IMG/VR virus record: IMGVR_UViG_3300044613_003659
Coordinates: 32,001-96,000 of that record
Reading direction: 5' to 3' (one strand)
Length of the DNA stretch: 64,000 nt
Source of the DNA: a virus
Both the position numbers and the translations under genes were made by a program. The notes beneath the pieces are model-generated. The model saw only the letters and a list, made by a program, of their open reading frames with translations, made no database searches and had not been told where the DNA came from. This document shows positions 1 to 64,000 of this stretch, piece by piece (position 1 is the first letter of the stretch; each line of letters starts with the position of its first letter).

Positions 1-472
1 AATAAAGACTGAATCCTGCTATATCTGGTTTAAATTCTACAATACGATCTATTTCTTCTAATAAAATATCTTCTATTAAAGGATGAACTTCTGTCCAATA
101 AACATCTTGGTCCCATTTCCAATCAAGGTAAGGGCTCCACAAATCTTTTGCTTTATGATAACACAACACATTTAGATCATAGGCACATGATTTAAAACCA
201 GCACTTTTAGCTAAAGCTGTAAGACGTGCAATATTGTAAGGGGCAATGTGCGGGCTCCAAAAAGGAGCCATAATCATAGCCACTTTCTTTGTCCTAGTCA
301 CAGGATTAATAATTACAGAACTTAAATTTTTCTGGGGGTTAACTCGGCTAAGTTCGGCTACCCTAGCTAGCATTTGAGTATGAGGGTTTTGATCTGGGCC
401 ATACAACTGTATGCCATCTACCGGTTCTTCGGAAGCAGAATTTTGAATTTCGATTATATTTTTAGAAATCAT
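1..472 (-). CDS. B12-binding radical SAM protein, N-terminal part (runs off the window edge; paralog of 32742-34751)
   Basis: Manual translation from ATG at 472 gives PQKNLSSVIINPVTRTKKVAMIMAPFWSPHIAPYNIARLTALAKSAGFK, which aligns by eye with PQKNLSTVEINNITRKTHIAFVLMPKWAVFFAPYNVARLAAVTRAAGYK in the 669-aa ORF. Confidence 0.8.
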   Translation of the reverse strand, partial: MISKNIIEIQNSASEEPVDGIQLYGPDQNPHTQMLARVAELSRVNPQKNLSSVIINPVTRTKKVAMIMAPFWSPHIAPYNIARLTALAKSAGFKSCAYDLNVLCYHKAKDLWSPYLDWKWDQDVYWTEVHPLIEDILLEEIDRIVEFKPDIAGFSLY

Positions 473-514
473 TTACAAGATATTTAGTAATCAACAACTG
501 CAATGATTACATAA

Positions 515-591
515 TGGTTGCGGAGAACAGGAATCGAACCTGATGTCTTCAGCTTATGAGACTGACGAGTAAACCGTTTCTCCCCTCCGCC
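515..591 (-). tRNA. tRNA-Met(CAT), possibly initiator-type
   Basis: Cloverleaf, loop CT-CAT-AA, encoded CCA. The G1:A72 mismatch is fMet-like, but the three G:C pairs of the initiator anticodon stem are absent. Confidence 0.85.
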
Positions 592-675
592 ACAGTTTAT
601 CGAAAGCGTTTCAACAACTGTTTAAAACGCCATTTGATGTAATAGGGAATTTCACGTAATGGTATTGTAAACATA

Positions 676-867
676 TTATACCGAATCCTTGTTTGAACTA
701 TCTTTCCTAAAGTTAATAATTTCATCTACCATGATAATTACCCAGCCAAGAAAAGCAGTCATGTATGCCTGACTGGCAACATAATTTTCATCGTAATAGG
801 TTATATAGCAATTTGCAATAATTGTTAAAACAACAATAAAAGGAAAACCCACTCTAACGTATTTCAT
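676..867 (-). CDS. small membrane protein
   Basis: AGGAG SD, two hydrophobic segments. Confidence 0.6.
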   Translation of the reverse strand: MKYVRVGFPFIVVLTIIANCYITYYDENYVASQAYMTAFLGWVIIMVDEIINFRKDSSNKDSV

Positions 868-891
868 AATCTACTCCTAAAATTAAAAGTT

Positions 892-965
892 TGGCTCCGG
901 TGGAGAGAATCGAACTCCCACTAACGGTTTTGGAGACCGCCGCACTGCCATTATACTACACCGGA
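892..965 (-). tRNA. tRNA-Trp(CCA)
   Basis: Loop CT-CCA-AA, TTCGA T-loop, CCA end. Confidence 0.93.
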
Positions 966-970
966 CAGGA

Positions 971-1228
971 TTACTCTGGATTTTTAACCATGTTGGAAAT
1001 CATTGTTTCTCTGCGCTCTTGAATCTCTTTGATTTTTTCTTCACTCTCTAGCTGGCCCAAATTGATTGAATAAATTACCCAGACCATCCAAACAAAAACC
1101 GAAAAGATAAACAAATTAAAAAGAGTTTCGGCATCCAATTGAAACAATGCTACGATTGCAATTGGTCCTAATGCTGCAACAGCTATCATGCCCACAGTAC
1201 GAAGAATTGCTCGAGTTCGAATATTCAT
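971..1228 (-). CDS. small membrane protein
   Basis: AGGAG SD, two TM segments; sigma70-like TTGACA...TAAAAT upstream. Confidence 0.65.
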   Translation of the reverse strand: MNIRTRAILRTVGMIAVAALGPIAIVALFQLDAETLFNLFIFSVFVWMVWVIYSINLGQLESEEKIKEIQERRETMISNMVKNPE

Positions 1229-1283
1229 TACTACTCCTAATTAACTAATGTACTTAACATTTTACTTGAAGTTCTAATAAATG

Positions 1284-1583
1284 TCAATTATATCCGCGAA
1301 CAATATCATCCTCATCGTAATAATGGAATTTGTCCTGTAAGAATCGTTTTTCTTGTATTGTTATTTCTTTGAACCATTTTCTAGGATTACCGCAAATAGA
1401 ACAATTAGAATCACCGCAGTTTAAAATATGTTTTTTATGATTGCGATGTGGTTGAGTTATATACTTCCATTTTGTGTTTTGGTGCATGAGATAATCTTTG
1501 GCTATCTTTATCTGTCTTTCGATCGCTGTATCGTCTCGATACCTACGAGTACTATTTTTAATTTTATCATTTTCGTTTGACAT
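1284..1583 (-). CDS. hypothetical protein with Cys cluster (CGDSNCSICGNPRK)
   Basis: Start moved to MSNEND (AGGAG SD) because the longer ORF overlaps tRNA-Ser. Confidence 0.65.
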   Translation of the reverse strand: MSNENDKIKNSTRRYRDDTAIERQIKIAKDYLMHQNTKWKYITQPHRNHKKHILNCGDSNCSICGNPRKWFKEITIQEKRFLQDKFHYYDEDDIVRGYN

Positions 1584-1601
1584 ACTTGCTCCTGTAAAAT
1601 C

Positions 1602-1692
1602 TGGCGGAAGCGGACGGAGTCGAACCCTCAAGGCGCCATTAACGCTCAACTGTTTTCAAGACAGGTACCATCACCAATTGGTTTGCGCTTCC
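1602..1692 (-). tRNA. tRNA-Ser(TGA)
   Basis: Loop CT-TGA-AA, long variable arm, CCA. Confidence 0.93.
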
Positions 1693-2330
1693 TTGTGACT
1701 ATTAAAACGACTTTCAATTATCTCTTTGAGTTTATGATAATAAGCCAATTGTCCGGCCGGGCCATCATGTCCATTCCACCCATATAAATCATAATCCCAT
1801 GGTTTTATTCCGCTGTATGTTTCATGAAAATTATATCTAGAATACTGATATAAGTTTAATATTCTAGGATTATCTTTGATGTAATCAAAAAACGGTTTCC
1901 GCGGTCCAAAAGGATCCCAATCAAATGCTTTTGAATTATTAATGATGTAATAATTTTTTTTGTATAAATCTAAGCAAGAAACAACACCGACGATTTGACT
2001 GTACGCTATTAGCTCTGCGGTTTCAAAATCAATTCTGCTGATAGCTTCTGGTGTTAATATCTCTTGAAATTTATCTGACTTACATTGCTCTAAATCTAGT
2101 CTGTTTAATGAAGTAAGATTTATTATATAAAAAGTATCAGAATCTAAATTTGATAACAAATGACGATACACTCGTTGGATAATTAAGTTGTTGCTAGAAC
2201 CATGGCCGGAATCATTTACGATAGTTTTTGCTCCCATATCTAATGCAAGATAATGCCAATACATTTGTTCATTGGTTATTATGCCGGGCTGCTCTGAAGT
2301 AAAACTACATCCAGAATTATAAAGTATCAT
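1671..2330 (-). CDS. SGNH/GDSL-like hypothetical protein
   Basis: N-terminal GCSFT, GSSN block, C-terminal NGHDG. Confidence 0.55.
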   Translation of the reverse strand: MILYNSGCSFTSEQPGIITNEQMYWHYLALDMGAKTIVNDSGHGSSNNLIIQRVYRHLLSNLDSDTFYIINLTSLNRLDLEQCKSDKFQEILTPEAISRIDFETAELIAYSQIVGVVSCLDLYKKNYYIINNSKAFDWDPFGPRKPFFDYIKDNPRILNLYQYSRYNFHETYSGIKPWDYDLYGWNGHDGPAGQLAYYHKLKEIIESRFNSHKEAQTNW

Positions 2331-2625
2331 ATGCAGTTACCTCTTTGTTACCTTTCCAGTACATTTATTATCAATTGCTAGTCAGACCAAGTTAAAATAA
2401 ACAATGTTCTATCCTGATCCCACTTGAATGCAACACCTATATTATAAAGTGCTTGACAATCATCATAGGCCCATCGAGCATATCTTGGGCCTACACATTC
2501 ACGTAACCACGATTCAATTGACAATAATCCTTCTATCCAGTCTAACTGAGCTGAATTGCTGATTGGCCACGGTATTTGGGCATGGTATCGGAAAGCATGA
2601 CTGTCCACTAACATGCAGATATTTA

Positions 2626-2703
2626 TGGAGCATCGGGCGTGATTCGAACACGCGGTTGTACAGTTTTGCAGACTGCTGCTTTGGACCACTCAGCCACCGA
2701 TGC
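2626..2703 (-). tRNA. tRNA-Cys(GCA)
   Basis: Loop CT-GCA-AA, U73, CCA. Confidence 0.92.
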
Positions 2704-2711
2704 ATCAAATT

Positions 2712-2786
2712 TGGTCCGGCGTAAGGGAATCGAACCCCTATTTAAAGATTAGAAGTCTTCTGTATTATCCATTATACGAACGCCAG
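2712..2786 (-). tRNA. tRNA-Arg(TCT)
   Basis: Loop CT-TCT-AA, CCA. Confidence 0.92.
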
Positions 2787-2793
2787 TAAAACT

Positions 2794-2870
2794 TGGTGGG
2801 CCGGGTGAGACTCGAACTCACTGTCCCCCGATTATGAGTCGGACGCTTATACCAATTAAGCTTCCGGCCC
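2794..2870 (-). tRNA. tRNA(CAT), probably Ile2 (lysidine type)
   Basis: Loop CT-CAT-AA; GGGCC acceptor start resembles bacterial Ile2. Ile versus Met identity is inferred. Confidence 0.8.
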
Positions 2871-2877
2871 TACAACT

Positions 2878-2962
2878 TGGTGCGACTGGCCGGAATCGAA
2901 CCGGCACGACTTTCGTCGGCAGATTTTAAGTCTGCTGTGTATACCTGTTTCACCACAGTCGC
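2878..2962 (-). tRNA. tRNA-Leu(TAA)
   Basis: Loop CT-TAA-AA, variable arm, CCA. Confidence 0.93.
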
Positions 2963-2970
2963 ATTTTAAA

Positions 2971-3049
2971 TGGTCCGGGAAGTGGGATTCGAACTCACGA
3001 TCTCCTGCTCCCAAAGCAGGCGCTTTAAGCCAGACTAAGCTACACCCGG
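2971..3049 (-). tRNA. tRNA-Pro(TGG)
   Basis: Loop TT-TGG-GA, CCA. Confidence 0.93.
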
Positions 3050-3057
3050 ATAATTTT

Positions 3058-3282
3058 TTATTCTTCCTCGCTTGAATTAAAATATGCTATTATTTTACTA
3101 CGAGCTTCTGCTTCTGTCAAGGCCGGAACAGTTACGGTAGCTGTTCCGTTTTTAATACTAATATCAAATGGTACACGACCATTAGGCATCCAATTTTCTT
3201 CTACAGGAACACTGATAGTAAACTCCTGTAAGTTCATTAATCTGTCAATTACGCTTTTTGTAAGATCGCTTGGACGTGGCAT
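3058..3282 (-). CDS. hypothetical protein
   Basis: AAGGA SD; fills the gap between two tRNAs. Confidence 0.6.
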   Translation of the reverse strand: MPRPSDLTKSVIDRLMNLQEFTISVPVEENWMPNGRVPFDISIKNGTATVTVPALTEAEARSKIIAYFNSSEEE

Positions 3283-3293
3283 AAAGTATCCTT

Positions 3294-3367
3294 TGGTGCC
3301 CCTTGACAGAATCGAACTGCCATCAGAGGATTACAAATCCACTGTATTACCATTATACTAAAAGGGC
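3294..3367 (-). tRNA. tRNA-Thr(TGT)
   Basis: Loop TT-TGT-AA, CCA. Confidence 0.92.
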
Positions 3368-3373
3368 CGAATT

Positions 3374-3468
3374 TGGCGGAGAGTGAGGGATTCGAACCCT
3401 CGATACAGGTTTTAGCCCGTATGTCTTCTTAGCAGGAAGGTGGTTTCAGCCAGCTCACCCAACTCTCC
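3374..3468 (-). tRNA. tRNA-Ser(GCT)
   Basis: Loop CT-GCT-AA, long variable arm, CCA. Confidence 0.93.
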
Positions 3469-3509
3469 AATAACATTATTATATAGTTGAGTAATAGTCC
3501 TGTCAACAA

Positions 3510-4112
3510 TTACATGATAGGACCATTACCGTTACGCATTTCAATTGTACCACCTTCTGCCTTGATTCTTTTAATCAAGTCTTCAAGCAAGATAGGTGCA
3601 AAGTCAGTTTGTTCTACACATACACAATGATAGCGAGGATCAATTCGTTCTCGAACACCCCATTCCATGAACTCCATCATAGAACTAGCTCTGCGCATCA
3701 CACGGTTGGCATGAAGGTGACCGTGTACATTTACACCGAAGCGACCCAGGCTTTCTTCATGTATAGGTATATGACTCAAGATCATGCCACTCATCACATG
3801 ATAGCCACGAATATCTCTAAAGTATTTGGTGTAGTCCTCTAGTTTAAAAATATCATGGTTACCACGGATTAACACTTTGTCGCCGTTGAGACGGCCGAGT
3901 GTGGTCAAATGTTTCCTATTAATAACTACATCACCTAGGTGATATACTTTGTCCTTAGGTCTAACACGCTCGTTCCAGGCTTGGACCATGAACTCGTCCA
4001 TTTCCTCAGGGTCATCCCATGGGCGCAGTTTGGTAATACCGTCATTGCGTAGGAATCTGCAGACGCCGGCGTGACCAAAATGCGTGTCACTTATTAAAAA
4101 AGTTGCCGGCAT
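3510..4112 (-). CDS. calcineurin-like metallophosphoesterase
   Basis: SDTHFGH, HLGD, GNHD and HGHLH motifs. Confidence 0.9.
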   Translation of the reverse strand: MPATFLISDTHFGHAGVCRFLRNDGITKLRPWDDPEEMDEFMVQAWNERVRPKDKVYHLGDVVINRKHLTTLGRLNGDKVLIRGNHDIFKLEDYTKYFRDIRGYHVMSGMILSHIPIHEESLGRFGVNVHGHLHANRVMRRASSMMEFMEWGVRERIDPRYHCVCVEQTDFAPILLEDLIKRIKAEGGTIEMRNGNGPIM

Positions 4113-4125
4113 CTTGTTCTCCTTG

Positions 4126-4431
4126 TTATGCTACTAGCCACTTGGTGTTGGCTTTTAATTCAATTGATTCCGCACCATCAAATTCGTCAATTCTAAACTC
4201 TGTGCCTTGATCTATCCATTCAACAGTTAAATCGTCTAATCCACCAAAATATTCGTTTGGATATTTCAATGTTAGGTAGTGTTCTATTTTGTCTAGTTCT
4301 TTGGCCTCAAGCCATAATACAATACTAGGGTCATAAAGCAGTTCCTCTATTTTGTGCCAAGAATACCAACCGGCACCGTAGTCAGGCGATACGAGAACTG
4401 CTACCTTTCCGTCACGGATTAACTTATTCAT
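4126..4431 (-). CDS. hypothetical phage protein
   Basis: ORF track; translationally coupled to the upstream ORF. Confidence 0.65.
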   Translation of the reverse strand: MNKLIRDGKVAVLVSPDYGAGWYSWHKIEELLYDPSIVLWLEAKELDKIEHYLTLKYPNEYFGGLDDLTVEWIDQGTEFRIDEFDGAESIELKANTKWLVA

Positions 4432-4602
4432 TACAATAACACATTACATGCCTCGTAAAACTTGGTAATATTAAATCTCGTATTAATTTTCATACATGCA
4501 GCGGCTACCGCTGTCGCTGCTTCTACTCTAGTGTTTCTATCTGCAATTTCACTAATATGTTTTGCTATCAACTCAAAGTCTTTTCTAGACATCGTCATCT
4601 CC

Positions 4603-4914
4603 TTAGGCCCAAACAAGTTCACGTGCTGGAAATTCAATCCGGCCATCAAACTCAAGTTGGTCACGCTCAAATTGGGTTAGATAGTCATCGGCTACAATAT
4701 TGAAATCAACAATGTGTTCACGGAAGTACGCACTGTCTTCTTCAATCTGACTACGCAAAGCCATAACAGCCTGGGTCACATCTTTGCCTCGAAAATTCTT
4801 GACCACATAGTCGTTGCCGCCTTTGGCTTTCCAATACTCAGGGCACTCGCCTTTGCCGTCCCAATCGTGGGCGCCGTAGTTTTCGTAAACTTGGGTAGTG
4901 ATTACTAGTTTCAT
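4603..4914 (-). CDS. hypothetical early phage protein
   Basis: AAGGAG SD directly below the early promoter at 4943-4971. Confidence 0.7.
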   Translation of the reverse strand: MKLVITTQVYENYGAHDWDGKGECPEYWKAKGGNDYVVKNFRGKDVTQAVMALRSQIEEDSAYFREHIVDFNIVADDYLTQFERDQLEFDGRIEFPARELVWA

Positions 4915-4942
4915 AACAGCTCCTTTGCTTTACTATACCTGT

Positions 4943-5022
4943 ATTATAGCAAAATGAGCCATTATGGTCTACCGTTTTGTTTTGTTGCAAGAATAGCAAC
5001 AAACGTTGCTAGAATAGTAACA
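4943..5022 (-). promoter_or_regulatory. early sigma70-type promoter with two upstream GTTGC-N7-GCAAC-type palindromes
   Basis: TAGACC-17 nt-TATAAT (4971-4943); palindromes at 4983-5001 and 5004-5022. Confidence 0.75.
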
Positions 5023-5028
5023 ATGTAG

Positions 5029-5102
5029 TGGAGCGGGGTAAGAGAATCGAACTCTCAGCATGAGCTTGGAAGGCTCAGGTATTACCATTATACGAACCCC
5101 GC
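5029..5102 (-). tRNA. tRNA-Gly(TCC)
   Basis: Loop CT-TCC-AA, CCA. Confidence 0.93.
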
Positions 5103-5110
5103 ATAAAATT

Positions 5111-5185
5111 TGGCGGTCGGTACGGGAGTCGAACCCGTGACTACGGCGTGACAGGCCATTATTATCACCGTTTAACTAACCGACC
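5111..5185 (-). tRNA. tRNA-Asp(GTC)
   Basis: Loop CT-GTC-AC, G73, CCA. Confidence 0.92.
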
Positions 5186-5191
5186 TACAAC

Positions 5192-5268
5192 TGGCTCCAG
5201 GAATAGGAATCGAACCTATCTGATGAACGGATTAACAGTCCGCTGCCCCACCTTGTGGCCGTCCTGGA
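5192..5268 (-). tRNA. tRNA-Asn(GTT)
   Basis: Loop CT-GTT-AA, CCA. Confidence 0.92.
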
Positions 5269-5275
5269 ATAAAAC

Positions 5276-5349
5276 TGGTGCCTCGTGATGGAATCGAACC
5301 ACCGTAACCACCGTGTAAGGATGGAGTTCTACCATTAAACTAACGAGGC
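5276..5349 (-). tRNA. tRNA-Val(TAC)
   Basis: Loop CT-TAC-AC, CCA. Confidence 0.92.
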
Positions 5350-5350
5350 T

Positions 5351-5647
5351 TTAAATATATCTATCAATGTTTAGTCCTACTGCACTAGCACGTTGAACTA
5401 ATCTTTGTTCTTTGATACTTTCGCCAAAGGCATAAAGTCTTAAAAATTCTGTTTGTTTGTCATAATCATAATTTCGCTGTAACCTTGTGGCTTCTTGAAT
5501 TGCCATCAAATGGGCTAATTCTCTCATTTCCTGCTGATCAATGTCCTTGCGTTTCATGTCCATAAGAACCTGCACTCGCTGACCAATCATTTGATAATCA
5601 TTCAAATAAGCATAAGGCACACGATATATAATCATAACTATTCCCAA
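5351..5647 (-). CDS. hypothetical protein
   Basis: ORF fills the gap between two tRNAs; start uncertain. Confidence 0.55.
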   Translation of the reverse strand: MGIVMIIYRVPYAYLNDYQMIGQRVQVLMDMKRKDIDQQEMRELAHLMAIQEATRLQRNYDYDKQTEFLRLYAFGESIKEQRLVQRASAVGLNIDRYI

Positions 5648-5649
5648 TT

Positions 5650-5734
5650 TGGTGGGGATGGAAGGAATCGAACCTACTCACCCGAAAGAACTGATTTACA
5701 GTCAGCCGCCACTCTCCAACTTAGCCGCATCCCC
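5650..5734 (-). tRNA. tRNA-Tyr(GTA)
   Basis: Loop CT-GTA-AA, variable arm, CCA. Confidence 0.93.
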
Positions 5735-5735
5735 T

Positions 5736-6380
5736 CTATTGCCAAAATTTAATTATTCTACCAGATATGTTAGAATTGAAAGTATTTAAATTTTCATAAA
5801 TTCTACTGATAGTTTTTGACAGTTTTTCACTGTTATCATATTCAAAATGTGTGGAAATAGAATAGACTATAACACCTTTATCATTATGTTTAGCTAGTGC
5901 AAACATTAAATGAGTTTGTGCCGCTTTACCTCCAGGATGACCTACTGAACTGGTAGCAAAATTTCTTGGCACAGCAAAGGCCAATCCACTGGTCATAAAA
6001 ACTATTTTACTATTTTTTTCCATTTTTGTCAGTGCAATAGTAGCAATGATATGTGGAATTATAGCTTGAATAGAAAGGGTAGCTATCCAAGAATTTGTTA
6101 TTCTAGTTATATCTGCTCCTGTGCAATAATCTTCTTCGCTACAAGGGCCGTAATCTGCATTAGAATTGTAAAGAAACAAGTCAATTTTATCAATGTTCTC
6201 TATTAGCTTTTTAAATTTATTCACTACATCATGAATGTCAAAAAAATTTGCGTATAAGTGGTTTGGATTATTTCCGTAATCTTTATGACTCAATATGTAA
6301 ACATTATTACCTTCATCTCGAAATTTATCTGCAATAATTTTTCCGAACTTTTGCCCGCCGCCAATAATAACCACATTCAT
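5736..6380 (-). CDS. short-chain dehydrogenase/reductase-like (Rossmann) protein
   Basis: VIIGGGQKFG dinucleotide-binding motif, IVFMTS; HxxxK in place of YxxxK. Confidence 0.7.
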   Translation of the reverse strand: MNVVIIGGGQKFGKIIADKFRDEGNNVYILSHKDYGNNPNHLYANFFDIHDVVNKFKKLIENIDKIDLFLYNSNADYGPCSEEDYCTGADITRITNSWIATLSIQAIIPHIIATIALTKMEKNSKIVFMTSGLAFAVPRNFATSSVGHPGGKAAQTHLMFALAKHNDKGVIVYSISTHFEYDNSEKLSKTISRIYENLNTFNSNISGRIIKFWQ

Positions 6381-6398
6381 AGTAGATTCCTGATATAA

Positions 6399-6474
6399 TG
6401 GTGGAGGTGACAGGACTTGAACCCGCTACCTTGACCTTGCAAAGGTCCTGCTCTCCCAGGTGAGCTACACCCCC
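6399..6474 (-). tRNA. tRNA-Ala(TGC)
   Basis: Loop TT-TGC-AA, G3:U70, CCA. Confidence 0.93.
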
Positions 6475-6476
6475 AA

Positions 6477-6725
6477 TTATTCTTTTACGTCTTTTGCATC
6501 AACGCACGTTTCGCCTCTAAACACGTATACATCAGAGTCTACTCGCAGTTGTTCAAATACTTGATTGTTTACACAAATATATGGATCTTTGTGATTTTCC
6601 ATATAAAAGAAAATGCCATATCCAATACCCGCTAATACCATCAATACAGGTACATATTTTAAATATTTTACAATTTCGGGCATAGCACCCAAAATTTGCG
6701 GTAAGTTCTTGAGCAATTCTTTCAT
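6477..6725 (-). CDS. small membrane protein
   Basis: One TM segment; ATAAATA late-type box just upstream of the ATG. Confidence 0.55.
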   Translation of the reverse strand: MKELLKNLPQILGAMPEIVKYLKYVPVLMVLAGIGYGIFFYMENHKDPYICVNNQVFEQLRVDSDVYVFRGETCVDAKDVKE

Positions 6726-6738
6726 GCTCGTATTTATG

Positions 6739-6814
6739 TGGCACACCCAACCGGATTCGAACCGGTGTAACCACCGTGAAAGGGTGGTGTCCTAGGCCAC
6801 TAGACGATGGGTGC
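6739..6814 (-). tRNA. tRNA-Glu(TTC)
   Basis: Loop CT-TTC-AC, CCA. Confidence 0.93.
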
Positions 6815-6816
6815 AT

Positions 6817-6978
6817 CTATTTTTCAACTCTACATTCAGCATTCATTTTACTATTCACTGCTCTTAATCTTGCATTCCAAGTTTTTGCTGATTCTAAGCA
6901 CTTAAGTTCGTTAGGAAACTTTTCGTAGATAGTAAAGTTTTCAGGAAATTGTATCCAAAACACTAACACCCAAGTCAT
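6817..6978 (-). CDS. 53-aa protein with hydrophobic N-terminus and two Cys (not in ORF track)
   Basis: AGGAG SD; MTWVLVFWIQFPENF...KFPNELKC...ECRVEK. Confidence 0.6.
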   Translation of the reverse strand: MTWVLVFWIQFPENFTIYEKFPNELKCLESAKTWNARLRAVNSKMNAECRVEK

Positions 6979-7043
6979 TGCAATCTCCTGTTATGACACT
7001 TAGACCACTGGTACTTGTTAGGTAATCCAATAACCAAAAAATT

Positions 7044-7469
7044 TCATTTATCTGTTATAATTTTTTTACAGTCTAGTAACCAAAGGGCAGCATCGTCTTT
7101 ATCAATAATTAACTTTGCAACGCCATTTCTAGACCAGTAATAACTAAAAATTTTTGTATGTTGATCTGTTTCAAAATAAAACGACTCTTCCGGTAATTGC
7201 CAGGATTCTATAAAAAATCCATCTATTTCTAAACTATCAATGCGAATAAATTTATCAGCTACAATTTCACCATTACTGGTGATTGTGTCATTATCTTTCC
7301 TGTTACCTAAATGAAACTCAATAGTTGTAGGTAATGCAATATCAACATTGACGCAAAATATATCTTTCGTCTCTATTTGTTTAATTTGATTGCCAAATTT
7401 AAGTTCAAGAAACATATATTCATCAGATACCTGTCCTGCTGAAAAATTAAATTTAAAACTAGCAATCAT
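7044..7469 (-). CDS. hypothetical protein
   Basis: ORF track; coupled to the upstream ORF. Confidence 0.6.
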   Translation of the reverse strand: MIASFKFNFSAGQVSDEYMFLELKFGNQIKQIETKDIFCVNVDIALPTTIEFHLGNRKDNDTITSNGEIVADKFIRIDSLEIDGFFIESWQLPEESFYFETDQHTKIFSYYWSRNGVAKLIIDKDDAALWLLDCKKIITDK

Positions 7470-8116
7470 AAAAAGTTATTTGCAGCCAAAAAACTCTTGA
7501 CTTCTGACACCGGACTCAACCATCTCATTTGAAATACTTCTCTAAAGCCAGCATTTATAACTCCGTGATCAACTGAAGCATCAATTAAGTTTATTGTACC
7601 AGGTATTGATTGATAAGTTTCTTTATGACCTGTTACTTTATCTATGGCATAACTATATGCTTTTGGATCTGTAGAAGTTATGATTAAATTCAAGTTACAA
7701 ATTTTTTTTGATTCATTTTGAAATGGTTGTGCATTCCAAGTATATTCAGGAATTCCGTCATAATGTTTTATTAATTCTCCATAATGTTCAAAAAAACTAA
7801 ATCCTACAAAATTTAACTTTGCTTCTTTACTTTTTGTAGCAAAATTTTTTAACTCTTGAGGTAAAATATATTCTAAAAAAAGCCCTGACCAAACATAAAA
7901 ATCACAAGCGGAAACATATTTTTTTGATTTATCTACAGTCATTGAACCGTACTTACCTATGCTTCCTCTATAGGCTTGATAACCTGGTTCAAATTCTAAC
8001 TTCAATTCGTTGTTATCAATCTTTTCACGTATTCTATAATATATTTTTCTAATTCTGTCAGAATCAATTTTGATTTTTAAATTTTTTACTGGACAGCAGA
8101 GTAGATTTTTGGACAT
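7466..8116 (-). CDS. 2OG-Fe(II) oxygenase-like protein
   Basis: HxD (KHYD) ... H (DHGV) ... R pattern. Confidence 0.5.
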   Translation of the reverse strand: MSKNLLCCPVKNLKIKIDSDRIRKIYYRIREKIDNNELKLEFEPGYQAYRGSIGKYGSMTVDKSKKYVSACDFYVWSGLFLEYILPQELKNFATKSKEAKLNFVGFSFFEHYGELIKHYDGIPEYTWNAQPFQNESKKICNLNLIITSTDPKAYSYAIDKVTGHKETYQSIPGTINLIDASVDHGVINAGFREVFQMRWLSPVSEVKSFLAANNFL

Positions 8117-8173
8117 AAAATTCTTTCGTCTATTAAATATTTAATAGACTAATTTCTCAACACAAATATATTT

Positions 8174-8367
8174 TGGATGTAATTGCTTAGGCCACGCTTT
8201 TCCACGGTCGCCCCCAAGCTGAGTTGTTACCCTGTCCGAACACTAAAGGACTTTGCCGCGTAGTGTTCACGCTGCTATGTCGTCTGAGTTGCCCCGCTAA
8301 AGGTGCCATAGCCACCTGGATTTTCTCGTGCACCACACGCCACTTTCAGGAAAGTGGTAACCGGAAA
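8174..8367 (-). ncRNA. unclassified ~195-nt structured RNA
   Basis: GC-rich non-coding island with stems CCACTTT/AAAGTGG, GCTATG/CATAGC, GAACACTA/TAGTGTTC and GCTTGGG/CCTAAGC. Confidence 0.65.
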
Positions 8368-8452
8368 CCATATTGAAACACACTCATCTCGCACCGTCAT
8401 ATAGGCGATCAACTCTATACGCTTATAGGCATCAAAATGTGCTTCAATATGG
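8368..8452 (-). ncRNA. long-stem RNA element E1, starting at the CCA of tRNA-Leu
   Basis: 16-bp closing stem CCATATTGAAGCACAT/GTGTGTTTCAATATGG, fully paired on the minus strand (two G:U). Confidence 0.6.
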
Positions 8453-8530
8453 TGCCCCAGGAGGGACTCGAACCCTCACCCGAAGACTGGCTTCTAAGAC
8501 CAGCGTGTCTACCAGTTCCACCACCGGGGC
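8450..8530 (-). tRNA. tRNA-Leu(TAG)
   Basis: Loop CT-TAG-AA, CCA. Confidence 0.93.
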
Positions 8531-8629
8531 ATTTACTGCTTGATTGTTAATGAACGTTTACTGCACTATTTCATTATTATATAAAACTAGTGATTAATTG
8601 TCAACCTAAAGTGTCTTATAAATATTGCA

Positions 8630-9691
8630 ATGAATAAAGTGTTTACAATCAAGCCAAATTTATTTCCAAAGAAAAACTTTAAAGATTTGTACTGCCCGGA
8701 TCCATTTGAAACAGTTCAAATTGATCAAGCAGGTAATGTTCGTTTATGTGGATGCGAAAACTGGCATCCTCAGCAAATAGGAAACATATTTCAACAATCA
8801 TTAGTAGAAATTTTTAATAGTAAATTAGCCAATCAAATTAGACAAAGTATACGTGATGGTTCCTATATATATTGCAACGAACAAACGTGTGGAAGCATAA
8901 TTAATCAAACATTAATTCCGTTAAATAAACTTGACCCAGAGCTTCAAAAAAAATTTACTACCTGCGATTACTTTGAAATGCCTTATACTTTTTATATTGC
9001 CGGCGATGATACTTGTAATCTAAGTTGCCCAAGTTGTCGCACAAGAGTAATTGATAAAAATGAATATAACCTCACGCAAAATTCTGCAGCATTAAATATT
9101 TTAAATGAACAAATTTTCAATGGATCAAGCGATAAAAATATTACTATAAAATTAAGCACATCCGGCGAAGTGTTTGCCAGTACTTTGTTAATGGAATTTG
9201 TTTCAAAATTCAACATTCAAAACTATCCTAAAGCAGAATTTTGGTTTCAAAGTAATGGACTTTTGATCAGCAGTAGATGGAACAGAATAGCGCATATCGC
9301 CGATCACATACAAAATTTCACTATTACAGCAGACAGTTGTACCAAAGCCACTTACGAAAAACTTCGAAGAGGTGGTAAGTTTGAAAAATTGCTTGATAAC
9401 TTAAATTTTTTGAAAATTAAAAAACATCAGCATCATTTTCATTTTATGTTACGTATAGTAGTGCAATATGACAACTATAGCGAACTAGAACAGTTTTATA
9501 ATTTTGCCAAATCGTATGATGTTGATTTAGTTGAATATGTTAGAATCACCAATTGGAACACATATTCTCAAGAACAGTTTTCTAGTATCGATGTCCTTGA
9601 TGCCAGACATCCATTATACGATACTGTTTCTAGTAAATTAAAAGTACTGCACCAGCGACCCGATGTAAAAATTTATGGAGCAACTTTGTAA
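8630..9691 (+). CDS. radical SAM protein with N-terminal SPASM/twitch-like Cys domain
   Basis: CNLSCPSC; N-terminal CPDPF...LCGC...IGNI; TATAAATA just upstream of the ATG. Confidence 0.85.
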   Translation: MNKVFTIKPNLFPKKNFKDLYCPDPFETVQIDQAGNVRLCGCENWHPQQIGNIFQQSLVEIFNSKLANQIRQSIRDGSYIYCNEQTCGSIINQTLIPLNKLDPELQKKFTTCDYFEMPYTFYIAGDDTCNLSCPSCRTRVIDKNEYNLTQNSAALNILNEQIFNGSSDKNITIKLSTSGEVFASTLLMEFVSKFNIQNYPKAEFWFQSNGLLISSRWNRIAHIADHIQNFTITADSCTKATYEKLRRGGKFEKLLDNLNFLKIKKHQHHFHFMLRIVVQYDNYSELEQFYNFAKSYDVDLVEYVRITNWNTYSQEQFSSIDVLDARHPLYDTVSSKLKVLHQRPDVKIYGATL

Positions 9692-9693
9692 AA

Positions 9694-9769
9694 TGGCAGT
9701 AGAGATCGGATTCGAACCGATGATAGCCACCGTATGAAGATGGTGCATTAGCCACTATGCTACTCTACT
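9694..9769 (-). tRNA. tRNA-Met(CAT), elongator-type
   Basis: Loop TT-CAT-AC, paired 1:72, CCA. Confidence 0.85.
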
Positions 9770-9999
9770 TTGGATTTTACTAATTTGATTATTTTTTCAA
9801 TTGTGATAGCATCAGCAGCTTCGTCGGCTTGGATAGCTATCTTGAACACTCGTTCAATATCCATGGTGATCTCTACGGTGTCAAGCGAGTCGGCACCAAG
9901 ATCAGCAACAATGGCATGCGCCATTGATAACTCTGCTGGATCTACTCCAAACTGATTGGCAATTATTTCAAATATTTTTGATTCTATGTCAGTCAACAT
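9760..9999 (-). CDS. acpP: acyl carrier protein
   Basis: DLGADSLDTVE phosphopantetheine motif, 79 aa, acidic. Confidence 0.9.
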   Translation of the reverse strand: MLTDIESKIFEIIANQFGVDPAELSMAHAIVADLGADSLDTVEITMDIERVFKIAIQADEAADAITIEKIIKLVKSKVE

Positions 10000-10714
10000 A
10001 TTGATACACTAGCCTACTTTGGTTGATTGAATTCATACTAACTACTTCGTTTTCAGTGGTGCCTCTGCGTATGTAAATACCCTCATGTATGAAGCTGTTA
10101 CGTTTAAAAACTGCACCTGGTTTTAGAGCTTTTACAGCCACTCCAAAAAATACATCCGGCTCCACAACGTTGTTGCCGGTCAAAATGCATTGTCTTTGAA
10201 ACACGCAATTTTTACCTACCACATTGTCATGCCCTATTAGCGTATTATAGTATATGCTAACAAAATCGCCAATCTTTGATTTTACCTCTATCATTACATG
10301 TGCATCCAAAAATACTCCGCGCCCAATTTCTGCATACTTGAGCATTCGTGCATCCCTATCAACCAAACTGATACAGTTTAGACTGTTGGATTCAATCAAG
10401 TCAATCAAACGATTTCGCTTTTGTCTGTTGCGTACAGCAACAGGAGATTGTTCCGGTATCCAATTGGTAGCACAGAAAAAATTATAGTTGTTTCTGTAGT
10501 GCGCCAATTTTGCAGTGTCATTGATAAATGATTCTGAATCAATGACAGGAATCTCACACAGTTGATCACAGTTACCGTAGTAATCAGAATCAATTATGCC
10601 AGCAACTGTAATGCCGTGGTCTTCGCAAATGCCGGCCAACTTGTACATTATGCTGTTTGATCCCAGAAATATCAAAGGCCGAGTGGCGTCATTGATGTGC
10701 GAGATATGCGTCAT
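9989..10714 (-). CDS. hexapeptide-repeat (LbH) acyltransferase, NeuD/PglD-like
   Basis: IGRGVF, IGDFVS and IGHDNVVG repeats after a Rossmann-like N-domain; start trimmed to MTHISH. Confidence 0.75.
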   Translation of the reverse strand: MTHISHINDATRPLIFLGSNSIMYKLAGICEDHGITVAGIIDSDYYGNCDQLCEIPVIDSESFINDTAKLAHYRNNYNFFCATNWIPEQSPVAVRNRQKRNRLIDLIESNSLNCISLVDRDARMLKYAEIGRGVFLDAHVMIEVKSKIGDFVSIYYNTLIGHDNVVGKNCVFQRQCILTGNNVVEPDVFFGVAVKALKPGAVFKRNSFIHEGIYIRRGTTENEVVSMNSINQSRLVYQYVD

Positions 10715-11750
10715 GTTGCTCTTCTTCAAATATCCTACGACGTTCTTGATCAACAAGACTTGCAAATTGATCATGTGTGATTGTTTCACCTTTGAATCTC
10801 AATGTGTTCATTGGCGCTGCATGTTCATACAACTTGTCCCAATAGGTAATTACTCTTGCCATGGTTCTACGGTCACCATCTTTGACATTGGTAGGGCGTT
10901 TGTGCAACGTGATCTCTTGGTCCATGAATACAATTTGCCCATCTTGCCAATGCTGGCTGTAAACCCAACGATTGTTATATACTATTCTTTTTAACTCATC
11001 AAATAGTCTCACACTTTCATCCATACTCATTCCCACAAATCCATCAAAACTGTGTGCAGGAAATTTAATACCCGGTAATCCTGTGACTGACTCGGCATAC
11101 AATCTAGTTTCTGTACCGTCCAGTGGTGCTTGATTGTAGCGTATGACCAAGCTGGGAGTTGGTTCTAGGTCTGGCGCCATACGTCCTTCTACCCAACGGT
11201 GTTTGCAATATAATTCTTTGACTGTGCTTTGCATATCGGCACTCATTGAGTCAAATGCATCATGGGTGCATAAAAATTGTGTACAACTGTTGGCAGTATC
11301 ACTTACGCTTTGCAGACCAATCACTCTTGGACTGTCATCGTATGCACATTGATCACTGTGCCAGTCTAGTTCACCATTTGGAAACAATCCCTTGGGACGA
11401 TTCTTTTCGTCTTTTTTGTATGTGACAGCAGAAACTGCAGAAATCATTTGTTTGTCTACATTTCTGATGTCTTTGGTTGTATATCCTAGGTGTAAATAAA
11501 TTTCTCTCCAATGCCGCCCATTCAAGCGTTCACTTACAATATAATCGTGTATAAGTGCGCGGCTGGGCCTGCCCCACTGAGTCTGTATTTCAAACAGTCT
11601 TTGTGTACTGATCTTTTGATCCACTAGAACAATACACTGGCTAGCAACTAGGCGCCCAAATTCAAGTATTTCCTCATCGGAGTTCAAATCAATATCATAC
11701 ACTTCTACACCTACACTGGCGCTATAATTCTTTAACGCACGAATTTTCAT
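10689..11750 (-). CDS. TauD/TfdA-family 2OG-Fe(II) dioxygenase
   Basis: GVEVYDIDL, WHSD, TQF, HWQDGQIVFMD...LHKR, R..R. Confidence 0.88.
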   Translation of the reverse strand: MKIRALKNYSASVGVEVYDIDLNSDEEILEFGRLVASQCIVLVDQKISTQRLFEIQTQWGRPSRALIHDYIVSERLNGRHWREIYLHLGYTTKDIRNVDKQMISAVSAVTYKKDEKNRPKGLFPNGELDWHSDQCAYDDSPRVIGLQSVSDTANSCTQFLCTHDAFDSMSADMQSTVKELYCKHRWVEGRMAPDLEPTPSLVIRYNQAPLDGTETRLYAESVTGLPGIKFPAHSFDGFVGMSMDESVRLFDELKRIVYNNRWVYSQHWQDGQIVFMDQEITLHKRPTNVKDGDRRTMARVITYWDKLYEHAAPMNTLRFKGETITHDQFASLVDQERRRIFEEEQHDAYLAHQ

Positions 11751-11927
11751 AACATTATCCTCTTAAAATTTTTTTTGTAGGCTAGCAGCAATCTGCATAC
11801 GGACGGCGTTCTACATGTAACACAGTAGTAAAAGGGTCGTACCCTAAGCGTCATAGTGATACCGACGTCAACTGTTGTTGGCGTTGCAAAATTATTTATA
11901 ATTAATTGTGTGTAATAAAAAAATACT

Positions 11928-12004
11928 TGGTACCCACTCCTGGAATCGAACCAGGGACCCCAACCTTATCAAGATTGTGCTCTAACCGACTGAGCTAAGT
12001 GGGC
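11928..12004 (-). tRNA. tRNA-Ile(GAT)
   Basis: Loop TT-GAT-AA, CCA. Confidence 0.93.
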
Positions 12005-12005
12005 A

Positions 12006-12080
12006 TGGCCGGTCCGGACAGATTCGAACTGCCGACAGCTGGTTTCGAAGACCAGAACTCTTCCGCTGAGCTACGGACCG
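12006..12080 (-). tRNA. tRNA-Arg(TCG)
   Basis: Loop CT-TCG-AA, CCA. Confidence 0.92.
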
Positions 12081-12110
12081 TTAAATAAAAGTATGCTTGG
12101 TAAATTAATA

Positions 12111-12187
12111 TGTTGGGTCTGGATGGATTTGAACCAACTACCTCCGTGTTGTTTGCACGGTGCTCTACCAGATTGAGCTACAGACCT
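12111..12187 (-). tRNA. aberrant tRNA-like gene, anticodon AAC (Val-like), no CCA
   Basis: Canonical D-arm TAGCTCAATCTGGTAGAGC, stem CCGTG/CACGG, loop CA-AAC-AA, T-loop TTCAAAT, ends ACA. Confidence 0.65.
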
Positions 12188-12264
12188 CCCCGGTCCGGGA
12201 ACTAATTCTCCTGCAACCGGTACAATATTTATAGGACAACAATTTACATAGTTCGAGAACTTAT

Positions 12265-12966
12265 ATGACATTACACATCATTGGACACAGTATGACAATC
12301 GGGCATCATTGTCATGAATCACAGTCAAATCGAAATTTACCTACAACATTCAGTGACATGTTGATAGAAAAATATCGTGATCAATTTGATGTTCAAGTGC
12401 ATTCCTACAGACAATGTTCTGAAGAACGAATTTTACAGATTGTAAGAACAATAAAGTCGCCCATCGATAAAGTGATTATTTTCCATTCCCACCCGTCATT
12501 TGTTTATTTTCCTAGTTTTGATCGAGACATTGGATGCATAGATGATATAGAATATATACAAAGTTTAGATATTGTATGTTACTATAATTACTGTAAACCC
12601 GGAAAACCATTTGACCCTAACGATAAGCTTTCTAGACCCATATCCGGCTCTGAGTTCGTGCAGATATATAAAACAGTTATGAACTACACGGTGTCAGCTG
12701 ATGTTTCACAAAAACGTTTCAATGGAGCAATACTACAAATTGATCAACTGCTAACAGTTAGAAAAATTCCTGTGATACATTGTCCAATGGCCAAAACATT
12801 ACCAGTCTGGTTTAATTTTTCTTCTGGCATTACAGATAACGAGTTGAGTATCATCGACTCGGGTAAACATAATATAGGGTACCAAAGATCTTTAAACGCT
12901 ATTGATAATGAAGGGAATACAATTATCTTTAATAAATTATCAGAATATATTGACAATTTAACTTAA
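12265..12966 (+). CDS. hypothetical protein (SGNH-like N-terminus)
   Basis: IIGHSMT; 233-aa ORF antisense to the tRNA array. Confidence 0.6.
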   Translation: MTLHIIGHSMTIGHHCHESQSNRNLPTTFSDMLIEKYRDQFDVQVHSYRQCSEERILQIVRTIKSPIDKVIIFHSHPSFVYFPSFDRDIGCIDDIEYIQSLDIVCYYNYCKPGKPFDPNDKLSRPISGSEFVQIYKTVMNYTVSADVSQKRFNGAILQIDQLLTVRKIPVIHCPMAKTLPVWFNFSSGITDNELSIIDSGKHNIGYQRSLNAIDNEGNTIIFNKLSEYIDNLT

Positions 12967-13042
12967 TGGTGCCGGCTCCTGGTTACGCTCCAGGCCATTA
13001 TGCTCTTCAGGCATACGCTTCCACTAGGTTAGCTTAGACGGC
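12967..13042 (-). tRNA. tRNA-Phe(GAA), atypical T-loop
   Basis: Loop CT-GAA-GA; T-loop AGCGTAA; CCA. Confidence 0.85.
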
Positions 13043-13043
13043 A

Positions 13044-13119
13044 TGGGGTGTCCGACCGGTATCGATCCGGTACTACCAGTTTCACAGACTAGTGTGCAGG
13101 CCACTACACTACGGACACC
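13044..13119 (-). tRNA. tRNA-His(GTG)
   Basis: Loop CT-GTG-AA, G-1:C73, CCA. Confidence 0.92.
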
Positions 13120-13121
13120 AC

Positions 13122-13196
13122 TGGTAGGGGATGAGGGATTCGAACCCCCGCATGGCGGAATCAAAATCCGCTGTCTTACCGCTTGACGAATCCCCA
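13122..13196 (-). tRNA. tRNA-Gln(TTG)
   Basis: Loop TT-TTG-AT, U1:A72, CCA. Confidence 0.92.
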
Positions 13197-13197
13197 A

Positions 13198-13347
13198 TTA
13201 ACTTGGTATGACTTTTGGAATGTAAGGAACATTCCTGGGCCCGTGACGTTGTTCAAACAACATTCTTGCTTCTTGCAAATCTTTTGCGTACACACGATCT
13301 TTTTGATCACCTTGCGGTGTTCTTACTGTAGTTTCATACATTGGCAT
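13198..13347 (-). CDS. small hypothetical protein (MPMYETTVRTP...)
   Basis: AAGGAG SD; start trimmed. Confidence 0.6.
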   Translation of the reverse strand: MPMYETTVRTPQGDQKDRVYAKDLQEARMLFEQRHGPRNVPYIPKVIPS

Positions 13348-13362
13348 TACCGTCTCCTTGTA

Positions 13363-13459
13363 CCATATAGAAACACACTGTGGGATTCGAACCCTCACTC
13401 TCGGCATCAGAGAGCATTACCACCCGTCGTGCCCTTCGGCTCAATGTGTTTTTATATGG
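13363..13459 (-). ncRNA. long-stem tRNA-like element E2, starting at the CCA of tRNA-Lys
   Basis: 18-bp closing stem (one mismatch) around a D-like TGGTAA arm, a CTCTC/GAGAG arm with 7-nt loop and a GGGTTCGAATCCC T-arm. Confidence 0.7.
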
Positions 13460-13533
13460 TGGGTGCGGTGAGATTCGAACTCACGACTCTCTGATTAAAA
13501 GTCAGATACTCTAACCAACTGAGTTACGCACCC
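13457..13533 (-). tRNA. tRNA-Lys(TTT)
   Basis: Loop CT-TTT-AA, CCA. Confidence 0.93.
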
Positions 13534-13686
13534 TTACGTTTGGGACCGCCGTCCGTCTTGTCACTGTCCATATGTCTCCTTAAAAATATATTTTACATCT
13601 ATTTTACATTACGGTCAACCATTACTAAAATTACTATTGTAAAAAATAATACTGTCAAAGCCCCATTTTGGTTTCCTCCTAAAAAA

Positions 13687-13863
13687 TTATTTAAATGGAA
13701 TACACCCTGCACTCGCTCTATAGTTTTCAATTTGAATAGTTTTTACTGCCTGATCTCGAGCCCTAATACAAGATTCGTAGTTTGGGAATTTCGCTTGAAT
13801 ACTACCGCTACTGGTTGGCAACTCAGATGTATTACTCCATAATGAAATTACCAGAATCCACAT
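13687..13863 (-). CDS. 58-aa protein with hydrophobic N-terminus and two Cys (not in ORF track)
   Basis: AAGGAGG SD; MWILVISLW...KFPNYESCIRA...AGCIPFK. Confidence 0.65.
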   Translation of the reverse strand: MWILVISLWSNTSELPTSSGSIQAKFPNYESCIRARDQAVKTIQIENYRASAGCIPFK

Positions 13864-13882
13864 ACAGCCTCCTTGTTGTATT

Positions 13883-13977
13883 TGGTAGTAGGCCAGGGAT
13901 TCGAACCCTGTCGTTCCAGCCCATCTAGCCAGTCTCCACGGTTTATAAGTCCGCGCCGCATACCAATGCTGCCTACC
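13883..13977 (-). tRNA. unusual tRNA with anticodon TAT (Ile-like), long variable region, short D-arm
   Basis: Acceptor GGTAGGC/GCCTACT-ACCA, loop CT-TAT-AA, T-arm CAGGG-TTCGAAT-CCCTG. Confidence 0.8.
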
Positions 13978-13984
13978 ATTTCAG

Positions 13985-14054
13985 CACACTCTGGTTGTCC
14001 AAAAGACCTCCTTCTCATCGTCACGGGACAAGAACGATATTCGTCCAAAGTGTA
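13985..14054 (-). ncRNA. long-stem RNA element E3
   Basis: Closing stem TACACTTTGG/CCAGAGTGTG (G:U pairs favour the minus strand); shares AGTGTG with E1 and E2. Confidence 0.5.
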
Positions 14055-14150
14055 TGATTGAGCAGACTAGTGGCTACGGTGATAGCACGACTGCTGTCCA
14101 AGCAGCTGGGATTACAAGGCCCCCGATACTCTTCTAATCTGTTCAATCAT
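14054..14150 (-). ncRNA. long-stem cloverleaf-like RNA element E4
   Basis: 17-bp closing stem ATGATTGAACAGATTAG/CTAGTCTGCTCAATCAT enclosing three short hairpins. Confidence 0.6.
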
Positions 14151-14245
14151 TCCCGTTTTACTAAGCCGTTACCGCCGGCAGGTTCATCAAGGGCTCCGCC
14201 CGTTTAGCAATTTATAGTGCTGCTGCGGCCTCGTTCCGCTTACAC
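14151..14245 (-). ncRNA. GC-rich structured RNA candidate E5
   Basis: Non-coding; hairpins AGCA/TGCT, GGGC/GCCC, GCCG/CGGC and possible GCCGC/GCGGT pairing. Confidence 0.45.
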
Positions 14246-14249
14246 TTTG

Positions 14250-14417
14250 TTATCTATGTCGCTTAGTTAGACGACGTAATTCTTCATTTGTTTCCAATTG
14301 CTCACGCAATCTTTTCATTTTACCTTTAACTAATTGTTCAAGTAACTTATCGTTAAAAACAAAATTACGTTCTTCTAACTTTTTTTGAAACGACAGTATA
14401 TCTTGTTCGTTCGTCAT
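14250..14417 (-). CDS. 55-aa basic coiled-coil protein, first gene after the attenuator (not in ORF track)
   Basis: AAGGAAG SD; MTNEQDILSFQKKLEERN...RRLTKRHR. Confidence 0.55.
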   Translation of the reverse strand: MTNEQDILSFQKKLEERNFVFNDKLLEQLVKGKMKRLREQLETNEELRRLTKRHR

Positions 14418-14429
14418 CGCTTCCTTTAT

Positions 14430-14466
14430 AAAACAAAAACCCCAGGGTTTTGAGTCCTGGGGTTTT
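14430..14466 (-). terminator. intrinsic terminator of the leader attenuator
   Basis: AAAACCCCAGG-ACTCAAAAC-CCTGGGGTTTT continuing TGTTTT. Confidence 0.9.
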
Positions 14467-14508
14467 ATAGAATTTAATTACAACCTTAGATTCTATGATC
14501 CCCCCAGG
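14456..14508 (-). promoter_or_regulatory. antiterminator hairpin overlapping leader codons 33-39 and the terminator 5' arm
   Basis: CCTGGGG (14508-14502) pairs with CCCCAGG (14462-14456); ATAGAATCTAA pairs with TTAAATTCTAT (10 of 11). Confidence 0.8.
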
Positions 14509-14605
14509 CACGATTACTATCACCGCGTGTAATCATAACCCAATAGGCTATTAGCCCAAATTCGGGTTGTGATTTAAATGAGCAATGTAATTGTACTTGG
14601 TTCAT
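14486..14605 (-). CDS. 39-aa attenuator leader peptide MNQVQLHCSFKSQPEFGLIAYWVMITRGDSNRAWGDHRI (not in ORF track)
   Basis: Manual translation; all 20 amino acids by codon 29; lies between promoter and terminator. Confidence 0.8.
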   Translation of the reverse strand: MNQVQLHCSFKSQPEFGLIAYWVMITRGDSNRAWGDHRI

Positions 14606-14615
14606 AATAGTTTCT

Positions 14616-14644
14616 ATACTACATTTATTTATCTTTGTAGTCAA
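14616..14644 (-). promoter_or_regulatory. promoter of the leader and tRNA array
   Basis: TTGACT-17 nt-TAGTAT, with a late-type ATAAATA in the spacer; -10 box ends 10 nt before the ATG; no SD. Confidence 0.7.
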
Positions 14645-14654
14645 CCTGATTTGA

Positions 14655-14683
14655 TAAAAAAGCCCGATAGTTGGGCTTTTTTA
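14655..14683. terminator. bidirectional intrinsic terminator after pqqA
   Basis: AAAAAAGCCCGA-TAG-TTGGGCTTTTTT. Confidence 0.85.
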
Positions 14684-14705
14684 TTTTTAAAAAGTTAACA
14701 ATGAA

Positions 14706-14780
14706 TTAACGATTTGCAATATACATAGTGATTTCAAAACCAAAACGCATATCATTTGCTTGTGGTGTAGTCCATGCCAT
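14706..14780 (-). CDS. pqqA: pyrroloquinoline quinone precursor peptide (not in ORF track)
   Basis: MAWTTPQANDMRFGFEITMYIANR, with the W..P...D.R.GFExxxY signature; AAGGAG SD. Confidence 0.93.
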   Translation of the reverse strand: MAWTTPQANDMRFGFEITMYIANR

Positions 14781-14880
14781 TTTATTTCTCCTTGATTAAA
14801 ATTAACATACTGCACAAGTATGTATCACGATTATACCTTATGTTGCGGTGCATTTGCATCCATGGCATCATGATTTTGTA

Positions 14881-15072
14881 CTAGTGATTTTCTTTAGCAC
14901 CAGTGCCCCATTTTAGTTTTAACCACAATCTTTCGTGTATATAGTGAGCTATAGTCATAAAAATATTAATTACTATAGCACCACTCAAACCTGTCCATAC
15001 TGCTGTAACTAATGTAGCTACTATACGCCATGTTATCGCTCTGATAATTGTTCTTTTATGTGTTTCTGTCAA
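14881..15072 (-). CDS. DUF2061-like membrane protein
   Basis: ETHKRTIIRAITWR ... HERLW signature; TTG start with AGGAG SD. Confidence 0.75.
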   Translation of the reverse strand: MTETHKRTIIRAITWRIVATLVTAVWTGLSGAIVINIFMTIAHYIHERLWLKLKWGTGAKENH

Positions 15073-15110
15073 TTGTTTCTCCTAAAAAAAAGCCCCTTTC
15101 GGGGCAAATA

Positions 15111-15506
15111 TTATTTTGTTAGCTTACCTAACATTCGATATCCTTTTGCTGTTGGATGCACACCATCGGGTGATAGTTCAGGTATATTTATAAAAGTATC
15201 GCCATAACTTCGAGCAATCTTTTGTACTATTTCTTGTTTTTGTGGTTGATTGGCAGGCACAATCCAAAACACTCGATCAGATTTTACGCTATGCCTCAGT
15301 GCCACTAGCTCTATTTGTGTATTAAGTAATCTGTAGTCATTGCTGCCCAAACTGATAATTGTAGTCTGGGCAGGTTTGACTTTTCTTATATAGATGTTGT
15401 TCCAATCATGACTGTTAATACCACTTTGTGCATAGGTTACACATTCGGTTCTAACTTGACCAATACCTTTGGCGATACTGTCACCTACTATCAAACATTC
15501 TAACAT
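15111..15506 (-). CDS. SGNH/GDSL hydrolase-like protein
   Basis: GDSIA, LGSND and DGVHP blocks. Confidence 0.8.
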   Translation of the reverse strand: MLECLIVGDSIAKGIGQVRTECVTYAQSGINSHDWNNIYIRKVKPAQTTIISLGSNDYRLLNTQIELVALRHSVKSDRVFWIVPANQPQKQEIVQKIARSYGDTFINIPELSPDGVHPTAKGYRMLGKLTK

Positions 15507-15516
15507 ACCACTCCTA

Positions 15517-16137
15517 TCAAGACAAAGTTAAACTAGGTTGACTATCAAAGTCTCGAATTAAACTTTGTACAGTATTGGCATATACCTGAGTACTGTGAGA
15601 GTAATCAGCATGATCCACACCAACAGTCAATGCAGTTTGGTTGTCGCGCAGTGTCTTGATCATGTCTGCAGTTAGTTCAAAACGTAAAAAATGCACTGCT
15701 GCTGTTTTAACTTCGTTGCTACGATCAAGATCTTCGTCTGCAATTGCATACACAGGATCATGACCTTCTACTCGAACATACACACGGTCTTCAACTCCGC
15801 GTAGTCGAGCCAACTGTTGTTGTCTTACTGCAGGATCACCGTATTCAAGAGTGAGAGTAGCTTTTAGATTGGTACCTGTGGGAATCAATGGATTGTATGC
15901 ATCAAGTTCATCCTGGATTCCCTGCTTACTAAAAGTACGCTCAATCAACAGCATCTCTTGAATCTGATATTGAACTGTAACACGATCCTCAAAGTGCAAG
16001 GTCATGTTCATGCCCAATTTGATCTGCCTACGCTTACGGTGTTCTACAGCCAGACGCTTGTAGTCTGGACGTTTTGAACTGTACTGTTCAAGAGAATGTA
16101 GGTCTTGATGTGTAAGCATATTAGGCACTTTCAGCAC
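15517..16137 (-). CDS. DUF3501 family protein
   Basis: FEDRVTVQYQIQEML, ELDAYNPLIP, AVHFLRF; adjacent to rubrerythrin. Confidence 0.85.
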   Translation of the reverse strand: MLKVPNMLTHQDLHSLEQYSSKRPDYKRLAVEHRKRRQIKLGMNMTLHFEDRVTVQYQIQEMLLIERTFSKQGIQDELDAYNPLIPTGTNLKATLTLEYGDPAVRQQQLARLRGVEDRVYVRVEGHDPVYAIADEDLDRSNEVKTAAVHFLRFELTADMIKTLRDNQTALTVGVDHADYSHSTQVYANTVQSLIRDFDSQPSLTLS

Positions 16138-16555
16138 GATAGGTGTCTAGAGTTTTCTTGAACTTGCCAGCATGGCTACGCTCGGCCTTGGCCAATGTGT
16201 CAAACCAGTCAGCAATTTCGTCAAAGCCTTCGTCTCTGGCATCACGAGCCATACCCGGATACATATCGGTATATTCGTGTGTTTCGCCATGGATAGCACT
16301 TTCTAGAGCCTGTACGATATCACCAGCTGGCAAACCAGTTTCTGGATCGCCTGAACCGCCGGCAATTAGATATTCCATGTGACCATGTGCATGACCTGTT
16401 TCACCTTCTGCGGTATGACGGAAGATGTTGGCTACGTCAGTTGCACCAGCGATGTCGGCCATGTTTGCGAAATACAAATAGCGACGATTGGCCTTTGATT
16501 CACCTGCAAAAGCATCTTTCAAATGCTGTTCTGTTTTAGTTCCTGTAATTTTCAT
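16121..16555 (-). CDS. rbr: rubrerythrin (short form, no rubredoxin domain)
   Basis: [33 protein letters not shown]. Confidence 0.92.
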
Positions 16556-16736
16556 TTTGATCTCCTTGTTGAAAAAGTGTTGCATTGCATTATATTATAT
16601 ATGACTATTAGGCCTATTGTCAACTCGTTTTTAATAGTTTTTTTATGAATATTTTTTTATTGTTCTAATAGAAAAAATCTAAGTCCGTGTTGTCCAATAA
16701 ATATTTGTGCTTAAGGCTTTCAATTATGGGTGATAA

Positions 16737-18410
16737 ATGAATCGATATGATGAACTTGAATTACTGATCAAAAAATTTACCAGACCGATACCGGACACAG
16801 AAGAATACAATAACAGACTACAAGAAGAATTAGAAATTATTGCAAAGTTAGGTTTTGCCAAACACTTTCTTCGTGTTAGAGAAATATTAGATTTAACAAA
16901 AGACATACCACACATTACCAGAGGTTCAGCAGGTTCAAGCTTGATATGCTACCTTATGGGTATTAGTGATGTAGATCCTATTCAGGAACGTATACCACTA
17001 AGTCGTTTTATGAATCCACGTCGTGATGACTTGCCCGACATCGACTTAGACTTTCCACATTGGCAGCAAGAAACTGTAATGAACAGAATCTTCAAACGGT
17101 GGTCCGGACAGAGTGCTAGAGTATCAAACTATGTGATGTATAAAGAAAAGAGTGCCGTACGTGAAGCAGCCAAACGTTATGGTGCCAAGGGTAGACTCAA
17201 ACGCAATTTCAAGCTTGAGGATGTAGTACCTGCTGAATATGTGGGCGAAGCAGAACGTCTGGCAGACAAGTTGTTAGGTAAGAAACGTTGCATAAGCAAA
17301 CACTGCGGTGGCATATTGATATTTGATCGAGCTGTGCCAAAGAGTTTGATCAATGGTGAAAATCAAATCTTGCTTGACAAATACGAAATCGAAGATCTCG
17401 AACACTTCAAGATTGATATCTTGGCCAATCGTGGACTGAGTCAACTGTGGGAAATAGATCAAAGAGATCTATTAGATTATCCAGAACACGACGAAGCAAC
17501 TGCTGCATTGCTCAGCAGAGGTGATGTGCTAGGAGTAACACAGGCAGAATCACCAGCAATGAAACGACTGTTTAGAGCAATACGTCCTCAAAGTCGTGCA
17601 GACTGTGTGCTAGGTACAGCACTAATTCGTCCTGTGGCCACACAAGGTCGTCGGCGTGCATCAGCGTTTCAAGATTGGACCCGAGATAATTTGTCTGAAA
17701 CTATTGTGTTTGAAGATGATGCTATAGAACTTATATCAGAAATACTAGGGTGTGACCAATATGAAGCAGACATGTGGCGTAGGGCATTTGCTAAGAAGAA
17801 CGAAGAGAAGATGTTTGAGTTCATGCAAAAGGTTGGGGATCATCCTCGTAGAGATGATGTGTTGTTGGCCTTACGTGAATTGAGTCACTTTGGCTTGTGT
17901 CGTGCTCATGCCATCAACCTAGGCAGACTAATTTGGGCACTAGCGTATCAAAAAGCACATAATCCAACTCTATTCTGGCAAGCTGCTCTCAAACACTGTC
18001 AAGGCAGTTATGCCAGATGGGTGTACTGGCAAGAAGCCAAACTGGCAGGAGCTGTTCCAGCTGTAGGTGAAGGCGGTGAAGTGGCAGACTTGTTACAAGA
18101 AGGTCGCTGGCGTAGTGGTAGATTTATCCCGGTATGTCAAGAAATTCGTAAACCCGGGCAGGTAGAATTCTGTGGCCTAGTTGCCAACTATCGTGTGTTT
18201 AAAAGTGGTCCCAAAGAGTACATTACTTTTGCTACTCTAGGAACCGGTAACGGTAGATACCTAGATGTGATATTACCACATGCCACCAGTTTTCATGAAC
18301 AGCCTATCTTGTGGGGAACGGGCAAGTTGGGGTATAAAAATAATTCAGAATATGTTACAGTATATCGTAGCAAGAAAATGAAACTTGCAGATATCGCACA
18401 TATAACATGA
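16737..18410 (+). CDS. dnaE: compact DNA polymerase III alpha-like protein lacking the PHP domain
   Basis: RGSAGSSL, PDIDLDF, HCGG, KIDIL, ALIRP, C-terminal OB-like segment. Confidence 0.85.
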   Translation: MNRYDELELLIKKFTRPIPDTEEYNNRLQEELEIIAKLGFAKHFLRVREILDLTKDIPHITRGSAGSSLICYLMGISDVDPIQERIPLSRFMNPRRDDLPDIDLDFPHWQQETVMNRIFKRWSGQSARVSNYVMYKEKSAVREAAKRYGAKGRLKRNFKLEDVVPAEYVGEAERLADKLLGKKRCISKHCGGILIFDRAVPKSLINGENQILLDKYEIEDLEHFKIDILANRGLSQLWEIDQRDLLDYPEHDEATAALLSRGDVLGVTQAESPAMKRLFRAIRPQSRADCVLGTALIRPVATQGRRRASAFQDWTRDNLSETIVFEDDAIELISEILGCDQYEADMWRRAFAKKNEEKMFEFMQKVGDHPRRDDVLLALRELSHFGLCRAHAINLGRLIWALAYQKAHNPTLFWQAALKHCQGSYARWVYWQEAKLAGAVPAVGEGGEVADLLQEGRWRSGRFIPVCQEIRKPGQVEFCGLVANYRVFKSGPKEYITFATLGTGNGRYLDVILPHATSFHEQPILWGTGKLGYKNNSEYVTVYRSKKMKLADIAHIT

Positions 18411-18703
18411 AATCAAGAATACACCTTTACCCACACACAGGACCCGGAACTCGCGGCTATATTGTGGCCGAACGATCTGCATTGAGATCATTAGCCAGGC
18501 ATCTCGAAGACGCTGCTAGAGGCATTGTTGGATTTGAAACAGTTCGATGCTATGGATCAGATGGGCACGAATACGAACTAGTAATAGTGTGTGATGTATC
18601 AGAAGATGAATGGCAAAACTTGCCGGTACCCGATGATAAAAATTCTGATCCCAGCAAGTTAACAGTGGTCAAAACTTTTGATGAACTAAGAGGAAATACC
18701 TAG
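18407..18703 (+). CDS. hypothetical protein coupled to dnaE
   Basis: ATGA overlap. Confidence 0.65.
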   Translation: MKSRIHLYPHTGPGTRGYIVAERSALRSLARHLEDAARGIVGFETVRCYGSDGHEYELVIVCDVSEDEWQNLPVPDDKNSDPSKLTVVKTFDELRGNT

Positions 18704-18892
18704 CTATTTCTTCTTGTAACTACTACACATCATTTCAAATTCTGACTGTTTAGACTGTATTTGTCCGTAGCTGGCTTTTGGATTACGCTGTCTGTATTCT
18801 TCTTTTTGTCTTTCAATACAGGCATCATATTCATTTGAACATCCTGCTAACGACATTAATACTAATAATACCACAACAATTGCTTGTAACAT
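18704..18892 (-). CDS. small lipoprotein
   Basis: Lipobox LAGC. Confidence 0.65.
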   Translation of the reverse strand: MLQAIVVVLLVLMSLAGCSNEYDACIERQKEEYRQRNPKASYGQIQSKQSEFEMMCSSYKKK

Positions 18893-18903
18893 TTTTTTAG
18901 CTC

Positions 18904-19149
18904 CTAAACGTATTCACCAAAATTCATTGGAACAAATTCACTGGCGGGTTTGAACACAGGTTTATTAGATTCTGGGTCAAATTTTATACTAAACCCTACA
19001 AGTTGACCTTCGTCAATTATTACTTCCATATCTGTAACTTGTTTACCCGTTTCCCGCTCAACTGCGGCAACAATAATACTCTTAGCTACTTCGGCATCTA
19101 TGTTTGCTGTCATTGCAACATCAATTTTAAAGTTATATGGCATTCGCAC
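18904..19149 (-). CDS. hypothetical protein
   Basis: AAGGAG SD. Confidence 0.6.
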   Translation of the reverse strand: MRMPYNFKIDVAMTANIDAEVAKSIIVAAVERETGKQVTDMEVIIDEGQLVGFSIKFDPESNKPVFKPASEFVPMNFGEYV

Positions 19150-19164
19150 TCCTTATACAATAAT

Positions 19165-19803
19165 TTATCTACTCATTAGATTATTAACAAAATCCAGCAA
19201 GTAACTGTGTTTTGGTGCTTGCCAACGTCGTCTCATCCATGAGTAATCTTGATACCAATGCTGTTCCGCTTCAGGATGACACCCAATCAGTCCTATTCTA
19301 TCTTGAATAATGGCCATTGGTGCTCCGTTTGGATATGATGCAATTGTTTCATATCCTGTGCCATAATAAGTACAACCATCATAAAAATACATACTTGTTT
19401 GCACACCTTGCCAATTTACTGCCATTTCTTTAGCGTGTGGCCTACGAGTGCAAGCGGTAGGATGTGTTATGTATTGTTGTACTCTAATACCATTCATCAA
19501 ACCAAAGTAATCTGTATCTGCCCAATATGCGCCCATACAAATGCCCAGATAATGACCGCCGGCTGCTACATAATTTCTGATGTCACGTTGATGTATACGC
19601 ATTAGATAATCATAACTATCTGCTTCGCCCACTCCGCCTGGCACAGCGATCAGATCTACATCCGTGAAAAAATCCGTTTCAAGCTCGTGTCGTGTGAAGA
19701 TTTTGAAGTTGTAATACTGCCCTAATGCTCTTATAATGCCGTTAGCCGACTGCACAGAGCATTTTGGTTGATGAATAAACAGAGCAATAGTGGCTCGGCG
19801 CAT
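19165..19803 (-). CDS. class I glutamine amidotransferase-like (BPL_N-type) protein
   Basis: VPGG, YLGICMGAY nucleophile elbow, GCHPE. Confidence 0.8.
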   Translation of the reverse strand: MRRATIALFIHQPKCSVQSANGIIRALGQYYNFKIFTRHELETDFFTDVDLIAVPGGVGEADSYDYLMRIHQRDIRNYVAAGGHYLGICMGAYWADTDYFGLMNGIRVQQYITHPTACTRRPHAKEMAVNWQGVQTSMYFYDGCTYYGTGYETIASYPNGAPMAIIQDRIGLIGCHPEAEQHWYQDYSWMRRRWQAPKHSYLLDFVNNLMSR

Positions 19804-19903
19804 GGTTGATATAATTTTACTTTGTATTTAGCGATAAAAAAAGCCCTTTCGGGCTATTTTGTGCTGGTTACGAGTTCCAGCTGCACTCTATCATTGTGCT
19901 CGA

Positions 19904-21310
19904 TTAAAAGTTCAATTGGCTTCTAAACATAATTGCTTGGTCGCCATTTACACGGCTACCTGAACTACCAACTAATTGATCAAACTTGGTGTCAACATAA
20001 TTGACGGTGAATCGTAGATTGTCAGTGGCAAACCAAGTTAGGCCGTATGTGATTGCTGTAGCACGGTTAGTTTTGCCAGCAACCACTGTGATCGGGCTAG
20101 CATCAAACTCACTGGCTCGTATACCCACTTGCCAAGCACCGCGTCCACCTTTGTCTACAGGATTAGCGGGTTTAACTGAACTAAACACCCCATCCCGATA
20201 GTTATAGCTTTCACCGGTTAAATTGTACACAGCTTGAACATAATAACCTTTAATTTCTTGATCTGAACCTGTAGCAGGATCGTATCGAAAGTTAAATTGT
20301 TCTGCTTGTACCTTGAATGCATTGTAAGCAAATGCAGCTTCTAAGCCTTGACGAGTTCTATTAGTTACGCCACTCAGAGCAGGTCCAGTGAAGAATGTAT
20401 TAGCTGAACGCGATTCTGTTCTGCCACTGGATGGAGTAACACCGCCTTTGATTTCACCTGTACTGTATGCAGCTCCCAAATGTGCAACGTAAGTTTTTAC
20501 ACCTTGTATGTCGGCAATATTGGTAGTAACACGACCAATATAGTCAAAGCCATCACTTACAGCATCCTTGTTGGCACGACCTCGGCTGGCTGCTAGAGCA
20601 TATGTAAAACCAGGTTTTGGTACACCATGTAACATGAAGCCAGTTTCCTTACCAGGAATGAACTCGCCTTCGACCTGGCCGATCAAACTACGCTCCATAA
20701 AGTCTATGTTATTAGAACTAGTTAATTGTTCCAAGCTGAATGGCATTTTGAATAAACCAAATTGAAACTGAGCTTCTGGATTAGCAGCGTAGTTTACCCA
20801 GGCCACATCCATGGTAGTAGTCGAACTTGATGCTCCAACATCGTTGCCTAAGTTGCCTACAATCTCATATTTGAAATCTTTTTGAAATTGACCACGTACA
20901 CCAAACCTAGCTCTACGTACTTCTGCTAGGTTCTGGTACGAATCCGTGGTTTGACCTGCACCATAAGCGGGTGAGTACTGACGATAGTCCATGTGTAATC
21001 GACCTGTAAGTTGGATGGTACTGTTTCCATCCTTGCTTTTGAGTCCGATTCCATTTTCAGCGACCGATCCATCGTTTGCTCTGGCTTGTCTGTATTTGAC
21101 TGATTCACTGACATCTTTGTCGATTCTTTGTTCGGCAAACTTTTTGTTTTCCGCTTTTTCTTCGTATGCTTTGACTTTAACATCATATTCTGTTTGTGTC
21201 AATACGCCTTTGTCTCTCAAGATGTTAAGTGTTTCTAAATACTCGTCTGCATATGCAGGTACACTGAATACCAAACTGATAGCCAATGCAATTTTTGTAA
21301 ATGCTTTCAT
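19904..21310 (-). CDS. phosphate-selective porin OprO/OprP family
   Basis: Signal peptide, VRRARFG, FKMPFSLEQLTSS..IDFMERS, C-terminal F; downstream of pstS. Confidence 0.9.
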   Translation of the reverse strand: MKAFTKIALAISLVFSVPAYADEYLETLNILRDKGVLTQTEYDVKVKAYEEKAENKKFAEQRIDKDVSESVKYRQARANDGSVAENGIGLKSKDGNSTIQLTGRLHMDYRQYSPAYGAGQTTDSYQNLAEVRRARFGVRGQFQKDFKYEIVGNLGNDVGASSSTTTMDVAWVNYAANPEAQFQFGLFKMPFSLEQLTSSNNIDFMERSLIGQVEGEFIPGKETGFMLHGVPKPGFTYALAASRGRANKDAVSDGFDYIGRVTTNIADIQGVKTYVAHLGAAYSTGEIKGGVTPSSGRTESRSANTFFTGPALSGVTNRTRQGLEAAFAYNAFKVQAEQFNFRYDPATGSDQEIKGYYVQAVYNLTGESYNYRDGVFSSVKPANPVDKGGRGAWQVGIRASEFDASPITVVAGKTNRATAITYGLTWFATDNLRFTVNYVDTKFDQLVGSSGSRVNGDQAIMFRSQLNF

Positions 21311-21319
21311 TTCGGTTCC

Positions 21320-22345
21320 TTATTTCCAAATTGGGTTACCATCAGGACCACGGAAATCTCGCTTCCAGTTTTCCTGAACTAGTTTAATTACATCGGCTGG
21401 CATGTGAACATACTCTAACTCTGTTGACATCTGGCCACCGTTCTTGTAGCTCCAATCAAAGAACTTGAGAACTGCACGACCTGTCAGTGCATCTGCTTGC
21501 TGCTTGTGCATGAGAATAAAACTTGCACCTGTAGCTGGCCAAGCATCCTTACCTGTTTGCCATGTCAGTAATAAATACATACCTGGTGCATTCGCCCAAT
21601 CAGCATTAGCGGCTGCTGCTTTGAATGTAGTGTCGTCGGGTAATACAAAGTTACCATCACGATTCTTTAGTGCTGCGTATGGAATCTTATTGCGTTTTGC
21701 ATATGCATATTCAACATAACCAAATGCACCTTTCAGTCTTTGTACTTGTGCTGCAACACCTTCATTACCTTTACCACCTACACCAACTGGCCACTTGACT
21801 GCTGTACCTTCGCCGACTGTCTTTTGAAAGTCTGCGTTGGCTTTACCCAAAAAGTTTGTCCAGATAAATGTGGTGCCTGAACCATCAGCACGATGAACTA
21901 CAGTGATGTTCATTGCAGGCAAGTTTACACCAGGATTCAAATCAGTAATTGCTTTGTCATTCCATTTGGTAATTTTACCAAGATGAATGTTTGCAATTAC
22001 ATCAGGTGTCAACTTTAGTTTACCTGCATCAACACCATCAAGATTGTAAACTGGTACAACACCACCAATGATTGCTGGAAACTGTACTAGACCTTCTTTG
22101 TCTAGTTCTTCTTTTTTGAGTGGCATATCACTTGCACCAAAGTCAACTGTCTTGGCTTTGATTTGACGAATACCGCCACCTGAACCAATTGACTGATAAT
22201 TTAAACCAATGCCAGTTTGTGCTTTGTAGGCTTCTGCCCATTTAGCGTAGATAGGAAAAGGAAATGTTGCTCCTGCTCCAGTGAATTCTGCGGCTGTTGC
22301 AGTAACAGCTAGGGTAGCAAATACAATTGCCAAAAGTTTTTTCAT
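21320..22345 (-). CDS. pstS: phosphate ABC transporter substrate-binding protein
   Basis: GAGATFP, YQSIGSGGG, DFGASD, HRADGSGTT, GKGNEGV; start at MKKLL. Confidence 0.95.
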   Translation of the reverse strand: MKKLLAIVFATLAVTATAAEFTGAGATFPFPIYAKWAEAYKAQTGIGLNYQSIGSGGGIRQIKAKTVDFGASDMPLKKEELDKEGLVQFPAIIGGVVPVYNLDGVDAGKLKLTPDVIANIHLGKITKWNDKAITDLNPGVNLPAMNITVVHRADGSGTTFIWTNFLGKANADFQKTVGEGTAVKWPVGVGGKGNEGVAAQVQRLKGAFGYVEYAYAKRNKIPYAALKNRDGNFVLPDDTTFKAAAANADWANAPGMYLLLTWQTGKDAWPATGASFILMHKQQADALTGRAVLKFFDWSYKNGGQMSTELEYVHMPADVIKLVQENWKRDFRGPDGNPIWK

Positions 22346-22397
22346 TCTGTAATCTCCATTTAATGTGCGATGCACAATAATATTTAAACACACTAAG

Positions 22398-22415
22398 ATT
22401 ACAATTCCGTTACAA
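22398..22415 (-). promoter_or_regulatory. Pho box-like direct repeat upstream of pstS
   Basis: TTGTAAC-GGAA-TTGTAAT, 11-bp period, similar to CTGTCAT-N4-CTGTCAT. Confidence 0.65.
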
Positions 22416-22445
22416 AATCAGGTTTTTAACAAATTATTTTGCCAT

Positions 22446-22471
22446 AAAAAAAGCTCGCCGAAGCGAGCTTT
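22446..22471 (-). terminator. intrinsic terminator
   Basis: AAAAGCTCGC-TTCG-GCGAGCTTTTTT. Confidence 0.85.
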
Positions 22472-22488
22472 TGCTTTGACTTCTACGC

Positions 22489-22758
22489 TTAGTCAACTAG
22501 GCCCATTGCAATAGCTTTGTAACCAGCTGCAATAATCTTACGGCTGGCCTTACCATGACGGTATTCGGTTACACGAACGCCATTACCTGCTTTACGGGTA
22601 TTAGCATATACAGGAAAACCTGCATAACGAATTTCGCTGATGGTAGCACGTGGATTCTTGATTGAGAATCGCTTTGTGATCTGGCTAGCAGTCAGGGACT
22701 CACCGTCAAGGACGAGAGCACGGAACAACTTTCCTTGTTTTGTGTTTAAATCAAACAT
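22489..22758 (-). CDS. small winged-helix DNA-binding protein
   Basis: LTASQI...PRATISEIR..GFPVY pattern. Confidence 0.6.
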   Translation of the reverse strand: MFDLNTKQGKLFRALVLDGESLTASQITKRFSIKNPRATISEIRYAGFPVYANTRKAGNGVRVTEYRHGKASRKIIAAGYKAIAMGLVD

Positions 22759-22809
22759 CTAATATCTCCTAAATTAAGATATGCTGTACGACAGCATTCA
22801 AGTATTATA

Positions 22810-23019
22810 TTAGATTGTTTTGGATTTTGCAACGACTTTGTTCTTCTTTTTGTTTTTTTTCTTTACCAAACTCCAAGAGCCATCTTTGTTATCCACCCAT
22901 TCTAACACATCACCTTCTTGCCATCCTAGATCGGCTAGTATTTCGTCTGTGAATGGCAGTAAAAGATCACCAGTAACTGGGTCTTCTTCCAGTGTAACAG
23001 TCCAACTCTTATTCGCCAT
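22810..23019 (-). CDS. AbrB/MazE-like small protein
   Basis: LLLPF.DEIL..LGWQEGDVLEW. Confidence 0.65.
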   Translation of the reverse strand: MANKSWTVTLEEDPVTGDLLLPFTDEILADLGWQEGDVLEWVDNKDGSWSLVKKKNKKKNKVVAKSKTI

Positions 23020-23180
23020 CTTTATCGCCGCGATTTCGAGCTGAACGGGTTTTAGCTGAACGTTCTTTAATTTTTACAAACTCACGAATTAAATGTCTTT
23101 CAACTTCTTTATTGAAGGACATAATTGCCATTGTTTTTTCAGACTTGTGAATTTTTACTGCTCTTGGATCGTATCCCATT

Positions 23181-23588
23181 TTAGTTTCCTTTCAGTTCAT
23201 TTATGTGTTTACAGCTCTGTCTAAATTGAAATCCCGGACATGTACATGACCAAGCATTGTTAGAATTAATTACAACGTATTTACTACCACGACTTCCGTC
23301 AACCGAATATATTTTTTCTTGATTTTTTGTTTGTGTTTTGCTTGCTATACGACCGTCTGCGTACACAATATCGATTACACGGTCAAGTGCAATTTCTCTA
23401 GTACGTACAGGACTGTCAAAATCTGTTACGATTCTAACAAAATTTGGGGGAGTAAATTTTGTTGCTTTTTCAACAATGCCAGTAATTGTTGTTTTGTTAA
23501 CTTTTAATTGTCCTATAACGTAGCTAGGAAACTCAAAAGTAATAGCAACTTTGCAACCTGGATCCGGATTAGAGAATTGTGTATTCAT
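23181..23588 (-). CDS. SWIM zinc-finger protein
   Basis: WSCTCPGFQFRQSCKHI. Confidence 0.8.
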   Translation of the reverse strand: MNTQFSNPDPGCKVAITFEFPSYVIGQLKVNKTTITGIVEKATKFTPPNFVRIVTDFDSPVRTREIALDRVIDIVYADGRIASKTQTKNQEKIYSVDGSRGSKYVVINSNNAWSCTCPGFQFRQSCKHINELKGN

Positions 23589-23632
23589 GCTCTTATTATA
23601 GCAAAGAGCTGAATTCTAGTCAATATGGAATA

Positions 23633-23995
23633 TTAAGGTAAAATTTCCCCGGTAAAACTTCCAGGTGTAGACCATTTTGGGTCTTGTAAAAATTCATTGA
23701 ATACCATGTCTAATCCTTCGAAGCTGAAATTTTCAGGAACCTCAATTATATAATCAGTTGATGTTGGTGAATAAGAAAGGCCTTCGGCTGTAAAAGTATT
23801 TAAATGAATTTCTCTTTGATACTTGATAATATTACCCCATTTTTCTACATCTTGGGGATATTTTTCTTTAATCCAGTCTAGCAACTCTTTTAGAATATAA
23901 TTTAAGCTACCAAACTCCGAATCTATTGATGTGTATTTGTCTTGAAATTTAAACGACAATTCATCTGGTACACTAATGGTTATACGAGCTCGCAT
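23633..23995 (-). CDS. hypothetical protein
   Basis: ORF track; TATAAATA upstream. Confidence 0.55.
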   Translation of the reverse strand: MRARITISVPDELSFKFQDKYTSIDSEFGSLNYILKELLDWIKEKYPQDVEKWGNIIKYQREIHLNTFTAEGLSYSPTSTDYIIEVPENFSFEGLDMVFNEFLQDPKWSTPGSFTGEILP

Positions 23996-24051
23996 ACGAT
24001 TTTTCCTATTATACAGTTATATTTATAAAAATAGGCACCTAAGTGCCTATT

Positions 24052-24366
<315 letters not shown>

Positions 24367-24771
24367 ATACGTTTACTTACGTAAAAACCAAATCATATCT
24401 AAATATTTTTGAAGATGTTTTTCTTGAACGGATTTAGCCCAACTTGGTTGTGGTAAATTCCACCCAATAAATGCACCTACCATAATCCAAAAAATTGTTT
24501 CTAACATTGTACGCTCCTTTGTTTTTTTACATTAGAAAACCATACAAAGCACACCATAATTCAAGAAGAACATAATATCCAGCATATGCTAGTATGCATA
24601 CCACTATTAAATCAACCACTGACCGAATATCATTTATTTTCATCGTCTTTGTTTTCTTTGATCCATTCATAATAGATTAAGCCTAATGCAACGGATATAC
24701 TACCAACTAGTAAAACTCCGAGCAAAAAGCCTACAATAAAATACAAACGGTTTACTTCATCCACCTAATAT

Positions 24772-25329
24772 TTATATCACTAAATGTTTGAAATAACTGT
24801 AATGTTGTTCAAGTGTCCAATTTTCAGAATCAATTTCTGTGCCATCATATGTAATAAATTGACTAGCAAAAACATTGCTGTAGCGACGAAATGGCAACCA
24901 CATGTCAGGAGTATGAGCAGCCCATCCGGCATCTTTTAATAACTCATGTTTGGATCTACTTAATCTTACTGTTGGTGCATTTAAACCTTGTTCAACTGTG
25001 ATTACATTTGCCAATATCAAATCACGTATCCTAGCTGCCGGTATGAGATGTTCAAAATCACAATCTTCGTCGGCGCCCACTTCGTAATAATGAGCTTTCA
25101 TACCATCACGTTGTTTAATACAGTATTCATGATATCTGCGTAGATAGTAATCAATATCGTTGCGTATTTCTCTTAGCAACTGTTGATCATTCTCAACGTT
25201 GTGATATTCTTCTACTAGCCTAACAATGTGCTTAGTGCAGTGTCCTGCTACCGTTCGATAGGTAGCAGGAGATCGCTGAGTCTTACCATAGTTTGGTGCA
25301 GTAAAATTTTCTAGCGATTCTTTAAGCAT
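24772..25329 (-). CDS. hypothetical protein with HNH-like FEHLIP motif
   Basis: CDFEHLIPAA; overlaps the upstream stop; start trimmed to MLKESL. Confidence 0.6.
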   Translation of the reverse strand: MLKESLENFTAPNYGKTQRSPATYRTVAGHCTKHIVRLVEEYHNVENDQQLLREIRNDIDYYLRRYHEYCIKQRDGMKAHYYEVGADEDCDFEHLIPAARIRDLILANVITVEQGLNAPTVRLSRSKHELLKDAGWAAHTPDMWLPFRRYSNVFASQFITYDGTEIDSENWTLEQHYSYFKHLVI

Positions 25330-25948
25330 GTTTAATAATTTGTGTAATAAAACTACCTTTGAAACTCCAAGCAGGATAATTGTATCCACAATATCCGCTT
25401 CCTTTATAAGACAAAGTTAAATAATCACCCGAAATAGTTCCACACTGTCTGAGATGAGCAGTCAAATTATCTCTTGATGTAGAGTATCTTTTAATTTGTC
25501 TACATATAAAACGATAATCACCATCTAGTTCTTTTTTTACATAGTCAGAAAGTAAATCAAGTTTACACATAGCCCAACCAAGCACTACATATTCAGGCTG
25601 CGGGTAATCAGTCAACTTGTCATATACAACAAAAAGAGTATTCTTCATTTTTCTGTAAGGCTCGCTGTCAAAAAAAGAATAATCGTCGGAAGTAACAATT
25701 TTACGATGTTCTGATTCGGGCATTGTACCTATGCTAATTTTTTTACCCGGCCTTGTGGTTTTTAATTCCCACGAACCAAGGTCAGGACTCCTGTCATTGT
25801 TTGGTAGAATTCCAAAGTTTCGTTCAATAAAAAATCCTACTCTGCCGGTATTATCGTGCATGGTTTGCGAAGAACCATCTTGTTCAATAATAAAAGGCTT
25901 TCTCAAATGCCCAATTCGTTCTTCAATATACTCTTTTGAAGTTTTCAT
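25322..25948 (-). CDS. MutH/Sau3AI-like PD-(D/E)xK endonuclease
   Basis: G.VG.FIE..FG...N....PDLGSWELK. Confidence 0.75.
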   Translation of the reverse strand: MKTSKEYIEERIGHLRKPFIIEQDGSSQTMHDNTGRVGFFIERNFGILPNNDRSPDLGSWELKTTRPGKKISIGTMPESEHRKIVTSDDYSFFDSEPYRKMKNTLFVVYDKLTDYPQPEYVVLGWAMCKLDLLSDYVKKELDGDYRFICRQIKRYSTSRDNLTAHLRQCGTISGDYLTLSYKGSGYCGYNYPAWSFKGSFITQIIKHA

Positions 25949-27000
25949 TAATTTTCCTCCGGGAATAGGCCTGGTGCAATATTGTTTGACTCAATACCTA
26001 TTTTACTGCCTTCCCCGTGATAGGGCAACACAATTGTGCCACCGTTGCGAATATACAACTCTCGCAAAAAGTTACTCATGGCCAACGGAGCATTCCAACC
26101 CGCACCCGGATGACTGTATTCCCATTGGGTCTTTGCTTTACTATGGATCCATTGCGAACTCTTGAATGTCTGTTTGCACTTGGCCAGAACTTCTCGCATC
26201 CAACCCTTGGGCAGCTGGTCCCGCACATTGGTGCTGGACAATCTATACAATTCGTACAATCCAATATAAACACCTTGATCAATTTCTTCCTGCATTTGAA
26301 AAGTTTCTTTAATTGCAGCAAGAATATCGTACAACACTTTGCCCTTTTCGTCGAGTTCAATACCTTTTTGTGCGTATTTAAAATGGCTAAAGAAATACTC
26401 GTTGTCACCACGCAAGGCAGCACTTCTACGAGTGTTTTTATCTTCGAGATCAATACCTAGTGCATCAAATTGGTCCTGCATGACTCGGGCACGAACATTC
26501 TTAATCTCTTTACTACCATTCTTATATCGTACCAAAGCGTTACGATGTAGATCGCCCGGACCCAGTCTACGAACACCTGTGTCGTTGAGCATTTCAAAAG
26601 CCAACGAAGGAAAATTGGGATCATCAGTTTCTACAATGGCACAAGGAATTTCTTTAAAGCCAAGCAAAGTGGCTGCAATAGTACGATGTTGTGCGTCATA
26701 CAAAAAAATACGTCCATCACCACCAATGATACGGCATGCAGAACCCGGCGAGCAAATTCGCGGATCCCACTTCTTCATAATGTTTTTTATGTGCTCGTGT
26801 ATTACGTCCCGTTGTACTTCGTAGTCAATGTAAAGATTGCCAATGGCAACCATGCTACTGGTAGGGAACGTATAGGAGTTTGCATGAGCAGCATTGCACC
26901 ATACATCTAGTTGTTCTTGTGTTACGTTGAAATGAGATTTAAGGGTCTGCTCAACTTCAGCAGCAACATCGGTGAGTTTTCGAACAAGGCGCTTGGCCAT
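25948..27000 (-). CDS. ParB/DGQHR-like N-domain protein
   Basis: IDYEVQR and LYDAQHR (DGQHR variant). Confidence 0.65.
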   Translation of the reverse strand: MAKRLVRKLTDVAAEVEQTLKSHFNVTQEQLDVWCNAAHANSYTFPTSSMVAIGNLYIDYEVQRDVIHEHIKNIMKKWDPRICSPGSACRIIGGDGRIFLYDAQHRTIAATLLGFKEIPCAIVETDDPNFPSLAFEMLNDTGVRRLGPGDLHRNALVRYKNGSKEIKNVRARVMQDQFDALGIDLEDKNTRRSAALRGDNEYFFSHFKYAQKGIELDEKGKVLYDILAAIKETFQMQEEIDQGVYIGLYELYRLSSTNVRDQLPKGWMREVLAKCKQTFKSSQWIHSKAKTQWEYSHPGAGWNAPLAMSNFLRELYIRNGGTIVLPYHGEGSKIGIESNNIAPGLFPEEN

Positions 27001-27119
27001 ATAATATTCTCCTAGTTAATGATGTACAATACATCCTGGAATTAACCGCTCTGTGTACGTGTGACAGAACTAGTTAAATAAGGCGGGACGAGCCCGCCTT
27101 ATGCTACAGTTTACAACTA

Positions 27120-27449
27120 TTAGGCTGTGACAGCAGTTTTTGCACCAGCACGGGCTTTGATAGCATCCATGCTTGGCTTGGCACCTTTGACTTTAACAGT
27201 AGGTGCAGCATTGTATTTTGCATCAGCTGCATCAATGGCAGCAGCAAACTCTGGATTCTTGTAAAGATCCGTAGTCTTTAGATGTGTCACCAACTCGCCC
27301 TTGGTCATTGCACGTGGCAATTCAACAAGATTGATATCAGTGTCTGTCTTGGACAAGATCTTGACACGAGTCATGTCGCCAGCAAAGCGAACCTTGTACT
27401 GGCCTTTAGTTTTAGAAACACCACCAACGTTAAAAGTTTTGTCAGTCAT
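27120..27449 (-). CDS. hypothetical basic protein
   Basis: GGAGAG SD, own promoter, terminator at 27078-27102. Confidence 0.65.
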   Translation of the reverse strand: MTDKTFNVGGVSKTKGQYKVRFAGDMTRVKILSKTDTDINLVELPRAMTKGELVTHLKTTDLYKNPEFAAAIDAADAKYNAAPTVKVKGAKPSMDAIKARAGAKTAVTA

Positions 27450-27692
27450 TTTATACTCTCCACAAGTAAGTTGAAAATTTAGATTACTGTTTGTAACCAT
27501 ACCACTATTATATTGCCATTCGAACAACAGGTCAACCTGTTTTTGGTCGGCAATTTAACCAAAATCATTTACTAAGTTCTACTGCTTGAGTTTTGGTAAC
27601 ATTTACAGCCTTATCCAGCATACGAGCAATACCCGCAAAGCCAATGGTAGCTACCACAATGCCAAAAATGGTTCCGTAAATAAAAGTCTTCA

Positions 27693-29397
27693 TTACTTTT
27701 CTCCTACATCTACACTAATTAACATGGCCAATCTATCAGCACAATCACGCAGATCCAAACTCAGTTGACCTTGGCCAATTTCGCGTTCAACTGATCTGGC
27801 GATGTCATGTAATTCAATCACTGACTGTTTTAATTGTTCGTACATTTTTTGCCTTTGGAAACTTAGAACACCAAATACACTTGGTTGAGCTTGTACCATA
27901 AAAGTAAAGACCTAGATCAGCAAATCGACCACCGCAGCCTTTACACTCATATGTTAACATTTCTGGCTCGTTTTGGTCAATTGGTCCATTTGCTGCTTCG
28001 TGCTGCTTTGGACCAAGTTCGCCAGTGATAGCCTGAGACTCCATTAGTTGTAACCAACTTCAAAATCAGGCTCTAACATGTCGGCTTCAAGTACGGCGTC
28101 CTGATAGTTAGTAGCATTAAGCAAAATTGTCTGTCCATGCAAGAAACAGGCCATATACACACCAGTAGACTCGTCGCGTTCTACACTGATCAAAAAATTA
28201 GCCATTACCATTTACCTCCAGTTTGATTGACGTCTAGCAACATGTCATTGTCTTGAAATGCTGCACTCAGTTGTGTTTCTAATACATCTGCTCTAGTAGG
28301 ATAATCAGTTACAAGAATCTGTGCAAGTTGTACGATGCTCTGATTAGACAAAAGAGCTAATTCATTAGCAAGAATTTCAAGTCTGTTCATAGTTCGTCCA
28401 AGTTGATATCACTCAGTTCTTTGGGTTTAGCCTGCGGCCTGCCCCATGCGCTTTGACCTACTTCAGGAGAGCTTTTACCCAACGGTATCTGTTGAATCTC
28501 TCCTCCATTGGCCAAAAAATCTCGAATGGCCTGTTCATAAAGTTCTTTGTCTAATTTCATTACATATTCCCATAATGTTCTGCATCCAGATCGGCTGCAT
28601 GTTCAGCATAATACGTTGGATCTTCGATTTCGTCAAGTATGTCCAACACTTGGCGTACAGAAAGTCCCACGTGATCTGCAATAGCCTGTATTTGCATACC
28701 AGCGAAATCCAACTCACGGATTTCTTGATCAATGTGTTTCCAATAAGTCATATTAACCCCAATCTTTCTTATCGCCGAAACGTTCATTCCATTCGTAACC
28801 GGCCATATACTCAGCTACACTGGCCTCATCCTTGACTTCTACTCGCGGACCTGAGTCGCCGCCTACGCCACCAAAGTGAGCCAACGGCGCACGATGGTAG
28901 TAGCTGTCAGCTGAACCACGATCATACAGACTGCCATGGTTGGCACGAACAAATTGCCATTGTTCCTTGAGGATTTTAAATACACGTTCTTTTTCTGCTT
29001 GCACAATCAACTCCTTATTAATTACTATACCACAATTATAACAAAATGGGTCTTTATGGTCAACTCATTAATTCTTAGGAATACGATACGTAATACCTTG
29101 GGCTGTTACAACTTTTGCAATACCTTCAACCGCATAGTCCTCTTCCAACAATGCTAAATTGCGGCGGTCCTTGACCCGTGGATTTTCTACCTTGATAGTA
29201 ATAAATTTGGCACGTGGGTTAATATAAAAGTTCTTAGCGGAGTAGCAAAGTTCTAGAGCCAACTTCATACGCTCGGCTCTAACACGTTCGGCTTCTGTGT
29301 AATGACTCCACATTGCCGCAGCTCGCATACGAGCGTCGCGGGCAGCGGCATAAGCATAAAAACCAGCACTACGAGTTTCTAGTTCACGCTCTTGCAT
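27693..29397 (-). other. cluster of small early hypothetical ORFs (including 27814-28044, 28205-28390, 28753-29010, 29068-29397)
   Basis: Tightly packed ORFs below the early promoters at 29035-29063 and 29430-29458. Confidence 0.6.
29035..29063 (-). promoter_or_regulatory. early promoter
   Basis: TTGACC-17 nt-TATAAT, then GGTATAGTAA and AAGGAG. Confidence 0.8.
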
Positions 29398-29429
29398 TTT
29401 TGCTACTCCTTATTAGTTACTATACCAAT

Positions 29430-29527
29430 ATTATAGCAAAACGGTGAATTATGGTCAACCCAAAAGATTCTGTGCTAAAATGTTGCCCAAAAGCAACAAA
29501 ATTGCCGAGGTTGCAAAGATAGCAACA
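29430..29527 (-). promoter_or_regulatory. early promoter with upstream GTTGC-N6/7-GCAAC palindromes
   Basis: TTGACC-17 nt-TATAAT; palindromes at 29481-29498 and 29509-29527. Confidence 0.8.
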
Positions 29528-29555
29528 AAAGTTGCAATTAATTTAACGGTAGAAA

Positions 29556-30602
29556 TCATACAAAAGTCATAACATAGTTGTCGTAGTATTTGTAGAAATA
29601 ATTAAGACCTAATTCCATTGGATCGTGGACAGGTCCACTGTCGGTGGTGCCTCTACGGTCAAGTTGTCGTCTACCACGATCCATACGTTCGGCAATTTCG
29701 TCATCTTCATCACAGGTCTCCATGTACGCAGCCTGATGTGCTGCTACAAAGTCTGCTTCAAAATGAGCTATTTCTTCCGGGTAGTAAAATTCAACAATGT
29801 TTCTTGTTCGTTGCGGACCTTCGGGCCATAGTGTTGAAATAACAAGCACCTCTGGATACCACTCTACCATGACATTAGGATAGATGGTCAACCAAATAGC
29901 ACCAAAGTCAGGTAGTGCACCACGCCTGTAGTCTAACAAAGCTTTATGCCATGTTTTATAAACAGACGTGCCTGGTGTTTTTAATTGATTGCTGATACCC
30001 ACACTTTGTACACTGTACCATTCGCCAAATTGCCAATCTAATTTATTGCAGTCAACAAAATTACCAAGTCCTGGATGAAATGGAACCACATGGTAATCAT
30101 CCATGTACACTTCAATGAACGTTTTCCAGTTGTAATTGCATACATGTTCTTTTCTAGAATGGAAAACATAACCGGTAAAATCAAAATACCGACCTAATCG
30201 CATGGTATTCAAATCTGATTCTAAATCTGCTATACCGCGACCAAAGTATAATCCGTTCCATGTTTGAGTGCCAAATTTTGTCAAATGCCTTTCCGGACAA
30301 GGATCAAAGTGCGGCGCACCAATTAACTTACCTTCCAAGTCATAAGTCCAACCGTGTAACGGACAAACAATGTTGGCTGTGGTACCGGACCGATTCAACA
30401 TCACAGCCTGTCTATGCCTACAGGTATTTGATATACATTCAATGCCATTCTTGTTACGAATTAACATTCGTGCCGAATCTTCTTGTGGCAATGTATGGTA
30501 ATTGTCTACAAGAAGTTCGTGTGCAAAATACGGTGCGTGTTTGAACAAAATTTGCTCACGACGTAAAATATCGTCGTCAAAGTAAAAATGGCTGTATTTC
30601 AT
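29556..30602 (-). CDS. Rieske ring-hydroxylating oxygenase alpha subunit (choline monooxygenase-like)
   Basis: CRHR...CPLHGW Rieske motif; NWK...DDYHVVPFH...D mononuclear Fe ligands. Confidence 0.9.
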   Translation of the reverse strand: MKYSHFYFDDDILRREQILFKHAPYFAHELLVDNYHTLPQEDSARMLIRNKNGIECISNTCRHRQAVMLNRSGTTANIVCPLHGWTYDLEGKLIGAPHFDPCPERHLTKFGTQTWNGLYFGRGIADLESDLNTMRLGRYFDFTGYVFHSRKEHVCNYNWKTFIEVYMDDYHVVPFHPGLGNFVDCNKLDWQFGEWYSVQSVGISNQLKTPGTSVYKTWHKALLDYRRGALPDFGAIWLTIYPNVMVEWYPEVLVISTLWPEGPQRTRNIVEFYYPEEIAHFEADFVAAHQAAYMETCDEDDEIAERMDRGRRQLDRRGTTDSGPVHDPMELGLNYFYKYYDNYVMTFV

Positions 30603-30608
30603 TTATTT

Positions 30609-32642
30609 TCATGTAATCTTTGTAGTGTTTAACTGTCTATCATATTGAGATTCAATGCTGTTACTTGGTTCTAGTCCTTTGTATTTAACCGAACTTTCTA
30701 CTGGTAGTCCAAAACGCTGCCTGATGTTTTGGCGGTCGGCCTGACTCATACACATTCTGGCACATTCTTCTGCGATCATTTCGCCAAATCTGCGTCCGGT
30801 ATTCGTCCATAAGGAACTGTGATAGATATTAAAATGTGCCCTATCGGCGATTTCTTTAAAAGGGTCGTCCATATTACCTCGATAGCATTCGTGTAAGTTC
30901 ACAATGAAGTTCATTGACTTCGTCTTGTGGTACATAAAAATCTGTAGTAGGATCCCAATACTCTCCTACTTTGACATCATAATATAGCACACGACCTGTT
31001 GCAAAATAAAATGGACCTTCCAATCCTTTACGTGGTAGCCAACGTTCGTCACGCTTGCCGAGTACGGTGTATCCCATTATTCAACTCCAAAATGTTTTTT
31101 TATTTCCCGAACAGTCAAGTTCACAGGATATTTAACTTCAAAGTCAATCATCAATTGACAACATTCTTTGACAATCAATTCGGCGAACTTTTGATTGTAT
31201 TGTTCAATCCACAGTTCCGGACTCAGTATGCCTTGCGGCACCTGTGTTTTTGCTTGCTCGGCCAACTGTTGAATCAGTTCAGACATCAATCCAACCTTGA
31301 TCCTGCGTAGGCATCGAATCCATACTTGCGGAACACATCGGCCGCAGCTCTGGCACCTGTTTCCAGTGTATCAATGTTCTGCACTGGATAACCTGCCGGA
31401 TTCCAAAGTTGGAATGCCTTGGTATAGTCTTGACGCACACCAGCGGCCTTGAGCATTTTGCCCAACTTGGTATTGCCTTTTACCTTATAAATATTGGTCC
31501 AAGCAAAACCACAAGCATACTGATCTACGCCGCCTAACTTGACACGAAAAAACTCATCCGCAGCCGCATAGGCAGCATCTCTAGCTTCGCGCACAATTGA
31601 GTTAACTTGTTCTTGTGTAAAGTCCATTACGCTGCCTCCCTCATAACATAACCTTCCGCCACATTAAAAAGATTACTACGCTGCCAGTCCCAAAGATCAT
31701 TTATACGATTATACACAGGACCAAATGGATATTCATTACCGTCGGCAGTATAAACTACAGTCTGCCAACCACCTGGTACATTTGCACAGGTAATTTTCAT
31801 TTTATTTCCCCTTGAATACTTTTCGGACATCACTTAGTGATACCTGCAACTCGAGTGCAATAAAGTCTATGGTTTCGTCCAATTTGCCTTTTGGGTCTTC
31901 TAGGATGTCTGCCAATTGTCTTACTTGTTTTTCAAATTTGCTCATTTTAATCTCCTTGACGATTACATGCTGTAAAAAGATTCGCTGGACGGCGAGCAGT
32001 AGTACGGAGTATCGTAACGCTCTTGAAACTCCTTACCAGTCACCAAGTTCTTGCGGGTTACAAAAGTTTCGTACACATGAGCAACGAAACCTTCGGTACG
32101 GAAGCTTTCTGCTACATTCCAAACCGTGCTGTAATTACAATTTAAATCTACGACCTTGACAAAACGAAGTCCTGCCTTGTTGCGACCAAATCGCTCGTCT
32201 TTGCGGATACGCTTGTCGGATTTGTAAACTTCTACGGTATAAGCAACTTTGGACATCTTCGGCTCCTTGTTTATTTACTATACCTAAATTATACAGAAAT
32301 GGTGAATTATGGTCTACCAAAATAAATTGTTGCTAAAATCGCAATAAAAGTTGCTTATTCAGCAACAGTTAGCAAATTAGCAGGTACGTTCCAAGTAGTG
32401 TTATTCTCTCGAACCTTGATGTTTTTTATGTTGATTTTAACAACATTACCTTGGTGTGTACGCCCGGTGCGTGGATGTGTAAATTTAACAACATCGCCTA
32501 CCATTAGCGATCGTTTTGTTTCTTTGTTAATTTGTGCTCTACGAAACTTGACAGCACCCAAGATGCTGTCAAGTTGCTCATTTGTTAACGAGCCAAACAT
32601 GATTTGGCTGTTAATTTGCTGGATAGTAGTAAGTTGCTCCAT
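30609..32642 (-). other. cluster of small early hypothetical ORFs (30874-31077, 31077-31289, 31286-31627, 31627-31833, 31963-32256, 32355-32642)
   Basis: Overlapping start/stop codons; promoters near 32288-32316 and 32675-32703. Confidence 0.65.
32288..32346 (-). promoter_or_regulatory. early promoter with upstream palindrome
   Basis: TAGACC-17 nt-TATAAT; TGTTGC-N7-GCAATA at 32328-32346. Confidence 0.75.
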
Positions 32643-32741
32643 TAGCGACTCCTGGCTAGTTAATATGTGCAGAGTATAACGAAATAGATTATTTTTGTCA
32701 AGTTATAAAATTGCTAACATTTTTGAGAGTAAATACTTCAA

Positions 32742-34751
32742 ATGAACAACAAAGTCATTGAAATAAAATTCCAAAAAAATAAAGACATTCAGGATACACT
32801 TAGAAATCCAGTCGATTCTGGTATGGGCAAGTCTTTATTAGAAATGCATAAGGAATTTAACAATCCCGACATGCCCGAGGACAAATACCTGGCGTCGGCC
32901 AAAAGCATGTTAAAGTATGCAAGACCAGTTCCTCAAAAAAACTTGTCAACTGTTGAAATTAATAATATAACCAGAAAAACGCACATTGCATTTGTTCTTA
33001 TGCCTAAATGGGCAGTTTTTTTTGCTCCTTACAATGTGGCCAGATTAGCCGCAGTAACTAGAGCAGCAGGTTATAAAACAAGCGTTTATGATTGGAATGT
33101 CACCACTTGGCGAAAGTTACAAACTATTTTAGATGAAGATCCATATCAAGGACATGGCTCAAGAGATTATCTTTGGCTTGACGATATGTATGAGAAAAAA
33201 CTTCAAAAATTTGTACAACCCATTCTTGAAGAGTACCTAGCAGAATTGTTGCAAGTAAAACCTGATGTGGTTGGTTTCAGCCTGTATTATACTAACGTTT
33301 TACCTACATTATGGTTAGCAAGAGAAATTAGAAAAAACCTTCCGCACACAAAGATTATAGCAGGCGGCTCACATATTCAATGGAATCCAGATCCTTTTCC
33401 GGAATTTGATCATGTTGTTAAAGGTGAAGGCGAAGAAGTTATATTATGGATGCTTGATCAAATCGAACAAGATATTCCGCTTACAGAATATCTATATAAA
33501 GCCGATACATCTAAAAGATTAGATCTAGATCAATTACCATTTCCTGATTATTCGGATTTAGATATTAATTTATACATGATGCCTAATGCTATTAGTTCCG
33601 AAGTAAGTAGAGGATGTGTAGCCAAATGTACTTTTTGTCAAGAAACCCATTACTGGAAATATCGTAGTAGACAAGCTCCAATGGTTCTCAAAGAAGTTAT
33701 ACATCAATACAACACCTATGGTACAAACTATTTTTGGTTTATTGACAGTTTAGTCAATGGTAATTTAAATGAACTACGTGCGTTTGCATTGGGCGTGATT
33801 GAAAACAATTTGAAAATACAATGGGAAGGTTATGCTAGATGCGACCGACGTATGGATTTAGAATACTACAAAGACTTATCAGCAAGTGGCTGTAATGCAC
33901 TGAATTATGGAATAGAAAGTGGCAGTCAACGAGTGTTGGATGCTATGCGTAAAAACATCACTGTTGACATTGTTGAACGAAATCTTAGAGATGGTGCTGC
34001 TGTTGGCATATCTGCTCAAACCAATTGGATGCTGTGTTACTTGAATGAACAAATGGTTGACTTTGCAAAAACAATGACATTGGCATGGAGGATACAGGAT
34101 TATAATTTAACCTCTATAGCTAGAGGCACAATGAATATTGGACCAGGTCGAATAGGAGACAATCCTGATCAGTACGGAGTTCATGAAAAATATTTTTGCA
34201 TGTCATGGGCAACTAAAGATCTTTCAAATACAAAGATTCATAGGTTAATAAGATTTAAAAGTTTTAATATTTTTGTGGCACAATTGCATGGTTTTAAATA
34301 TGACGAAGATAATAGCCAACGATTAAAAAATGTGTATTTTGTCAAATACAAAAATGATGATCAAGCGAAACATTTTAGAAATATGCCATACGAAGAATTT
34401 GATTATGAAATTATTAAAGATCCCAAGCTTGACTGTGTGTTTCAAAAAACTGTAGTTAATGAGATTTGGCCTCTAATTAGAACATTATGGAGATCAAGAT
34501 GTAAAGGTGCTATGGAAATACAGGTGACTTTTGATCCTGAGTGGGACAAAAACGAATATGGTAACAGATTAGCAGATAATTTTACTGCTGAATATAATTT
34601 TAAAATTGACGACTTTGGTAACTGGAATGCAGATTGCTTTGTCAAATTTGTTTGTCCTGAAAATCCTCACGCACCTTGGTGGCCAGAAGAAGGTGTGCGA
34701 TCTGATTACAATATTGATTTACAGTGGACAGGTAGTGGTTATTGGGACTAA
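32742..34751 (+). CDS. cobalamin-dependent (class B-like) radical SAM enzyme
   Basis: PDVVGFS and IIAGGSH in the B12 domain; SRGCVAKCTFC; GIESGS. Confidence 0.9.
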   Translation: MNNKVIEIKFQKNKDIQDTLRNPVDSGMGKSLLEMHKEFNNPDMPEDKYLASAKSMLKYARPVPQKNLSTVEINNITRKTHIAFVLMPKWAVFFAPYNVARLAAVTRAAGYKTSVYDWNVTTWRKLQTILDEDPYQGHGSRDYLWLDDMYEKKLQKFVQPILEEYLAELLQVKPDVVGFSLYYTNVLPTLWLAREIRKNLPHTKIIAGGSHIQWNPDPFPEFDHVVKGEGEEVILWMLDQIEQDIPLTEYLYKADTSKRLDLDQLPFPDYSDLDINLYMMPNAISSEVSRGCVAKCTFCQETHYWKYRSRQAPMVLKEVIHQYNTYGTNYFWFIDSLVNGNLNELRAFALGVIENNLKIQWEGYARCDRRMDLEYYKDLSASGCNALNYGIESGSQRVLDAMRKNITVDIVERNLRDGAAVGISAQTNWMLCYLNEQMVDFAKTMTLAWRIQDYNLTSIARGTMNIGPGRIGDNPDQYGVHEKYFCMSWATKDLSNTKIHRLIRFKSFNIFVAQLHGFKYDEDNSQRLKNVYFVKYKNDDQAKHFRNMPYEEFDYEIIKDPKLDCVFQKTVVNEIWPLIRTLWRSRCKGAMEIQVTFDPEWDKNEYGNRLADNFTAEYNFKIDDFGNWNADCFVKFVCPENPHAPWWPEEGVRSDYNIDLQWTGSGYWD

Positions 34752-35116
34752 ATTGCAATTTTTCTTTGTGTACCTTGCCGCATTGATCCACGCATAATCG
34801 TTGTAGCGATTATAACACCATCTGCTTTAATAAAAGGCACTGTTATATCAGTATCTAAATCAACTACTTGAATTGAACTACCATTTGGCATATCCTGCAA
34901 GAATTTTTTCCTTTTAATCAATAACTTAGAAAAAAAATCTGCTACTTCGCTGACCTTGATAGGTTCGCGATTTCTAGTATCAGGTAGTCTGTCAATAAAA
35001 TGCGTTGTAATTTTAATTGGAATATCATGTACTGCAAATCTTGAATTTAACACAGCAGTGTAATGCTTTGCTAACTCAGTGTTAGATTCTTCATTTAAAA
35101 ATTCTCCAACACGCAT
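34748..35116 (-). CDS. hypothetical protein with MRxxEF..E leader
   Basis: MRVGEFLNEE. Confidence 0.65.
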   Translation of the reverse strand: MRVGEFLNEESNTELAKHYTAVLNSRFAVHDIPIKITTHFIDRLPDTRNREPIKVSEVADFFSKLLIKRKKFLQDMPNGSSIQVVDLDTDITVPFIKADGVIIATTIMRGSMRQGTQRKIAI

Positions 35117-35120
35117 TTTT

Positions 35121-37154
35121 TTAAGTTTTGATAATAAAATTAATCGCTAGGTAAGGTGGCATGTTGGCATCTGTTCCACTAGATCCAGTTGAATTTACTG
35201 TGGTGCTAGTGGACGTAGCCACAGATATACCAGTGTTTGCCAATGACGTGTTTGTGCCAGATCCACTTACTAAAGTACTTAATAAGCTACCAACCGAGTC
35301 ACGATTACCTGTGCCAACTTGATGTCTGTGTCCGGGATCAGTTACTGTGGAAGTAGACGTTGATGTTGCAGTATGACTATGACTCACTACTACGGCATCT
35401 TTTGAGCCGCCTGTGGTTCCTAGTGCGTACAAGCCTCCTGCTCCAAATGGAGCACGATTTTGGTAGTCTGGTAAATTAAATGTTGTAGATCCGTCTCCAG
35501 AACCAAAAGTTGTCCCTATTACACCAAACAGTGTAGAATAAGTAGTTCTTGAAACGGCAGCACCATCACATAGTAACCACCCCGACGGTACAGAACCTGT
35601 TGACCACATAAGTAATGCACCAGTAGGTACAGAATTATTAATTACAAAAGCAGTTGTTGCAACTGCGGTGTTTGAAGTGCCCGCTGGCATAGTAGGGGTC
35701 ACTATCTGTCCTGCTACATTGACATTTCCTGCAATTCCTGCTCCACCTGACACGATTAACGCTCCGGTAGCTGAAGATGTACTAGTCGTAGTAGCTTGTA
35801 ATGTAACCGTACCGACTACATTTAAGTTTACACCCAACGATGCACTACCTGCAACACTTAAATTACCGCCAATTGTAGTAGCTAAACCTACATTTAATGA
35901 ACCAGTTAAACTTGCTGAGTTAGAGTTTAAGGTGTTAAACCTCATCCCGACACTGCCAAGATTTGAACTGATGTTGGCTGTTGGAACTATGTCGGAACCT
36001 AAATAAATTTGTGAGATGTTTGCATTGATTATGGCAGACTGACTTGATATCAAATTATCAATGGATGCAGTTACTGAAAATATATTACTCCATTTGTTTG
36101 TTACATTACCTACCGTAAATATATTGTTTGAACTCGGAGTAATGTTACCAAAGAAATTCGCTGTTCCGTTTACTGATCCTGCTAAAATATCAACATAATT
36201 TTTTGTTGCCAATGATAATGCTGGCGACGATCCTATAGGATTATCGTAAGCTTCTGGTAGTCCAGTTAAGTAATTTCCTCTGAAAAAAGGAGTTTGGTTG
36301 CCGCTGGATTTTAAACTCAGTATAAAATCTTTATTGTTTGTTCTATTTTGTAAAATTACGGTTCCACTAGAAACATTTCCTACAAAATCGTTAGCAGCAC
36401 CAAAGGTGATACCATTATCGTTGGTCAATATTAACGAACCATTAATTGATCCTGACAGGTCATTTCTTACAAATAAATTACCAGAAGTTATTGCCCCGTT
36501 TACATATAAGCTATTAGCTACTTCAGAATTACCCCAGAAAGTATGACCCAAAGTTGAGTGTAGATTCAATCCTTTCTTGATTGTACTAAATCCTGGTACA
36601 TCAGATAAGAACGGGCCATCTTTACTCCAAATTGCAACTAGAACGTCGTCTATTACGAATTTCAAAATGACGTAAGTGGTACTAGGCGGCGCATCGGTTA
36701 CAGTATCAGGTATGACTCCACTGTTACCTGTGCTTAACTTGTTTGCAGGCCCAATTAAACGCCAGGCTGTGCCTGTATATATGTATAGTTGACCGTTTGT
36801 GCTATCATACCATAATTCGTTTTGATACGGATTGGTTGGTGTAGTAGCAGAAAGTGTCAATCCTGCAACTGTTTTCCAAATTGCACTAGCTGTGCCTTTG
36901 GTAGCTGAAATATTTAGATTTAATAATTTGGTTGTAGGATTGAACCAAATTTGCCCAGGTAGTGGAGCTGTAGGTGCAGAAGAATTTGCAAAGTTTTCCA
37001 TTAACCTAACAAAATTTTGATTTACAAACAGTCCGTAGCTCTTGTAATTTTTACCAACAAGAGAAAGGCTAGAGTTACTAGTATCTAAAGTATTGTCTAG
37101 TAAACCACCTGTAATTAAATCTGATCCGTTAGATAATGTAATATTATATGGCAT
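35121..37154 (-). CDS. tail fibre/baseplate wedge-like protein with tail collar domain
   Basis: LMENFAN...PLPGQIWF; collar motif PSGWLLCDG.AVSRTTY..LF.VIGT.FG.GDGSTTFNLPD; C-terminal PPYLAINFIIK. Confidence 0.88.
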   Translation of the reverse strand: MPYNITLSNGSDLITGGLLDNTLDTSNSSLSLVGKNYKSYGLFVNQNFVRLMENFANSSAPTAPLPGQIWFNPTTKLLNLNISATKGTASAIWKTVAGLTLSATTPTNPYQNELWYDSTNGQLYIYTGTAWRLIGPANKLSTGNSGVIPDTVTDAPPSTTYVILKFVIDDVLVAIWSKDGPFLSDVPGFSTIKKGLNLHSTLGHTFWGNSEVANSLYVNGAITSGNLFVRNDLSGSINGSLILTNDNGITFGAANDFVGNVSSGTVILQNRTNNKDFILSLKSSGNQTPFFRGNYLTGLPEAYDNPIGSSPALSLATKNYVDILAGSVNGTANFFGNITPSSNNIFTVGNVTNKWSNIFSVTASIDNLISSQSAIINANISQIYLGSDIVPTANISSNLGSVGMRFNTLNSNSASLTGSLNVGLATTIGGNLSVAGSASLGVNLNVVGTVTLQATTTSTSSATGALIVSGGAGIAGNVNVAGQIVTPTMPAGTSNTAVATTAFVINNSVPTGALLMWSTGSVPSGWLLCDGAAVSRTTYSTLFGVIGTTFGSGDGSTTFNLPDYQNRAPFGAGGLYALGTTGGSKDAVVVSHSHTATSTSTSTVTDPGHRHQVGTGNRDSVGSLLSTLVSGSGTNTSLANTGISVATSTSTTVNSTGSSGTDANMPPYLAINFIIKT

Positions 37155-37207
37155 TTTTTAGTCTCACTACCCTTTATTTATGCTGTTTTTATTGGGCTAC
37201 AGCTATG

Positions 37208-37546
37208 TTACTTTTTACGTCCACTCTTCATATTTGCACACCAGTGATACATACGACCACGTTCGCCACCCGACTTTTTAGCTCGAGCTCTTAGATCAGT
37301 AACACTACCTGCACAACTAGCACCAGAACGTTTCACACGGCCTGGACGACTCTTGCCTTTAACCTTGCCATCTGCGAAGTTTTCGTCTACTGACTCACCA
37401 CCATCGCCTCCACCGCTGTCGCTGGACTCGCTGCCTGTACCACTACCATAGTAACCGTAGCCGGGATACCAGTAGCCGCCGAAGTATTTGTTGCTGCGTT
37501 TACGCTTTCTTTTTTTGCGTTCAGTTACAAACTCTTTAGCTCTCAT
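37208..37546 (-). CDS. putative internal head protein, basic and Gly-rich
   Basis: MRAKEFVTE leader; ENFADGK; HWCANMK. Confidence 0.65.
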   Translation of the reverse strand: MRAKEFVTERKKRKRKRSNKYFGGYWYPGYGYYGSGTGSESSDSGGGDGGESVDENFADGKVKGKSRPGRVKRSGASCAGSVTDLRARAKKSGGERGRMYHWCANMKSGRKK

Positions 37547-38106
37547 TATCGTGCCAATCTCTGCATCATTGCTTTTGGATCCATTTCTGCTCCTAGTGCC
37601 ATATCTCTGGTATCTGGTACACCTACACCACCGGATCCGCCCCCTGTTTTTATACCTGCTGTTTTTGAGTCAACTGGTGTTTTAGCTACATCAGAGGATG
37701 AAGCAAAAACTACAGGTACTTTTGCTTTTTTCCATAACGGGTTATCTCTATCCATTCTTTTTTGTAATAAACCTAACGCAGAAATTCTATGAGCACCATC
37801 ATCAAGTTTTCCGTCTACAGCTACAATAGGTGGCAAAGTTTTTAATGACTCAGGATTGTCCTTTAAAAACTTTGCATATTCTACCGCTTTGGGAGTCACA
37901 TTCCAACTAAAATCTTTTTTATCGTAATCTCTAATTACATCTTTGTGATATGGTATTCCCTGTATACTTTTATGAATTTGTTTTAAAGTTAAATTTTGTT
38001 GATTTAGATTAGCATCAGGATTTAATTGGGCAGCTTTACCAGAACTTGGCCCGGGTTGTGGTACTGATAAATCGTCAGCCTCTAGTATAAATTCGTATGC
38101 TCTCAT
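37546..38106 (-). CDS. putative internal head protein with ParB/Srx-like motif
   Basis: MRAYEFILE; LPPIVAVDGKLDDGAHR. Confidence 0.6.
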   Translation of the reverse strand: MRAYEFILEADDLSVPQPGPSSGKAAQLNPDANLNQQNLTLKQIHKSIQGIPYHKDVIRDYDKKDFSWNVTPKAVEYAKFLKDNPESLKTLPPIVAVDGKLDDGAHRISALGLLQKRMDRDNPLWKKAKVPVVFASSSDVAKTPVDSKTAGIKTGGGSGGVGVPDTRDMALGAEMDPKAMMQRLAR

Positions 38107-39104
38107 AGATTCCTTTCCCAAATCACAAAGGGATCATTTACTACTATTGTGCCGTCGGGTCTGGCCATATAATTGCCACGATGTAGATCTATGCTATAGT
38201 TGTGTTTTCTAGCGAATTGTTGCACTGTTTTTACAGTCTTTAACAGATTCTTTGCTGCTTCTGGTCCACCCAAGAAGTTTATACTGTCTTTGATTTCATA
38301 CCATAACGGTTGATCACCTTCGTAACTGCTGTCTTGTGCATAGCCAGTTAAAATTTCCATTGCACGGTCAAAATTGCCTCGGCCTACCTGCATAGTTACT
38401 TCTTCAATGTTGCCAACAAGATAACCCACTTCATCAGGTAATTCTCGTAATGCTTCCATTCTGGCTTGTATATAGTTTTTGCCTTGGTATTCAAATGTTT
38501 CAAATCCTGAAAATCTTGGCAAGTGTGGATTGTCTCTGTTCTTGTTACAGTAGTTGATCCAATTGATAAACATACGCTGATCAGGACTGAATCCTTCTAC
38601 ACCTTTACGATAGCCAAACACAATATATACTTGTCCGTTGGGTTCAAGATATGCTTGTTTATCTATGCCACCACCAAGGTACTTGTAACCCTTATCCATC
38701 AAGGCTTTTCTAATACCGCCGTGTATTTCACCTGCCATTTCGTTGACCATTTCTTCTAGATGCGGAATCGCATCTTCGGCTCTTATGGCCTTGGCATAGT
38801 CTTGGGGTGTATCTATATCATGTAAATTAAAGCCCAGTCGTTTAAGCAAGGGAATCATTTTGTGTTCTTCTTCTTCGCTGCCAAACGCAAACACTGTGTG
38901 CGGTACACCTTTGTTAAATGTTCTAGGATCAGCATCATCTAGGTCACTTACTGCCATACCCAGCTTGTACCAGTCGTACACATCACTGACATCTACTAAT
39001 GTAGTGCCTTTAGGAAAGTTTAATGGAACACCAGGATCACTTTTGAGATAACGATCTTCATCGTAATCGGGATTGTCTTCTAGTGTAAATTCTCTTGCTC
39101 TCAT
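38103..39104 (-). CDS. putative internal head protein with C-terminal protein kinase-like domain
   Basis: MRAREFTLE; YLGGG, HLPRF, RMEAL, DLHRGNYM, VVNDP. Confidence 0.7.
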   Translation of the reverse strand: MRAREFTLEDNPDYDEDRYLKSDPGVPLNFPKGTTLVDVSDVYDWYKLGMAVSDLDDADPRTFNKGVPHTVFAFGSEEEEHKMIPLLKRLGFNLHDIDTPQDYAKAIRAEDAIPHLEEMVNEMAGEIHGGIRKALMDKGYKYLGGGIDKQAYLEPNGQVYIVFGYRKGVEGFSPDQRMFINWINYCNKNRDNPHLPRFSGFETFEYQGKNYIQARMEALRELPDEVGYLVGNIEEVTMQVGRGNFDRAMEILTGYAQDSSYEGDQPLWYEIKDSINFLGGPEAAKNLLKTVKTVQQFARKHNYSIDLHRGNYMARPDGTIVVNDPFVIWERNL

Positions 39105-39685
39105 CTTCTGCGCCTTGGCATAAATCTTGGTTTTTTCTCAGTTGGTTGTGCAGTTGGCTTGGGACCTGGACGATCTATAGATACTCGGCGTGGATTTGTT
39201 AGACCGGCAGTATCAAACCATGCTGTACTTTCTACATCCCAACTGCTCATATACACATCATTTGATCTATTTGTACCATCATAATGAACAGCATCATAAT
39301 CTCGTGCAATAGCCTGCCATGGCATTTTTTGAAACAAGTCCATGATGTTTTTAATTTCAACACCGTATTGTGCGGCAGCAGACACAGCGTCTCGGTCTGA
39401 ATTGATTGCTAAAATTTTAGTGCTAGGAGCCACATCAAATAGTATGCCCTCATTACCAATCCAGCCAGGCATATTTTCTAGTGCCCATTTGACCCATGCA
39501 CTGGTGATGCCATTGGCAGTTTGTTTAGCAGAACTGGTCCAACGACGAGCACGAGGTTTTAAAGCAAAAGTTTCTGCTACAATTGAAAAGTCTTTATTGC
39601 CTAATTCCTTGGGATGTGGCGCAAACAGTTGCGGACCCAGCCTAACGGTAGACAATGCTTCTGTTATAAAGTCTACCGCTCTCAT
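39101..39685 (-). CDS. putative internal head protein, unknown function
   Basis: MRAVDFITE; YDAVH, SWDVES. Confidence 0.6.
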   Translation of the reverse strand: MRAVDFITEALSTVRLGPQLFAPHPKELGNKDFSIVAETFALKPRARRWTSSAKQTANGITSAWVKWALENMPGWIGNEGILFDVAPSTKILAINSDRDAVSAAAQYGVEIKNIMDLFQKMPWQAIARDYDAVHYDGTNRSNDVYMSSWDVESTAWFDTAGLTNPRRVSIDRPGPKPTAQPTEKKPRFMPRRRR

Positions 39686-42183
39686 CTTGCTGGTATCACC
39701 ATGAATTCACCGCTGCCTAGCAGACCGTTTTGTCTCAACCAGTTCACAGCATACTGATTAGCTTCACCTTGATTGTTACGATGTACAAAACTATACACTT
39801 CACGATCGTTTTGATCTAACACTCTCCATCGTGTATTACCTGGTGGTAGGCTTTCTGACCCACGGGCAGCAGAACTCGCAGGTTCCGCTTCTATCCTGTT
39901 AATTGTCCATCTGGCACGCTCCAGTCGATCTCTCACTGCGGCCATAGCAGCATCAGCATTTGCTGCTGGAACTGTCATGCTATTGTTTCTTACTTCATCA
40001 CGATAGGTCACCTTATAATCGACTCTATATTGTGTTTGCTCTGCTTGTTGAACTTCTCCTTGATTGCGTGACAGATTGTCTCTTGGTCGCATGAGTGGTC
40101 TGACATATACAGGATCATCAAATCCTGTCTGCTGTTGCCATCTTGCTGCGTGTCTTTCGGCATCTGCTACTGCGTTTCCGATACCGCTTATTATAGATAC
40201 AACCTCATCGGTGTTTCTACTAACCACTTCCCAATGCCCGGTAAATTCTTGATCGCGACTAGGTGTTTGCTGCGCAGGCGGTTCACGCCAAACGGGTTGT
40301 GGCTCTCCTAATCTGGCTCTCAGGTTAAATGGTGTTTCTGGACCTGAGTAGTTGGGGTCGTGGGCTGCAATAATATCACTGGCTGCGACATTGGCGAATA
40401 TGTCAGGGAATCTTTGTCCGGCCATTGTTAGAGCTTGGAACATACTCATAGCTTTTACCCAAACACCTTGCGAACTGCCCTCTGGATACACACGATAAAA
40501 TTTATCTGACAAGGCATTCATGTCATCCGTGGTAGCAGCTCGTAATGGTTGTGCCCGCCAACCGTGTTCTTGCGCCCATTCTTCTATGCTATATGAACCA
40601 ATGTTTAATCGCCATTTTTTAATTGCTTCTACAAATGCATCTAGTTGAGTCTTGCCTATCACTTCCGTGCCTTGACTTTGATACGGACTTGAAGCACTAC
40701 CGGTTACTTTCCAAACCAACAAGATATCCTTGGCACCTTGCGTCAGTTTATCAACTCCACGCTTGCCCTGTATTTGTCTGACAAATGCTTTTAGGGCACT
40801 CTGCGGTAATTCGCCGGCTGCAAATTTTGCAAAGTATTGAATCACATCGTTGTCTTGGCCTTGCGATAGAGTTTTGTACAACTTCTTGTAGTATTCTTGT
40901 TTGAATTCTTCAGGCTTGGTAGCAACATCTAATGCCACTACTGCTCGTAACATGGTGTTCTTTACTGCAGAGAGATCATCGCCCAGCCAGTCGCCACCGG
41001 GACCACGGAATTCAACCCAATCGCCTCTATTGTTGATACTGCTATACTTGCCGGTGCTGCCTGTGTGTAGAACTTTGCTGGCCAATTGATTCAATCCACC
41101 TTGAAACTGTCTCATCATTTCTTCTACACGGCCAGGCTCGCTTCTAGCTACACCAACGATCTGTTTTAATATACTTTTACAATAGCTATTACCCGCACGA
41201 CCAAATTGTTCTAAGATATAGTTGTCGCCCAAGAACATGGCCAGTTTAACAAAGTCTAGATTTTGTTGACCAGGCACACTCACATTCATGTGCAGGCCAG
41301 TGCTATCGTTGGTATAAGCACCCGCTCTACCAGCCCATGCCGCAACTTTGTCTATATCCTCTAACATTTCCGCCACTGTGAGTGGAGGGCTAACAAACTC
41401 CAATCCGCCATCACCAGGTTCGTCGCCGTGTAGGCTTGAGTCTGGCTCTACCACATAGTGTCCAGGTTGTCTATAAGCACCGTGATAACTGGTACTAGCA
41501 TTAACCGGGCGACCTATTGCTTGGCCGAAATCATCTGCTACAGCATTAATACTAAGACCGCTGCTGCCATAGAAATCATCTGGTTGTGTCCAGTATGGCC
41601 ATTCTAGGCCGTGTTCACTAGCAAAGTCCGACATCATACCAATACCGTTGTCGTCTAGCCATTCCTCAAACTTTAAATCAAGATCATCGCGAAATTCGTC
41701 TAGCAATTCATCTCTAATGCTATCTTCGTTGTCTGTCAGGTATTCGCGAACTGCGGTTTCATATTCTTCATCTGTTTCAAAATCGTCTCTGCTTACATTG
41801 CTGGTAGCAATTTCTATGGCTCTTTCTTGACCTTCGTTGGATGCTAAAAACTCTTCTTCTTGCTCGTCGGTCCACGCAAGGAAGTTCTCATTTAGTTCGT
41901 CGATGGCTCTTTGTATTGACCGAGTGCTGTTGCTTACCTCGCCGCCGCGGAAAAAGCTCATTATTTCATTGGTCCATCCTGGACCAGTAGGAAACCTTTC
42001 GTCGGCATCATAATCTGGCTCAGGATCAAATTCTTCATCTTCAACTTCTGTATTAGGAACAATTAGTTCAAATTCCATGCCCACTCTAGCGTCAATGTTC
42101 TTGGCCATTTTTGCAAGATTGGTTGGGCTCATTTTGAGCTCAAACAATTCATCTTCGGTTAGTTCAAATTCACGGTATCTCAT
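39682..42183 (-). CDS. putative amidoligase (COOH-NH2 ligase type 2) with acidic insert and repeated C-terminal modules
   Basis: VGMEFE, PDSSL, GLEFVSPPL, TGLHMNVS, KYSSIN, VEFR. Confidence 0.8.
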   Translation of the reverse strand: MRYREFELTEDELFELKMSPTNLAKMAKNIDARVGMEFELIVPNTEVEDEEFDPEPDYDADERFPTGPGWTNEIMSFFRGGEVSNSTRSIQRAIDELNENFLAWTDEQEEEFLASNEGQERAIEIATSNVSRDDFETDEEYETAVREYLTDNEDSIRDELLDEFRDDLDLKFEEWLDDNGIGMMSDFASEHGLEWPYWTQPDDFYGSSGLSINAVADDFGQAIGRPVNASTSYHGAYRQPGHYVVEPDSSLHGDEPGDGGLEFVSPPLTVAEMLEDIDKVAAWAGRAGAYTNDSTGLHMNVSVPGQQNLDFVKLAMFLGDNYILEQFGRAGNSYCKSILKQIVGVARSEPGRVEEMMRQFQGGLNQLASKVLHTGSTGKYSSINNRGDWVEFRGPGGDWLGDDLSAVKNTMLRAVVALDVATKPEEFKQEYYKKLYKTLSQGQDNDVIQYFAKFAAGELPQSALKAFVRQIQGKRGVDKLTQGAKDILLVWKVTGSASSPYQSQGTEVIGKTQLDAFVEAIKKWRLNIGSYSIEEWAQEHGWRAQPLRAATTDDMNALSDKFYRVYPEGSSQGVWVKAMSMFQALTMAGQRFPDIFANVAASDIIAAHDPNYSGPETPFNLRARLGEPQPVWREPPAQQTPSRDQEFTGHWEVVSRNTDEVVSIISGIGNAVADAERHAARWQQQTGFDDPVYVRPLMRPRDNLSRNQGEVQQAEQTQYRVDYKVTYRDEVRNNSMTVPAANADAAMAAVRDRLERARWTINRIEAEPASSAARGSESLPPGNTRWRVLDQNDREVYSFVHRNNQGEANQYAVNWLRQNGLLGSGEFMVIPAR

Positions 42184-42569
42184 TCTATTATTTCCGGATG
42201 TTCTTTGCCATACAGTTTCATTAGGTAGCCGGCTACAGCATCGGCCTGTTGTTCAATTGGTGATCCTGGATAGCTTTGATCACCATGCACCATGTTGGCT
42301 TCATGTTGTTTGCGATGCGCTAGTTCGTGTGCTACAGTACGCATGATATCAATCAAATTTCTGTTGCCGGTATAGATCCACATGATATCATCGTTGTCGT
42401 CATAATAACCGGTTCTATGTTGATCTGGTCCTTCTTTGGCATCTTGGAAACGAATTTTAGGTAATGCTTGTTCAATGTTTAATTTACGCACACACCATTG
42501 AATAAAATCACGCAATTGCTCTTCGTGTTCTTGAAATGTGCTTTCTACAACAAATTCTCTAGCTCGCAT
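42180..42569 (-). CDS. zincin-like metallopeptidase
   Basis: RTVAHELAHRKQ...E..AD. Confidence 0.7.
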   Translation of the reverse strand: MRAREFVVESTFQEHEEQLRDFIQWCVRKLNIEQALPKIRFQDAKEGPDQHRTGYYDDNDDIMWIYTGNRNLIDIMRTVAHELAHRKQHEANMVHGDQSYPGSPIEQQADAVAGYLMKLYGKEHPEIIE

Positions 42570-43212
42570 CTGCTTTATCCTGTGGACCAGCTATCATCTT
42601 GCCATAGTCCTTGCTCTGTATGTTTTGCGGCGTATGCTCACGCCTACCTTTTACAATTTCAAATGCTCGGCGTAATCCACTGGCTACCGTATCTAGGCCA
42701 TCTTCATCTGCTTGATACTTGATTCCGATACCGCCCGATTGTTCCCATTCGGTCAGTACGGTATTACGATCATCAACCAAGATATTCGGCGTGCCGTCGG
42801 GCTGCTTGGCATACTTGCCTTTACGACCAGTAATGCGTATTACTCTGGGTTGCGGATCTAAATTTTCCGCTATCCATGCTCGTTTCATTGCTTCACTATT
42901 TTGGTTATCACCGCGTAATGGGCTTGAGCAGATATTGTAGTATCCAAACACTTGTACCACCATTGCTACCAATCTATCTGCTGACGGAAACTTAGGCAGT
43001 CTGTAAAAGAAATCAGTACCACGCATCTGTGCAATTACAGGTTCGCGTAGTTCTGCAGGAATGTTGCGATAGTCTGCTCGGCCGCTCTTTACATCTGCGG
43101 GCACTCCGGCTAATTTAGCATATTCTGAGAAGAAATCTGCCAGTACGCCATCCATGTCTAAGAATATTTCTGGGCGGCCGCGAGGTTGTTGTTCTAGTTC
43201 GTATAAGCGCAT
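42559..43212 (-). CDS. HAD-family 5'(3')-deoxyribonucleotidase
   Basis: FLDMDGVLADF, ICSSP, K, LVDD; start trimmed to MRLYELE. Confidence 0.85.
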   Translation of the reverse strand: MRLYELEQQPRGRPEIFLDMDGVLADFFSEYAKLAGVPADVKSGRADYRNIPAELREPVIAQMRGTDFFYRLPKFPSADRLVAMVVQVFGYYNICSSPLRGDNQNSEAMKRAWIAENLDPQPRVIRITGRKGKYAKQPDGTPNILVDDRNTVLTEWEQSGGIGIKYQADEDGLDTVASGLRRAFEIVKGRREHTPQNIQSKDYGKMIAGPQDKADAS

Positions 43213-43252
43213 TTTGTATTTATTGGCAATTACATTTAAGAAGTTTTTGTCA

Positions 43253-43281
43253 AAAAAAATGCCCCGAAGGGCATTTTTTTT
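43253..43281. terminator. bidirectional intrinsic terminator
   Basis: AAAAAAATGCCC-CGAA-GGGCATTTTTTT. Confidence 0.85.
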
Positions 43282-43288
43282 GTTGCAG

Positions 43289-43858
43289 TTATCGTCGGTT
43301 ATTTGCATCAATTTCGCTAAATGCTCGATCGGACTTGGCCTTTGTATCAGCAGTTACACGGCGTCTATCATTGCGTATTGCCAGCTGATTGGCTTCACCC
43401 ATTGGTAGTGCTACTAGGGCATATGAACGATATCGATTACCTTCAGCAATACGTTTGATTTCTACAATTTCTGCGCCTGAAATATCAGTACCGCGGCACA
43501 TTGCACGTATAGCCATTTCGCTACGCTCTACACTGACATCGTCAACGTCGCTCATAAACATCTTGCTTTGTTTATCAACTTCGCCGCCAGCTGCCATACA
43601 GATTTTGCTAAATGCAATGAGTTTGGCTTTTTCGTCAGCCATGCTAAAATCTCGGCTCACTCCTGTGCCATTTGCATAAACTGCGTCCTTGCTTTCAGGA
43701 AGCTCAGTCATCCATTTAGGCGCTTTATCGATAGTACGCTCGACATATTTTTCTTGTCGTTTACTTTCGTATTCAGCACGTTTTTCAAATCGCTCAGTAG
43801 TACCGCAAGCAGTAACGAGAGCAGCTATTGGAACCAACATAAAAAGTTTATTCATCAT
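43289..43858 (-). CDS. LPP20-like lipoprotein
   Basis: Lipobox VTAC; APKWM...YANGTG.S. Confidence 0.7.
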   Translation of the reverse strand: MMNKLFMLVPIAALVTACGTTERFEKRAEYESKRQEKYVERTIDKAPKWMTELPESKDAVYANGTGVSRDFSMADEKAKLIAFSKICMAAGGEVDKQSKMFMSDVDDVSVERSEMAIRAMCRGTDISGAEIVEIKRIAEGNRYRSYALVALPMGEANQLAIRNDRRRVTADTKAKSDRAFSEIDANNRR

Positions 43859-43864
43859 TACACC

Positions 43865-43987
43865 TTATCTAGATTTAATCCACTCGCCAGCACGTTGTAA
43901 ATCGTTACCGGCTCCACTTACTGCACCGCCTACTGTGCCACAGCCAGTAAGGGCTACTACAAACAAAAAAGTAATAAAAGTTTTCAT
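43865..43987 (-). CDS. entericidin EcnA/B-like lipoprotein, 40 aa (not in ORF track)
   Basis: LTGCGTVGGAVSGAGNDLQRAGEWI. Confidence 0.65.
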   Translation of the reverse strand: MKTFITFLFVVALTGCGTVGGAVSGAGNDLQRAGEWIKSR

Positions 43988-44007
43988 AATCTATTGTAAA
44001 TTAAAGA

Positions 44008-45094
44008 TTAAAATTTGTCAACCACAGTCCACTCATTTCTAATTACACAACCAACAATCTGCCATTGCATCAAATTATTGGTACGTGGATCTATGTCTGA
44101 TTCTAAAAAATATCTGCATGTGGATCCTTTGTATTCAAAAGGATCTGAATTTGGCACGGGTTTAAGTTCACTAATTTTAAAGGTATCAAATTTTTTGAGT
44201 CCTTTCTTGAGTTGCGGAATTTCAAAATCATTACAATAAAGGGTCTGACTGGATTGTACTGAACTACCTGCCACTCGTTCAAGTATTTTGGTACGACCTG
44301 CTTGCAAAGCCTGCGCACACACTTGATCAGTACTGTCTGTGATCGGACCTTGGCTTTCGCCTCGTGCATCGTGCCAACGGTTGTTTATACGAGCTTTAAA
44401 AACAACTGTGCATATTTGTTGATTGCCCGCAGTTTTAACAAATTTTTGAAAATCTGTAACTTCTTTGATTTCAGTATTTGTCTTGTTAGCGGTAACTGAC
44501 TCTTGATAGCAATCAGCCATGGCTACTGCGGGCAACAGACAAACTACTGTTGCGGTTTTTTGAAAGAATCTTCTAGTAAACATCTTTGCCTCAGTTGTCT
44601 CTGTTGCGCCTTGATCATAGCTTCGTGTTCGCCGTCCATGCCGGCTGAACTATCCGCTGCTGTACCGTTCCAGACATTAGAAACTATGCCCAAAATTGAA
44701 GTCATCTGTCCAGCAAGTATAAATCTTTGATTGTCACTGTACCTTTGACTTTCCAAAAATTGATACTGTTCATTGCGTTGATCACAGTTAATTTTGTAGT
44801 TAGACAAATCATTAGCACTCATTCTCACGGGTGTTGTACAGGCTGTTTGTGCTACAGCAGCGAGAATAATCAAGTAGTTTTTCATCTACACTCTTTTTGT
44901 AAGTCCCAAAATTTTTGTCTAATTTTACGACGTTCATTGAGATCATCGTTGGACAACTGTGATTCGGCTTGTGCCAAAAGTTGCTCCTGTCTTTGCTTGT
45001 TATAACAATCAGCGAACCAAGCTGTAGTGTCAGGAGCGTGTCTTGTGGCACAGGCACTGAGCAAAACTGAAACCGCGACTATAAATGATTTCAT
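44008..45094 (-). other. three secreted or lipoprotein ORFs (44008-44583, 44544-44885, 44882-45094)
   Basis: Signal peptides and lipoboxes QTAC, LSAC. Confidence 0.65.
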
Positions 45095-45256
45095 TGTGCT
45101 CGGTTGGGCAGTATAGCAGATTTAAAAATTTGCAATGCGGTATTTTCATCACAACCAGAATTGCGCTGGATATACCGTACAGCATCCTTAGAATTAAGTT
45201 GGAGAACAAAAATTGCTTCGTCTGCAAATCGTTGTGCCTGTGTCATACTATTTCCT

Positions 45257-45673
45257 TTACCAAGATGAATTGTAAAAAACTTTGAGACCAGTAAAAAGTT
45301 CTGCGCGAGCCCGGCGTATAAAATCTAAATCTTGAAGCCGATAATAATCATCGCTATCACTACCAAAGAAAAAACCAGAAGTAGATGGGAGCCTACCATT
45401 TTTAACGTCCTCCTCCAGAGTCTCTAGATCTTCCCAGGTCAGTTCTAGTTCTACACCGTTAAAGTTGCTACCCCACGAACTGTCCGAGTTGTTACCGCCT
45501 TTGTGTAACCACAGTTGTTCCATCCAACCATGTAAATTAGGATGCTTGCGCCAATAGGCTAATTCGATTGTTGGGTCTTGAAAATCTTCATTACCCTTTT
45601 CGTATCGCTGTTCGTAATACTCATTTTTTGCGCCGGCCTTTGCTGCGGCGTAGGCATACATATCTAAACCCAT
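45257..45673 (-). CDS. phage hypothetical protein (MGLDMY...YWRK type)
   Basis: MGLDMY, YWRKHPNLHGW, GFFFG, YNSSW. Confidence 0.75.
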   Translation of the reverse strand: MGLDMYAYAAAKAGAKNEYYEQRYEKGNEDFQDPTIELAYWRKHPNLHGWMEQLWLHKGGNNSDSSWGSNFNGVELELTWEDLETLEEDVKNGRLPSTSGFFFGSDSDDYYRLQDLDFIRRARAELFTGLKVFYNSSW

Positions 45674-45723
45674 TTGAACCTCTTGTGATTTAACTGTTTC
45701 TATTATAATCAAAATCTACAATT

Positions 45724-46071
45724 TTAGTCAACTCGTTCTTTTGACTTGAGTTTGACAACGGTAAGTTTGGTGTTTTTATTAGCCGGCGGCGGATCGTTAA
45801 GTTTGTCGCCAAACTCTCTTCCAACATAATATTCACACAATCTATGGCGGCACATCGTTGGAATATCTTCAAATCCGGGATCTAATAGAAATTGATAAGA
45901 GCTCCGACCCCAAGTGGAATATTTGATAAAGACATAATAAGCTCGTCGATGATCTTTATTTGCCGGGTCAAAAACTGTAGCGGGTCTACAATTTAACAAT
46001 AATTTGTTCACTGTACATCCTAAAAAAGTTAATAGGATAGTTATACTAACACATAAAAAAAGCCCTGTCAA
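45724..46071 (-). CDS. hypothetical protein
   Basis: FDPANKDHR motif; true start probably downstream of the annotated one. Confidence 0.5.
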   Translation of the reverse strand: MTGLFLCVSITILLTFLGCTVNKLLLNCRPATVFDPANKDHRRAYYVFIKYSTWGRSSYQFLLDPGFEDIPTMCRHRLCEYYVGREFGDKLNDPPPANKNTKLTVVKLKSKERVD

Positions 46072-46109
46072 GCAGGGCTTTTTACGGATCTTGCTATTTT
46101 AGCAACTGT

Positions 46110-46328
46110 TTACTTTTTGCTAACAGGTTGCTTTGGTACAGTAGCTAGAATCGAATCATACACAATTTTAGCCATGTCAGTGGTAGTAGTAAATACTGCC
46201 TTGGTAAAATTGGCATGTGCATCAATTAGTGATTCTACACCATTCTTAACATCTTGGTTTGGAATAAATGCAAATGCTTGCTTGGCGGTGTTGCTGCTGT
46301 GGTCTACAATAGTATCAATTGATAACAT
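46110..46328 (-). CDS. small amphipathic phasin-like protein
   Basis: Ala/Thr-rich amphipathic helices; TGC-repeat palindrome upstream. Confidence 0.4.
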   Translation of the reverse strand: MLSIDTIVDHSSNTAKQAFAFIPNQDVKNGVESLIDAHANFTKAVFTTTTDMAKIVYDSILATVPKQPVSKK

Positions 46329-46466
46329 TTGAGTTCTCCTTAAAAGTAATGTTCAAGTATTATACTATAATTTATGCTGCACCGCAATATAAAATGTGCT
46401 ACTATTTGAATTTAATTTTTCCATTTTGTGCCGATAAATATTGCTATTATTCAAGGAGAAGTCAAA

Positions 46467-46874
46467 ATGGAATTACTTTTAATTGTTGTAGTGTTAATAG
46501 CTGTAGGAGCCTGGTGGATCTGGTCAGAAAGCAAACATTCTAAGTCAGGGTCACATCCTTTAGATGGTCCAACCAAAACTCCAGAACCATGGCCATTCCC
46601 AACTAGTCGTCCGCCCGAAGGCGAAAACAAACCAGTGCAGCCCGAGATACCAACTTTGACTGAAAAACTTGATGTCAACAAGGACGGAAAAGTTGATGTA
46701 AAAGATGCTGTATCCGTATTAGATGTCAACAAAGATGGCAAAGTAGATCTTAAAGATGCGGTGGCAGCAGCAGATGTTGTTGCAAAGAAAACAAAAAAGG
46801 CAGCAACAAAAGTTAAGGCCAAAGCCACTGAAACGGTAGAAAAAGTCAAAAAATCCCGCAGTACAAAAAAATAA
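46467..46874 (+). CDS. membrane-anchored protein with two EF-hand-like loops and a Lys-rich tail
   Basis: TM segment, PWPFP, DVNKDGKVD twice; AAGGAG SD. Confidence 0.75.
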   Translation: MELLLIVVVLIAVGAWWIWSESKHSKSGSHPLDGPTKTPEPWPFPTSRPPEGENKPVQPEIPTLTEKLDVNKDGKVDVKDAVSVLDVNKDGKVDLKDAVAAADVVAKKTKKAATKVKAKATETVEKVKKSRSTKK

Positions 46875-48005
46875 GTGAAGATAGTACCAATCAAAAACGT
46901 CGGTGTTTATCATGACTCCGACGTTAATTTTTGGCATTTTGGTCGTATACAAGATTACTCTGGTTTAAGTTTTAGAGCTCCAGATTATTTTTTAAAATCA
47001 GCCAACCTCCAAAGTTTTTTAAACAGTATTCACTCGGTAAAATTTGCAAACTATCATGTGGCATTTCCTGCTAACAATGGTTGGTTAGACCGATTTCATT
47101 TGACTTATCCTTATGTAAATCATTCTATAATTGTTTGCTCAGAATTACATCAAGAAACCATAGAACAATTATACACCCTAGATCTTCCAAATGTAAGTAT
47201 TTTTGTATGCGGCTATATCTCAAAATCATTTGTACATGCCAAAATTTACCAGTGGATGGATTGGTTTATAACAGCAGGGGACTTTTACAGGCGCTGTAAT
47301 ACAACCTTACTGTCAAAAAAGATTACTAACACAGACAACAAAGAAAAATTTTTTGATGTGCTACTGGGTTGTCAACGCTATCATAGAGATTATATCAACG
47401 AATACATTGATAAAAATTTAGCCGATCAAGTCATTAAAACTTATTTTCGTCGATGGAATGTAGACCTCAGGCAAACAGATCATATTTTTGAATCAACCGG
47501 CATAGAGTTTTTAGAAGAAAATAACTATTTTAACACAGTACACATTGTGAAATATTATGGGCACAAAATGAATTTGAGTGCTATTGTACCTATAGACATT
47601 TACAATCGCACTCATTACAGTTTAGTAGCCGAAACCAATTACAGTAACGATTTTAATTTCTATACTGAAAAGATTGTCAAACCAATATTGGCTAAAAGAT
47701 TATTCATTGTTGTAGCAGGTAAAAACTATCTAAAAAATCTACGTAGTTTAGGTTTTAGAACATTTTCTGACGTAATTGATGAATCCTACGACCAGGTGGA
47801 AGATAACCGGAAAAGATGGAACCAAGCTCTGGCCGAAGTCTCAAAATTGTGTAATACTCCGGCGCAGAGTATAAATGAACAGATAAAAACAATAACAGAA
47901 CACAATTACAATTTAATGATGGAAGATTGGAATGGAAAATTTATACAGAATCTTGTTGCTGTAGTTGAACCATATCTAACTGCTGATCATAAAGTTGTTG
48001 ACTAG
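46875..48005 (+). CDS. phage glycosyltransferase-like protein (TEK..KP type)
   Basis: LVAET...FYTEKIVKPI...LGFRTF...DESYD. Confidence 0.55.
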   Translation: MKIVPIKNVGVYHDSDVNFWHFGRIQDYSGLSFRAPDYFLKSANLQSFLNSIHSVKFANYHVAFPANNGWLDRFHLTYPYVNHSIIVCSELHQETIEQLYTLDLPNVSIFVCGYISKSFVHAKIYQWMDWFITAGDFYRRCNTTLLSKKITNTDNKEKFFDVLLGCQRYHRDYINEYIDKNLADQVIKTYFRRWNVDLRQTDHIFESTGIEFLEENNYFNTVHIVKYYGHKMNLSAIVPIDIYNRTHYSLVAETNYSNDFNFYTEKIVKPILAKRLFIVVAGKNYLKNLRSLGFRTFSDVIDESYDQVEDNRKRWNQALAEVSKLCNTPAQSINEQIKTITEHNYNLMMEDWNGKFIQNLVAVVEPYLTADHKVVD

Positions 48006-48984
48006 CCAAATTCTTTCCTTTGGCCTCGACCATGATGTCGGCCCAGGCACCATGTTCTAATGCCCACTCATTGCAAGCCGTGTTCCAAGCAAAGTCTGAA
48101 TGTGCTCGTAATTTTTGTTTTTTGTAGCCTTGAGCTAAAAGATTCGTAAGATCTGGGCGTGTATTAGAGTCATGCCCCACCAAAACATCTTCCCTGCTAG
48201 TGCTGTAATGAATAACAGGGCGAACACCGCGCCAGCTATCCTGAATCCTCTTAATACGATAGTCTCTATGGTCAATATATTCTCCGCTTGCAATCCAATG
48301 ATGATGTAGATCTAGTACCAATGCACAATCGTTGACCAGTTCGAGGCTGGCCTCAAGTCCCCAAGACATTTCGTCGTTTTCGATCGTGATACAGTTTCTT
48401 GCTTCAGGGCTGAGGCGTTGTAGTGCTGCACGGATTCCATCCGGGCCGCGTTTGCCTGAGATGTGGACATTGATTTTAAAGTCCTGGAACGAACGGCCGT
48501 AGCCCATCCATCTAGCCATATCTGCATGATATTCAAACTCCTGAATTGATCGTTCTACAATGTTATCATTTTCACTAGCTAGTACACAAAACTGACCAGG
48601 ATGAAAACTAAGTCGCACATCCAATCGTCTTGCAGTTTCGCCAATGGGTGCAAATATTTTCTCTAGATGTCGCTGCACATCTGCCTGTTGCCACCACGCA
48701 ATCCAATTGGGTTCAGTGTAGCCTTGCAACATTTCCGAACCCAAGCGCACCATTCTACGCTCAAGGGGCAATGTGGCTACACGCTCAACCATCTTAACTG
48801 CCGCAGCAGCGTTGTGATTCATTATGTCCCACTGACGCTGTTCGGCCTCTTCGGGGTGTTCGCGCAGCCAACGCATGGTGGTACTACGTCCGTTGAGATC
48901 ACGATCTTTGGCATTGACCTTCATGCCACCGCATTCGCTAGGATCATTTAACCATTTGCATGCAAAACCAATTCTTCCAATCAT
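47941..48984 (-). CDS. uvsE: UV-damage endonuclease UvsE/UVDE
   Basis: RIGFAC, RLSFHPGQF, TIENDE, LDLHHH, HSD, MVEAKGK. Confidence 0.92.
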   Translation of the reverse strand: MIGRIGFACKWLNDPSECGGMKVNAKDRDLNGRSTTMRWLREHPEEAEQRQWDIMNHNAAAAVKMVERVATLPLERRMVRLGSEMLQGYTEPNWIAWWQQADVQRHLEKIFAPIGETARRLDVRLSFHPGQFCVLASENDNIVERSIQEFEYHADMARWMGYGRSFQDFKINVHISGKRGPDGIRAALQRLSPEARNCITIENDEMSWGLEASLELVNDCALVLDLHHHWIASGEYIDHRDYRIKRIQDSWRGVRPVIHYSTSREDVLVGHDSNTRPDLTNLLAQGYKKQKLRAHSDFAWNTACNEWALEHGAWADIMVEAKGKNLASQQLYDQQLDMVQLQQQDSV

Positions 48985-51818
48985 GAGTGCCTTATAACAT
49001 ACATTGTAAGTTCTGCGTTTTTATCTACTAAAACACTGTCTTTGGGATATTTACGATATGTTTCTATGTATTCGCCTGTGCGACGATTGATTCGTTTTTT
49101 GATCACAGCTTCAATAATCAGCATCTTGTTGCTTAGTTTTGCAACTTTGCCGATCATGAGTCTATTGGCCTGAGGAAAGGCCACATAGTCATTTACACTA
49201 ATTGATTTGCCAAGAGCGTCTGTGTGCATAGCAAGTTATTATAACAAGTCTTTAAGGGTAAGTCAATCATGCAAATCTTAATGCGAATTCGGTGGCAATG
49301 CGTTCATTTTTAAATATATAAACTGTAACACTTTCTTCAAGTGGCGCCTGATCGGCCATTGGATACTGCACATAGTAGAGCCAATCATCACCGTTTAACC
49401 AATGGCGAATTTCTCCTTCTCGACCACCGTATCGAATTGATCCTGTACCAGCATGAGTTTGCAACCATTCATTCACTTGATCGGTTTGCTTTTCCATTTT
49501 TGGATATGGTATTCTTATTTCGCTTGGCATGTGTATTTTAGTGCAAATTCTACTATTTTTCTATGTGGAACTGTTTGGTGAAATCTAACAATTTTCCTTT
49601 GTTGATTTCCTTGAATTTCAAGATACCATTTGTCAGTAAAGCCACGAAATCTAGCAAACTGACTGATTGAACTAAAATGGTATGGTTTTGGTTTGCCAAA
49701 GTATTCACCCGCGGTGTGTCGATCTCTAACTTCTTCTATGTTGTTTACAAGCCAATCTATCATTTGCTTGTAATCGCCATCAACTATTTCAAATTCAATT
49801 GACCAATCTACAACATCAATCATTGATCAACTACTCCATTTTAATAAAAAAAGTGTAGCATCTTCTTGATTCTTAAAGGCAAAATACAAGCCATTTGAAC
49901 GCCAAGTATTGCGTTCAAATGTATCAATACAATATGCTTCCAATCTACAAGCCTGTTCCCAAGCATCCGGTTCAGGAGTCATACGAAATTGATGAGGCCA
50001 ATGCCGTCTGTTATAAACTTGCATTAAAGATAATCATCTTGGTAAGGAACTACAATCCAACCCAATTGTTTAAGATCCATTTGAACTTCATCTGTGATAT
50101 GAGATTCGTGAACAAACCCTTGTTTAAGGTGGCCTTCATCTCCAACAAATCCCATACCCGAACAGTACCAATCCATGTAGTCGCCTTGACAGCGAATATC
50201 CGCTACCAATCCGCCGGCATAACGCCAGGTACAACTCCATGTCTGATCTGTCAACACAGGTATTACTTCTAGTTTTTGAAAAGAATTATTACATAATGCA
50301 GCATACACATTTTGAGCGTAGCTTTCACTATCTCGCACTTTATCTACAAACCACTTGGTATCTTTCATATCACGTTCTAAACTAGGTTCCATTATTGTCC
50401 TTGCCAACGTAATTGAAATAACAAAGCATCCTGCTCGTTATAGAATTCAAACTCGTAACGAATGTGCCATTCGGGCTCCTCGCCTAGTACATCGAAGCTA
50501 AAAGCATTGCTATTTTCGTAGATCAACCAACTAACAAAACTAGGGCAATTTTCAACTGCCCATTCTCTTAGCTGATCTTCATCAATATCGTATAAGGTTA
50601 CTATTGCCATCTTAATAAAAAATTACTAGCATCTGCTTGGTCTTCTATGACCACAACCATGCCTTGTTGATGATTACGCCCTCTAGGCAAACATTCGTCC
50701 ATCCAAGTATATATCTCTTTTTCATTGTTGGTCCACCAACGATAATCACTTATAATGATATAATAGTGTGGCATTTCCTCGTCAAAAGGACCAGTGGCAA
50801 TAAATCTACCTTTTTTATCTTCCCACAGTGTTGACATTTTTATTTTTTTGTAAACATAAAGATTGGTATTGATCTTGATTGGTTTTAATTGATTCTACCC
50901 ATTTTGCTCTTGCAGCCATACACTCTTCGTGAGTAGGATACTCTTTAGTATACACAAACTTCATTGACGGCGATGGGTCGTTCCAAAATTGTATGCTTAA
51001 TAGCCAAACAGTGATCATTTCCATATTATCCCCATTTAAGTAAAAACATAGTTACTTCTTCTTCGTTGCGAAATTTAAAGGTATCAAACGATGTTCTGCG
51101 TCCGCACCTATTGTACATACACCATTCTTGTATTGGCTCAAGATTACTTTCTCTCAATCCAGTTTGAGTTATTGGTCCGTGATCATATGCAATTCTGGCA
51201 ATTAAAATTAAAGGATATGCTGCATCTCTTTCCCACACAATTTTCATGTAATCTTTACACGATTTTTTACAGCACGGTTACTATACATACTATGACCACG
51301 CGATCTAAACAAATTGGCCGCCGACTGTGGATCAGTTTCAAACATCTGTTCAATATCTTGTTTGCTGATACTATGGTCACAGTCTATGGCATAAAGTTCA
51401 TAATGGCGGTGTGCGTTAACTTGAGCACGAAGAATCATGCTTTGGACGAGAGTGTACACTGGATTACGGACTGGATCTTGATTATTTAACACACGAAATG
51501 TGTTATCTCGATCAATGTGCTCGTATTCAGTAATCGGAACTACACTTTCCAAGCCTTCTTCACACCAATAAACTAGATAAGCATTAGTAGTCATAGATAT
51601 TTCAATTGAAAGAAAGTTGCCCGAGCCGGATCCTTGAAATCCAATCTCATGTCCTCTTGCCACCCGGTTTCGTAATACCATTCTCTGTAATTGCGACTGG
51701 TAAAACCCAATTCTCTTTCTACCCTTGACCGGATCAAGAAGAAAGTATCCCCGTATTCTTGAGTGATACGAGTTCTAATATCCGACCAATGTTTTTTATT
51801 TAGAACTAAGGTAGTCAT
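48981..51818 (-). other. run of small hypothetical ORFs, many ending in F.L.W/Y/F
   Basis: About 11 tightly packed ORFs; TTGACT-17 nt-TATAAT promoters near 51850 and 49265. Confidence 0.65.
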
Positions 51819-51844
51819 ACTGCATTATAGCAGTATATTTGAAA

Positions 51845-53104
51845 TCAGTCAATTATTCCGAAGTTGGCCCAATTGGCTCCACCTAGGCAAATCCATCCTA
51901 ACGGTCCGCCTGGATTTGGGTTAGTGTTCCAAACCACATGGCATCTTTCACTAACAAAATTTGGGGGAGTACTGGAAGTGGTGAATCTCATTTGACCTAC
52001 TCTAAGATCGTCAATTTGAGTAGACCCATCTTCGGAAAGTACAATGTTATCCTTGTTATTTGAAGTAATAACCAATTTCTGTTGTCTAGACGTACCAATT
52101 AAACCAACATCTCTAGATTTTTTCTTGGCAATTATTTCAATTTCATCGTCCCAGACGCTTAAAGCAGCAGATGGTTCAATTGTATTAATGCCCACTCTTT
52201 TTGGAGTAACGTAAAAAGTTTGAGCAATAATGCTTTCACCACTTACTCTAAGTTCCTTTAGTTCTCCTAGTGTTTGCAAATTACTATTAACTATTGTAGA
52301 ACCTAATGCATTTGTAGTAGCTAGTTCAGATCCGTTTAAAGTTATTTTATTTAGATCTAGTCCATCTTTTTTAATTTTATCAAAAACAATATTACTAAAA
52401 TTATCAAATAAACTTTGGTTAATTGTACTTAATGTGCTTGAAGTTGTACTTGAAACTATAGATCTAAAAAATTTAGAATCTTCGGGTATATTTCCATTAA
52501 CAGCAAAATCACCATTGATTGTCATAGTACCTTGTACTGTTAAATCTTGGGTGAGGAGATTATTTTCAACAACTACACTGTCGTCTAATATAGTAAGTGC
52601 TACTTGCGAAGCACGATCTTCTATACCTGTACTACCAAAGTTTTCAATTATGCCGCCATTGACATTATCGCCAGATATCCTAAGATTACTCAATTTAAGT
52701 GCAGCAGGATCAATACTACTTGGGGGAAAAACAAATTCTGAAATTCTATCTGCAATTAATACACTTACTGATGTGTTTAATGCTCGGTCCAAATCAATTG
52801 TAGAAAACTTTTCGCTTACCTTTAGTTCTACTAATTGGTTTGTTTTCTCTTGAATTGTGTCAAGAGAAGTGCGTATTTTATCTACTATTCTGTTTTCTAA
52901 TTTTCTGGGATCAATTGAATATTCACTGATTCTTTTTTCAATCGCGAGATTAGTAGCATCCTGAATGTGTGACGTATAGTCATATGAAACAAGTCTATTG
53001 TTAATAGCAGCACTAATTGCACTGTCAACCTTTACAATTACATTAGATGTAATGTCTGCTATTAACTCTTCAACTATTTTTGTTAAATGTGTATTAATTT
53101 CCAT
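51845..53104 (-). CDS. hypothetical, probable virion protein
   Basis: Coiled-coil N-half; SNLQTLGEL..L.VSG and RVGINT..P motifs typical of fibre-like proteins. Confidence 0.55.
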   Translation of the reverse strand: MEINTHLTKIVEELIADITSNVIVKVDSAISAAINNRLVSYDYTSHIQDATNLAIEKRISEYSIDPRKLENRIVDKIRTSLDTIQEKTNQLVELKVSEKFSTIDLDRALNTSVSVLIADRISEFVFPPSSIDPAALKLSNLRISGDNVNGGIIENFGSTGIEDRASQVALTILDDSVVVENNLLTQDLTVQGTMTINGDFAVNGNIPEDSKFFRSIVSSTTSSTLSTINQSLFDNFSNIVFDKIKKDGLDLNKITLNGSELATTNALGSTIVNSNLQTLGELKELRVSGESIIAQTFYVTPKRVGINTIEPSAALSVWDDEIEIIAKKKSRDVGLIGTSRQQKLVITSNNKDNIVLSEDGSTQIDDLRVGQMRFTTSSTPPNFVSERCHVVWNTNPNPGGPLGWICLGGANWANFGIID

Positions 53105-53831
53105 TATTAAATCGAATACTAATTACGTGTTCGTAATTTTTTTTGATTAAACTTTTATACATTAAATTTTTGTGTACGTGAAAACTAGCTGCTCCAGCAT
53201 CATGACTAAATTTTGCTAATTGTTTAAAAAACATAATTTTTTTTGCATACGGACCAAAATTTTCAAAATTATTACCGTTTATTTTATACAAACTAGTTTG
53301 CCATGAATTTCTATCTTGCGCATCGTAGTTATGAAATTCTAAAAATATATTGTTATCATTTCCGTTTTTAATTAAAGCAGGTAATGAAAATTCTTTGTCC
53401 TTAAATTCTTGATTTTTGTAGTCTCTACATGTAGTTATGATATAGTCGGTGGCCAGTCTACATATTTCTATAACTTTATTTTTTTGCTCAATTTCGTCTT
53501 TAGCAAAAGTAAAAAATTCATCTAAAGCTATAACTACGTCAAACTTTTTAGCATACATAGTTAAATCTTTGTATTCAATAAAATTAAATTTGACCCCAGC
53601 TTTATTAAGATAATTTTTTACATTATTAGAAACTTCAGTAACATAAATTGTTTTTGTATTATCAATTAATATTAAAGGGTTAAATCCAATATATAATACA
53701 TTAGATGGGCTATAGTTATGGAAATACGAAACTTCGTCTAGTATTTCTTTTTTTCTTTTAAGTATTTCGTTTTGCTTTGTATGCAGTAAAAATGCCTGCA
53801 TTAGACAATCAGTATAACTTTCAAAACTCAT
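53094..53831 (-). CDS. degenerate methyltransferase-fold protein
   Basis: VLYIG, KFDVVIALDE. Confidence 0.45.
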   Translation of the reverse strand: MSFESYTDCLMQAFLLHTKQNEILKRKKEILDEVSYFHNYSPSNVLYIGFNPLILIDNTKTIYVTEVSNNVKNYLNKAGVKFNFIEYKDLTMYAKKFDVVIALDEFFTFAKDEIEQKNKVIEICRLATDYIITTCRDYKNQEFKDKEFSLPALIKNGNDNNIFLEFHNYDAQDRNSWQTSLYKINGNNFENFGPYAKKIMFFKQLAKFSHDAGAASFHVHKNLMYKSLIKKNYEHVISIRFNNGN

Positions 53832-53859
53832 GATAACCTTTTTTTTTATTGTTAGTTAT

Positions 53860-54786
53860 TTATTGAGTTTGACGTACTATGTCTAGCGTAACACAATGAA
53901 AACCACCACCTAATGTCCTAGAATGCCGTAATTCTAGCGGTATTACAGTAAAATTATAAGATTCTAGTATCCTAATGAGTTTATGTTGATGTTTGTCTAC
54001 TATTACAGTATTTGGATCAATCACTAACATGTTTAGTGCTATCCATTTACTGGCATAAGGATATTGATAAAATCCTTGTTCTATAATGTCATCATCAGTT
54101 ATCCAAATTACATCCCACGTACTGAATACATTTGGTAAGTTATCTTCATTGCCTACACGACTAGCATTAACAAGGACTAGGCCTTCGCGCAAAGGAACTA
54201 TAGTGCTGTCAATATGTACTCCTGAATAAAATTTACAAATTTCAAATTTGACATTGTGAAACTTAGTCATTAACCAATGCGCGGCTTGATAATTACCACT
54301 TACGCTTTCCAAATATAATATTTTGTCATTTAATCTAAGAGCATTAGCAGCATCCATTATGTACCTATCATTACGAGGCATACGATGAACAATATTGGCG
54401 CGATAGATAATGTCGTCGAGTGCTTCTATCTCCATATCTCTGCAAGGATACATCATAGCAGGATCCACTATTGTGTCACCATAGATAAACAATCTGTCTC
54501 TAGGACAATAACCGTACATACCGCCTAACTCTTGATAGTTAAGTGCTCGCGGTCTATGTACTATAACACCGTAATTTTCCAATGTTTGTGCCAAAATGTC
54601 TAAGTCCTCGTTGGCTTCGTCAATGATCCAATCAGGTACCGGCCCACTGGGCACTGGGCTTGCTTGCCATGTTGTCTTTTCACTTTCTTTAGAAAACACA
54701 GGATCATCCGAGGGCCAATTGGCAAAATCTGCTCGACCTACAACAACTTCTTTGAGAGAATCCCATTCGTTGTAACTATTAATCAT
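53860..54786 (-). CDS. amidinotransferase (glycine/inosamine-phosphate type)
   Basis: NEWD.LKEVVVG, CPRD, HID, GGGFHCVTLD. Confidence 0.9.
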   Translation of the reverse strand: MINSYNEWDSLKEVVVGRADFANWPSDDPVFSKESEKTTWQASPVPSGPVPDWIIDEANEDLDILAQTLENYGVIVHRPRALNYQELGGMYGYCPRDRLFIYGDTIVDPAMMYPCRDMEIEALDDIIYRANIVHRMPRNDRYIMDAANALRLNDKILYLESVSGNYQAAHWLMTKFHNVKFEICKFYSGVHIDSTIVPLREGLVLVNASRVGNEDNLPNVFSTWDVIWITDDDIIEQGFYQYPYASKWIALNMLVIDPNTVIVDKHQHKLIRILESYNFTVIPLELRHSRTLGGGFHCVTLDIVRQTQ

Positions 54787-55295
54787 ATGTGCCCTGTTAC
54801 CTGAAGAGTATATCTTGGTGTAGTACCTAAGTTAGCTGCCATATGAGGAGCGTTCCAATCCCAGGTTAATGTAAAACCTTTTATGTAACCAGTGTAGGCT
54901 GTATTACAACATTCAACATAATGTCCTGATTGCCAATCTTCTAAGAAAATTACTGCACGTCTAATTGTATCTTCCTTGCCCTTGAGATTAAACAATTCAA
55001 TGTATCTTTTATATGTGTCAACATGCATCAGGAGCATTGTACCCGGATCCATTCTGTAATACGAAGTGCCTATATTTTTCCATTCTAAATGCTGAAAAAA
55101 GTCTATAATTTCTTTATTCCACAATGGTTGGCTATTACGCATATCGCACATGTAGCCGCCAAATGGTCCTCTGAATCCTGCATCTTCCCAGTCAATCATA
55201 GTAGCAGGATCATTGAACTGTTCTTTCTTATAATTTAAATTTTTATATTCTTCATCCCAAAAAGGATCAAGATGAAAGTATTCGTGTGTTGCCAT
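54783..55295 (-). CDS. 2OG-Fe(II) oxygenase-like protein
   Basis: MHVD...PHMAAN...RYTLQ. Confidence 0.7.
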   Translation of the reverse strand: MATHEYFHLDPFWDEEYKNLNYKKEQFNDPATMIDWEDAGFRGPFGGYMCDMRNSQPLWNKEIIDFFQHLEWKNIGTSYYRMDPGTMLLMHVDTYKRYIELFNLKGKEDTIRRAVIFLEDWQSGHYVECCNTAYTGYIKGFTLTWDWNAPHMAANLGTTPRYTLQVTGHI

Positions 55296-56499
55296 AATAT
55301 ATTACCTCATAATCTTTGTCTGAAACAAATTGTCGCCATGGATCAACAATTACACTACCTTCTGCAAGTTTCACGTACAATTCTTGTTCGTTATTTTCTC
55401 CGGTATACCCGTAAGTTATTTTTCTAGAATGTGCAAGAAACGCTATAACAGGTACGTCTTTAAATGGTGGTGCGTCACCGGTCAGCGGGTCTATGTAATA
55501 AAATTTAGTTTGCAGTTCTTCTAGGTAATATCCTAATAGTAGACTGTAACTTCCATCACAATATTCTACGTCTGGTTTATATGCCTTGCCTAGAACAAAA
55601 ATAGGCAAGTTTCTCTCAACTTGTATTTTTTTCAAAAACTTGGCTAAGTTTCTTGCTTGTATTTCTCTTGCATGAATAATTGTATCAAAAAAGTCATATC
55701 CAAGACTTAAATTTTCTGCTAGCCAACGTAGTGCAATATTATCTCTAGGATGACAAGGTCCAGCATCTCCCATGCCTGCTTTCATATATTTTGGGCTCAT
55801 AATACGAATAGTACTATGGGCTAAAGCATCGGTCACTACATCAACATTAATGTTACCATTTTTCATTGCTACATCTTGTATCATGTTAACTATACCCACT
55901 TTTGTACTAATAAAAGTGTTATAAAATATTTTTATAGATTCTGCTTCGTCCCATGTTCCTACAATATATCTAGGATCGTTTTGCATTACAGGTGTGTAAA
56001 AATCTATTAATTCTTGAGCGTCACCTGTCTGCGATCCATCTTCTGTACCAATTATAATCATCTCAGGATTTACCATATCCCATTCAACTGAACCCATTGC
56101 TATAAGATATGGATTGTATATAAATCTTGCATTAGTTAAACATGGACGTAGTTCTCTTCTAACGGTGCCAGGTAAAACTGTAGATATTAACACAACTAAT
56201 TGATTTGGTGTTGCCCAGGCATCAATTTGATTTAGAACATCTTTTACAATTGTATAATCAAAATCTTTGTTTGGTAAATGTGTGATTGGCTTAGAACCAT
56301 CATAAGCAGGATCGTGCGGTGTCTGAACTGCAACAAATACGATATCTTTGCCAACAACAGCGCCACGTAAATTATCTGAAATTTTAATTTTGTCGCTTTG
56401 CTTTGGGTAAATATCATAACCAGTTACATCATACTGTGCAGACAAAACCTCTGCACAAGACATACCTAATTTACCTAAACCTATAAATCCAACTTTCAT
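55267..56499 (-). CDS. UDP-glucose/GDP-mannose dehydrogenase family
   Basis: GFIGLGKLG, STVLPGT, K...N, GPCHPRD, AYKPD. Confidence 0.9.
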   Translation of the reverse strand: MKVGFIGLGKLGMSCAEVLSAQYDVTGYDIYPKQSDKIKISDNLRGAVVGKDIVFVAVQTPHDPAYDGSKPITHLPNKDFDYTIVKDVLNQIDAWATPNQLVVLISTVLPGTVRRELRPCLTNARFIYNPYLIAMGSVEWDMVNPEMIIIGTEDGSQTGDAQELIDFYTPVMQNDPRYIVGTWDEAESIKIFYNTFISTKVGIVNMIQDVAMKNGNINVDVVTDALAHSTIRIMSPKYMKAGMGDAGPCHPRDNIALRWLAENLSLGYDFFDTIIHAREIQARNLAKFLKKIQVERNLPIFVLGKAYKPDVEYCDGSYSLLLGYYLEELQTKFYYIDPLTGDAPPFKDVPVIAFLAHSRKITYGYTGENNEQELYVKLAEGSVIVDPWRQFVSDKDYEVIYYGNTRILSS

Positions 56500-56500
56500 T

Positions 56501-57721
56501 ATGATCTCCTACAATCGATTTTATGAGTTATTTCACGAAGTTTTTTGTTACCCTAATCATTTAACATCATATGGATTTATACCAAGCTATTCTACTAAAA
56601 TTGAAAATTTTGTTCCTTTTAATTTTGGCAATAAGTTTGATTTAAATTTTGATATAAACGGTCAATTATTTTGGTGGTGCGAAGAACCTATTAATTATGA
56701 AGATTTTGAAAATCTGCATTATTATCCATTAGGTACAGATGTAGTACCATTTGACTTTAGTAAAGGGACTGATAGTATGATTCCGCCTATAAGTTGTATG
56801 GAAGCCGATGTTCATATTTCAATTGTCGCCAATTCAGAAAAAAGTAAAATGAAAAATAATCTGTTAAAAAAATACAATTATAAAGATTGGTATTTTTTCT
56901 TTCACGGGTTTGCTGCACTTGACTGGTTTCGTGATTTTAAATATATGCAAAAAAGTGATATCAAAATAACAAAATTATTTATCTGTTTAAATCACATATT
57001 GGATAAAAAAAGAAATTATAGGTTGAATTTACTTAATCAATTATTTCACCATAATTTAGATAAGGTAGGAAATATATCTGCTCCTAAATTAACCACAAAT
57101 CTAATAAAAGATGAAATTTTTGATCCGTATTCATTGTTAAGTGTTCAAACTAAAAAAGATATATATAAAAATCTTTATTCTAAAGCGCAACCAATTATTT
57201 TGGATAACAAAAATAGTTTTAAAACAGTAAGTGCAGACATTATAGAAAATACGTTTGCATTAAGTTCTTTGTGGCATATTGTTCCAGAAACTATTTTTTA
57301 TGATGAAAAGTTACATTTAACGGAGAAAATTTTTAAGCCAATAGTAATTAAAAGACCTTTTATTTTAATTGGCGCACCCGGTAATCTAGCATATCTCAAA
57401 GAATACGGTTTTCAAACGTTTGATCGCTGGATCAATGAAGATTACGATAACGAACCAGATCCTGATTTAAGAATTCAAAAAGCGATTGGGGAACTAAAGA
57501 AACTACAAAATAAAAATTTGACTGAGATGTATAATGAAATGTTACCTGTGCTTGAATTTAATCATGCTCATTTTTTTGGAAAATTTAGAGAAATAATAGT
57601 AGATGAAGCTATAGAAAATTTTAAAAAAGCTATGTTTATGTATAACAAAGATTTATCTTTTAGATTCCGATTGCCTGAAGTTTTAGACTTTGACTTAATA
57701 AGAAGACATTTATTATTTTAA
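56501..57721 (+). CDS. phage glycosyltransferase-like protein, paralog of 46875-48005
   Basis: IVPET...LTEKIFKPI...YGFQTF...NEDYD. Confidence 0.55.
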   Translation: MISYNRFYELFHEVFCYPNHLTSYGFIPSYSTKIENFVPFNFGNKFDLNFDINGQLFWWCEEPINYEDFENLHYYPLGTDVVPFDFSKGTDSMIPPISCMEADVHISIVANSEKSKMKNNLLKKYNYKDWYFFFHGFAALDWFRDFKYMQKSDIKITKLFICLNHILDKKRNYRLNLLNQLFHHNLDKVGNISAPKLTTNLIKDEIFDPYSLLSVQTKKDIYKNLYSKAQPIILDNKNSFKTVSADIIENTFALSSLWHIVPETIFYDEKLHLTEKIFKPIVIKRPFILIGAPGNLAYLKEYGFQTFDRWINEDYDNEPDPDLRIQKAIGELKKLQNKNLTEMYNEMLPVLEFNHAHFFGKFREIIVDEAIENFKKAMFMYNKDLSFRFRLPEVLDFDLIRRHLLF

Positions 57722-58470
57722 ATTTTTCTTTCTATTGCACTAACAATCAACTGCTCCATATCATGTATCCTTGTTCTTGTTGTCTTTGAATTTAATACAA
57801 CAAATAATTTTTTTTGATTGTTTATATAAAGACTCATTACTAAACAGCCTCCGGAAGCTCTTACGTAACCTGTTTTACTGACCAAAACGTCATATTTGCC
57901 TACCAGTGGATTGGTATTAGAGTATTTCCATTTTAATATTTTTTTCTTTTTGGATTTAATAATTTCTCCAACTAATTTATTACTAGCAGATACAATTACA
58001 GGATATTTTTCCGCTGCCAACAATAATTTTATCAAATCTGTAGGGGTACTAACATTGCGATTATCTAAACCACTGCTGTCAAAAAATGATGTACGAGTCA
58101 TTCCTAGTACATCTGCTTTGTGATTCATATCTTCAATACACTGCCGGTAACCTCTATGATAATTTTCGCATAACATTTTAGCAGCAACATTATCAGATTT
58201 GATAATAGCCAAATTTAAAAGCTGTTCTCTAGTTATATATAATCCTTTAAATTTCTTTTTTAAAGGTGTATTTAGATTTTCATTAGCATCTAATACTACC
58301 ATAGCAGTCATTAGTTTTGTTATACTTGCTATTGGCTGTACTATTTCTATGTTTTCTGATTCTAAAACTTTTCCTTCTCCATCTGCAATCAGCCAAGATT
58401 TAGCTTGTATCTGAGCTGCATAGGAATAGTTTACCAAAGAGAATAAAACTACTGCGACAATATTTTTCAT
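57718..58470 (-). CDS. D-Ala-D-Ala peptidase, S11 family (PbpG/PBP7-like)
   Basis: Signal peptide; SITK, SDN and KTG motifs. Confidence 0.88.
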   Translation of the reverse strand: MKNIVAVVLFSLVNYSYAAQIQAKSWLIADGEGKVLESENIEIVQPIASITKLMTAMVVLDANENLNTPLKKKFKGLYITREQLLNLAIIKSDNVAAKMLCENYHRGYRQCIEDMNHKADVLGMTRTSFFDSSGLDNRNVSTPTDLIKLLLAAEKYPVIVSASNKLVGEIIKSKKKKILKWKYSNTNPLVGKYDVLVSKTGYVRASGGCLVMSLYINNQKKLFVVLNSKTTRTRIHDMEQLIVSAIERKI

Positions 58471-58494
58471 ATGTAAAAGTAAAGAACCTAAGAA

Positions 58495-59154
58495 TCAATT
58501 TTCTGGAAGACTTGTCCAAGCAATTAAGGCACGCTTGTTTTTAATATTATTAGCTATAAAATTGTCGCTTGTGTGAAATTTATATCTACTTGCTGCAAAC
58601 AATGAACCTTTTTTCCATTGAAAAATATCTTCTATTGTCAACCAATAAAAATACGAAAGCGGAATATGGGAAAAGTATTTGTTATAATCATGAGTGCTAA
58701 TTAACAAAGTGTCTGACCTTGGATTTTCTTTAAAATAAACCTCGGGATCTTTTATTTGGCTTTGTTCATTAAAAACAATAGTGTGGCTGTTAACATCAAA
58801 TAAGGGTATAATAAAGGTCCATGCCGGCACAGGTGCTTTGGCAACTACAGCACCTCCGCTGTCTACGTCGCTATGCACTGAATAGGGATCAAATGCATCA
58901 AAAATGTGTATCTGTTGAATATTTAAATCAGGACCAAATTCTTTGGTGAATTTTGATTGTAAAATATCATACACACAATCATTATTTTTATCATAATAAT
59001 CAAAACAATAATAATGCCCTGACATTACGTTTTGTCCGTTTTGCGATTGGTTCCAATTTTCCCAAGGTTTGAAATTAGACATTACATAATTTTCAATAAA
59101 TTCTATTTCAGAGTCTGACAAAAAATTAGGAATAGTTCGAGTATCAATATTCAT
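58495..59154 (-). CDS. 2OG-Fe(II) oxygenase-like protein
   Basis: IPNFLS, VHSD, FHTS, KR. Confidence 0.6.
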   Translation of the reverse strand: MNIDTRTIPNFLSDSEIEFIENYVMSNFKPWENWNQSQNGQNVMSGHYYCFDYYDKNNDCVYDILQSKFTKEFGPDLNIQQIHIFDAFDPYSVHSDVDSGGAVVAKAPVPAWTFIIPLFDVNSHTIVFNEQSQIKDPEVYFKENPRSDTLLISTHDYNKYFSHIPLSYFYWLTIEDIFQWKKGSLFAASRYKFHTSDNFIANNIKNKRALIAWTSLPEN

Positions 59155-59506
59155 AATGTTGTAAGTAATTAAATATTTTAAAGCATAATCTATGGATTGT
59201 CAATCGCCTGCTATTTTTTATCGCAAGTTATTTATAGAAATTAATAATATCAGCAACTTCAATTATTGGTAGATTCAAAACACGAGCTATGGCCACTACA
59301 GAATATCCTTGAAAATACAAGTTAAGAACAATTTTAATAACGCCAGGATTTTTTGCCATGTTGTAAGTTATGTTTCTTTATTATTGTCTCTACAGCGTCT
59401 TGAGGATACCGTAATCGCAAACAAATTTCTTCTACTGTGTATCCATGATCACTGTACATACGACTAACAATATATGCATTGGCGGTAGCAGTAAATTCAT
59501 ATTTAC

Positions 59507-60280
59507 TCATTGTTGTACTTCGCAATCTATCCACTTTAAATTATTATACCAATCATAAACAACATTGCCTTTAGGCACAAGACAACGACCTAATTCGGGT
59601 TCTACTTCAATTCTCACTTGTACAACTGCCCATGTTAACCATATAAGGTATAAACTTACCACGGTTGCTATACCATATTTCCAGGCATGACATTTTAAAT
59701 GTTCGATTCGTTTACGTCGTTTTTCTGCTGCAATTTTGTCTTCTTTTCTTTTTTTAGCCCAGGCCACTGCCTGTTCTTTTTTCATTTTCTCCATCATGGC
59801 GTAAACACGAGTGTACAAGTCTCCCAGTTCAGGAGGACAATTATACACCATCAATTCACGCAATTCGGCTTCCATAGCAAGCAGCCTGCTTTGCATAAGA
59901 ACTCTTTGCAATGCTCTTTTGCCTAAGCTGGTTTCACCTGTATAAACTTCTTTGGCATGCTTTTCTTCTTCTTCAAATATAGCAGTACACTTTGCAAAGT
60001 TTTCAAAATACACCCCTAGCTCTTCACCAATTGTAGTGTAGATATCGTTGGGCTGTTTTTTGCTTAATTCTAATACACGGTTTTTTTCTTGGATGAACTG
60101 ATTTTTCTCAGCTACGCTTGGAGGATTATCTTTGTGTCGTAGGTTAAACTGTTCTTCTAGGTCTTTGAGAACACCTTTAACATCGCCTGCTGCACCGGCT
60201 ATTTCTTTGTATAACTCGCAGCCTTTTTTAACAGCTTGTACAGCACCATTCGCTAGAGCAAATAGTGTTAATGGATCCAT
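59507..60280 (-). CDS. coiled-coil membrane protein
   Basis: MDPLTL N-terminus, helical body, C-terminal TM segment. Confidence 0.65.
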   Translation of the reverse strand: MDPLTLFALANGAVQAVKKGCELYKEIAGAAGDVKGVLKDLEEQFNLRHKDNPPSVAEKNQFIQEKNRVLELSKKQPNDIYTTIGEELGVYFENFAKCTAIFEEEEKHAKEVYTGETSLGKRALQRVLMQSRLLAMEAELRELMVYNCPPELGDLYTRVYAMMEKMKKEQAVAWAKKRKEDKIAAEKRRKRIEHLKCHAWKYGIATVVSLYLIWLTWAVVQVRIEVEPELGRCLVPKGNVVYDWYNNLKWIDCEVQQ

Positions 60281-60425
60281 AGCCCTGACCCATCACTAGT
60301 ACAGCTCGTTACTGCCAATTGGTTCAATTTTTAATTCCGTTGTTTTTTTTATTGAAGAACCAATACTAATCGAACTTAGTAGTACTTACCATACTAAGCA
60401 AGAAAAAACTACTACTAGATAACTG

Positions 60426-60500
60426 CTACATTCTATGTGGAGGGGTTACCGGAGTAGGATTAGGTGGATTACGTGGTGGACGATGTGCAAACCAACTCAT
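60426..60500 (-). CDS. 24-aa proline-rich peptide MSWFAHRPPRNPPNPTPVTPPHRM (not in ORF track)
   Basis: Manual translation; AAGGA SD. Confidence 0.5.
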   Translation of the reverse strand: MSWFAHRPPRNPPNPTPVTPPHRM

Positions 60501-60544
60501 GATTTTTTCCTTAAAAAGTCACAAAAAAACCTGGAATTTCCAGG

Positions 60545-60910
60545 TTATTTGTATATAATTCTTGTTCCGACACCAATACCTTTTTTAAGCACACTGTCAT
60601 CGGGTATATAAATTCGTTTGCCTACACCAACCATACAATATTCATCAGTGTTTAAATCATGAATAAACCAGCTGGTAGTTTCTGTTTCAAAATTAGCATA
60701 GACTAAATTTACAGTTTGTTCATTTGGTGCCTGAGTAGCCATAATCAGTTTTTCGCCGTATCGTTCCATGGTCGCTTCAACATCTTCAAAACTACCGCAC
60801 ATCATTTGAATTTTTCTAGGTTTTGGTTCGGCTGTAGCTGCCGTGGCTAGAGTGGCCAGTAAGATGGCAGCTAAAAATTTATTCATATTGTATATATCAT
60901 TGTGTTGCAC
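60545..60910 (-). CDS. secreted hypothetical protein
   Basis: Signal peptide from MNKFLAA. Confidence 0.6.
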   Translation of the reverse strand: MQHNDIYNMNKFLAAILLATLATAATAEPKPRKIQMMCGSFEDVEATMERYGEKLIMATQAPNEQTVNLVYANFETETTSWFIHDLNTDEYCMVGVGKRIYIPDDSVLKKGIGVGTRIIYK

Positions 60911-60928
60911 AATGATAAAATACCAATA

Positions 60929-61309
60929 TTATTGATCTTCTTTATAATCGAATCTACCGCAAACTATGTCGTAAAATTCGTCTAATTCGCCGCCCCATTT
61001 ACCTTTTAGGTAGGGTCGTAGATCATAACACAGTTTAGCATTTTTTTCTTTATTGGCCTGGACAAATTGATCATGTAATTTTTTCCAATGATCTAATTTA
61101 GTAACTTCGTCCATTGTAATTTTATCACCAGGAACTACACAAAAAGTTTCTAATATGTCCTCGCCTACTAGATGTGTTTCTAGTTCCAGCACCACATATT
61201 TTTCTGACAGTTCTTCTGCCACTTTTCTATTGAAAATTATGTCCATTCTTTTTTCTTTATCCCCACTGACTTGTATATATCTTGCACAGCACGGGCTTGA
61301 TAATAACAA
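60929..61309 (-). CDS. hypothetical protein (true start probably MDIIF)
   Basis: LKGKWGGELDEFY. Confidence 0.6.
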   Translation of the reverse strand: MLLSSPCCARYIQVSGDKEKRMDIIFNRKVAEELSEKYVVLELETHLVGEDILETFCVVPGDKITMDEVTKLDHWKKLHDQFVQANKEKNAKLCYDLRPYLKGKWGGELDEFYDIVCGRFDYKEDQ

Positions 61310-61782
61310 TCAATTAATGCGTTATGAGCACCATGCCTATCTTTCTTTCTAGGATCTCCGTGAACAGCAAACAATGTACGGCTGTCTCTAATTTGCCAAA
61401 ACTGCCATGGCGTAGGTCGACCTACTTGCCTGTAAAGATCTTCTAATATTACAATATCAAAAGCAGGACCTTGGCACCAAATGTTATCAACGCCAACTAA
61501 AAATTTATTTAATTGGTCAAGCATTTGGTTAATGCTTATGCGACCCATCATTCCCATAGCTTCTTCACGAACTTCTTCAGTCTGTGTTCCCCACCATGCT
61601 ACAGTTTCGTCTTGTACATGTCTGTCCATGGCCAATTGTTCATCAACATCCGGGCGAATATACAATCCAGATTCAGTGTCAACATCAGAATCCCAAGGAC
61701 TAAATTTGATTGCGCCTAGAGTGAGAATAACCGACCACGGACGAGTGCTAAGTGTTTCAATGTCGAGCATGACATCCATCAT
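61237..61782 (-). CDS. DEDDh 3'-5' exonuclease (RNase AS/DUF5051-like)
   Basis: MLDIETL, WCQG..FD, RDSRT, HNALID. Confidence 0.85.
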   Translation of the reverse strand: MMDVMLDIETLSTRPWSVILTLGAIKFSPWDSDVDTESGLYIRPDVDEQLAMDRHVQDETVAWWGTQTEEVREEAMGMMGRISINQMLDQLNKFLVGVDNIWCQGPAFDIVILEDLYRQVGRPTPWQFWQIRDSRTLFAVHGDPRKKDRHGAHNALIDCYYQARAVQDIYKSVGIKKKEWT

Positions 61783-62255
61783 TGACTCCTAAGTGCTCGA
61801 TCTGCTTCAGCTGCTGCTACACGACGACGTAAACTACTTGAACTAAAAGAATGATCGCGACTGTTAAAGACTAACTGAATATTTCTAGCAAAACATTCAT
61901 TATCTCCAGTAAAAGGATTGTTGGCATATTCTACACCAAGTATACGAACATCCAATGGAAGAATAAGCAGTAAATCTACGAGATCTTGTTCAGTTTGATA
62001 CACAACCACTTCATCCACGTAACGGCATGCCGCCAGTTGTATTTGTCTTTCAACAATGCTTTGTACCGGAGGGTTCTTGGTGCCCGGCCGGTCAATCGTA
62101 GGGTCTGTTTGAAGTCCGGCAATAAGATAATCGCAGTGATTTTTAGCCTCTGCCAACATTGCCACATGCCCTGCATGAAATAAGTCAAAAGTGGAGAAGG
62201 TGATTCCAATCTTAAGTCCTTTGTCCTTAAGTTCACGAATTTTATTGAATATCAT
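61779..62255 (-). CDS. cytidylyltransferase (TagD-like)
   Basis: FDLFHAGH, R.H.FSSS. Confidence 0.88.
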   Translation of the reverse strand: MIFNKIRELKDKGLKIGITFSTFDLFHAGHVAMLAEAKNHCDYLIAGLQTDPTIDRPGTKNPPVQSIVERQIQLAACRYVDEVVVYQTEQDLVDLLLILPLDVRILGVEYANNPFTGDNECFARNIQLVFNSRDHSFSSSSLRRRVAAAEADRALRSQ

Positions 62256-62567
62256 TTATGTAGCTGGTTCTAATTTAACGTTGAGTGGAAAACCATTGTT
62301 GCGAGCAAGTAGAGTTGCTTCTACACCTTTTTGTTCAGCAATTTCGTAAGGTAAGGTACTTACAACACTAGATCCTTCTTCGTGAATTTTCATCGTGATT
62401 TGTGTAGCAGTTTCTTCAGTGTGATGAAAAATGTTTTTTAATGTTTCAATAACAAATTCCATAGTAGTCACACTATCATTTAAGTAAATTACATTAAACA
62501 AACTAGGTGGCTGTACGCTTGTTTTAACTTGAATTTTTGGTTTAACTACAATATCTGTTTTGCTCAT
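62256..62567 (-). CDS. clpS: ClpAP adaptor ClpS
   Basis: VIYLND..TTMEFV, IHEEG, EIAEQK, FPL. Confidence 0.92.
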   Translation of the reverse strand: MSKTDIVVKPKIQVKTSVQPPSLFNVIYLNDSVTTMEFVIETLKNIFHHTEETATQITMKIHEEGSSVVSTLPYEIAEQKGVEATLLARNNGFPLNVKLEPAT

Positions 62568-62618
62568 AATTTTGTAGGTTTGAGCAGGGGGGTGGATGCC
62601 CCCTACTTGTTTATTATA

Positions 62619-63056
62619 TTACTTAGCAAAAGTAATAGCAATCTTCTTGGCTTTTTGTTCTTCTGGAACAATATGTTCTAAACTTACAGCCAAAATACCA
62701 TTAACAACTGTAGCACCTTTTACTTCGACATTATCTGCTAGAGTAAAATGGCGAGTGAAATTACGAGCACTTATACCCCGATGGAGATATTCATATTCGT
62801 CTTTTTGTTTTTGTTCGCCTTTAATCGTTAATACATTTTCTTTGTATTCAATATCCAGTTCTTCTTGCGTAAACCCTGCTACCGCAAGTTGAATAGCATA
62901 ATGATTTTCGTCAATACGAACAATGTTATGCGGAGGATAGTTTTCGGCCTTACTGTTTGCAAAAGTTCGACCCAGTTCATTAAAGAGTTTATCAAATCCT
63001 ACAGCATGACGATGTAGAGTAGGTAAATCAAAAGTACTAATTGTATATGTTGTCAT
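62619..63056 (-). CDS. ibpA: small heat-shock protein Hsp20, IbpA-like
   Basis: VGFD, NYPPHNI, LAVAGF, YLHRGIS.R.F...F.LA. Confidence 0.93.
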   Translation of the reverse strand: MTTYTISTFDLPTLHRHAVGFDKLFNELGRTFANSKAENYPPHNIVRIDENHYAIQLAVAGFTQEELDIEYKENVLTIKGEQKQKDEYEYLHRGISARNFTRHFTLADNVEVKGATVVNGILAVSLEHIVPEEQKAKKIAITFAK

Positions 63057-63130
63057 AATATTTTCTCCTTTCATTAAGCAAGTTATGACATATATGAAGG
63101 TAGACCCCGATGGCATCTACCCTGCATATT
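63057..63130 (-). promoter_or_regulatory. ROSE-like RNA thermometer
   Basis: CUUGCUU can pair with the SD AAGGAG leaving a bulged G; upstream hairpin GGTAGA/TCTACC. Confidence 0.65.
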
Positions 63131-63132
63131 CT

Positions 63133-64000
<868 letters not shown>

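Follow-up and report, generated by a model that had tools for sequence, protein, structure and literature searches.

Viral tRNA clusters that hold all 20 isotypes have been published (Morgado and Vicente 2019, PMC6409571). Like these clusters and the tRNA genes of Xanthomonas phage XacN1 (PMC5852040), the array described here covers all 20 amino acids; the published survey counts isotypes, not decoding classes, and the XacN1 set is redundant because it has 56 tRNA genes. A further likeness is to coliphage T5 (NC_005859), in which about 24 tRNA genes form an array on the minus strand, with small ORFs between the genes, many promoters, and tRNA-like stable RNAs. U34 is found in all seven of the T5 family-box tRNAs, and fMet, Met, and Ile2 CAT genes are present. 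T5 covers 23 of the 25 classes of the minimal set and, because it is without Arg-UCG and Leu-UAA, is unable to read CGN or UUR codons alone; it also has an extra Ser-GGA and a pseudo Gln-CUG, its array contains HNH endonucleases, and a UAU tRNA with a long variable arm is absent. In contrast, the present array is complete and comes from an unrelated giant freshwater phage.

Twenty-five species are the theoretical minimum set as defined in plastid work (PMC4086613), and the tobacco plastid minimal set, as cited there (Alkatib et al. 2012), has the same decoding classes, with one U34 tRNA per four-codon box and 17 others. Plastids, mycoplasmas, and mitochondria with such reduced sets have no further tRNAs to draw on, and their U34 is known to be unmodified, whereas in the phage host tRNAs coexist, a 26th tRNA is present, and U34 may be modified. 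Among the 15 top-ranked of 20 papers that join superwobble, phage, and tRNA, none equates a phage set with the superwobble minimum in its title or abstract.

The window analyzed here is a 64,000-nucleotide stretch of a 107.6-kb contig from a giant uncultured freshwater phage. It carries one gene for each of 25 decoding jobs and an unusual extra AUA reader. As in T5-type clusters, the tRNA genes share one strand, with small ORFs and tRNA-like RNAs between them, and host-type promoter sequences occur among them. The array is a clean new instance of something that phages are already known to do and not a new kind of system, and its main contribution is to add a well-conserved case to the near-complete tRNA sets known from large phages. 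From the gene set, its structural conservation and identity elements, the core conserved across relatives, and promoter-like sites, all of which we observe, we favor with moderate confidence the reading that the array functions as a complete tRNA complement of the phage, one gene per class plus a second AUA reader, which would make phage translation largely independent of host tRNAs.

Gene content of the array

ARAGORN places 25 tRNA genes on the minus strand between positions 515 and 13533. A first-pass annotation had claimed 25 CCA-encoding tRNAs, one per decoding class, with U34 in all eight four-codon boxes, and both the anticodons, which are exactly those it listed, and the CCA ends agree. 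With ARAGORN, which it had named alongside tRNAscan-SE as a check, 23 of the 25 are found at default settings, together with an odd "Val-AAC" and a permuted tmRNA, and relaxed settings recover Ser-UGA and Phe-GAA. The relaxed set consists of eight U34 family-box tRNAs, one gene each (UGC, UCG, UCC, UAG, UGG, UGA, UGU, and UAC), and 17 split-box tRNAs including three with CAT; each of the 16 split-box elongator classes has one tRNA, and the initiator is also present. The genes other than the CAT trio, called by ARAGORN, are as follows:

892–965, minus strand: tRNA-Trp CCA; G73+CCA
1602–1692, minus strand: tRNA-Ser UGA, variant D arm; relaxed ARAGORN score 98
2626–2703, minus strand: tRNA-Cys GCA; U73
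2712–2786, minus strand: tRNA-Arg UCU
2878–2962, minus strand: tRNA-Leu UAA
2971–3049, minus strand: tRNA-Pro UGG; C1:G72, A73
3294–3367, minus strand: tRNA-Thr UGU
3374–3468, minus strand: tRNA-Ser GCU
5029–5102, minus strand: tRNA-Gly UCC (C32); U73, loop CUUCCAA
5111–5185, minus strand: tRNA-Asp GUC; G73
5192–5268, minus strand: tRNA-Asn GUU; Rfam 39.7 bits
5276–5349, minus strand: tRNA-Val UAC
5650–5734, minus strand: tRNA-Tyr GUA
6399–6474, minus strand: tRNA-Ala UGC; G3:U70 as drawn by ARAGORN
6739–6814, minus strand: tRNA-Glu UUC
8450–8530, minus strand: tRNA-Leu UAG
11928–12004, minus strand: tRNA-Ile GAU
12006–12080, minus strand: tRNA-Arg UCG
12967–13042, minus strand: tRNA-Phe GAA, variant T and D loops, G37; relaxed ARAGORN score 92
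13044–13119, minus strand: tRNA-His GUG with encoded G-1; C73
13122–13196, minus strand: tRNA-Gln UUG; U1:U72 unpaired
13457–13533, minus strand: tRNA-Lys UUU

CCA is encoded by all 25 genes, and in 24 of them N73+CCA stands in the ARAGORN register; the 25th, the CAT gene at 515–591, gives A73-CCA only if G1:A72 is read as unpaired. With the 26th tRNA counted, the 13.5 kb contain 26 genes, an overall density of 1.9 per kb, set against a published cluster criterion of at least 2 per kb (PMC6409571), and sub-clusters are far denser, with spacers of 1–9 nt. Every tRNA match on the contig falls inside the window, and in two larger relatives the tRNAs are all confined to one region; further tRNA genes elsewhere are possible, because the contig is estimated to make up 29% of the genome. 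Even under the most lenient null, in which 25 draws are made from these 25 classes only, the probability of one of each is 25!/25^25, or ~2e-10 (our own arithmetic, not a tool run).

The three CAT genes

The three genes with anticodon CAT, expected to be fMet, Met, and Ile2, resolve into these types when compared with annotated E. coli K-12 genes and clade orthologues; BLAST of the three against E. coli genomes was uninformative.

515–591, minus strand: CAT-A, initiator type; G1:A72 unpaired, A73
2794–2870, minus strand: CAT-B, Ile2 (lysidine) type; C4:G69, C5:G68, A73
9694–9769, minus strand: CAT-C, elongator Met type; 1:72 paired, loop UUCAUAC, G73, without C4:G69/C5:G68

CAT-A has the bacterial initiator pattern of G2:C71, C3:G70, and A73 with 1:72 open; it shares pairs 2:71, 3:70, 4:69, and 5:68 and A73 with E. 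coli metZ, and its syntenic orthologues retain a mismatch at 1:72 (C:A, G:A, A:A, U:U, or C:U). By inspection it has A11:U24 (D stem GAGA/ACUC). Its anticodon stem (A29:U41, G30:C40, U31:G39) has one of the three initiator G:C pairs, with one to two such pairs at 29–31/39–41 in clade orthologues, and an extra nucleotide near the T arm makes the cloverleaf register ambiguous; we count the single G:C pair and the ambiguous register against the favored reading.

The E. coli TilS determinants are a CAU anticodon with C4:G69, C5:G68, and A73. CAT-B has these, its pairs at 29–31/39–41 are also identical to those of E. coli ileX, and its class is kept in relatives. Lysidine at C34 would need a host enzyme; no TilS-family gene was found on the contig, which is about 29% of the genome. 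CAT-C, whose class is likewise conserved in relatives, is probably the elongator Met tRNA, an assignment made by exclusion.

Variant genes, identity elements, and relics

Pseudogenes among the set had been named as a way in which the first-pass claim could fail, but Phe and Ser-UGA, the genes with low scores, are variants that are conserved and show compensatory changes, and covariation rules out both as pseudogenes (three tRNA families were aligned for stem covariation: Phe, Ser-UGA, and the UAU tRNA described below). Ser-UGA scores 34.4 bits with Rfam, above the cut-off of 29, and keeps its stem pairing through compensatory changes. For Phe-GAA, Rfam reports no match at E≤1; 18 of its 22 pairs are compensatory across 14 orthologues, and the variant subfamily also occurs in relatives L001, L070, L046, L054, and L051.

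Across the clade the identity elements persist: U73 in Cys (42/42) and Gly (61/61), G73 in Asp (30/30), C73 in His (19/19) with G-1 in 19 of 23 vs. 4% in other tRNAs, C1:G72 in Pro (27/29), and an unpaired 1:72 in Gln. These elements suit bacterial synthetases and, with the compensatory stem changes, suggest that the complete set is functional.

Two further tRNA-like sequences lie within the array:

12114–12187, minus strand: decayed Val-like tRNA; loop CAAACAA, A33, A1:C72, ACA in place of CCA
13370–13450, minus strand: tRNA-like element; T arm, 6-nt "anticodon" loop, without CCA

The first, which resembles Val-GAC of relatives L031 and L044, is the sole additional family-box-like gene, and the second has an 86% identical counterpart in L001. 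No relics of Arg-ACG or Gly-GCC, both genes of close relatives, were found on the contig.

A second AUA reader

13883–13977, minus strand: 26th tRNA, anticodon UAU, long variable arm, A73-CCA; family alignment and model R1

The array had been called complete and non-redundant. Completeness holds for all 25 classes, but non-redundancy does not, since AUA is read twice, by Ile2-CAU and by this long-arm tRNA. In the family alignment 21 of its 25 pairs are compensatory; it scores 93.1 bits with family model R1, with which ordinary tRNAs reach at most 47 bits. Homologues occur in the cultured phages S-SRM01 and Phosso (Synechococcus and Sinorhizobium phages), and in one third of related arrays it is the sole AUA reader. 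The loop of its variable-arm hairpin bears an invariant AGAU. The GAU within this loop is also the anticodon of the ordinary Ile tRNA.

The only precedent that we found for this architecture is nev-tRNA-Ile, a group of nematode V-arm tRNAs with anticodon UAU (PMC3333845, PMC4300185), which share the class II shape and the Ile anticodon. They differ in being eukaryotic and leucine-charged in vitro, whereas the phage tRNA has a conserved AGAU in its variable-arm loop, and AUA positions in a phage enzyme align with Ile. We tentatively suggest, as a possibility that we would not yet call likely, that the UAU tRNAs form an undescribed and widespread phage class that would read the abundant AUA codons of phages as Ile without the host lysidine synthase, with the hairpin perhaps serving as an identity or anti-determinant element. 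Recoding of AUA by the long-arm tRNA was also considered and rejected: 17 AUA positions in UDP-glucose dehydrogenase align with Ile at 77%, and AUU/AUC positions at 73%, in a weak test whose comparison proteins are phage relatives. PstS contains zero AUA codons.

Promoter-like sites and the leader ORF

8576–8604, minus strand: perfect sigma-70 consensus promoter (12/12, 17-nt spacer), preceding tRNA-Leu UAG
3478–3506, minus strand: perfect sigma-70 consensus promoter, preceding the Ser-GCU/Thr cluster
3092–3120, minus strand: sigma-70-like promoter (11/12), preceding the Pro-Leu-Ile2-Arg-Cys cluster
1259–1287, minus strand: sigma-70-like promoter (11/12), preceding a small ORF and tRNA-Trp
14486–14605, minus strand: 39-codon leader ORF upstream of the array

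Two perfect sigma-70 sites are seen where 0.023 are expected, and the four sites of at least 11/12, all on the tRNA strand, compare with 0.82 expected (P ~0.007). Three of them immediately precede tRNA clusters; the fourth precedes the small ORF and tRNA-Trp. The codon content of the leader peptide had been said to match the tRNA kit, and indeed its 39 codons sample all 24 elongator decoding classes, with P ~2e-4 by codon-usage sampling and one such case in 2153 real windows.

Under the favored reading, several clusters would be transcribed from these consensus host-type promoters, and the transcripts, with CCA already encoded, would probably be matured as bacterial tRNAs are and charged by host synthetases. 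The complete set could then allow the AT-rich genome to be translated with little dependence on host tRNAs. The selective pressure maintaining such a set may be codon mismatch, host tRNA loss, or tRNA-cleaving defenses.

Conservation of the set among relatives

When the array was compared by megablast with 50,697 phage records, short tRNA-Lys matches were the only hits and no close relative appeared, and a search with the SDR-like ORF at 5736–6380 gave no match; relatives were found via the phosphoesterase at 3510–4112. In 20 related arrays with at least 25 tRNAs, each core anticodon occurs in 17–20 arrays (Tyr in 13), and each extra in 1–15, with Gly-GCC, Thr-GGU, and Arg-ACG the commonest and Leu-CAA also present. 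The 25 classes are therefore a conserved core in these arrays, to which helpers for NNY codons, read by the three commonest extras, are added or lost.

Gene order is conserved in four relatives. The number of tRNAs varies from 12 to about 31, and the full set is not obligatory in the phage family, because a complete 356-kb relative has only 12. This variation, with the decayed tRNA and the tRNA-like relic inside the array, is what a largely neutral, decaying tRNA island that is complete by accident would predict. Compensatory changes, identity elements, shared gene order, and the core set instead indicate purifying selection, and the exact one-of-each composition is improbable even under the favorable null, so that we regard a neutral island as very improbable and already disfavored.

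Codon usage and the candidate host

Phage PstS is 73%–77% identical to Burkholderiales proteins and the phage tmRNA fits the betaproteobacterial model, which together point to a Burkholderiales host group. The comparison below is with one MAG of this likely lineage, the host itself being inferred. GC3 is 0.29 in the phage, which uses all 61 codons, vs. 0.65 in the MAG, and codons with a Watson-Crick match among the phage tRNAs are enriched in the phage (mean log2 ratio +0.53 vs. −0.42; Mann-Whitney P=0.011). Each NNA cognate has a phage/MAG ratio above 1 (UUA 6.8×, AGA 5.7×, AUA 4.1×).

These data suit an account in which the array only compensates for codon usage, topping up readers of A/U-rich codons in a GC-richer Burkholderiales host whose own tRNAs still work, with completeness as a by-product. 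Since every U34 cognate codon is phage-enriched, the all-U34 choice is also predicted by this account, which explains the anticodon choices as well as the favored reading does, and we count this against the latter. Compensation cannot account for the Trp, Met, and initiator tRNAs, which lie beyond synonymous bias because they read single codons, nor for the six of eight G34 tRNAs whose cognate NNC codons are depleted in the phage. Gly-GCC, Thr-GGU, and Arg-ACG are frequent additions in relatives, and hosts of this kind have them already; supplementation alone leaves them unexplained because a GC-rich host decodes NNY codons well. The partial sets of relatives retain Trp, Cys, and Met, not the UUA, AGA, and AAA readers. 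With the host inferred, we consider compensation alone a credible but rather unlikely explanation. The first-pass description of a backup kit rather than codon-bias supplementation thus holds in that the set is complete and looks functional, but its "rather than" is not established, the U34 cognates being phage-enriched.

Alternatively, the set might replace host tRNAs cut by immune nucleases or toxins, with phage copies altered to escape cleavage. Four reports (PMC10264068, PMC11464382, PMC11555353, PMC13096335) describe phage tRNAs that rescue infection from PARIS, retron, or Septu-type tRNA cleavage and propose anticodon-loop changes as cleavage escape. In our array the loops of Phe (G37, C32, with altered T and D loops), His, elongator Met, Leu-UAG, and Val differ from those of the candidate host lineage; the other 16 of 21 shared anticodon classes have identical loops, the host being uncertain. 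No known single defense hits all 25 classes, and a search of the contig, about 29% of the genome, recovered neither a tRNA repair ligase nor any member of the RNA ligase and CCA-adding enzyme families. Counter-defense as the main role is accordingly an improbable alternative.

Returning to a working complete complement, a single U34 tRNA per four-codon box matches the A-ending codon that the phage favors and could cover the rest by host cmo5U-type modification or superwobble. Modification of the cmo5U type, found in E. coli and Salmonella tRNAs, would serve as well as superwobble. Of the Gly and CGN-Arg codons, 68% have U or C at the third position; at these codons reading by U34 alone should be least efficient, and this counts against the favored reading. 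The MAG of the candidate host lineage lacks Arg UCG and has ACG and CCG instead. If the 25 tRNAs truly suffice, they would represent natural decoding of the whole code with the theoretical minimum in a bacterial cytoplasm, and a ready-made minimal set for testing superwobble or for cell-free or recoded translation. The C32 of tRNA-Gly UCC is the sole hint in the sequence that bears on the reading of all four codons by U34.

The 25-gene set

The first-pass annotation had listed 25 tRNA genes in the array, and exactly these are recovered when default and relaxed ARAGORN calls are combined: default settings returned 24 minus-strand tRNAs from 519 to 13533 (23 of the listed genes and an odd Val-AAC), and a relaxed threshold added Ser-UGA (1602-1692) and Phe-GAA (12967-13042). 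The eight four-codon boxes have one U34 tRNA apiece, and the other classes comprise Phe, Leu-UAA, Ile-GAU, three tRNAs with a CAT anticodon, Tyr, His, Gln, Asn, Lys, Asp, Glu, Cys, Trp, Ser-GCU and Arg-UCU. All genes had been described as encoding CCA, which is directly so in 24 of the 25, where a discriminator precedes it; in the gene at 515-591, A73-CCA appears only in a register that leaves G1:A72 unpaired, and ARAGORN draws an 8-bp acceptor stem with no CCA. Every tRNA-model match on the contig (107,596 bp, an estimated 29% of the genome) lies within the array stretch. The complete 25-class set in the window is real and tidy. With full wobble and superwobble, 25 tRNAs is given as the theoretical minimum, and such sets are said to be rare in nature (PMC4086613).

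The array is a further case of phage tRNA sets already known. Phage T5 has 23 of the 25 classes and, as in the window, every family-box tRNA is U34; it differs in being without Arg-UCG and Leu-UAA and in carrying an extra Ser-GGA and a pseudo Gln-CUG. Eight viral tRNA clusters with all 20 isotypes have been published (PMC6409571), and XacN1 encodes 56 tRNAs for all 20 amino acids (PMC5852040). Among the matches listed for superwobble, phage and tRNA in the literature, covered as titles and abstracts, none describes a phage set as a superwobble minimum.

Weak-looking genes and the CAT trio

Several pseudogenes among the 25, a concern raised in the first-pass annotation, were looked for and not found, since the weakest-looking genes have conserved stems and identity elements are kept. 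tRNA-Phe has no Rfam match at E<=1; its T loop is AGCGUAA, its D loop is unusual, position 37 is G, and it contains a single U:C mismatch. It is one of a variant subfamily common to related viral loci L001, L070, L046, L054 and L051, and 18 of 22 stem pairs show compensatory changes across 14 orthologues. Ser-UGA is likewise a conserved variant with acceptor, anticodon and T stems maintained, and a pseudogene reading of either gene was rejected on covariation. Among clade tRNAs, the discriminator is kept in Cys (U73, 42/42), Gly (U73, 61/61), His (C73, 19/19), Asp (G73, 30/30) and Trp (G73, 43/44); G-1 is encoded in 19 of 23 His genes (other tRNAs have G there in 4%), Pro has C1:G72 in 27 of 29, and 1:72 is unpaired in Gln. 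In the ARAGORN drawing, the window tRNA-Ala has G3:U70. Conserved identity elements are the pattern that bacterial synthetases expect. Position 37 is G, not A, in nearly all tRNA-Phe genes of the phage clade, and in one Phe subfamily the T loops (AGCGUAA, CGCGGAA) and D loops are non-canonical and co-vary.

The three CAT genes, compared with annotated E. coli K-12 metZ, metT and ileX, sort as had been proposed into initiator, Ile2 (the lysidine-type CAU tRNA) and elongator Met types:

515-591, minus strand: CAT-A, initiator type; 2:71, 3:70, 4:69, 5:68 and A73 as in the initiator, 1:72 unpaired
2794-2870, minus strand: CAT-B, Ile2 type; C4:G69, C5:G68, A73 and pairs 29-31/39-41 as in ileX
9694-9769, minus strand: CAT-C, elongator Met type, by exclusion, as it has neither signature

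The anticodon stem of CAT-A departs from the initiator type, with one of its three G:C pairs (one or two in orthologues). The same three classes recur among 83 distinct CAT tRNAs of relatives, where the initiator class keeps the 1:72 mismatch while its bases vary (C:A, G:A, A:A, U:U, C:U), a pattern that points to selection on the mismatch itself.

A long-variable-arm UAU tRNA

The more novel element of the array is a 26th tRNA with a long variable arm, and two further tRNA-like sequences also lie there:

13883-13977, minus strand: 26th tRNA, anticodon UAU, CCA end, long variable arm
L036:4740-4831, L200:2995-3087 (phage Phosso) and L201:3001-3091 (phage S-SRM01): homologues of the UAU tRNA
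12114-12187, minus strand: Val-like gene, loop CAAACAA (A33), A1:C72 mismatch, ACA in place of CCA; resembles the Val-GAC genes of relatives
13370-13450, minus strand: tRNA-like element, good T arm, 8-bp terminal stem, 6-nt "anticodon" loop, no CCA; 86% identical to L001:4620-4711

Eleven members of the UAU family align as a cloverleaf with an extra hairpin, with compensatory changes in 21 of 25 pairs, and a covariance model of the family scores the window copy at 93.1 bits and 19 members at >=52 bits, against <=47 bits for ordinary tRNAs. The class has G1:U72 and A73-CCA, AGAU in the variable-arm loop of 18 of the 19 members, and the hairpin loop CAGAUUA or CAGAUAA in most. It is unannotated in Synechococcus phage S-SRM01 and auto-annotated as tRNA-Ile(tat) in Sinorhizobium phage Phosso. 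In its long variable arm and UAU anticodon it is like the nematode V-arm tRNA(UAU), which is reported to be charged with Leu in vitro (PMC3333845, PMC4300185). The Val-like gene is probably a redundant isoacceptor in decay.

When the window's own copy is counted from the covariance model, the UAU tRNA is the sole AUA reader in nine of 27 large related arrays and accompanies Ile2, as in the window, in seven; Ile2 alone reads AUA in five, and ARAGORN finds neither in six, two of which (L037, L076) carry the UAU tRNA by covariance model. The set had been called non-redundant, which stands for the 25 classes at one gene each and is only approximate overall, because AUA is covered twice.

Conservation across related arrays

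Viral contigs contain at least 599 relatives of the phosphoesterase gene that lies within the array. The tRNA order is common to the window and loci L001, L002 and L014; L014 has an identical 25-gene set, Arg-ACG and the UAU tRNA are additions in L001 and L002, and L002 also has Gly-GCC. Across 20 distinct arrays of >=25 tRNAs, each of 23 core anticodons occurs in 17-20 and Tyr in 13, whereas extras vary (UAU 15, GCC 15, CAA 12, GGU 10, ACG 7, CCU 6). By these comparisons, the minimal set is conserved as a core within part of the phage family, and the exactly minimal array lies at the end of a continuum. The full set is not found throughout the family, since one complete relative encodes only 12 tRNAs. 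Elsewhere in the clade, A34 occurs in split boxes as Ser-ACU instead of GCU (L003, L004, L005, L043, L071) and Asn-AUU (L039), and L009 and L010 carry amber-suppressor-like CUA tRNAs.

Source phage and the role of the set

PHROG and Pfam matches, including DNA polymerase, tail fibre and PstS, confirm a tailed phage. CheckV completeness of 29% for the IMG/VR record, whose bases 32001-96000 form the window, implies a genome of ~370 kb, and the complete genome of a relative whose marker protein is 77% identical measures 356,865 bp. The phage PstS (21320-22393, minus strand) is 73-77% identical to proteins in freshwater Burkholderiales genomes and has no AUA codons, against a phage average of 23 per 1000, which together suggest a recent acquisition from the host. 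With this identity, the following element makes Burkholderiales a reasonable guess for the host:

23997-24397, minus strand: permuted (two-piece) tmRNA, tag ANAANDEVFALAA; agrees with Rfam models for permuted and betaproteobacterial tmRNA

All 61 codons occur in the phage, whose GC3 is 0.29. In most family boxes NNA is its most frequent codon, but U or C is the third base in 68% of its Gly and CGN-Arg codons. In a candidate host-lineage MAG, GC3 is 0.65 and each box has several isoacceptors; Arg-ACG and Arg-CCG are present and Arg-UCG is absent. Compared with this MAG, the phage uses codons cognate to its tRNAs more often (P=0.011), every NNA cognate included, as expected if the array purely supplements codon usage. 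Such compensation thus predicts the all-U34 design as well as does the backup kit proposed in the first-pass annotation. However, the set also includes Trp, Met and initiator tRNAs, its 25-class core is kept whole across relatives, and the commonest additions there (Gly-GCC, Thr-GGU, Arg-ACG) read codons already well served in a GC-rich host. Because these three points exceed compensation, we lean, with moderate confidence, toward a self-sufficient decoding set, and consider pure supplementation a less likely but live alternative. Defeat of tRNA-cleaving defences by phage tRNAs is established (PMC10264068, PMC11464382, PMC11555353, PMC13096335); counter-defence as the explanation here is live too, but less likely still. 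These alternatives are not mutually exclusive.

Promoters, leader ORF and other genes

Four sigma-70 consensus sites matching >=11/12 positions occur in 15.5 kb, against 0.82 expected (P ~0.007), all on the tRNA strand and all with 17-nt spacers; two are perfect, against 0.023 expected.

8604-8576, 3506-3478 and 3120-3092, minus strand: sigma-70 sites directly ahead of tRNA clusters
1287-1259, minus strand: fourth sigma-70 site, ahead of a small ORF preceding tRNA-Trp
14486-14605, minus strand: 39-codon ORF upstream of the array

From these predicted sites, host RNA polymerase could probably express the clusters, an arrangement like the annotated tRNA region of T5. The leader ORF had been said to match the tRNA set in codon content, and its 39 codons do cover all 20 amino acids, with every one of the 24 elongator decoding classes represented at least once (P ~2e-4 by codon-usage sampling; 1 of 2153 real windows equals it).

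A conserved non-coding stretch of ~190 nt (8177-8366) separates tRNA-Leu(UAG) from the next ORF; it is 93% identical to L002:7531-7723 and ~80% to L001 and L010, and may be a stable RNA by analogy with those annotated in the T5 tRNA region. Enzyme genes in or beside the array (8630-9691, plus; 9989-10789 and 10689-11750, minus; 27319-32472 of contig G000) include an opposite-strand radical SAM/SPASM protein, a hexapeptide transferase, a TauD-family dioxygenase, a B12-binding radical SAM protein and a carbamoyltransferase.

Follow-up and report, generated by a model that had tools for sequence, protein, structure and literature searches.

Why should a phage place, ahead of its tRNA genes, a 39-codon open reading frame (ORF) whose translation contains every one of the 20 amino acids? 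The question is raised by positions 14430 to 14644 of the window, the stretch of 64,000 nucleotides of viral DNA that was analyzed here. Some host defenses are known to cleave tRNAs, infection can be rescued by phage tRNAs, and both the reason for which phages carry tRNA arrays and the regulation of these arrays are under active study. A sequence-only reading of the window had interpreted the segment as a transcription attenuator, an interpretation that our analysis supports, as the computational predictions that were run came out as predicted. We consider it likely that the element is a ribosome-mediated transcription attenuator with a checklist leader, which heads a phage tRNA region and resembles the whiB7 upstream ORF (uORF) in its action. 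Transcription would probably continue past the terminator when ribosomes slow at any codon, as the arrangement of the following features suggests.

14655 to 14681, minus strand: intrinsic terminator of the upstream PqqA-like gene (hairpin AGCCC..GGGCU, then a T-run)
14616 to 14644, minus strand: sigma-70-type promoter TTGACT-17-TAGTAT (TTGACT at 14644-14639, TAGTAT at 14621-14616)
14486 to 14605, minus strand: leader ORF of 39 sense codons plus TAA (ATG at 14605, TAA at 14488-14486)
14504 to 14600, minus strand: long hairpin inside the ORF body, seen in the minimum-free-energy fold
14502 to 14508, minus strand: CCUGGGG box (codons 33 to 35), the 5' arm of the antiterminator, complementary to the 5' arm of the terminator
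14467 to 14496, minus strand: inner hairpin of the antiterminator with the stop codon inside it, from folds
14430 to 14466, minus strand: intrinsic terminator consisting of AAAACCCCAGG, a 9-nt loop and CCUGGGGUUUU, then a U-tract (fold, -17.0 kcal/mol)

In the window, the series from promoter through ORF, box and inner hairpin to terminator is uninterrupted. Homology to related loci starts exactly at the -35 hexamer of the leader promoter, and the terminator of the upstream gene would shield this promoter from transcription arriving from upstream. A consensus promoter scan also recovered TTGACT-17-TAGTAT, with 9 of 12 matches. The promoter of the relatives is TTGACA-17-TACAAT, and a conserved TAAATAAA motif is common to the spacers. 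The ATG of the window leader lies 10 nt past the end of the second promoter hexamer, and the ORF has no Shine-Dalgarno sequence; its start depends on a predicted transcription start 3 to 4 nt upstream of the ATG, so that the mRNA would be nearly leaderless. Among the 82 members of the family described below, 30 have a promoter that ends 6 to 10 nt before the ATG, and the remainder carry a short purine-rich leader. The promoter, the 39-codon ORF lacking a Shine-Dalgarno sequence, and the order from promoter through ORF and antiterminator/terminator pair to tRNA region had all been described in the sequence-only reading, and all are found on the minus strand at these positions. The leader ORF gave no Pfam match, and a cmscan search of positions 1 to 30000 of the window against Rfam (E up to 1) placed no family, including T-box, within 14430 to 14644.

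Beyond the terminator, the minus strand continues as follows.

14250 to 14417, minus strand: first downstream gene, encoding a conserved 55-aa protein (strong Shine-Dalgarno sequence AAGGAAG at 14426-14420)
14040 to 14240, minus strand: conserved non-coding block that separates the small ORF from the first tRNA (alignment and blastn; no Rfam match)
13883 to 13977, minus strand: first tRNA-like gene, with a UAU anticodon loop and a long variable arm (tRNA-Sec-like, 31.7 bits)
13044 to 13533, minus strand: proximal tRNA genes Lys(ttt), Gln(ttg) and His(gtg)

The ncRNA/tRNA array had been thought to come directly after the terminator; what comes first is the conserved 55-aa ORF (14417-14250), which starts about 20 nt past it. 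These 20 nt leave no room for a promoter, so the gene must be transcribed by read-through. In 55 of the 82 family members, an ORF of at least 25 codons (mostly about 50 to 60) begins less than 80 nt, usually about 20 nt, past the terminator. AlphaFold2 predicts two helices for the 55-aa protein (mean pLDDT, 87.6). Searches against Pfam, PHROGs and PDB sequences returned only scattered single-member hits or E values above 0.5, Foldseek found no match in PDB or the ESM Atlas, and tblastn of a main-clade homologue found none in cultured phages.

The homologue of the first tRNA-like gene in one relative (L002) was called as tRNA-Ile(tat). Same-strand tRNAs occur within 3 kb downstream of the element in 46 of 52 loci (median, 448 nt), and no tRNAs occur within 3 kb upstream in 46 of 61 loci. 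Plus-strand genes interrupt the tRNA region of the window, and the distal tRNA blocks are equipped with separate consensus promoters (at 8604, 3506, 3120 and 1287), in line with an earlier caveat that internal promoters could express distal tRNAs independently. Only the proximal tRNA region would need read-through, so the idea of a replacement tRNA set released on demand is too broad for this window. We regard the UAU-type, Lys, Gln and His tRNAs as the proximal read-through targets, with Lys(ttt), Gln(ttg) and His(gtg) most plausibly dependent on it.

The RNA of the element can adopt two competing structures. Its minimum-free-energy fold (-58.7 kcal/mol; z = -4.4) contains the hairpin inside the ORF, which is possibly a pause hairpin and which, because it base pairs with part of the box region, would also serve as a protector in the window. 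CCUGGGG (14508-14502) pairs with CCCCAGG (14462-14456) across the inner hairpin to give a predicted antiterminator of -19.8 kcal/mol, compared with -17.0 kcal/mol for the terminator, and the two are mutually exclusive. Both the ORF-internal hairpin and the CCTGGGG/CCCCAGG pairing had been noticed from the letters, and both form in these folds. In relatives, the box, (CC.)GGGG(UCC), pairs with the 5' arm of the terminator in local folds of all representatives examined. It lies 14 to 20 nt from the stop codon in the window and 8 to 28 nt upstream of the stop in the representatives. A MAFFT alignment of the antiterminator left only the middle stem alignable for covariation, so per-sequence z-scores were used instead. 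Antiterminator segments have a mean z of -4.1 relative to shuffled sequence, with 32 of 33 below -2, and the ORF bodies across the family have a mean z of -2.1. The inner stems of the antiterminator differ in sequence among members, yet still fold, and the middle stem shows compensatory changes. Folding both states, which had been proposed as a check, thus yielded both, with the antiterminator structured far beyond shuffled sequence.

In the window, the terminator state is favored by 6.1 to 6.2 kcal/mol when no ribosome is present. With a ribosome stalled at codons 1 to 29, the mean difference between the states shrinks to 0.6. Since the antiterminator of the window is not favored at equilibrium even with a stalled ribosome (difference of about 0), the switch must be kinetic. 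Across the family, the two states are nearly isoenergetic, as expected of a switch. Most relatives have no protector pairing, so in these the absence of translation would likewise give read-through. In a masking simulation of the window, the ribosome masks the box from codon 30, directly after the checklist is completed at codon 29, in agreement with the stall zone of roughly 29 codons that had been suggested.

We infer the following course of events from these structures. A ribosome would translate the 39-codon leader of a nearly leaderless mRNA, and its progress at the moment when the polymerase meets the terminator would decide the outcome. A ribosome that runs unhindered to the stop codon would cover or melt the CCUGGGG box and the inner hairpin; with the box masked, the terminator would form and transcription would stop at about 14430. 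If the ribosome were delayed anywhere in roughly the first 29 codons, the box would be free when the CCCCAGG arm emerges, the antiterminator would form first, and the polymerase would continue past the terminator into the 55-aa gene, the non-coding block and the proximal tRNAs (UAU-type, Lys, Gln and His). The signal may be the loss of tRNAs, for example by host anticodon nucleases, or another slowdown of translation.

The content of the leader bears on which slowdowns it could sense. Its translation contains all 20 amino acids, and the set is complete by codon 29, as had been read from the codons. By chance, all 20 amino acids are found in 4.3e-4 of stop-free 29-codon windows and in 4.1e-3 of 39-codon windows, and 2 of the 175 ATG ORFs of 30 to 50 codons within the window are complete. 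Taken in this window alone, the all-20 content is only modestly unusual; given the frequency in 39-codon windows and the two complete ORFs, the amino acid count by itself fails to withstand the look-elsewhere effect. The codons are more distinctive. The leader covers all 24 decoding classes of the tRNAs in the record: at codon 29 the count is 22, the next codon raises it to 23, and AGA at codon 38 supplies the last. Coverage of 24 classes was found in only 2 of the 45,410 windows of the 107.6-kb record, and those two may include the leader itself. The sequence-only reading had counted 25 classes, likewise completed by AGA at codon 38, and had proposed this comparison with the windows of the phage record, in which the leader proves extreme. 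Its account needs correcting for Phe: the leader has two Phe codons, and no tRNA-Phe is detectable in the record. The match between leader codons and regulated tRNAs consequently holds in an altered form, with 20 amino acids and 24 of 24 classes, Phe being the exception.

A family of related elements provides the stronger comparison. The 20-base pattern of the terminator is found exactly in at least 120 IMG/VR phage contigs, and related phages hold at least 80 sequence variants of the element. The same pattern gave only 2 matches in prokaryote genomes, both of them unrelated ordinary terminators that lack tRNAs and a leader-like ORF. The family set comprises 82 unique elements defined by the terminator and a tRNA within 2 kb, with no amino acid criterion; because it was collected by the terminator pattern, the invariance of the terminator is partly a selection effect.

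All 20 amino acids are present in the last 40 codons of 41 of 81 elements, and 19 are present in a further 31, compared with all 20 in 22 of 7,819 cases (0.28%) when other frames of the same loci are used as a control. Among clusters below 60% identity, 21 of 33 hold all 20 amino acids; column shuffling gives 2.3 (maximum of 8 in 2,000 runs) and a composition null gives 0.8. In 23 clusters the peptides are below 45% identical with all 20 residues kept, and the rare residues (Cys, Glu and Lys) sit at differing codons in different lineages. Maximal diversity combined with poor peptide conservation, which had been suggested as something to look for in relatives, was therefore found. For Ser, Ile, Arg and Leu, the presence of both codon boxes exceeds expectation (3.12 of 4, versus 2.53 under random box choice; 0 of 2,000 runs reached 3.12), and this excess suggests that tRNA species rather than amino acids are sensed. 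We postulate that selection keeps every amino acid in the leader and, preferentially, both codon boxes of split families. With every amino acid kept, a shortage of any tRNA or aminoacyl-tRNA could trigger read-through.

The checklist is complete ahead of the box in 26 of 32 representatives (null, 7.2); a stricter requirement, completion at least 4 codons ahead of it, gives 3 of 32 (null, 2.0) and is not significant. Most relatives encode one or two amino acids, frequently Glu, nowhere but within about 4 codons of the box, so close that a ribosome stalled there should mask it. These residues outside the zone of sensible stalls would fit a general translation-coupling sensor that reports only how close the ribosome is to the polymerase, with no sensing role for amino acid completeness, and that would answer to ribosome supply, global inhibition or host shut-off. 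The nearly isoenergetic states and the missing protector of most members point the same way, as any lag or absence of the ribosome would give read-through. We nevertheless consider such a sensor unlikely, because it leaves unexplained a completeness far beyond the composition and column-shuffle nulls, the preference for both codon boxes, and rare residues that relocate rather than vanish.

The reading frame itself is conserved. All 33 divergent representatives keep frame 0 open over at least 40 codons, and the other two frames are open in 3 and 1 of the 33; homologous ORFs differ by frame-preserving indels of 3 and 9 nt. This conservation and the frame-dependent completeness statistics both favor a translated leader, although the window ORF has no Shine-Dalgarno sequence. 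Short ORFs before the terminators of relatives had been predicted, and all 33 representatives have one in the same frame. An ORF kept in all members, with a recognizable peptide core in the main clade (an invariant Trp and an SNDRTPE-like stretch), is what would be expected of an ordinary small-protein gene, whose functional product would be the peptide of 39 to 47 aa and whose terminator would be a normal, somewhat leaky one. The pattern of substitution argues otherwise: variable columns at codon positions 1, 2 and 3 number 7, 12 and 8, with no third-position bias, and conserved residues use the same codons, which indicates that conservation of the ORF is partly at the RNA level. A small-protein gene also accounts poorly for identities below 45% across 23 clusters that nonetheless keep all 20 residues, for a 3' end that can pair with the terminator arm in every representative examined, and for a downstream gene without its own promoter. 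The missing Shine-Dalgarno sequence of the window ORF and the lack of a Pfam hit for the leader weigh in the same direction, and we judge this explanation very improbable. Least probable of all, and to our minds scarcely credible, is a structured small RNA bounded by a promoter and a terminator of its own, its open frame being incidental. The strong folds (z = -4.4; ORF bodies, mean z of -2.1), the nucleotide-level conservation and the bounded unit would suit it. Constraint on RNA only, however, cannot explain why the frame stays open in all 33 divergent members, with indels that preserve it, nor a frame-dependent property such as amino acid completeness, and no Rfam family matches.

Attenuation by a leader ORF, the reading that we prefer, has precedents against which the phage element can be set. 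The leaders of enterobacterial amino acid operons (trpL, hisL, pheL and leuL, and the multivalent thrL and ilvL) contain runs of one to three regulatory codons and control the biosynthesis of the amino acids that they sense. The phage element shares with them a short ORF, a terminator and an exclusive antiterminator with its 5' arm at the end of the ORF. Termination is favored in those leaders by a ribosome that has reached the stop codon, and the same would apply here; the window also has a protector hairpin like the 1:2 hairpin. The phage leader differs in having about one codon of each kind, in being nearly leaderless in the window subfamily and in preceding tRNA genes, and most of its relatives have no consistent protector. 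T-box riboswitches bind uncharged tRNA directly and need no translation. They likewise couple transcription antitermination to tRNA status, but no T-box Rfam match was found here, and a conserved open frame is more in keeping with a mechanism that depends on the ribosome.

The whiB7 (wblC) system of mycobacteria and actinobacteria resembles the phage element in its layout, a promoter-proximal uORF followed by an antiterminator/terminator pair, and in its logic, in which a stall in the uORF leads to read-through and translation stress is sensed broadly. Which starvations lead to read-through at whiB7 is determined by the amino acids that its uORF contains; the uORF of M. smegmatis contains 19 of the 20 amino acids, and 18 of 20 amino acid pathways scored in a screen (PMC10274678). 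The two have no sequence relationship. The whiB7 system controls a bacterial transcription factor through an alanine-enriched uORF, whereas the output of the phage element would be a small protein and tRNA genes. We do not assign the element to the whiB7/wblC homologous family, given its phage context, its unrelated 55-aa helical protein and an alanine content of 5.5% of pooled leader residues. In contrast to whiB7, completeness that includes both codon boxes appears to be itself selected in the phage leader, across more than 30 divergent clusters.

The trn operon of Anabaena sp. PCC 7120 is a long tRNA array that is induced under translational stress (PMC8421152), and its control is attributed to a protein repressor, TrcR (PMC10272220). 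PMC8421152 mentions no attenuator, leader or terminator for this operon. It is similar to the phage system in being an accessory, horizontally mobile tRNA array that is off until translation is impaired, and it differs in being a cellular system with a protein repressor rather than a phage one.

In the literature, we found no account of such leader control for tRNA genes and no regulatory logic that links tRNA damage to phage tRNA expression. The element, about 180 nt long, is a concrete candidate for control linked to tRNA damage, is widespread and open to mutation, and makes a clear prediction: single-codon deletions should blind it to single tRNAs. Its evolutionary signature is unusual, in that selection appears to act on the completeness of a set of amino acids and codon boxes and not on sequence, and this signature could serve in searches for similar sensors elsewhere. 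A compact reporter of a shortage of any tRNA would also be a useful part for synthetic biology. We speculate, tentatively and with somewhat more doubt than conviction, that in giant freshwater phages the element might be a surveillance switch for the tRNA pool, which samples every tRNA species and upon any loss, for example to a host anticodon nuclease, releases a conserved small effector protein and replacement tRNAs, a counter-defense circuit that senses the damage itself.

The element has so far been seen in uncultured phages. A blastn search of 50,697 phage records with the window element and a main-clade element gave no match, and the nearest record, reached through a DnaE-like protein with 37% identity, is an uncultured phage of 484 kb. 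No sequencing run on record as RNA was found to contain the sequence; four runs from a single study, their type unstated, contain about 30% of the words sampled.

Two smaller ideas about the leaders were considered and rejected. A mini-hairpin as the cause of the exchange of Lys and Ile between codons 8 and 11 was discarded by hand, as one relative (L006) breaks both pairs. A SecM-like arrest motif in the main clade (FxxxxW, with Pro 11 residues later) was set aside because the window subfamily lacks it and the conserved residues are encoded by fixed codons. One member of the family (L117) has a leader without Glu and Tyr, and the tRNA array in its retrieved sequence also has neither, a hint that leader codons may follow the tRNA set.

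The sequence-only reading had proposed a leader-peptide attenuator sensing the whole tRNA set ahead of a phage tRNA array. All of the parts that it listed at 14644-14430 (minus strand) were present on reading the sequence, and the observation as a whole proved real; missing from the list was a 55-aa ORF just behind the terminator. The reading best backed by the statistics across the family is a translated "checklist" leader (one carrying a complete set of amino acids or codon classes) linked to a terminator/antiterminator switch, and we consider it probable.

Features at the head of the element, in window coordinates
14706-14780, minus strand: stand-alone PqqA-like 24-aa ORF with its own Shine-Dalgarno (Pfam PqqA, E = 2e-10), directly upstream of the leader promoter
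14681-14655, minus strand: terminator of the PqqA-like ORF (sequence reading)
downstream of that terminator, minus strand: promoter TTGACT-17-TAGTAT (sequence reading and promoter scan)

The leader ATG lies 10 bases past the second promoter hexamer, lacks a Shine-Dalgarno, and opens a frame of 39 sense codons whose stop codon falls within a small hairpin, followed by a GC-rich terminator with a U-tract. The element RNA folds at -58.7 kcal/mol (z = -4.4). Codons 33-35 form a CCUGGGG segment (the box) complementary to the terminator 5′ arm, CCCCAGG, and the antiterminator (box/arm pairing plus an inner hairpin) is calculated at -19.8 kcal/mol, versus -17.0 for the terminator. The promoter spacer (14622-14638, minus strand) carries the motif TAAATAAA, which occurs in full only once in the window and is conserved in very divergent family members, suggesting a promoter class specific to phages of this kind or a site bound by some factor.

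Homologues sought through neighboring proteins numbered 3, all close; the 55-aa ORF led to 11 loci, every one with the element directly upstream and laid out as promoter, (ATG)ATG, open frame, box, and nearly invariant terminator. The terminator pattern then served as a probe and was found in at least 120 IMG/VR contigs; the only 2 matches in prokaryote genome contigs were ordinary terminators with neither leader nor tRNAs. Same-strand tRNAs followed within 3 kb in 46 of the 52 fetched loci having at least 3 kb of downstream sequence (median distance, 448 nt; up to 41 tRNAs in one locus), and in 46/61 loci the 3 kb upstream were free of same-strand tRNAs. The element therefore heads tRNA arrays, and the expectation that related phages would carry such a leader, with an open frame, before their tRNAs held in the family loci.

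To avoid circularity, the family was defined by the terminator and a tRNA within 2 kb, and by nothing else (n = 82 unique elements). Over the 40 codons preceding the stop, 41/81 elements encoded all 20 amino acids and 31/81 encoded 19, whereas the full 20 occurred in 22 of 7,819 remaining open frames of the same loci. Maximal amino-acid diversity with poor peptide conservation had been anticipated for relatives, and of 33 clusters sharing less than 60% peptide identity, 21 were complete; shuffling residues within alignment columns gave 2.3 (maximum of 8 in 2,000 runs), and draws from the pooled composition gave 0.8. Clustering at under 45% identity (23 clusters) showed the excess again. Rare residues relocate instead of disappearing: the Cys codon is at position 8 in the window and, in related loci, at 16 (L008), 14 and 37 (L090), or 33 (L094), while Glu shifts from codon 15 to 36 in L087. 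Frame 0 ran without a stop over 40 codons or more in 33/33 cluster representatives (other frames, 3/33 and 1/33), indels were multiples of three, substitutions lacked a third-position bias, and conserved residues kept identical codons. Together, the completeness, frame, indel, and substitution data argue for selection on translation and on completeness of the set, not on any particular peptide.

Judged from the window alone, the argument against chance is incomplete. The full set of 20 amino acids turns up in 4.3e-4 of stop-free 29-codon windows and 0.4% of 39-codon windows, and one more 30- to 50-codon ORF in the window also has it. Decoding-class coverage is a stricter and stronger measure than the amino-acid count: every one of the 24 classes read by the record's tRNAs is represented in the leader, a coverage that only 2 of 45,410 stop-free 39-codon windows across the whole record attain, in line with the codon-class coverage stressed in the sequence-only reading.

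The sampled entity could be the amino acid or the tRNA species, and the codon-box excess favors the latter. Both boxes of Ser, Ile (ATA versus ATY), Arg, and Leu were represented at 3.12/4 on average, versus 2.53/4 under random box choice, and 0/2,000 runs attained the observed mean; single-family tests gave P = 0.0035 for Arg and P = 0.0065 for Ile. In L117, another locus carrying the element, Glu and Tyr are absent from the leader and also from the 20 downstream tRNAs fetched, a small hint in the same direction. With some support from the codon boxes, loss of individual tRNAs is a plausible physiological signal.

Local folds of the representatives place a (CC.)GGGG(UCC) box 8 to 28 nt upstream of the stop, paired with the terminator 5′ arm. 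This pairing spans the middle and inner stems, whose sequences vary among members, and RNAalifold detected compensatory changes in the middle stem. Compared with dinucleotide shuffles, antiterminator segments averaged z = -4.1 (32/33 below -2), and both proposed states fold. Because three segments are mutually complementary, the terminator sequence is strongly conserved. In most members, the two states have almost the same energy, which fits a switch that would be set kinetically and by ribosome position. We simulated the latter in the window by masking a 28-nt footprint. With no ribosome, the terminator state is favored by 6.1 kcal/mol, since a hairpin in the ORF draws the box into a rival pairing; a ribosome placed on codons 1 to 29 leaves the two states roughly level, and one at codon 30 or beyond covers the box. 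The checklist is complete at codon 29 in the window and before the box in 26/32 representatives (null, 7.2). Across the family, completion usually comes just 1 to 4 codons ahead of the box, so 1 or 2 amino acids probably escape sensing.

Features downstream of the terminator, in window coordinates
14417-14250, minus strand: 55-aa ORF with a strong Shine-Dalgarno, beginning 20 bases after the terminator
14040-14240, minus strand: conserved non-coding block (~200 nt) between the 55-aa ORF and the first tRNA, 78 to 86% identical in several relatives
13977-13883, minus strand: tRNA-like gene, UAU anticodon loop, long variable arm (relaxed ARAGORN)
12265-12966, plus strand: ORF interrupting the tRNA region
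8630-9691, plus strand: radical-SAM/SPASM ORF inside the tRNA region
8576-8604, 3478-3506, 3092-3120, and 1259-1287, minus strand: sigma-70 promoters before distal tRNA blocks (12/12 or 11/12 consensus matches)
1692-1602, minus strand: tRNA-Ser(tga) (relaxed ARAGORN)

Past the terminator, the order is 55-aa ORF, non-coding block, UAU-type tRNA, Lys, Gln, and His. The gap ahead of the 55-aa ORF is too short for a promoter, so the ORF must be reached by read-through. It belongs to a conserved two-helix family (motif LTxEQxxKLIxxKxERA, with invariant Lys and Arg in alignment A6), and an ORF of this kind lies ~20 nt behind the terminator in 55/82 members; Pfam, PHROGs, and PDB gave no informative match, and Foldseek and the ESM Atlas gave nothing. 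The non-coding block, without an Rfam match, may be a new non-coding RNA. The earlier caveat about internal promoters near 8600, 3505, and 1285 was well founded, with consensus promoters at 8604, 3506, and 1287. No leader ORF separates the distal promoters from their tRNAs, and the tRNA blocks near 8530 and 3468, at least, look independently transcribed. Given these promoters and the plus-strand interruptions, the attenuator can be required for the proximal genes only. The radical-SAM/SPASM ORF could encode a partner enzyme of the PqqA-like ORF.

Mechanistically, the element would fall in the class of leader-peptide attenuators, its closest working analogue being the whiB7 uORF attenuator, in which uORF amino-acid content was shown experimentally to dictate the starvations sensed (PMC10274678). 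We found no account in the literature of such an attenuator on phage tRNA genes. The Anabaena tRNA array is induced by translational stress, but it is repressor controlled (PMC10272220), and its original paper makes no mention of attenuators (PMC8421152).

The 107.6-kb record, of which the window is bases 32001-96000, has an estimated completeness of 29%, which points to a giant phage; related IMG/VR contigs reach 340 to 364 kb. Across the record, ARAGORN called 24 tRNA genes, every one in minus-strand orientation (window positions 519-13533), and relaxed settings added 2 tRNA-like genes missed by default, the tRNA-Ser(tga) and the UAU-type gene, whose homologue in the related locus L002 is called tRNA-Ile(tat). 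No tRNA-Phe was found across the record with either setting. A phage-encoded permuted (two-piece) tmRNA of betaproteobacterial type (24026-24415, minus strand; tag peptide ANAANDEVFALAA) may hint at the host. Tyr, Asn, or Asp was the first tRNA behind the attenuator in 39/82 unique elements (loci L096 to L213; kinship uncorrected), and together these make up ~13% of all downstream tRNAs. These three tRNAs form the queuosine family and are known targets of colicin E5-type nucleases.
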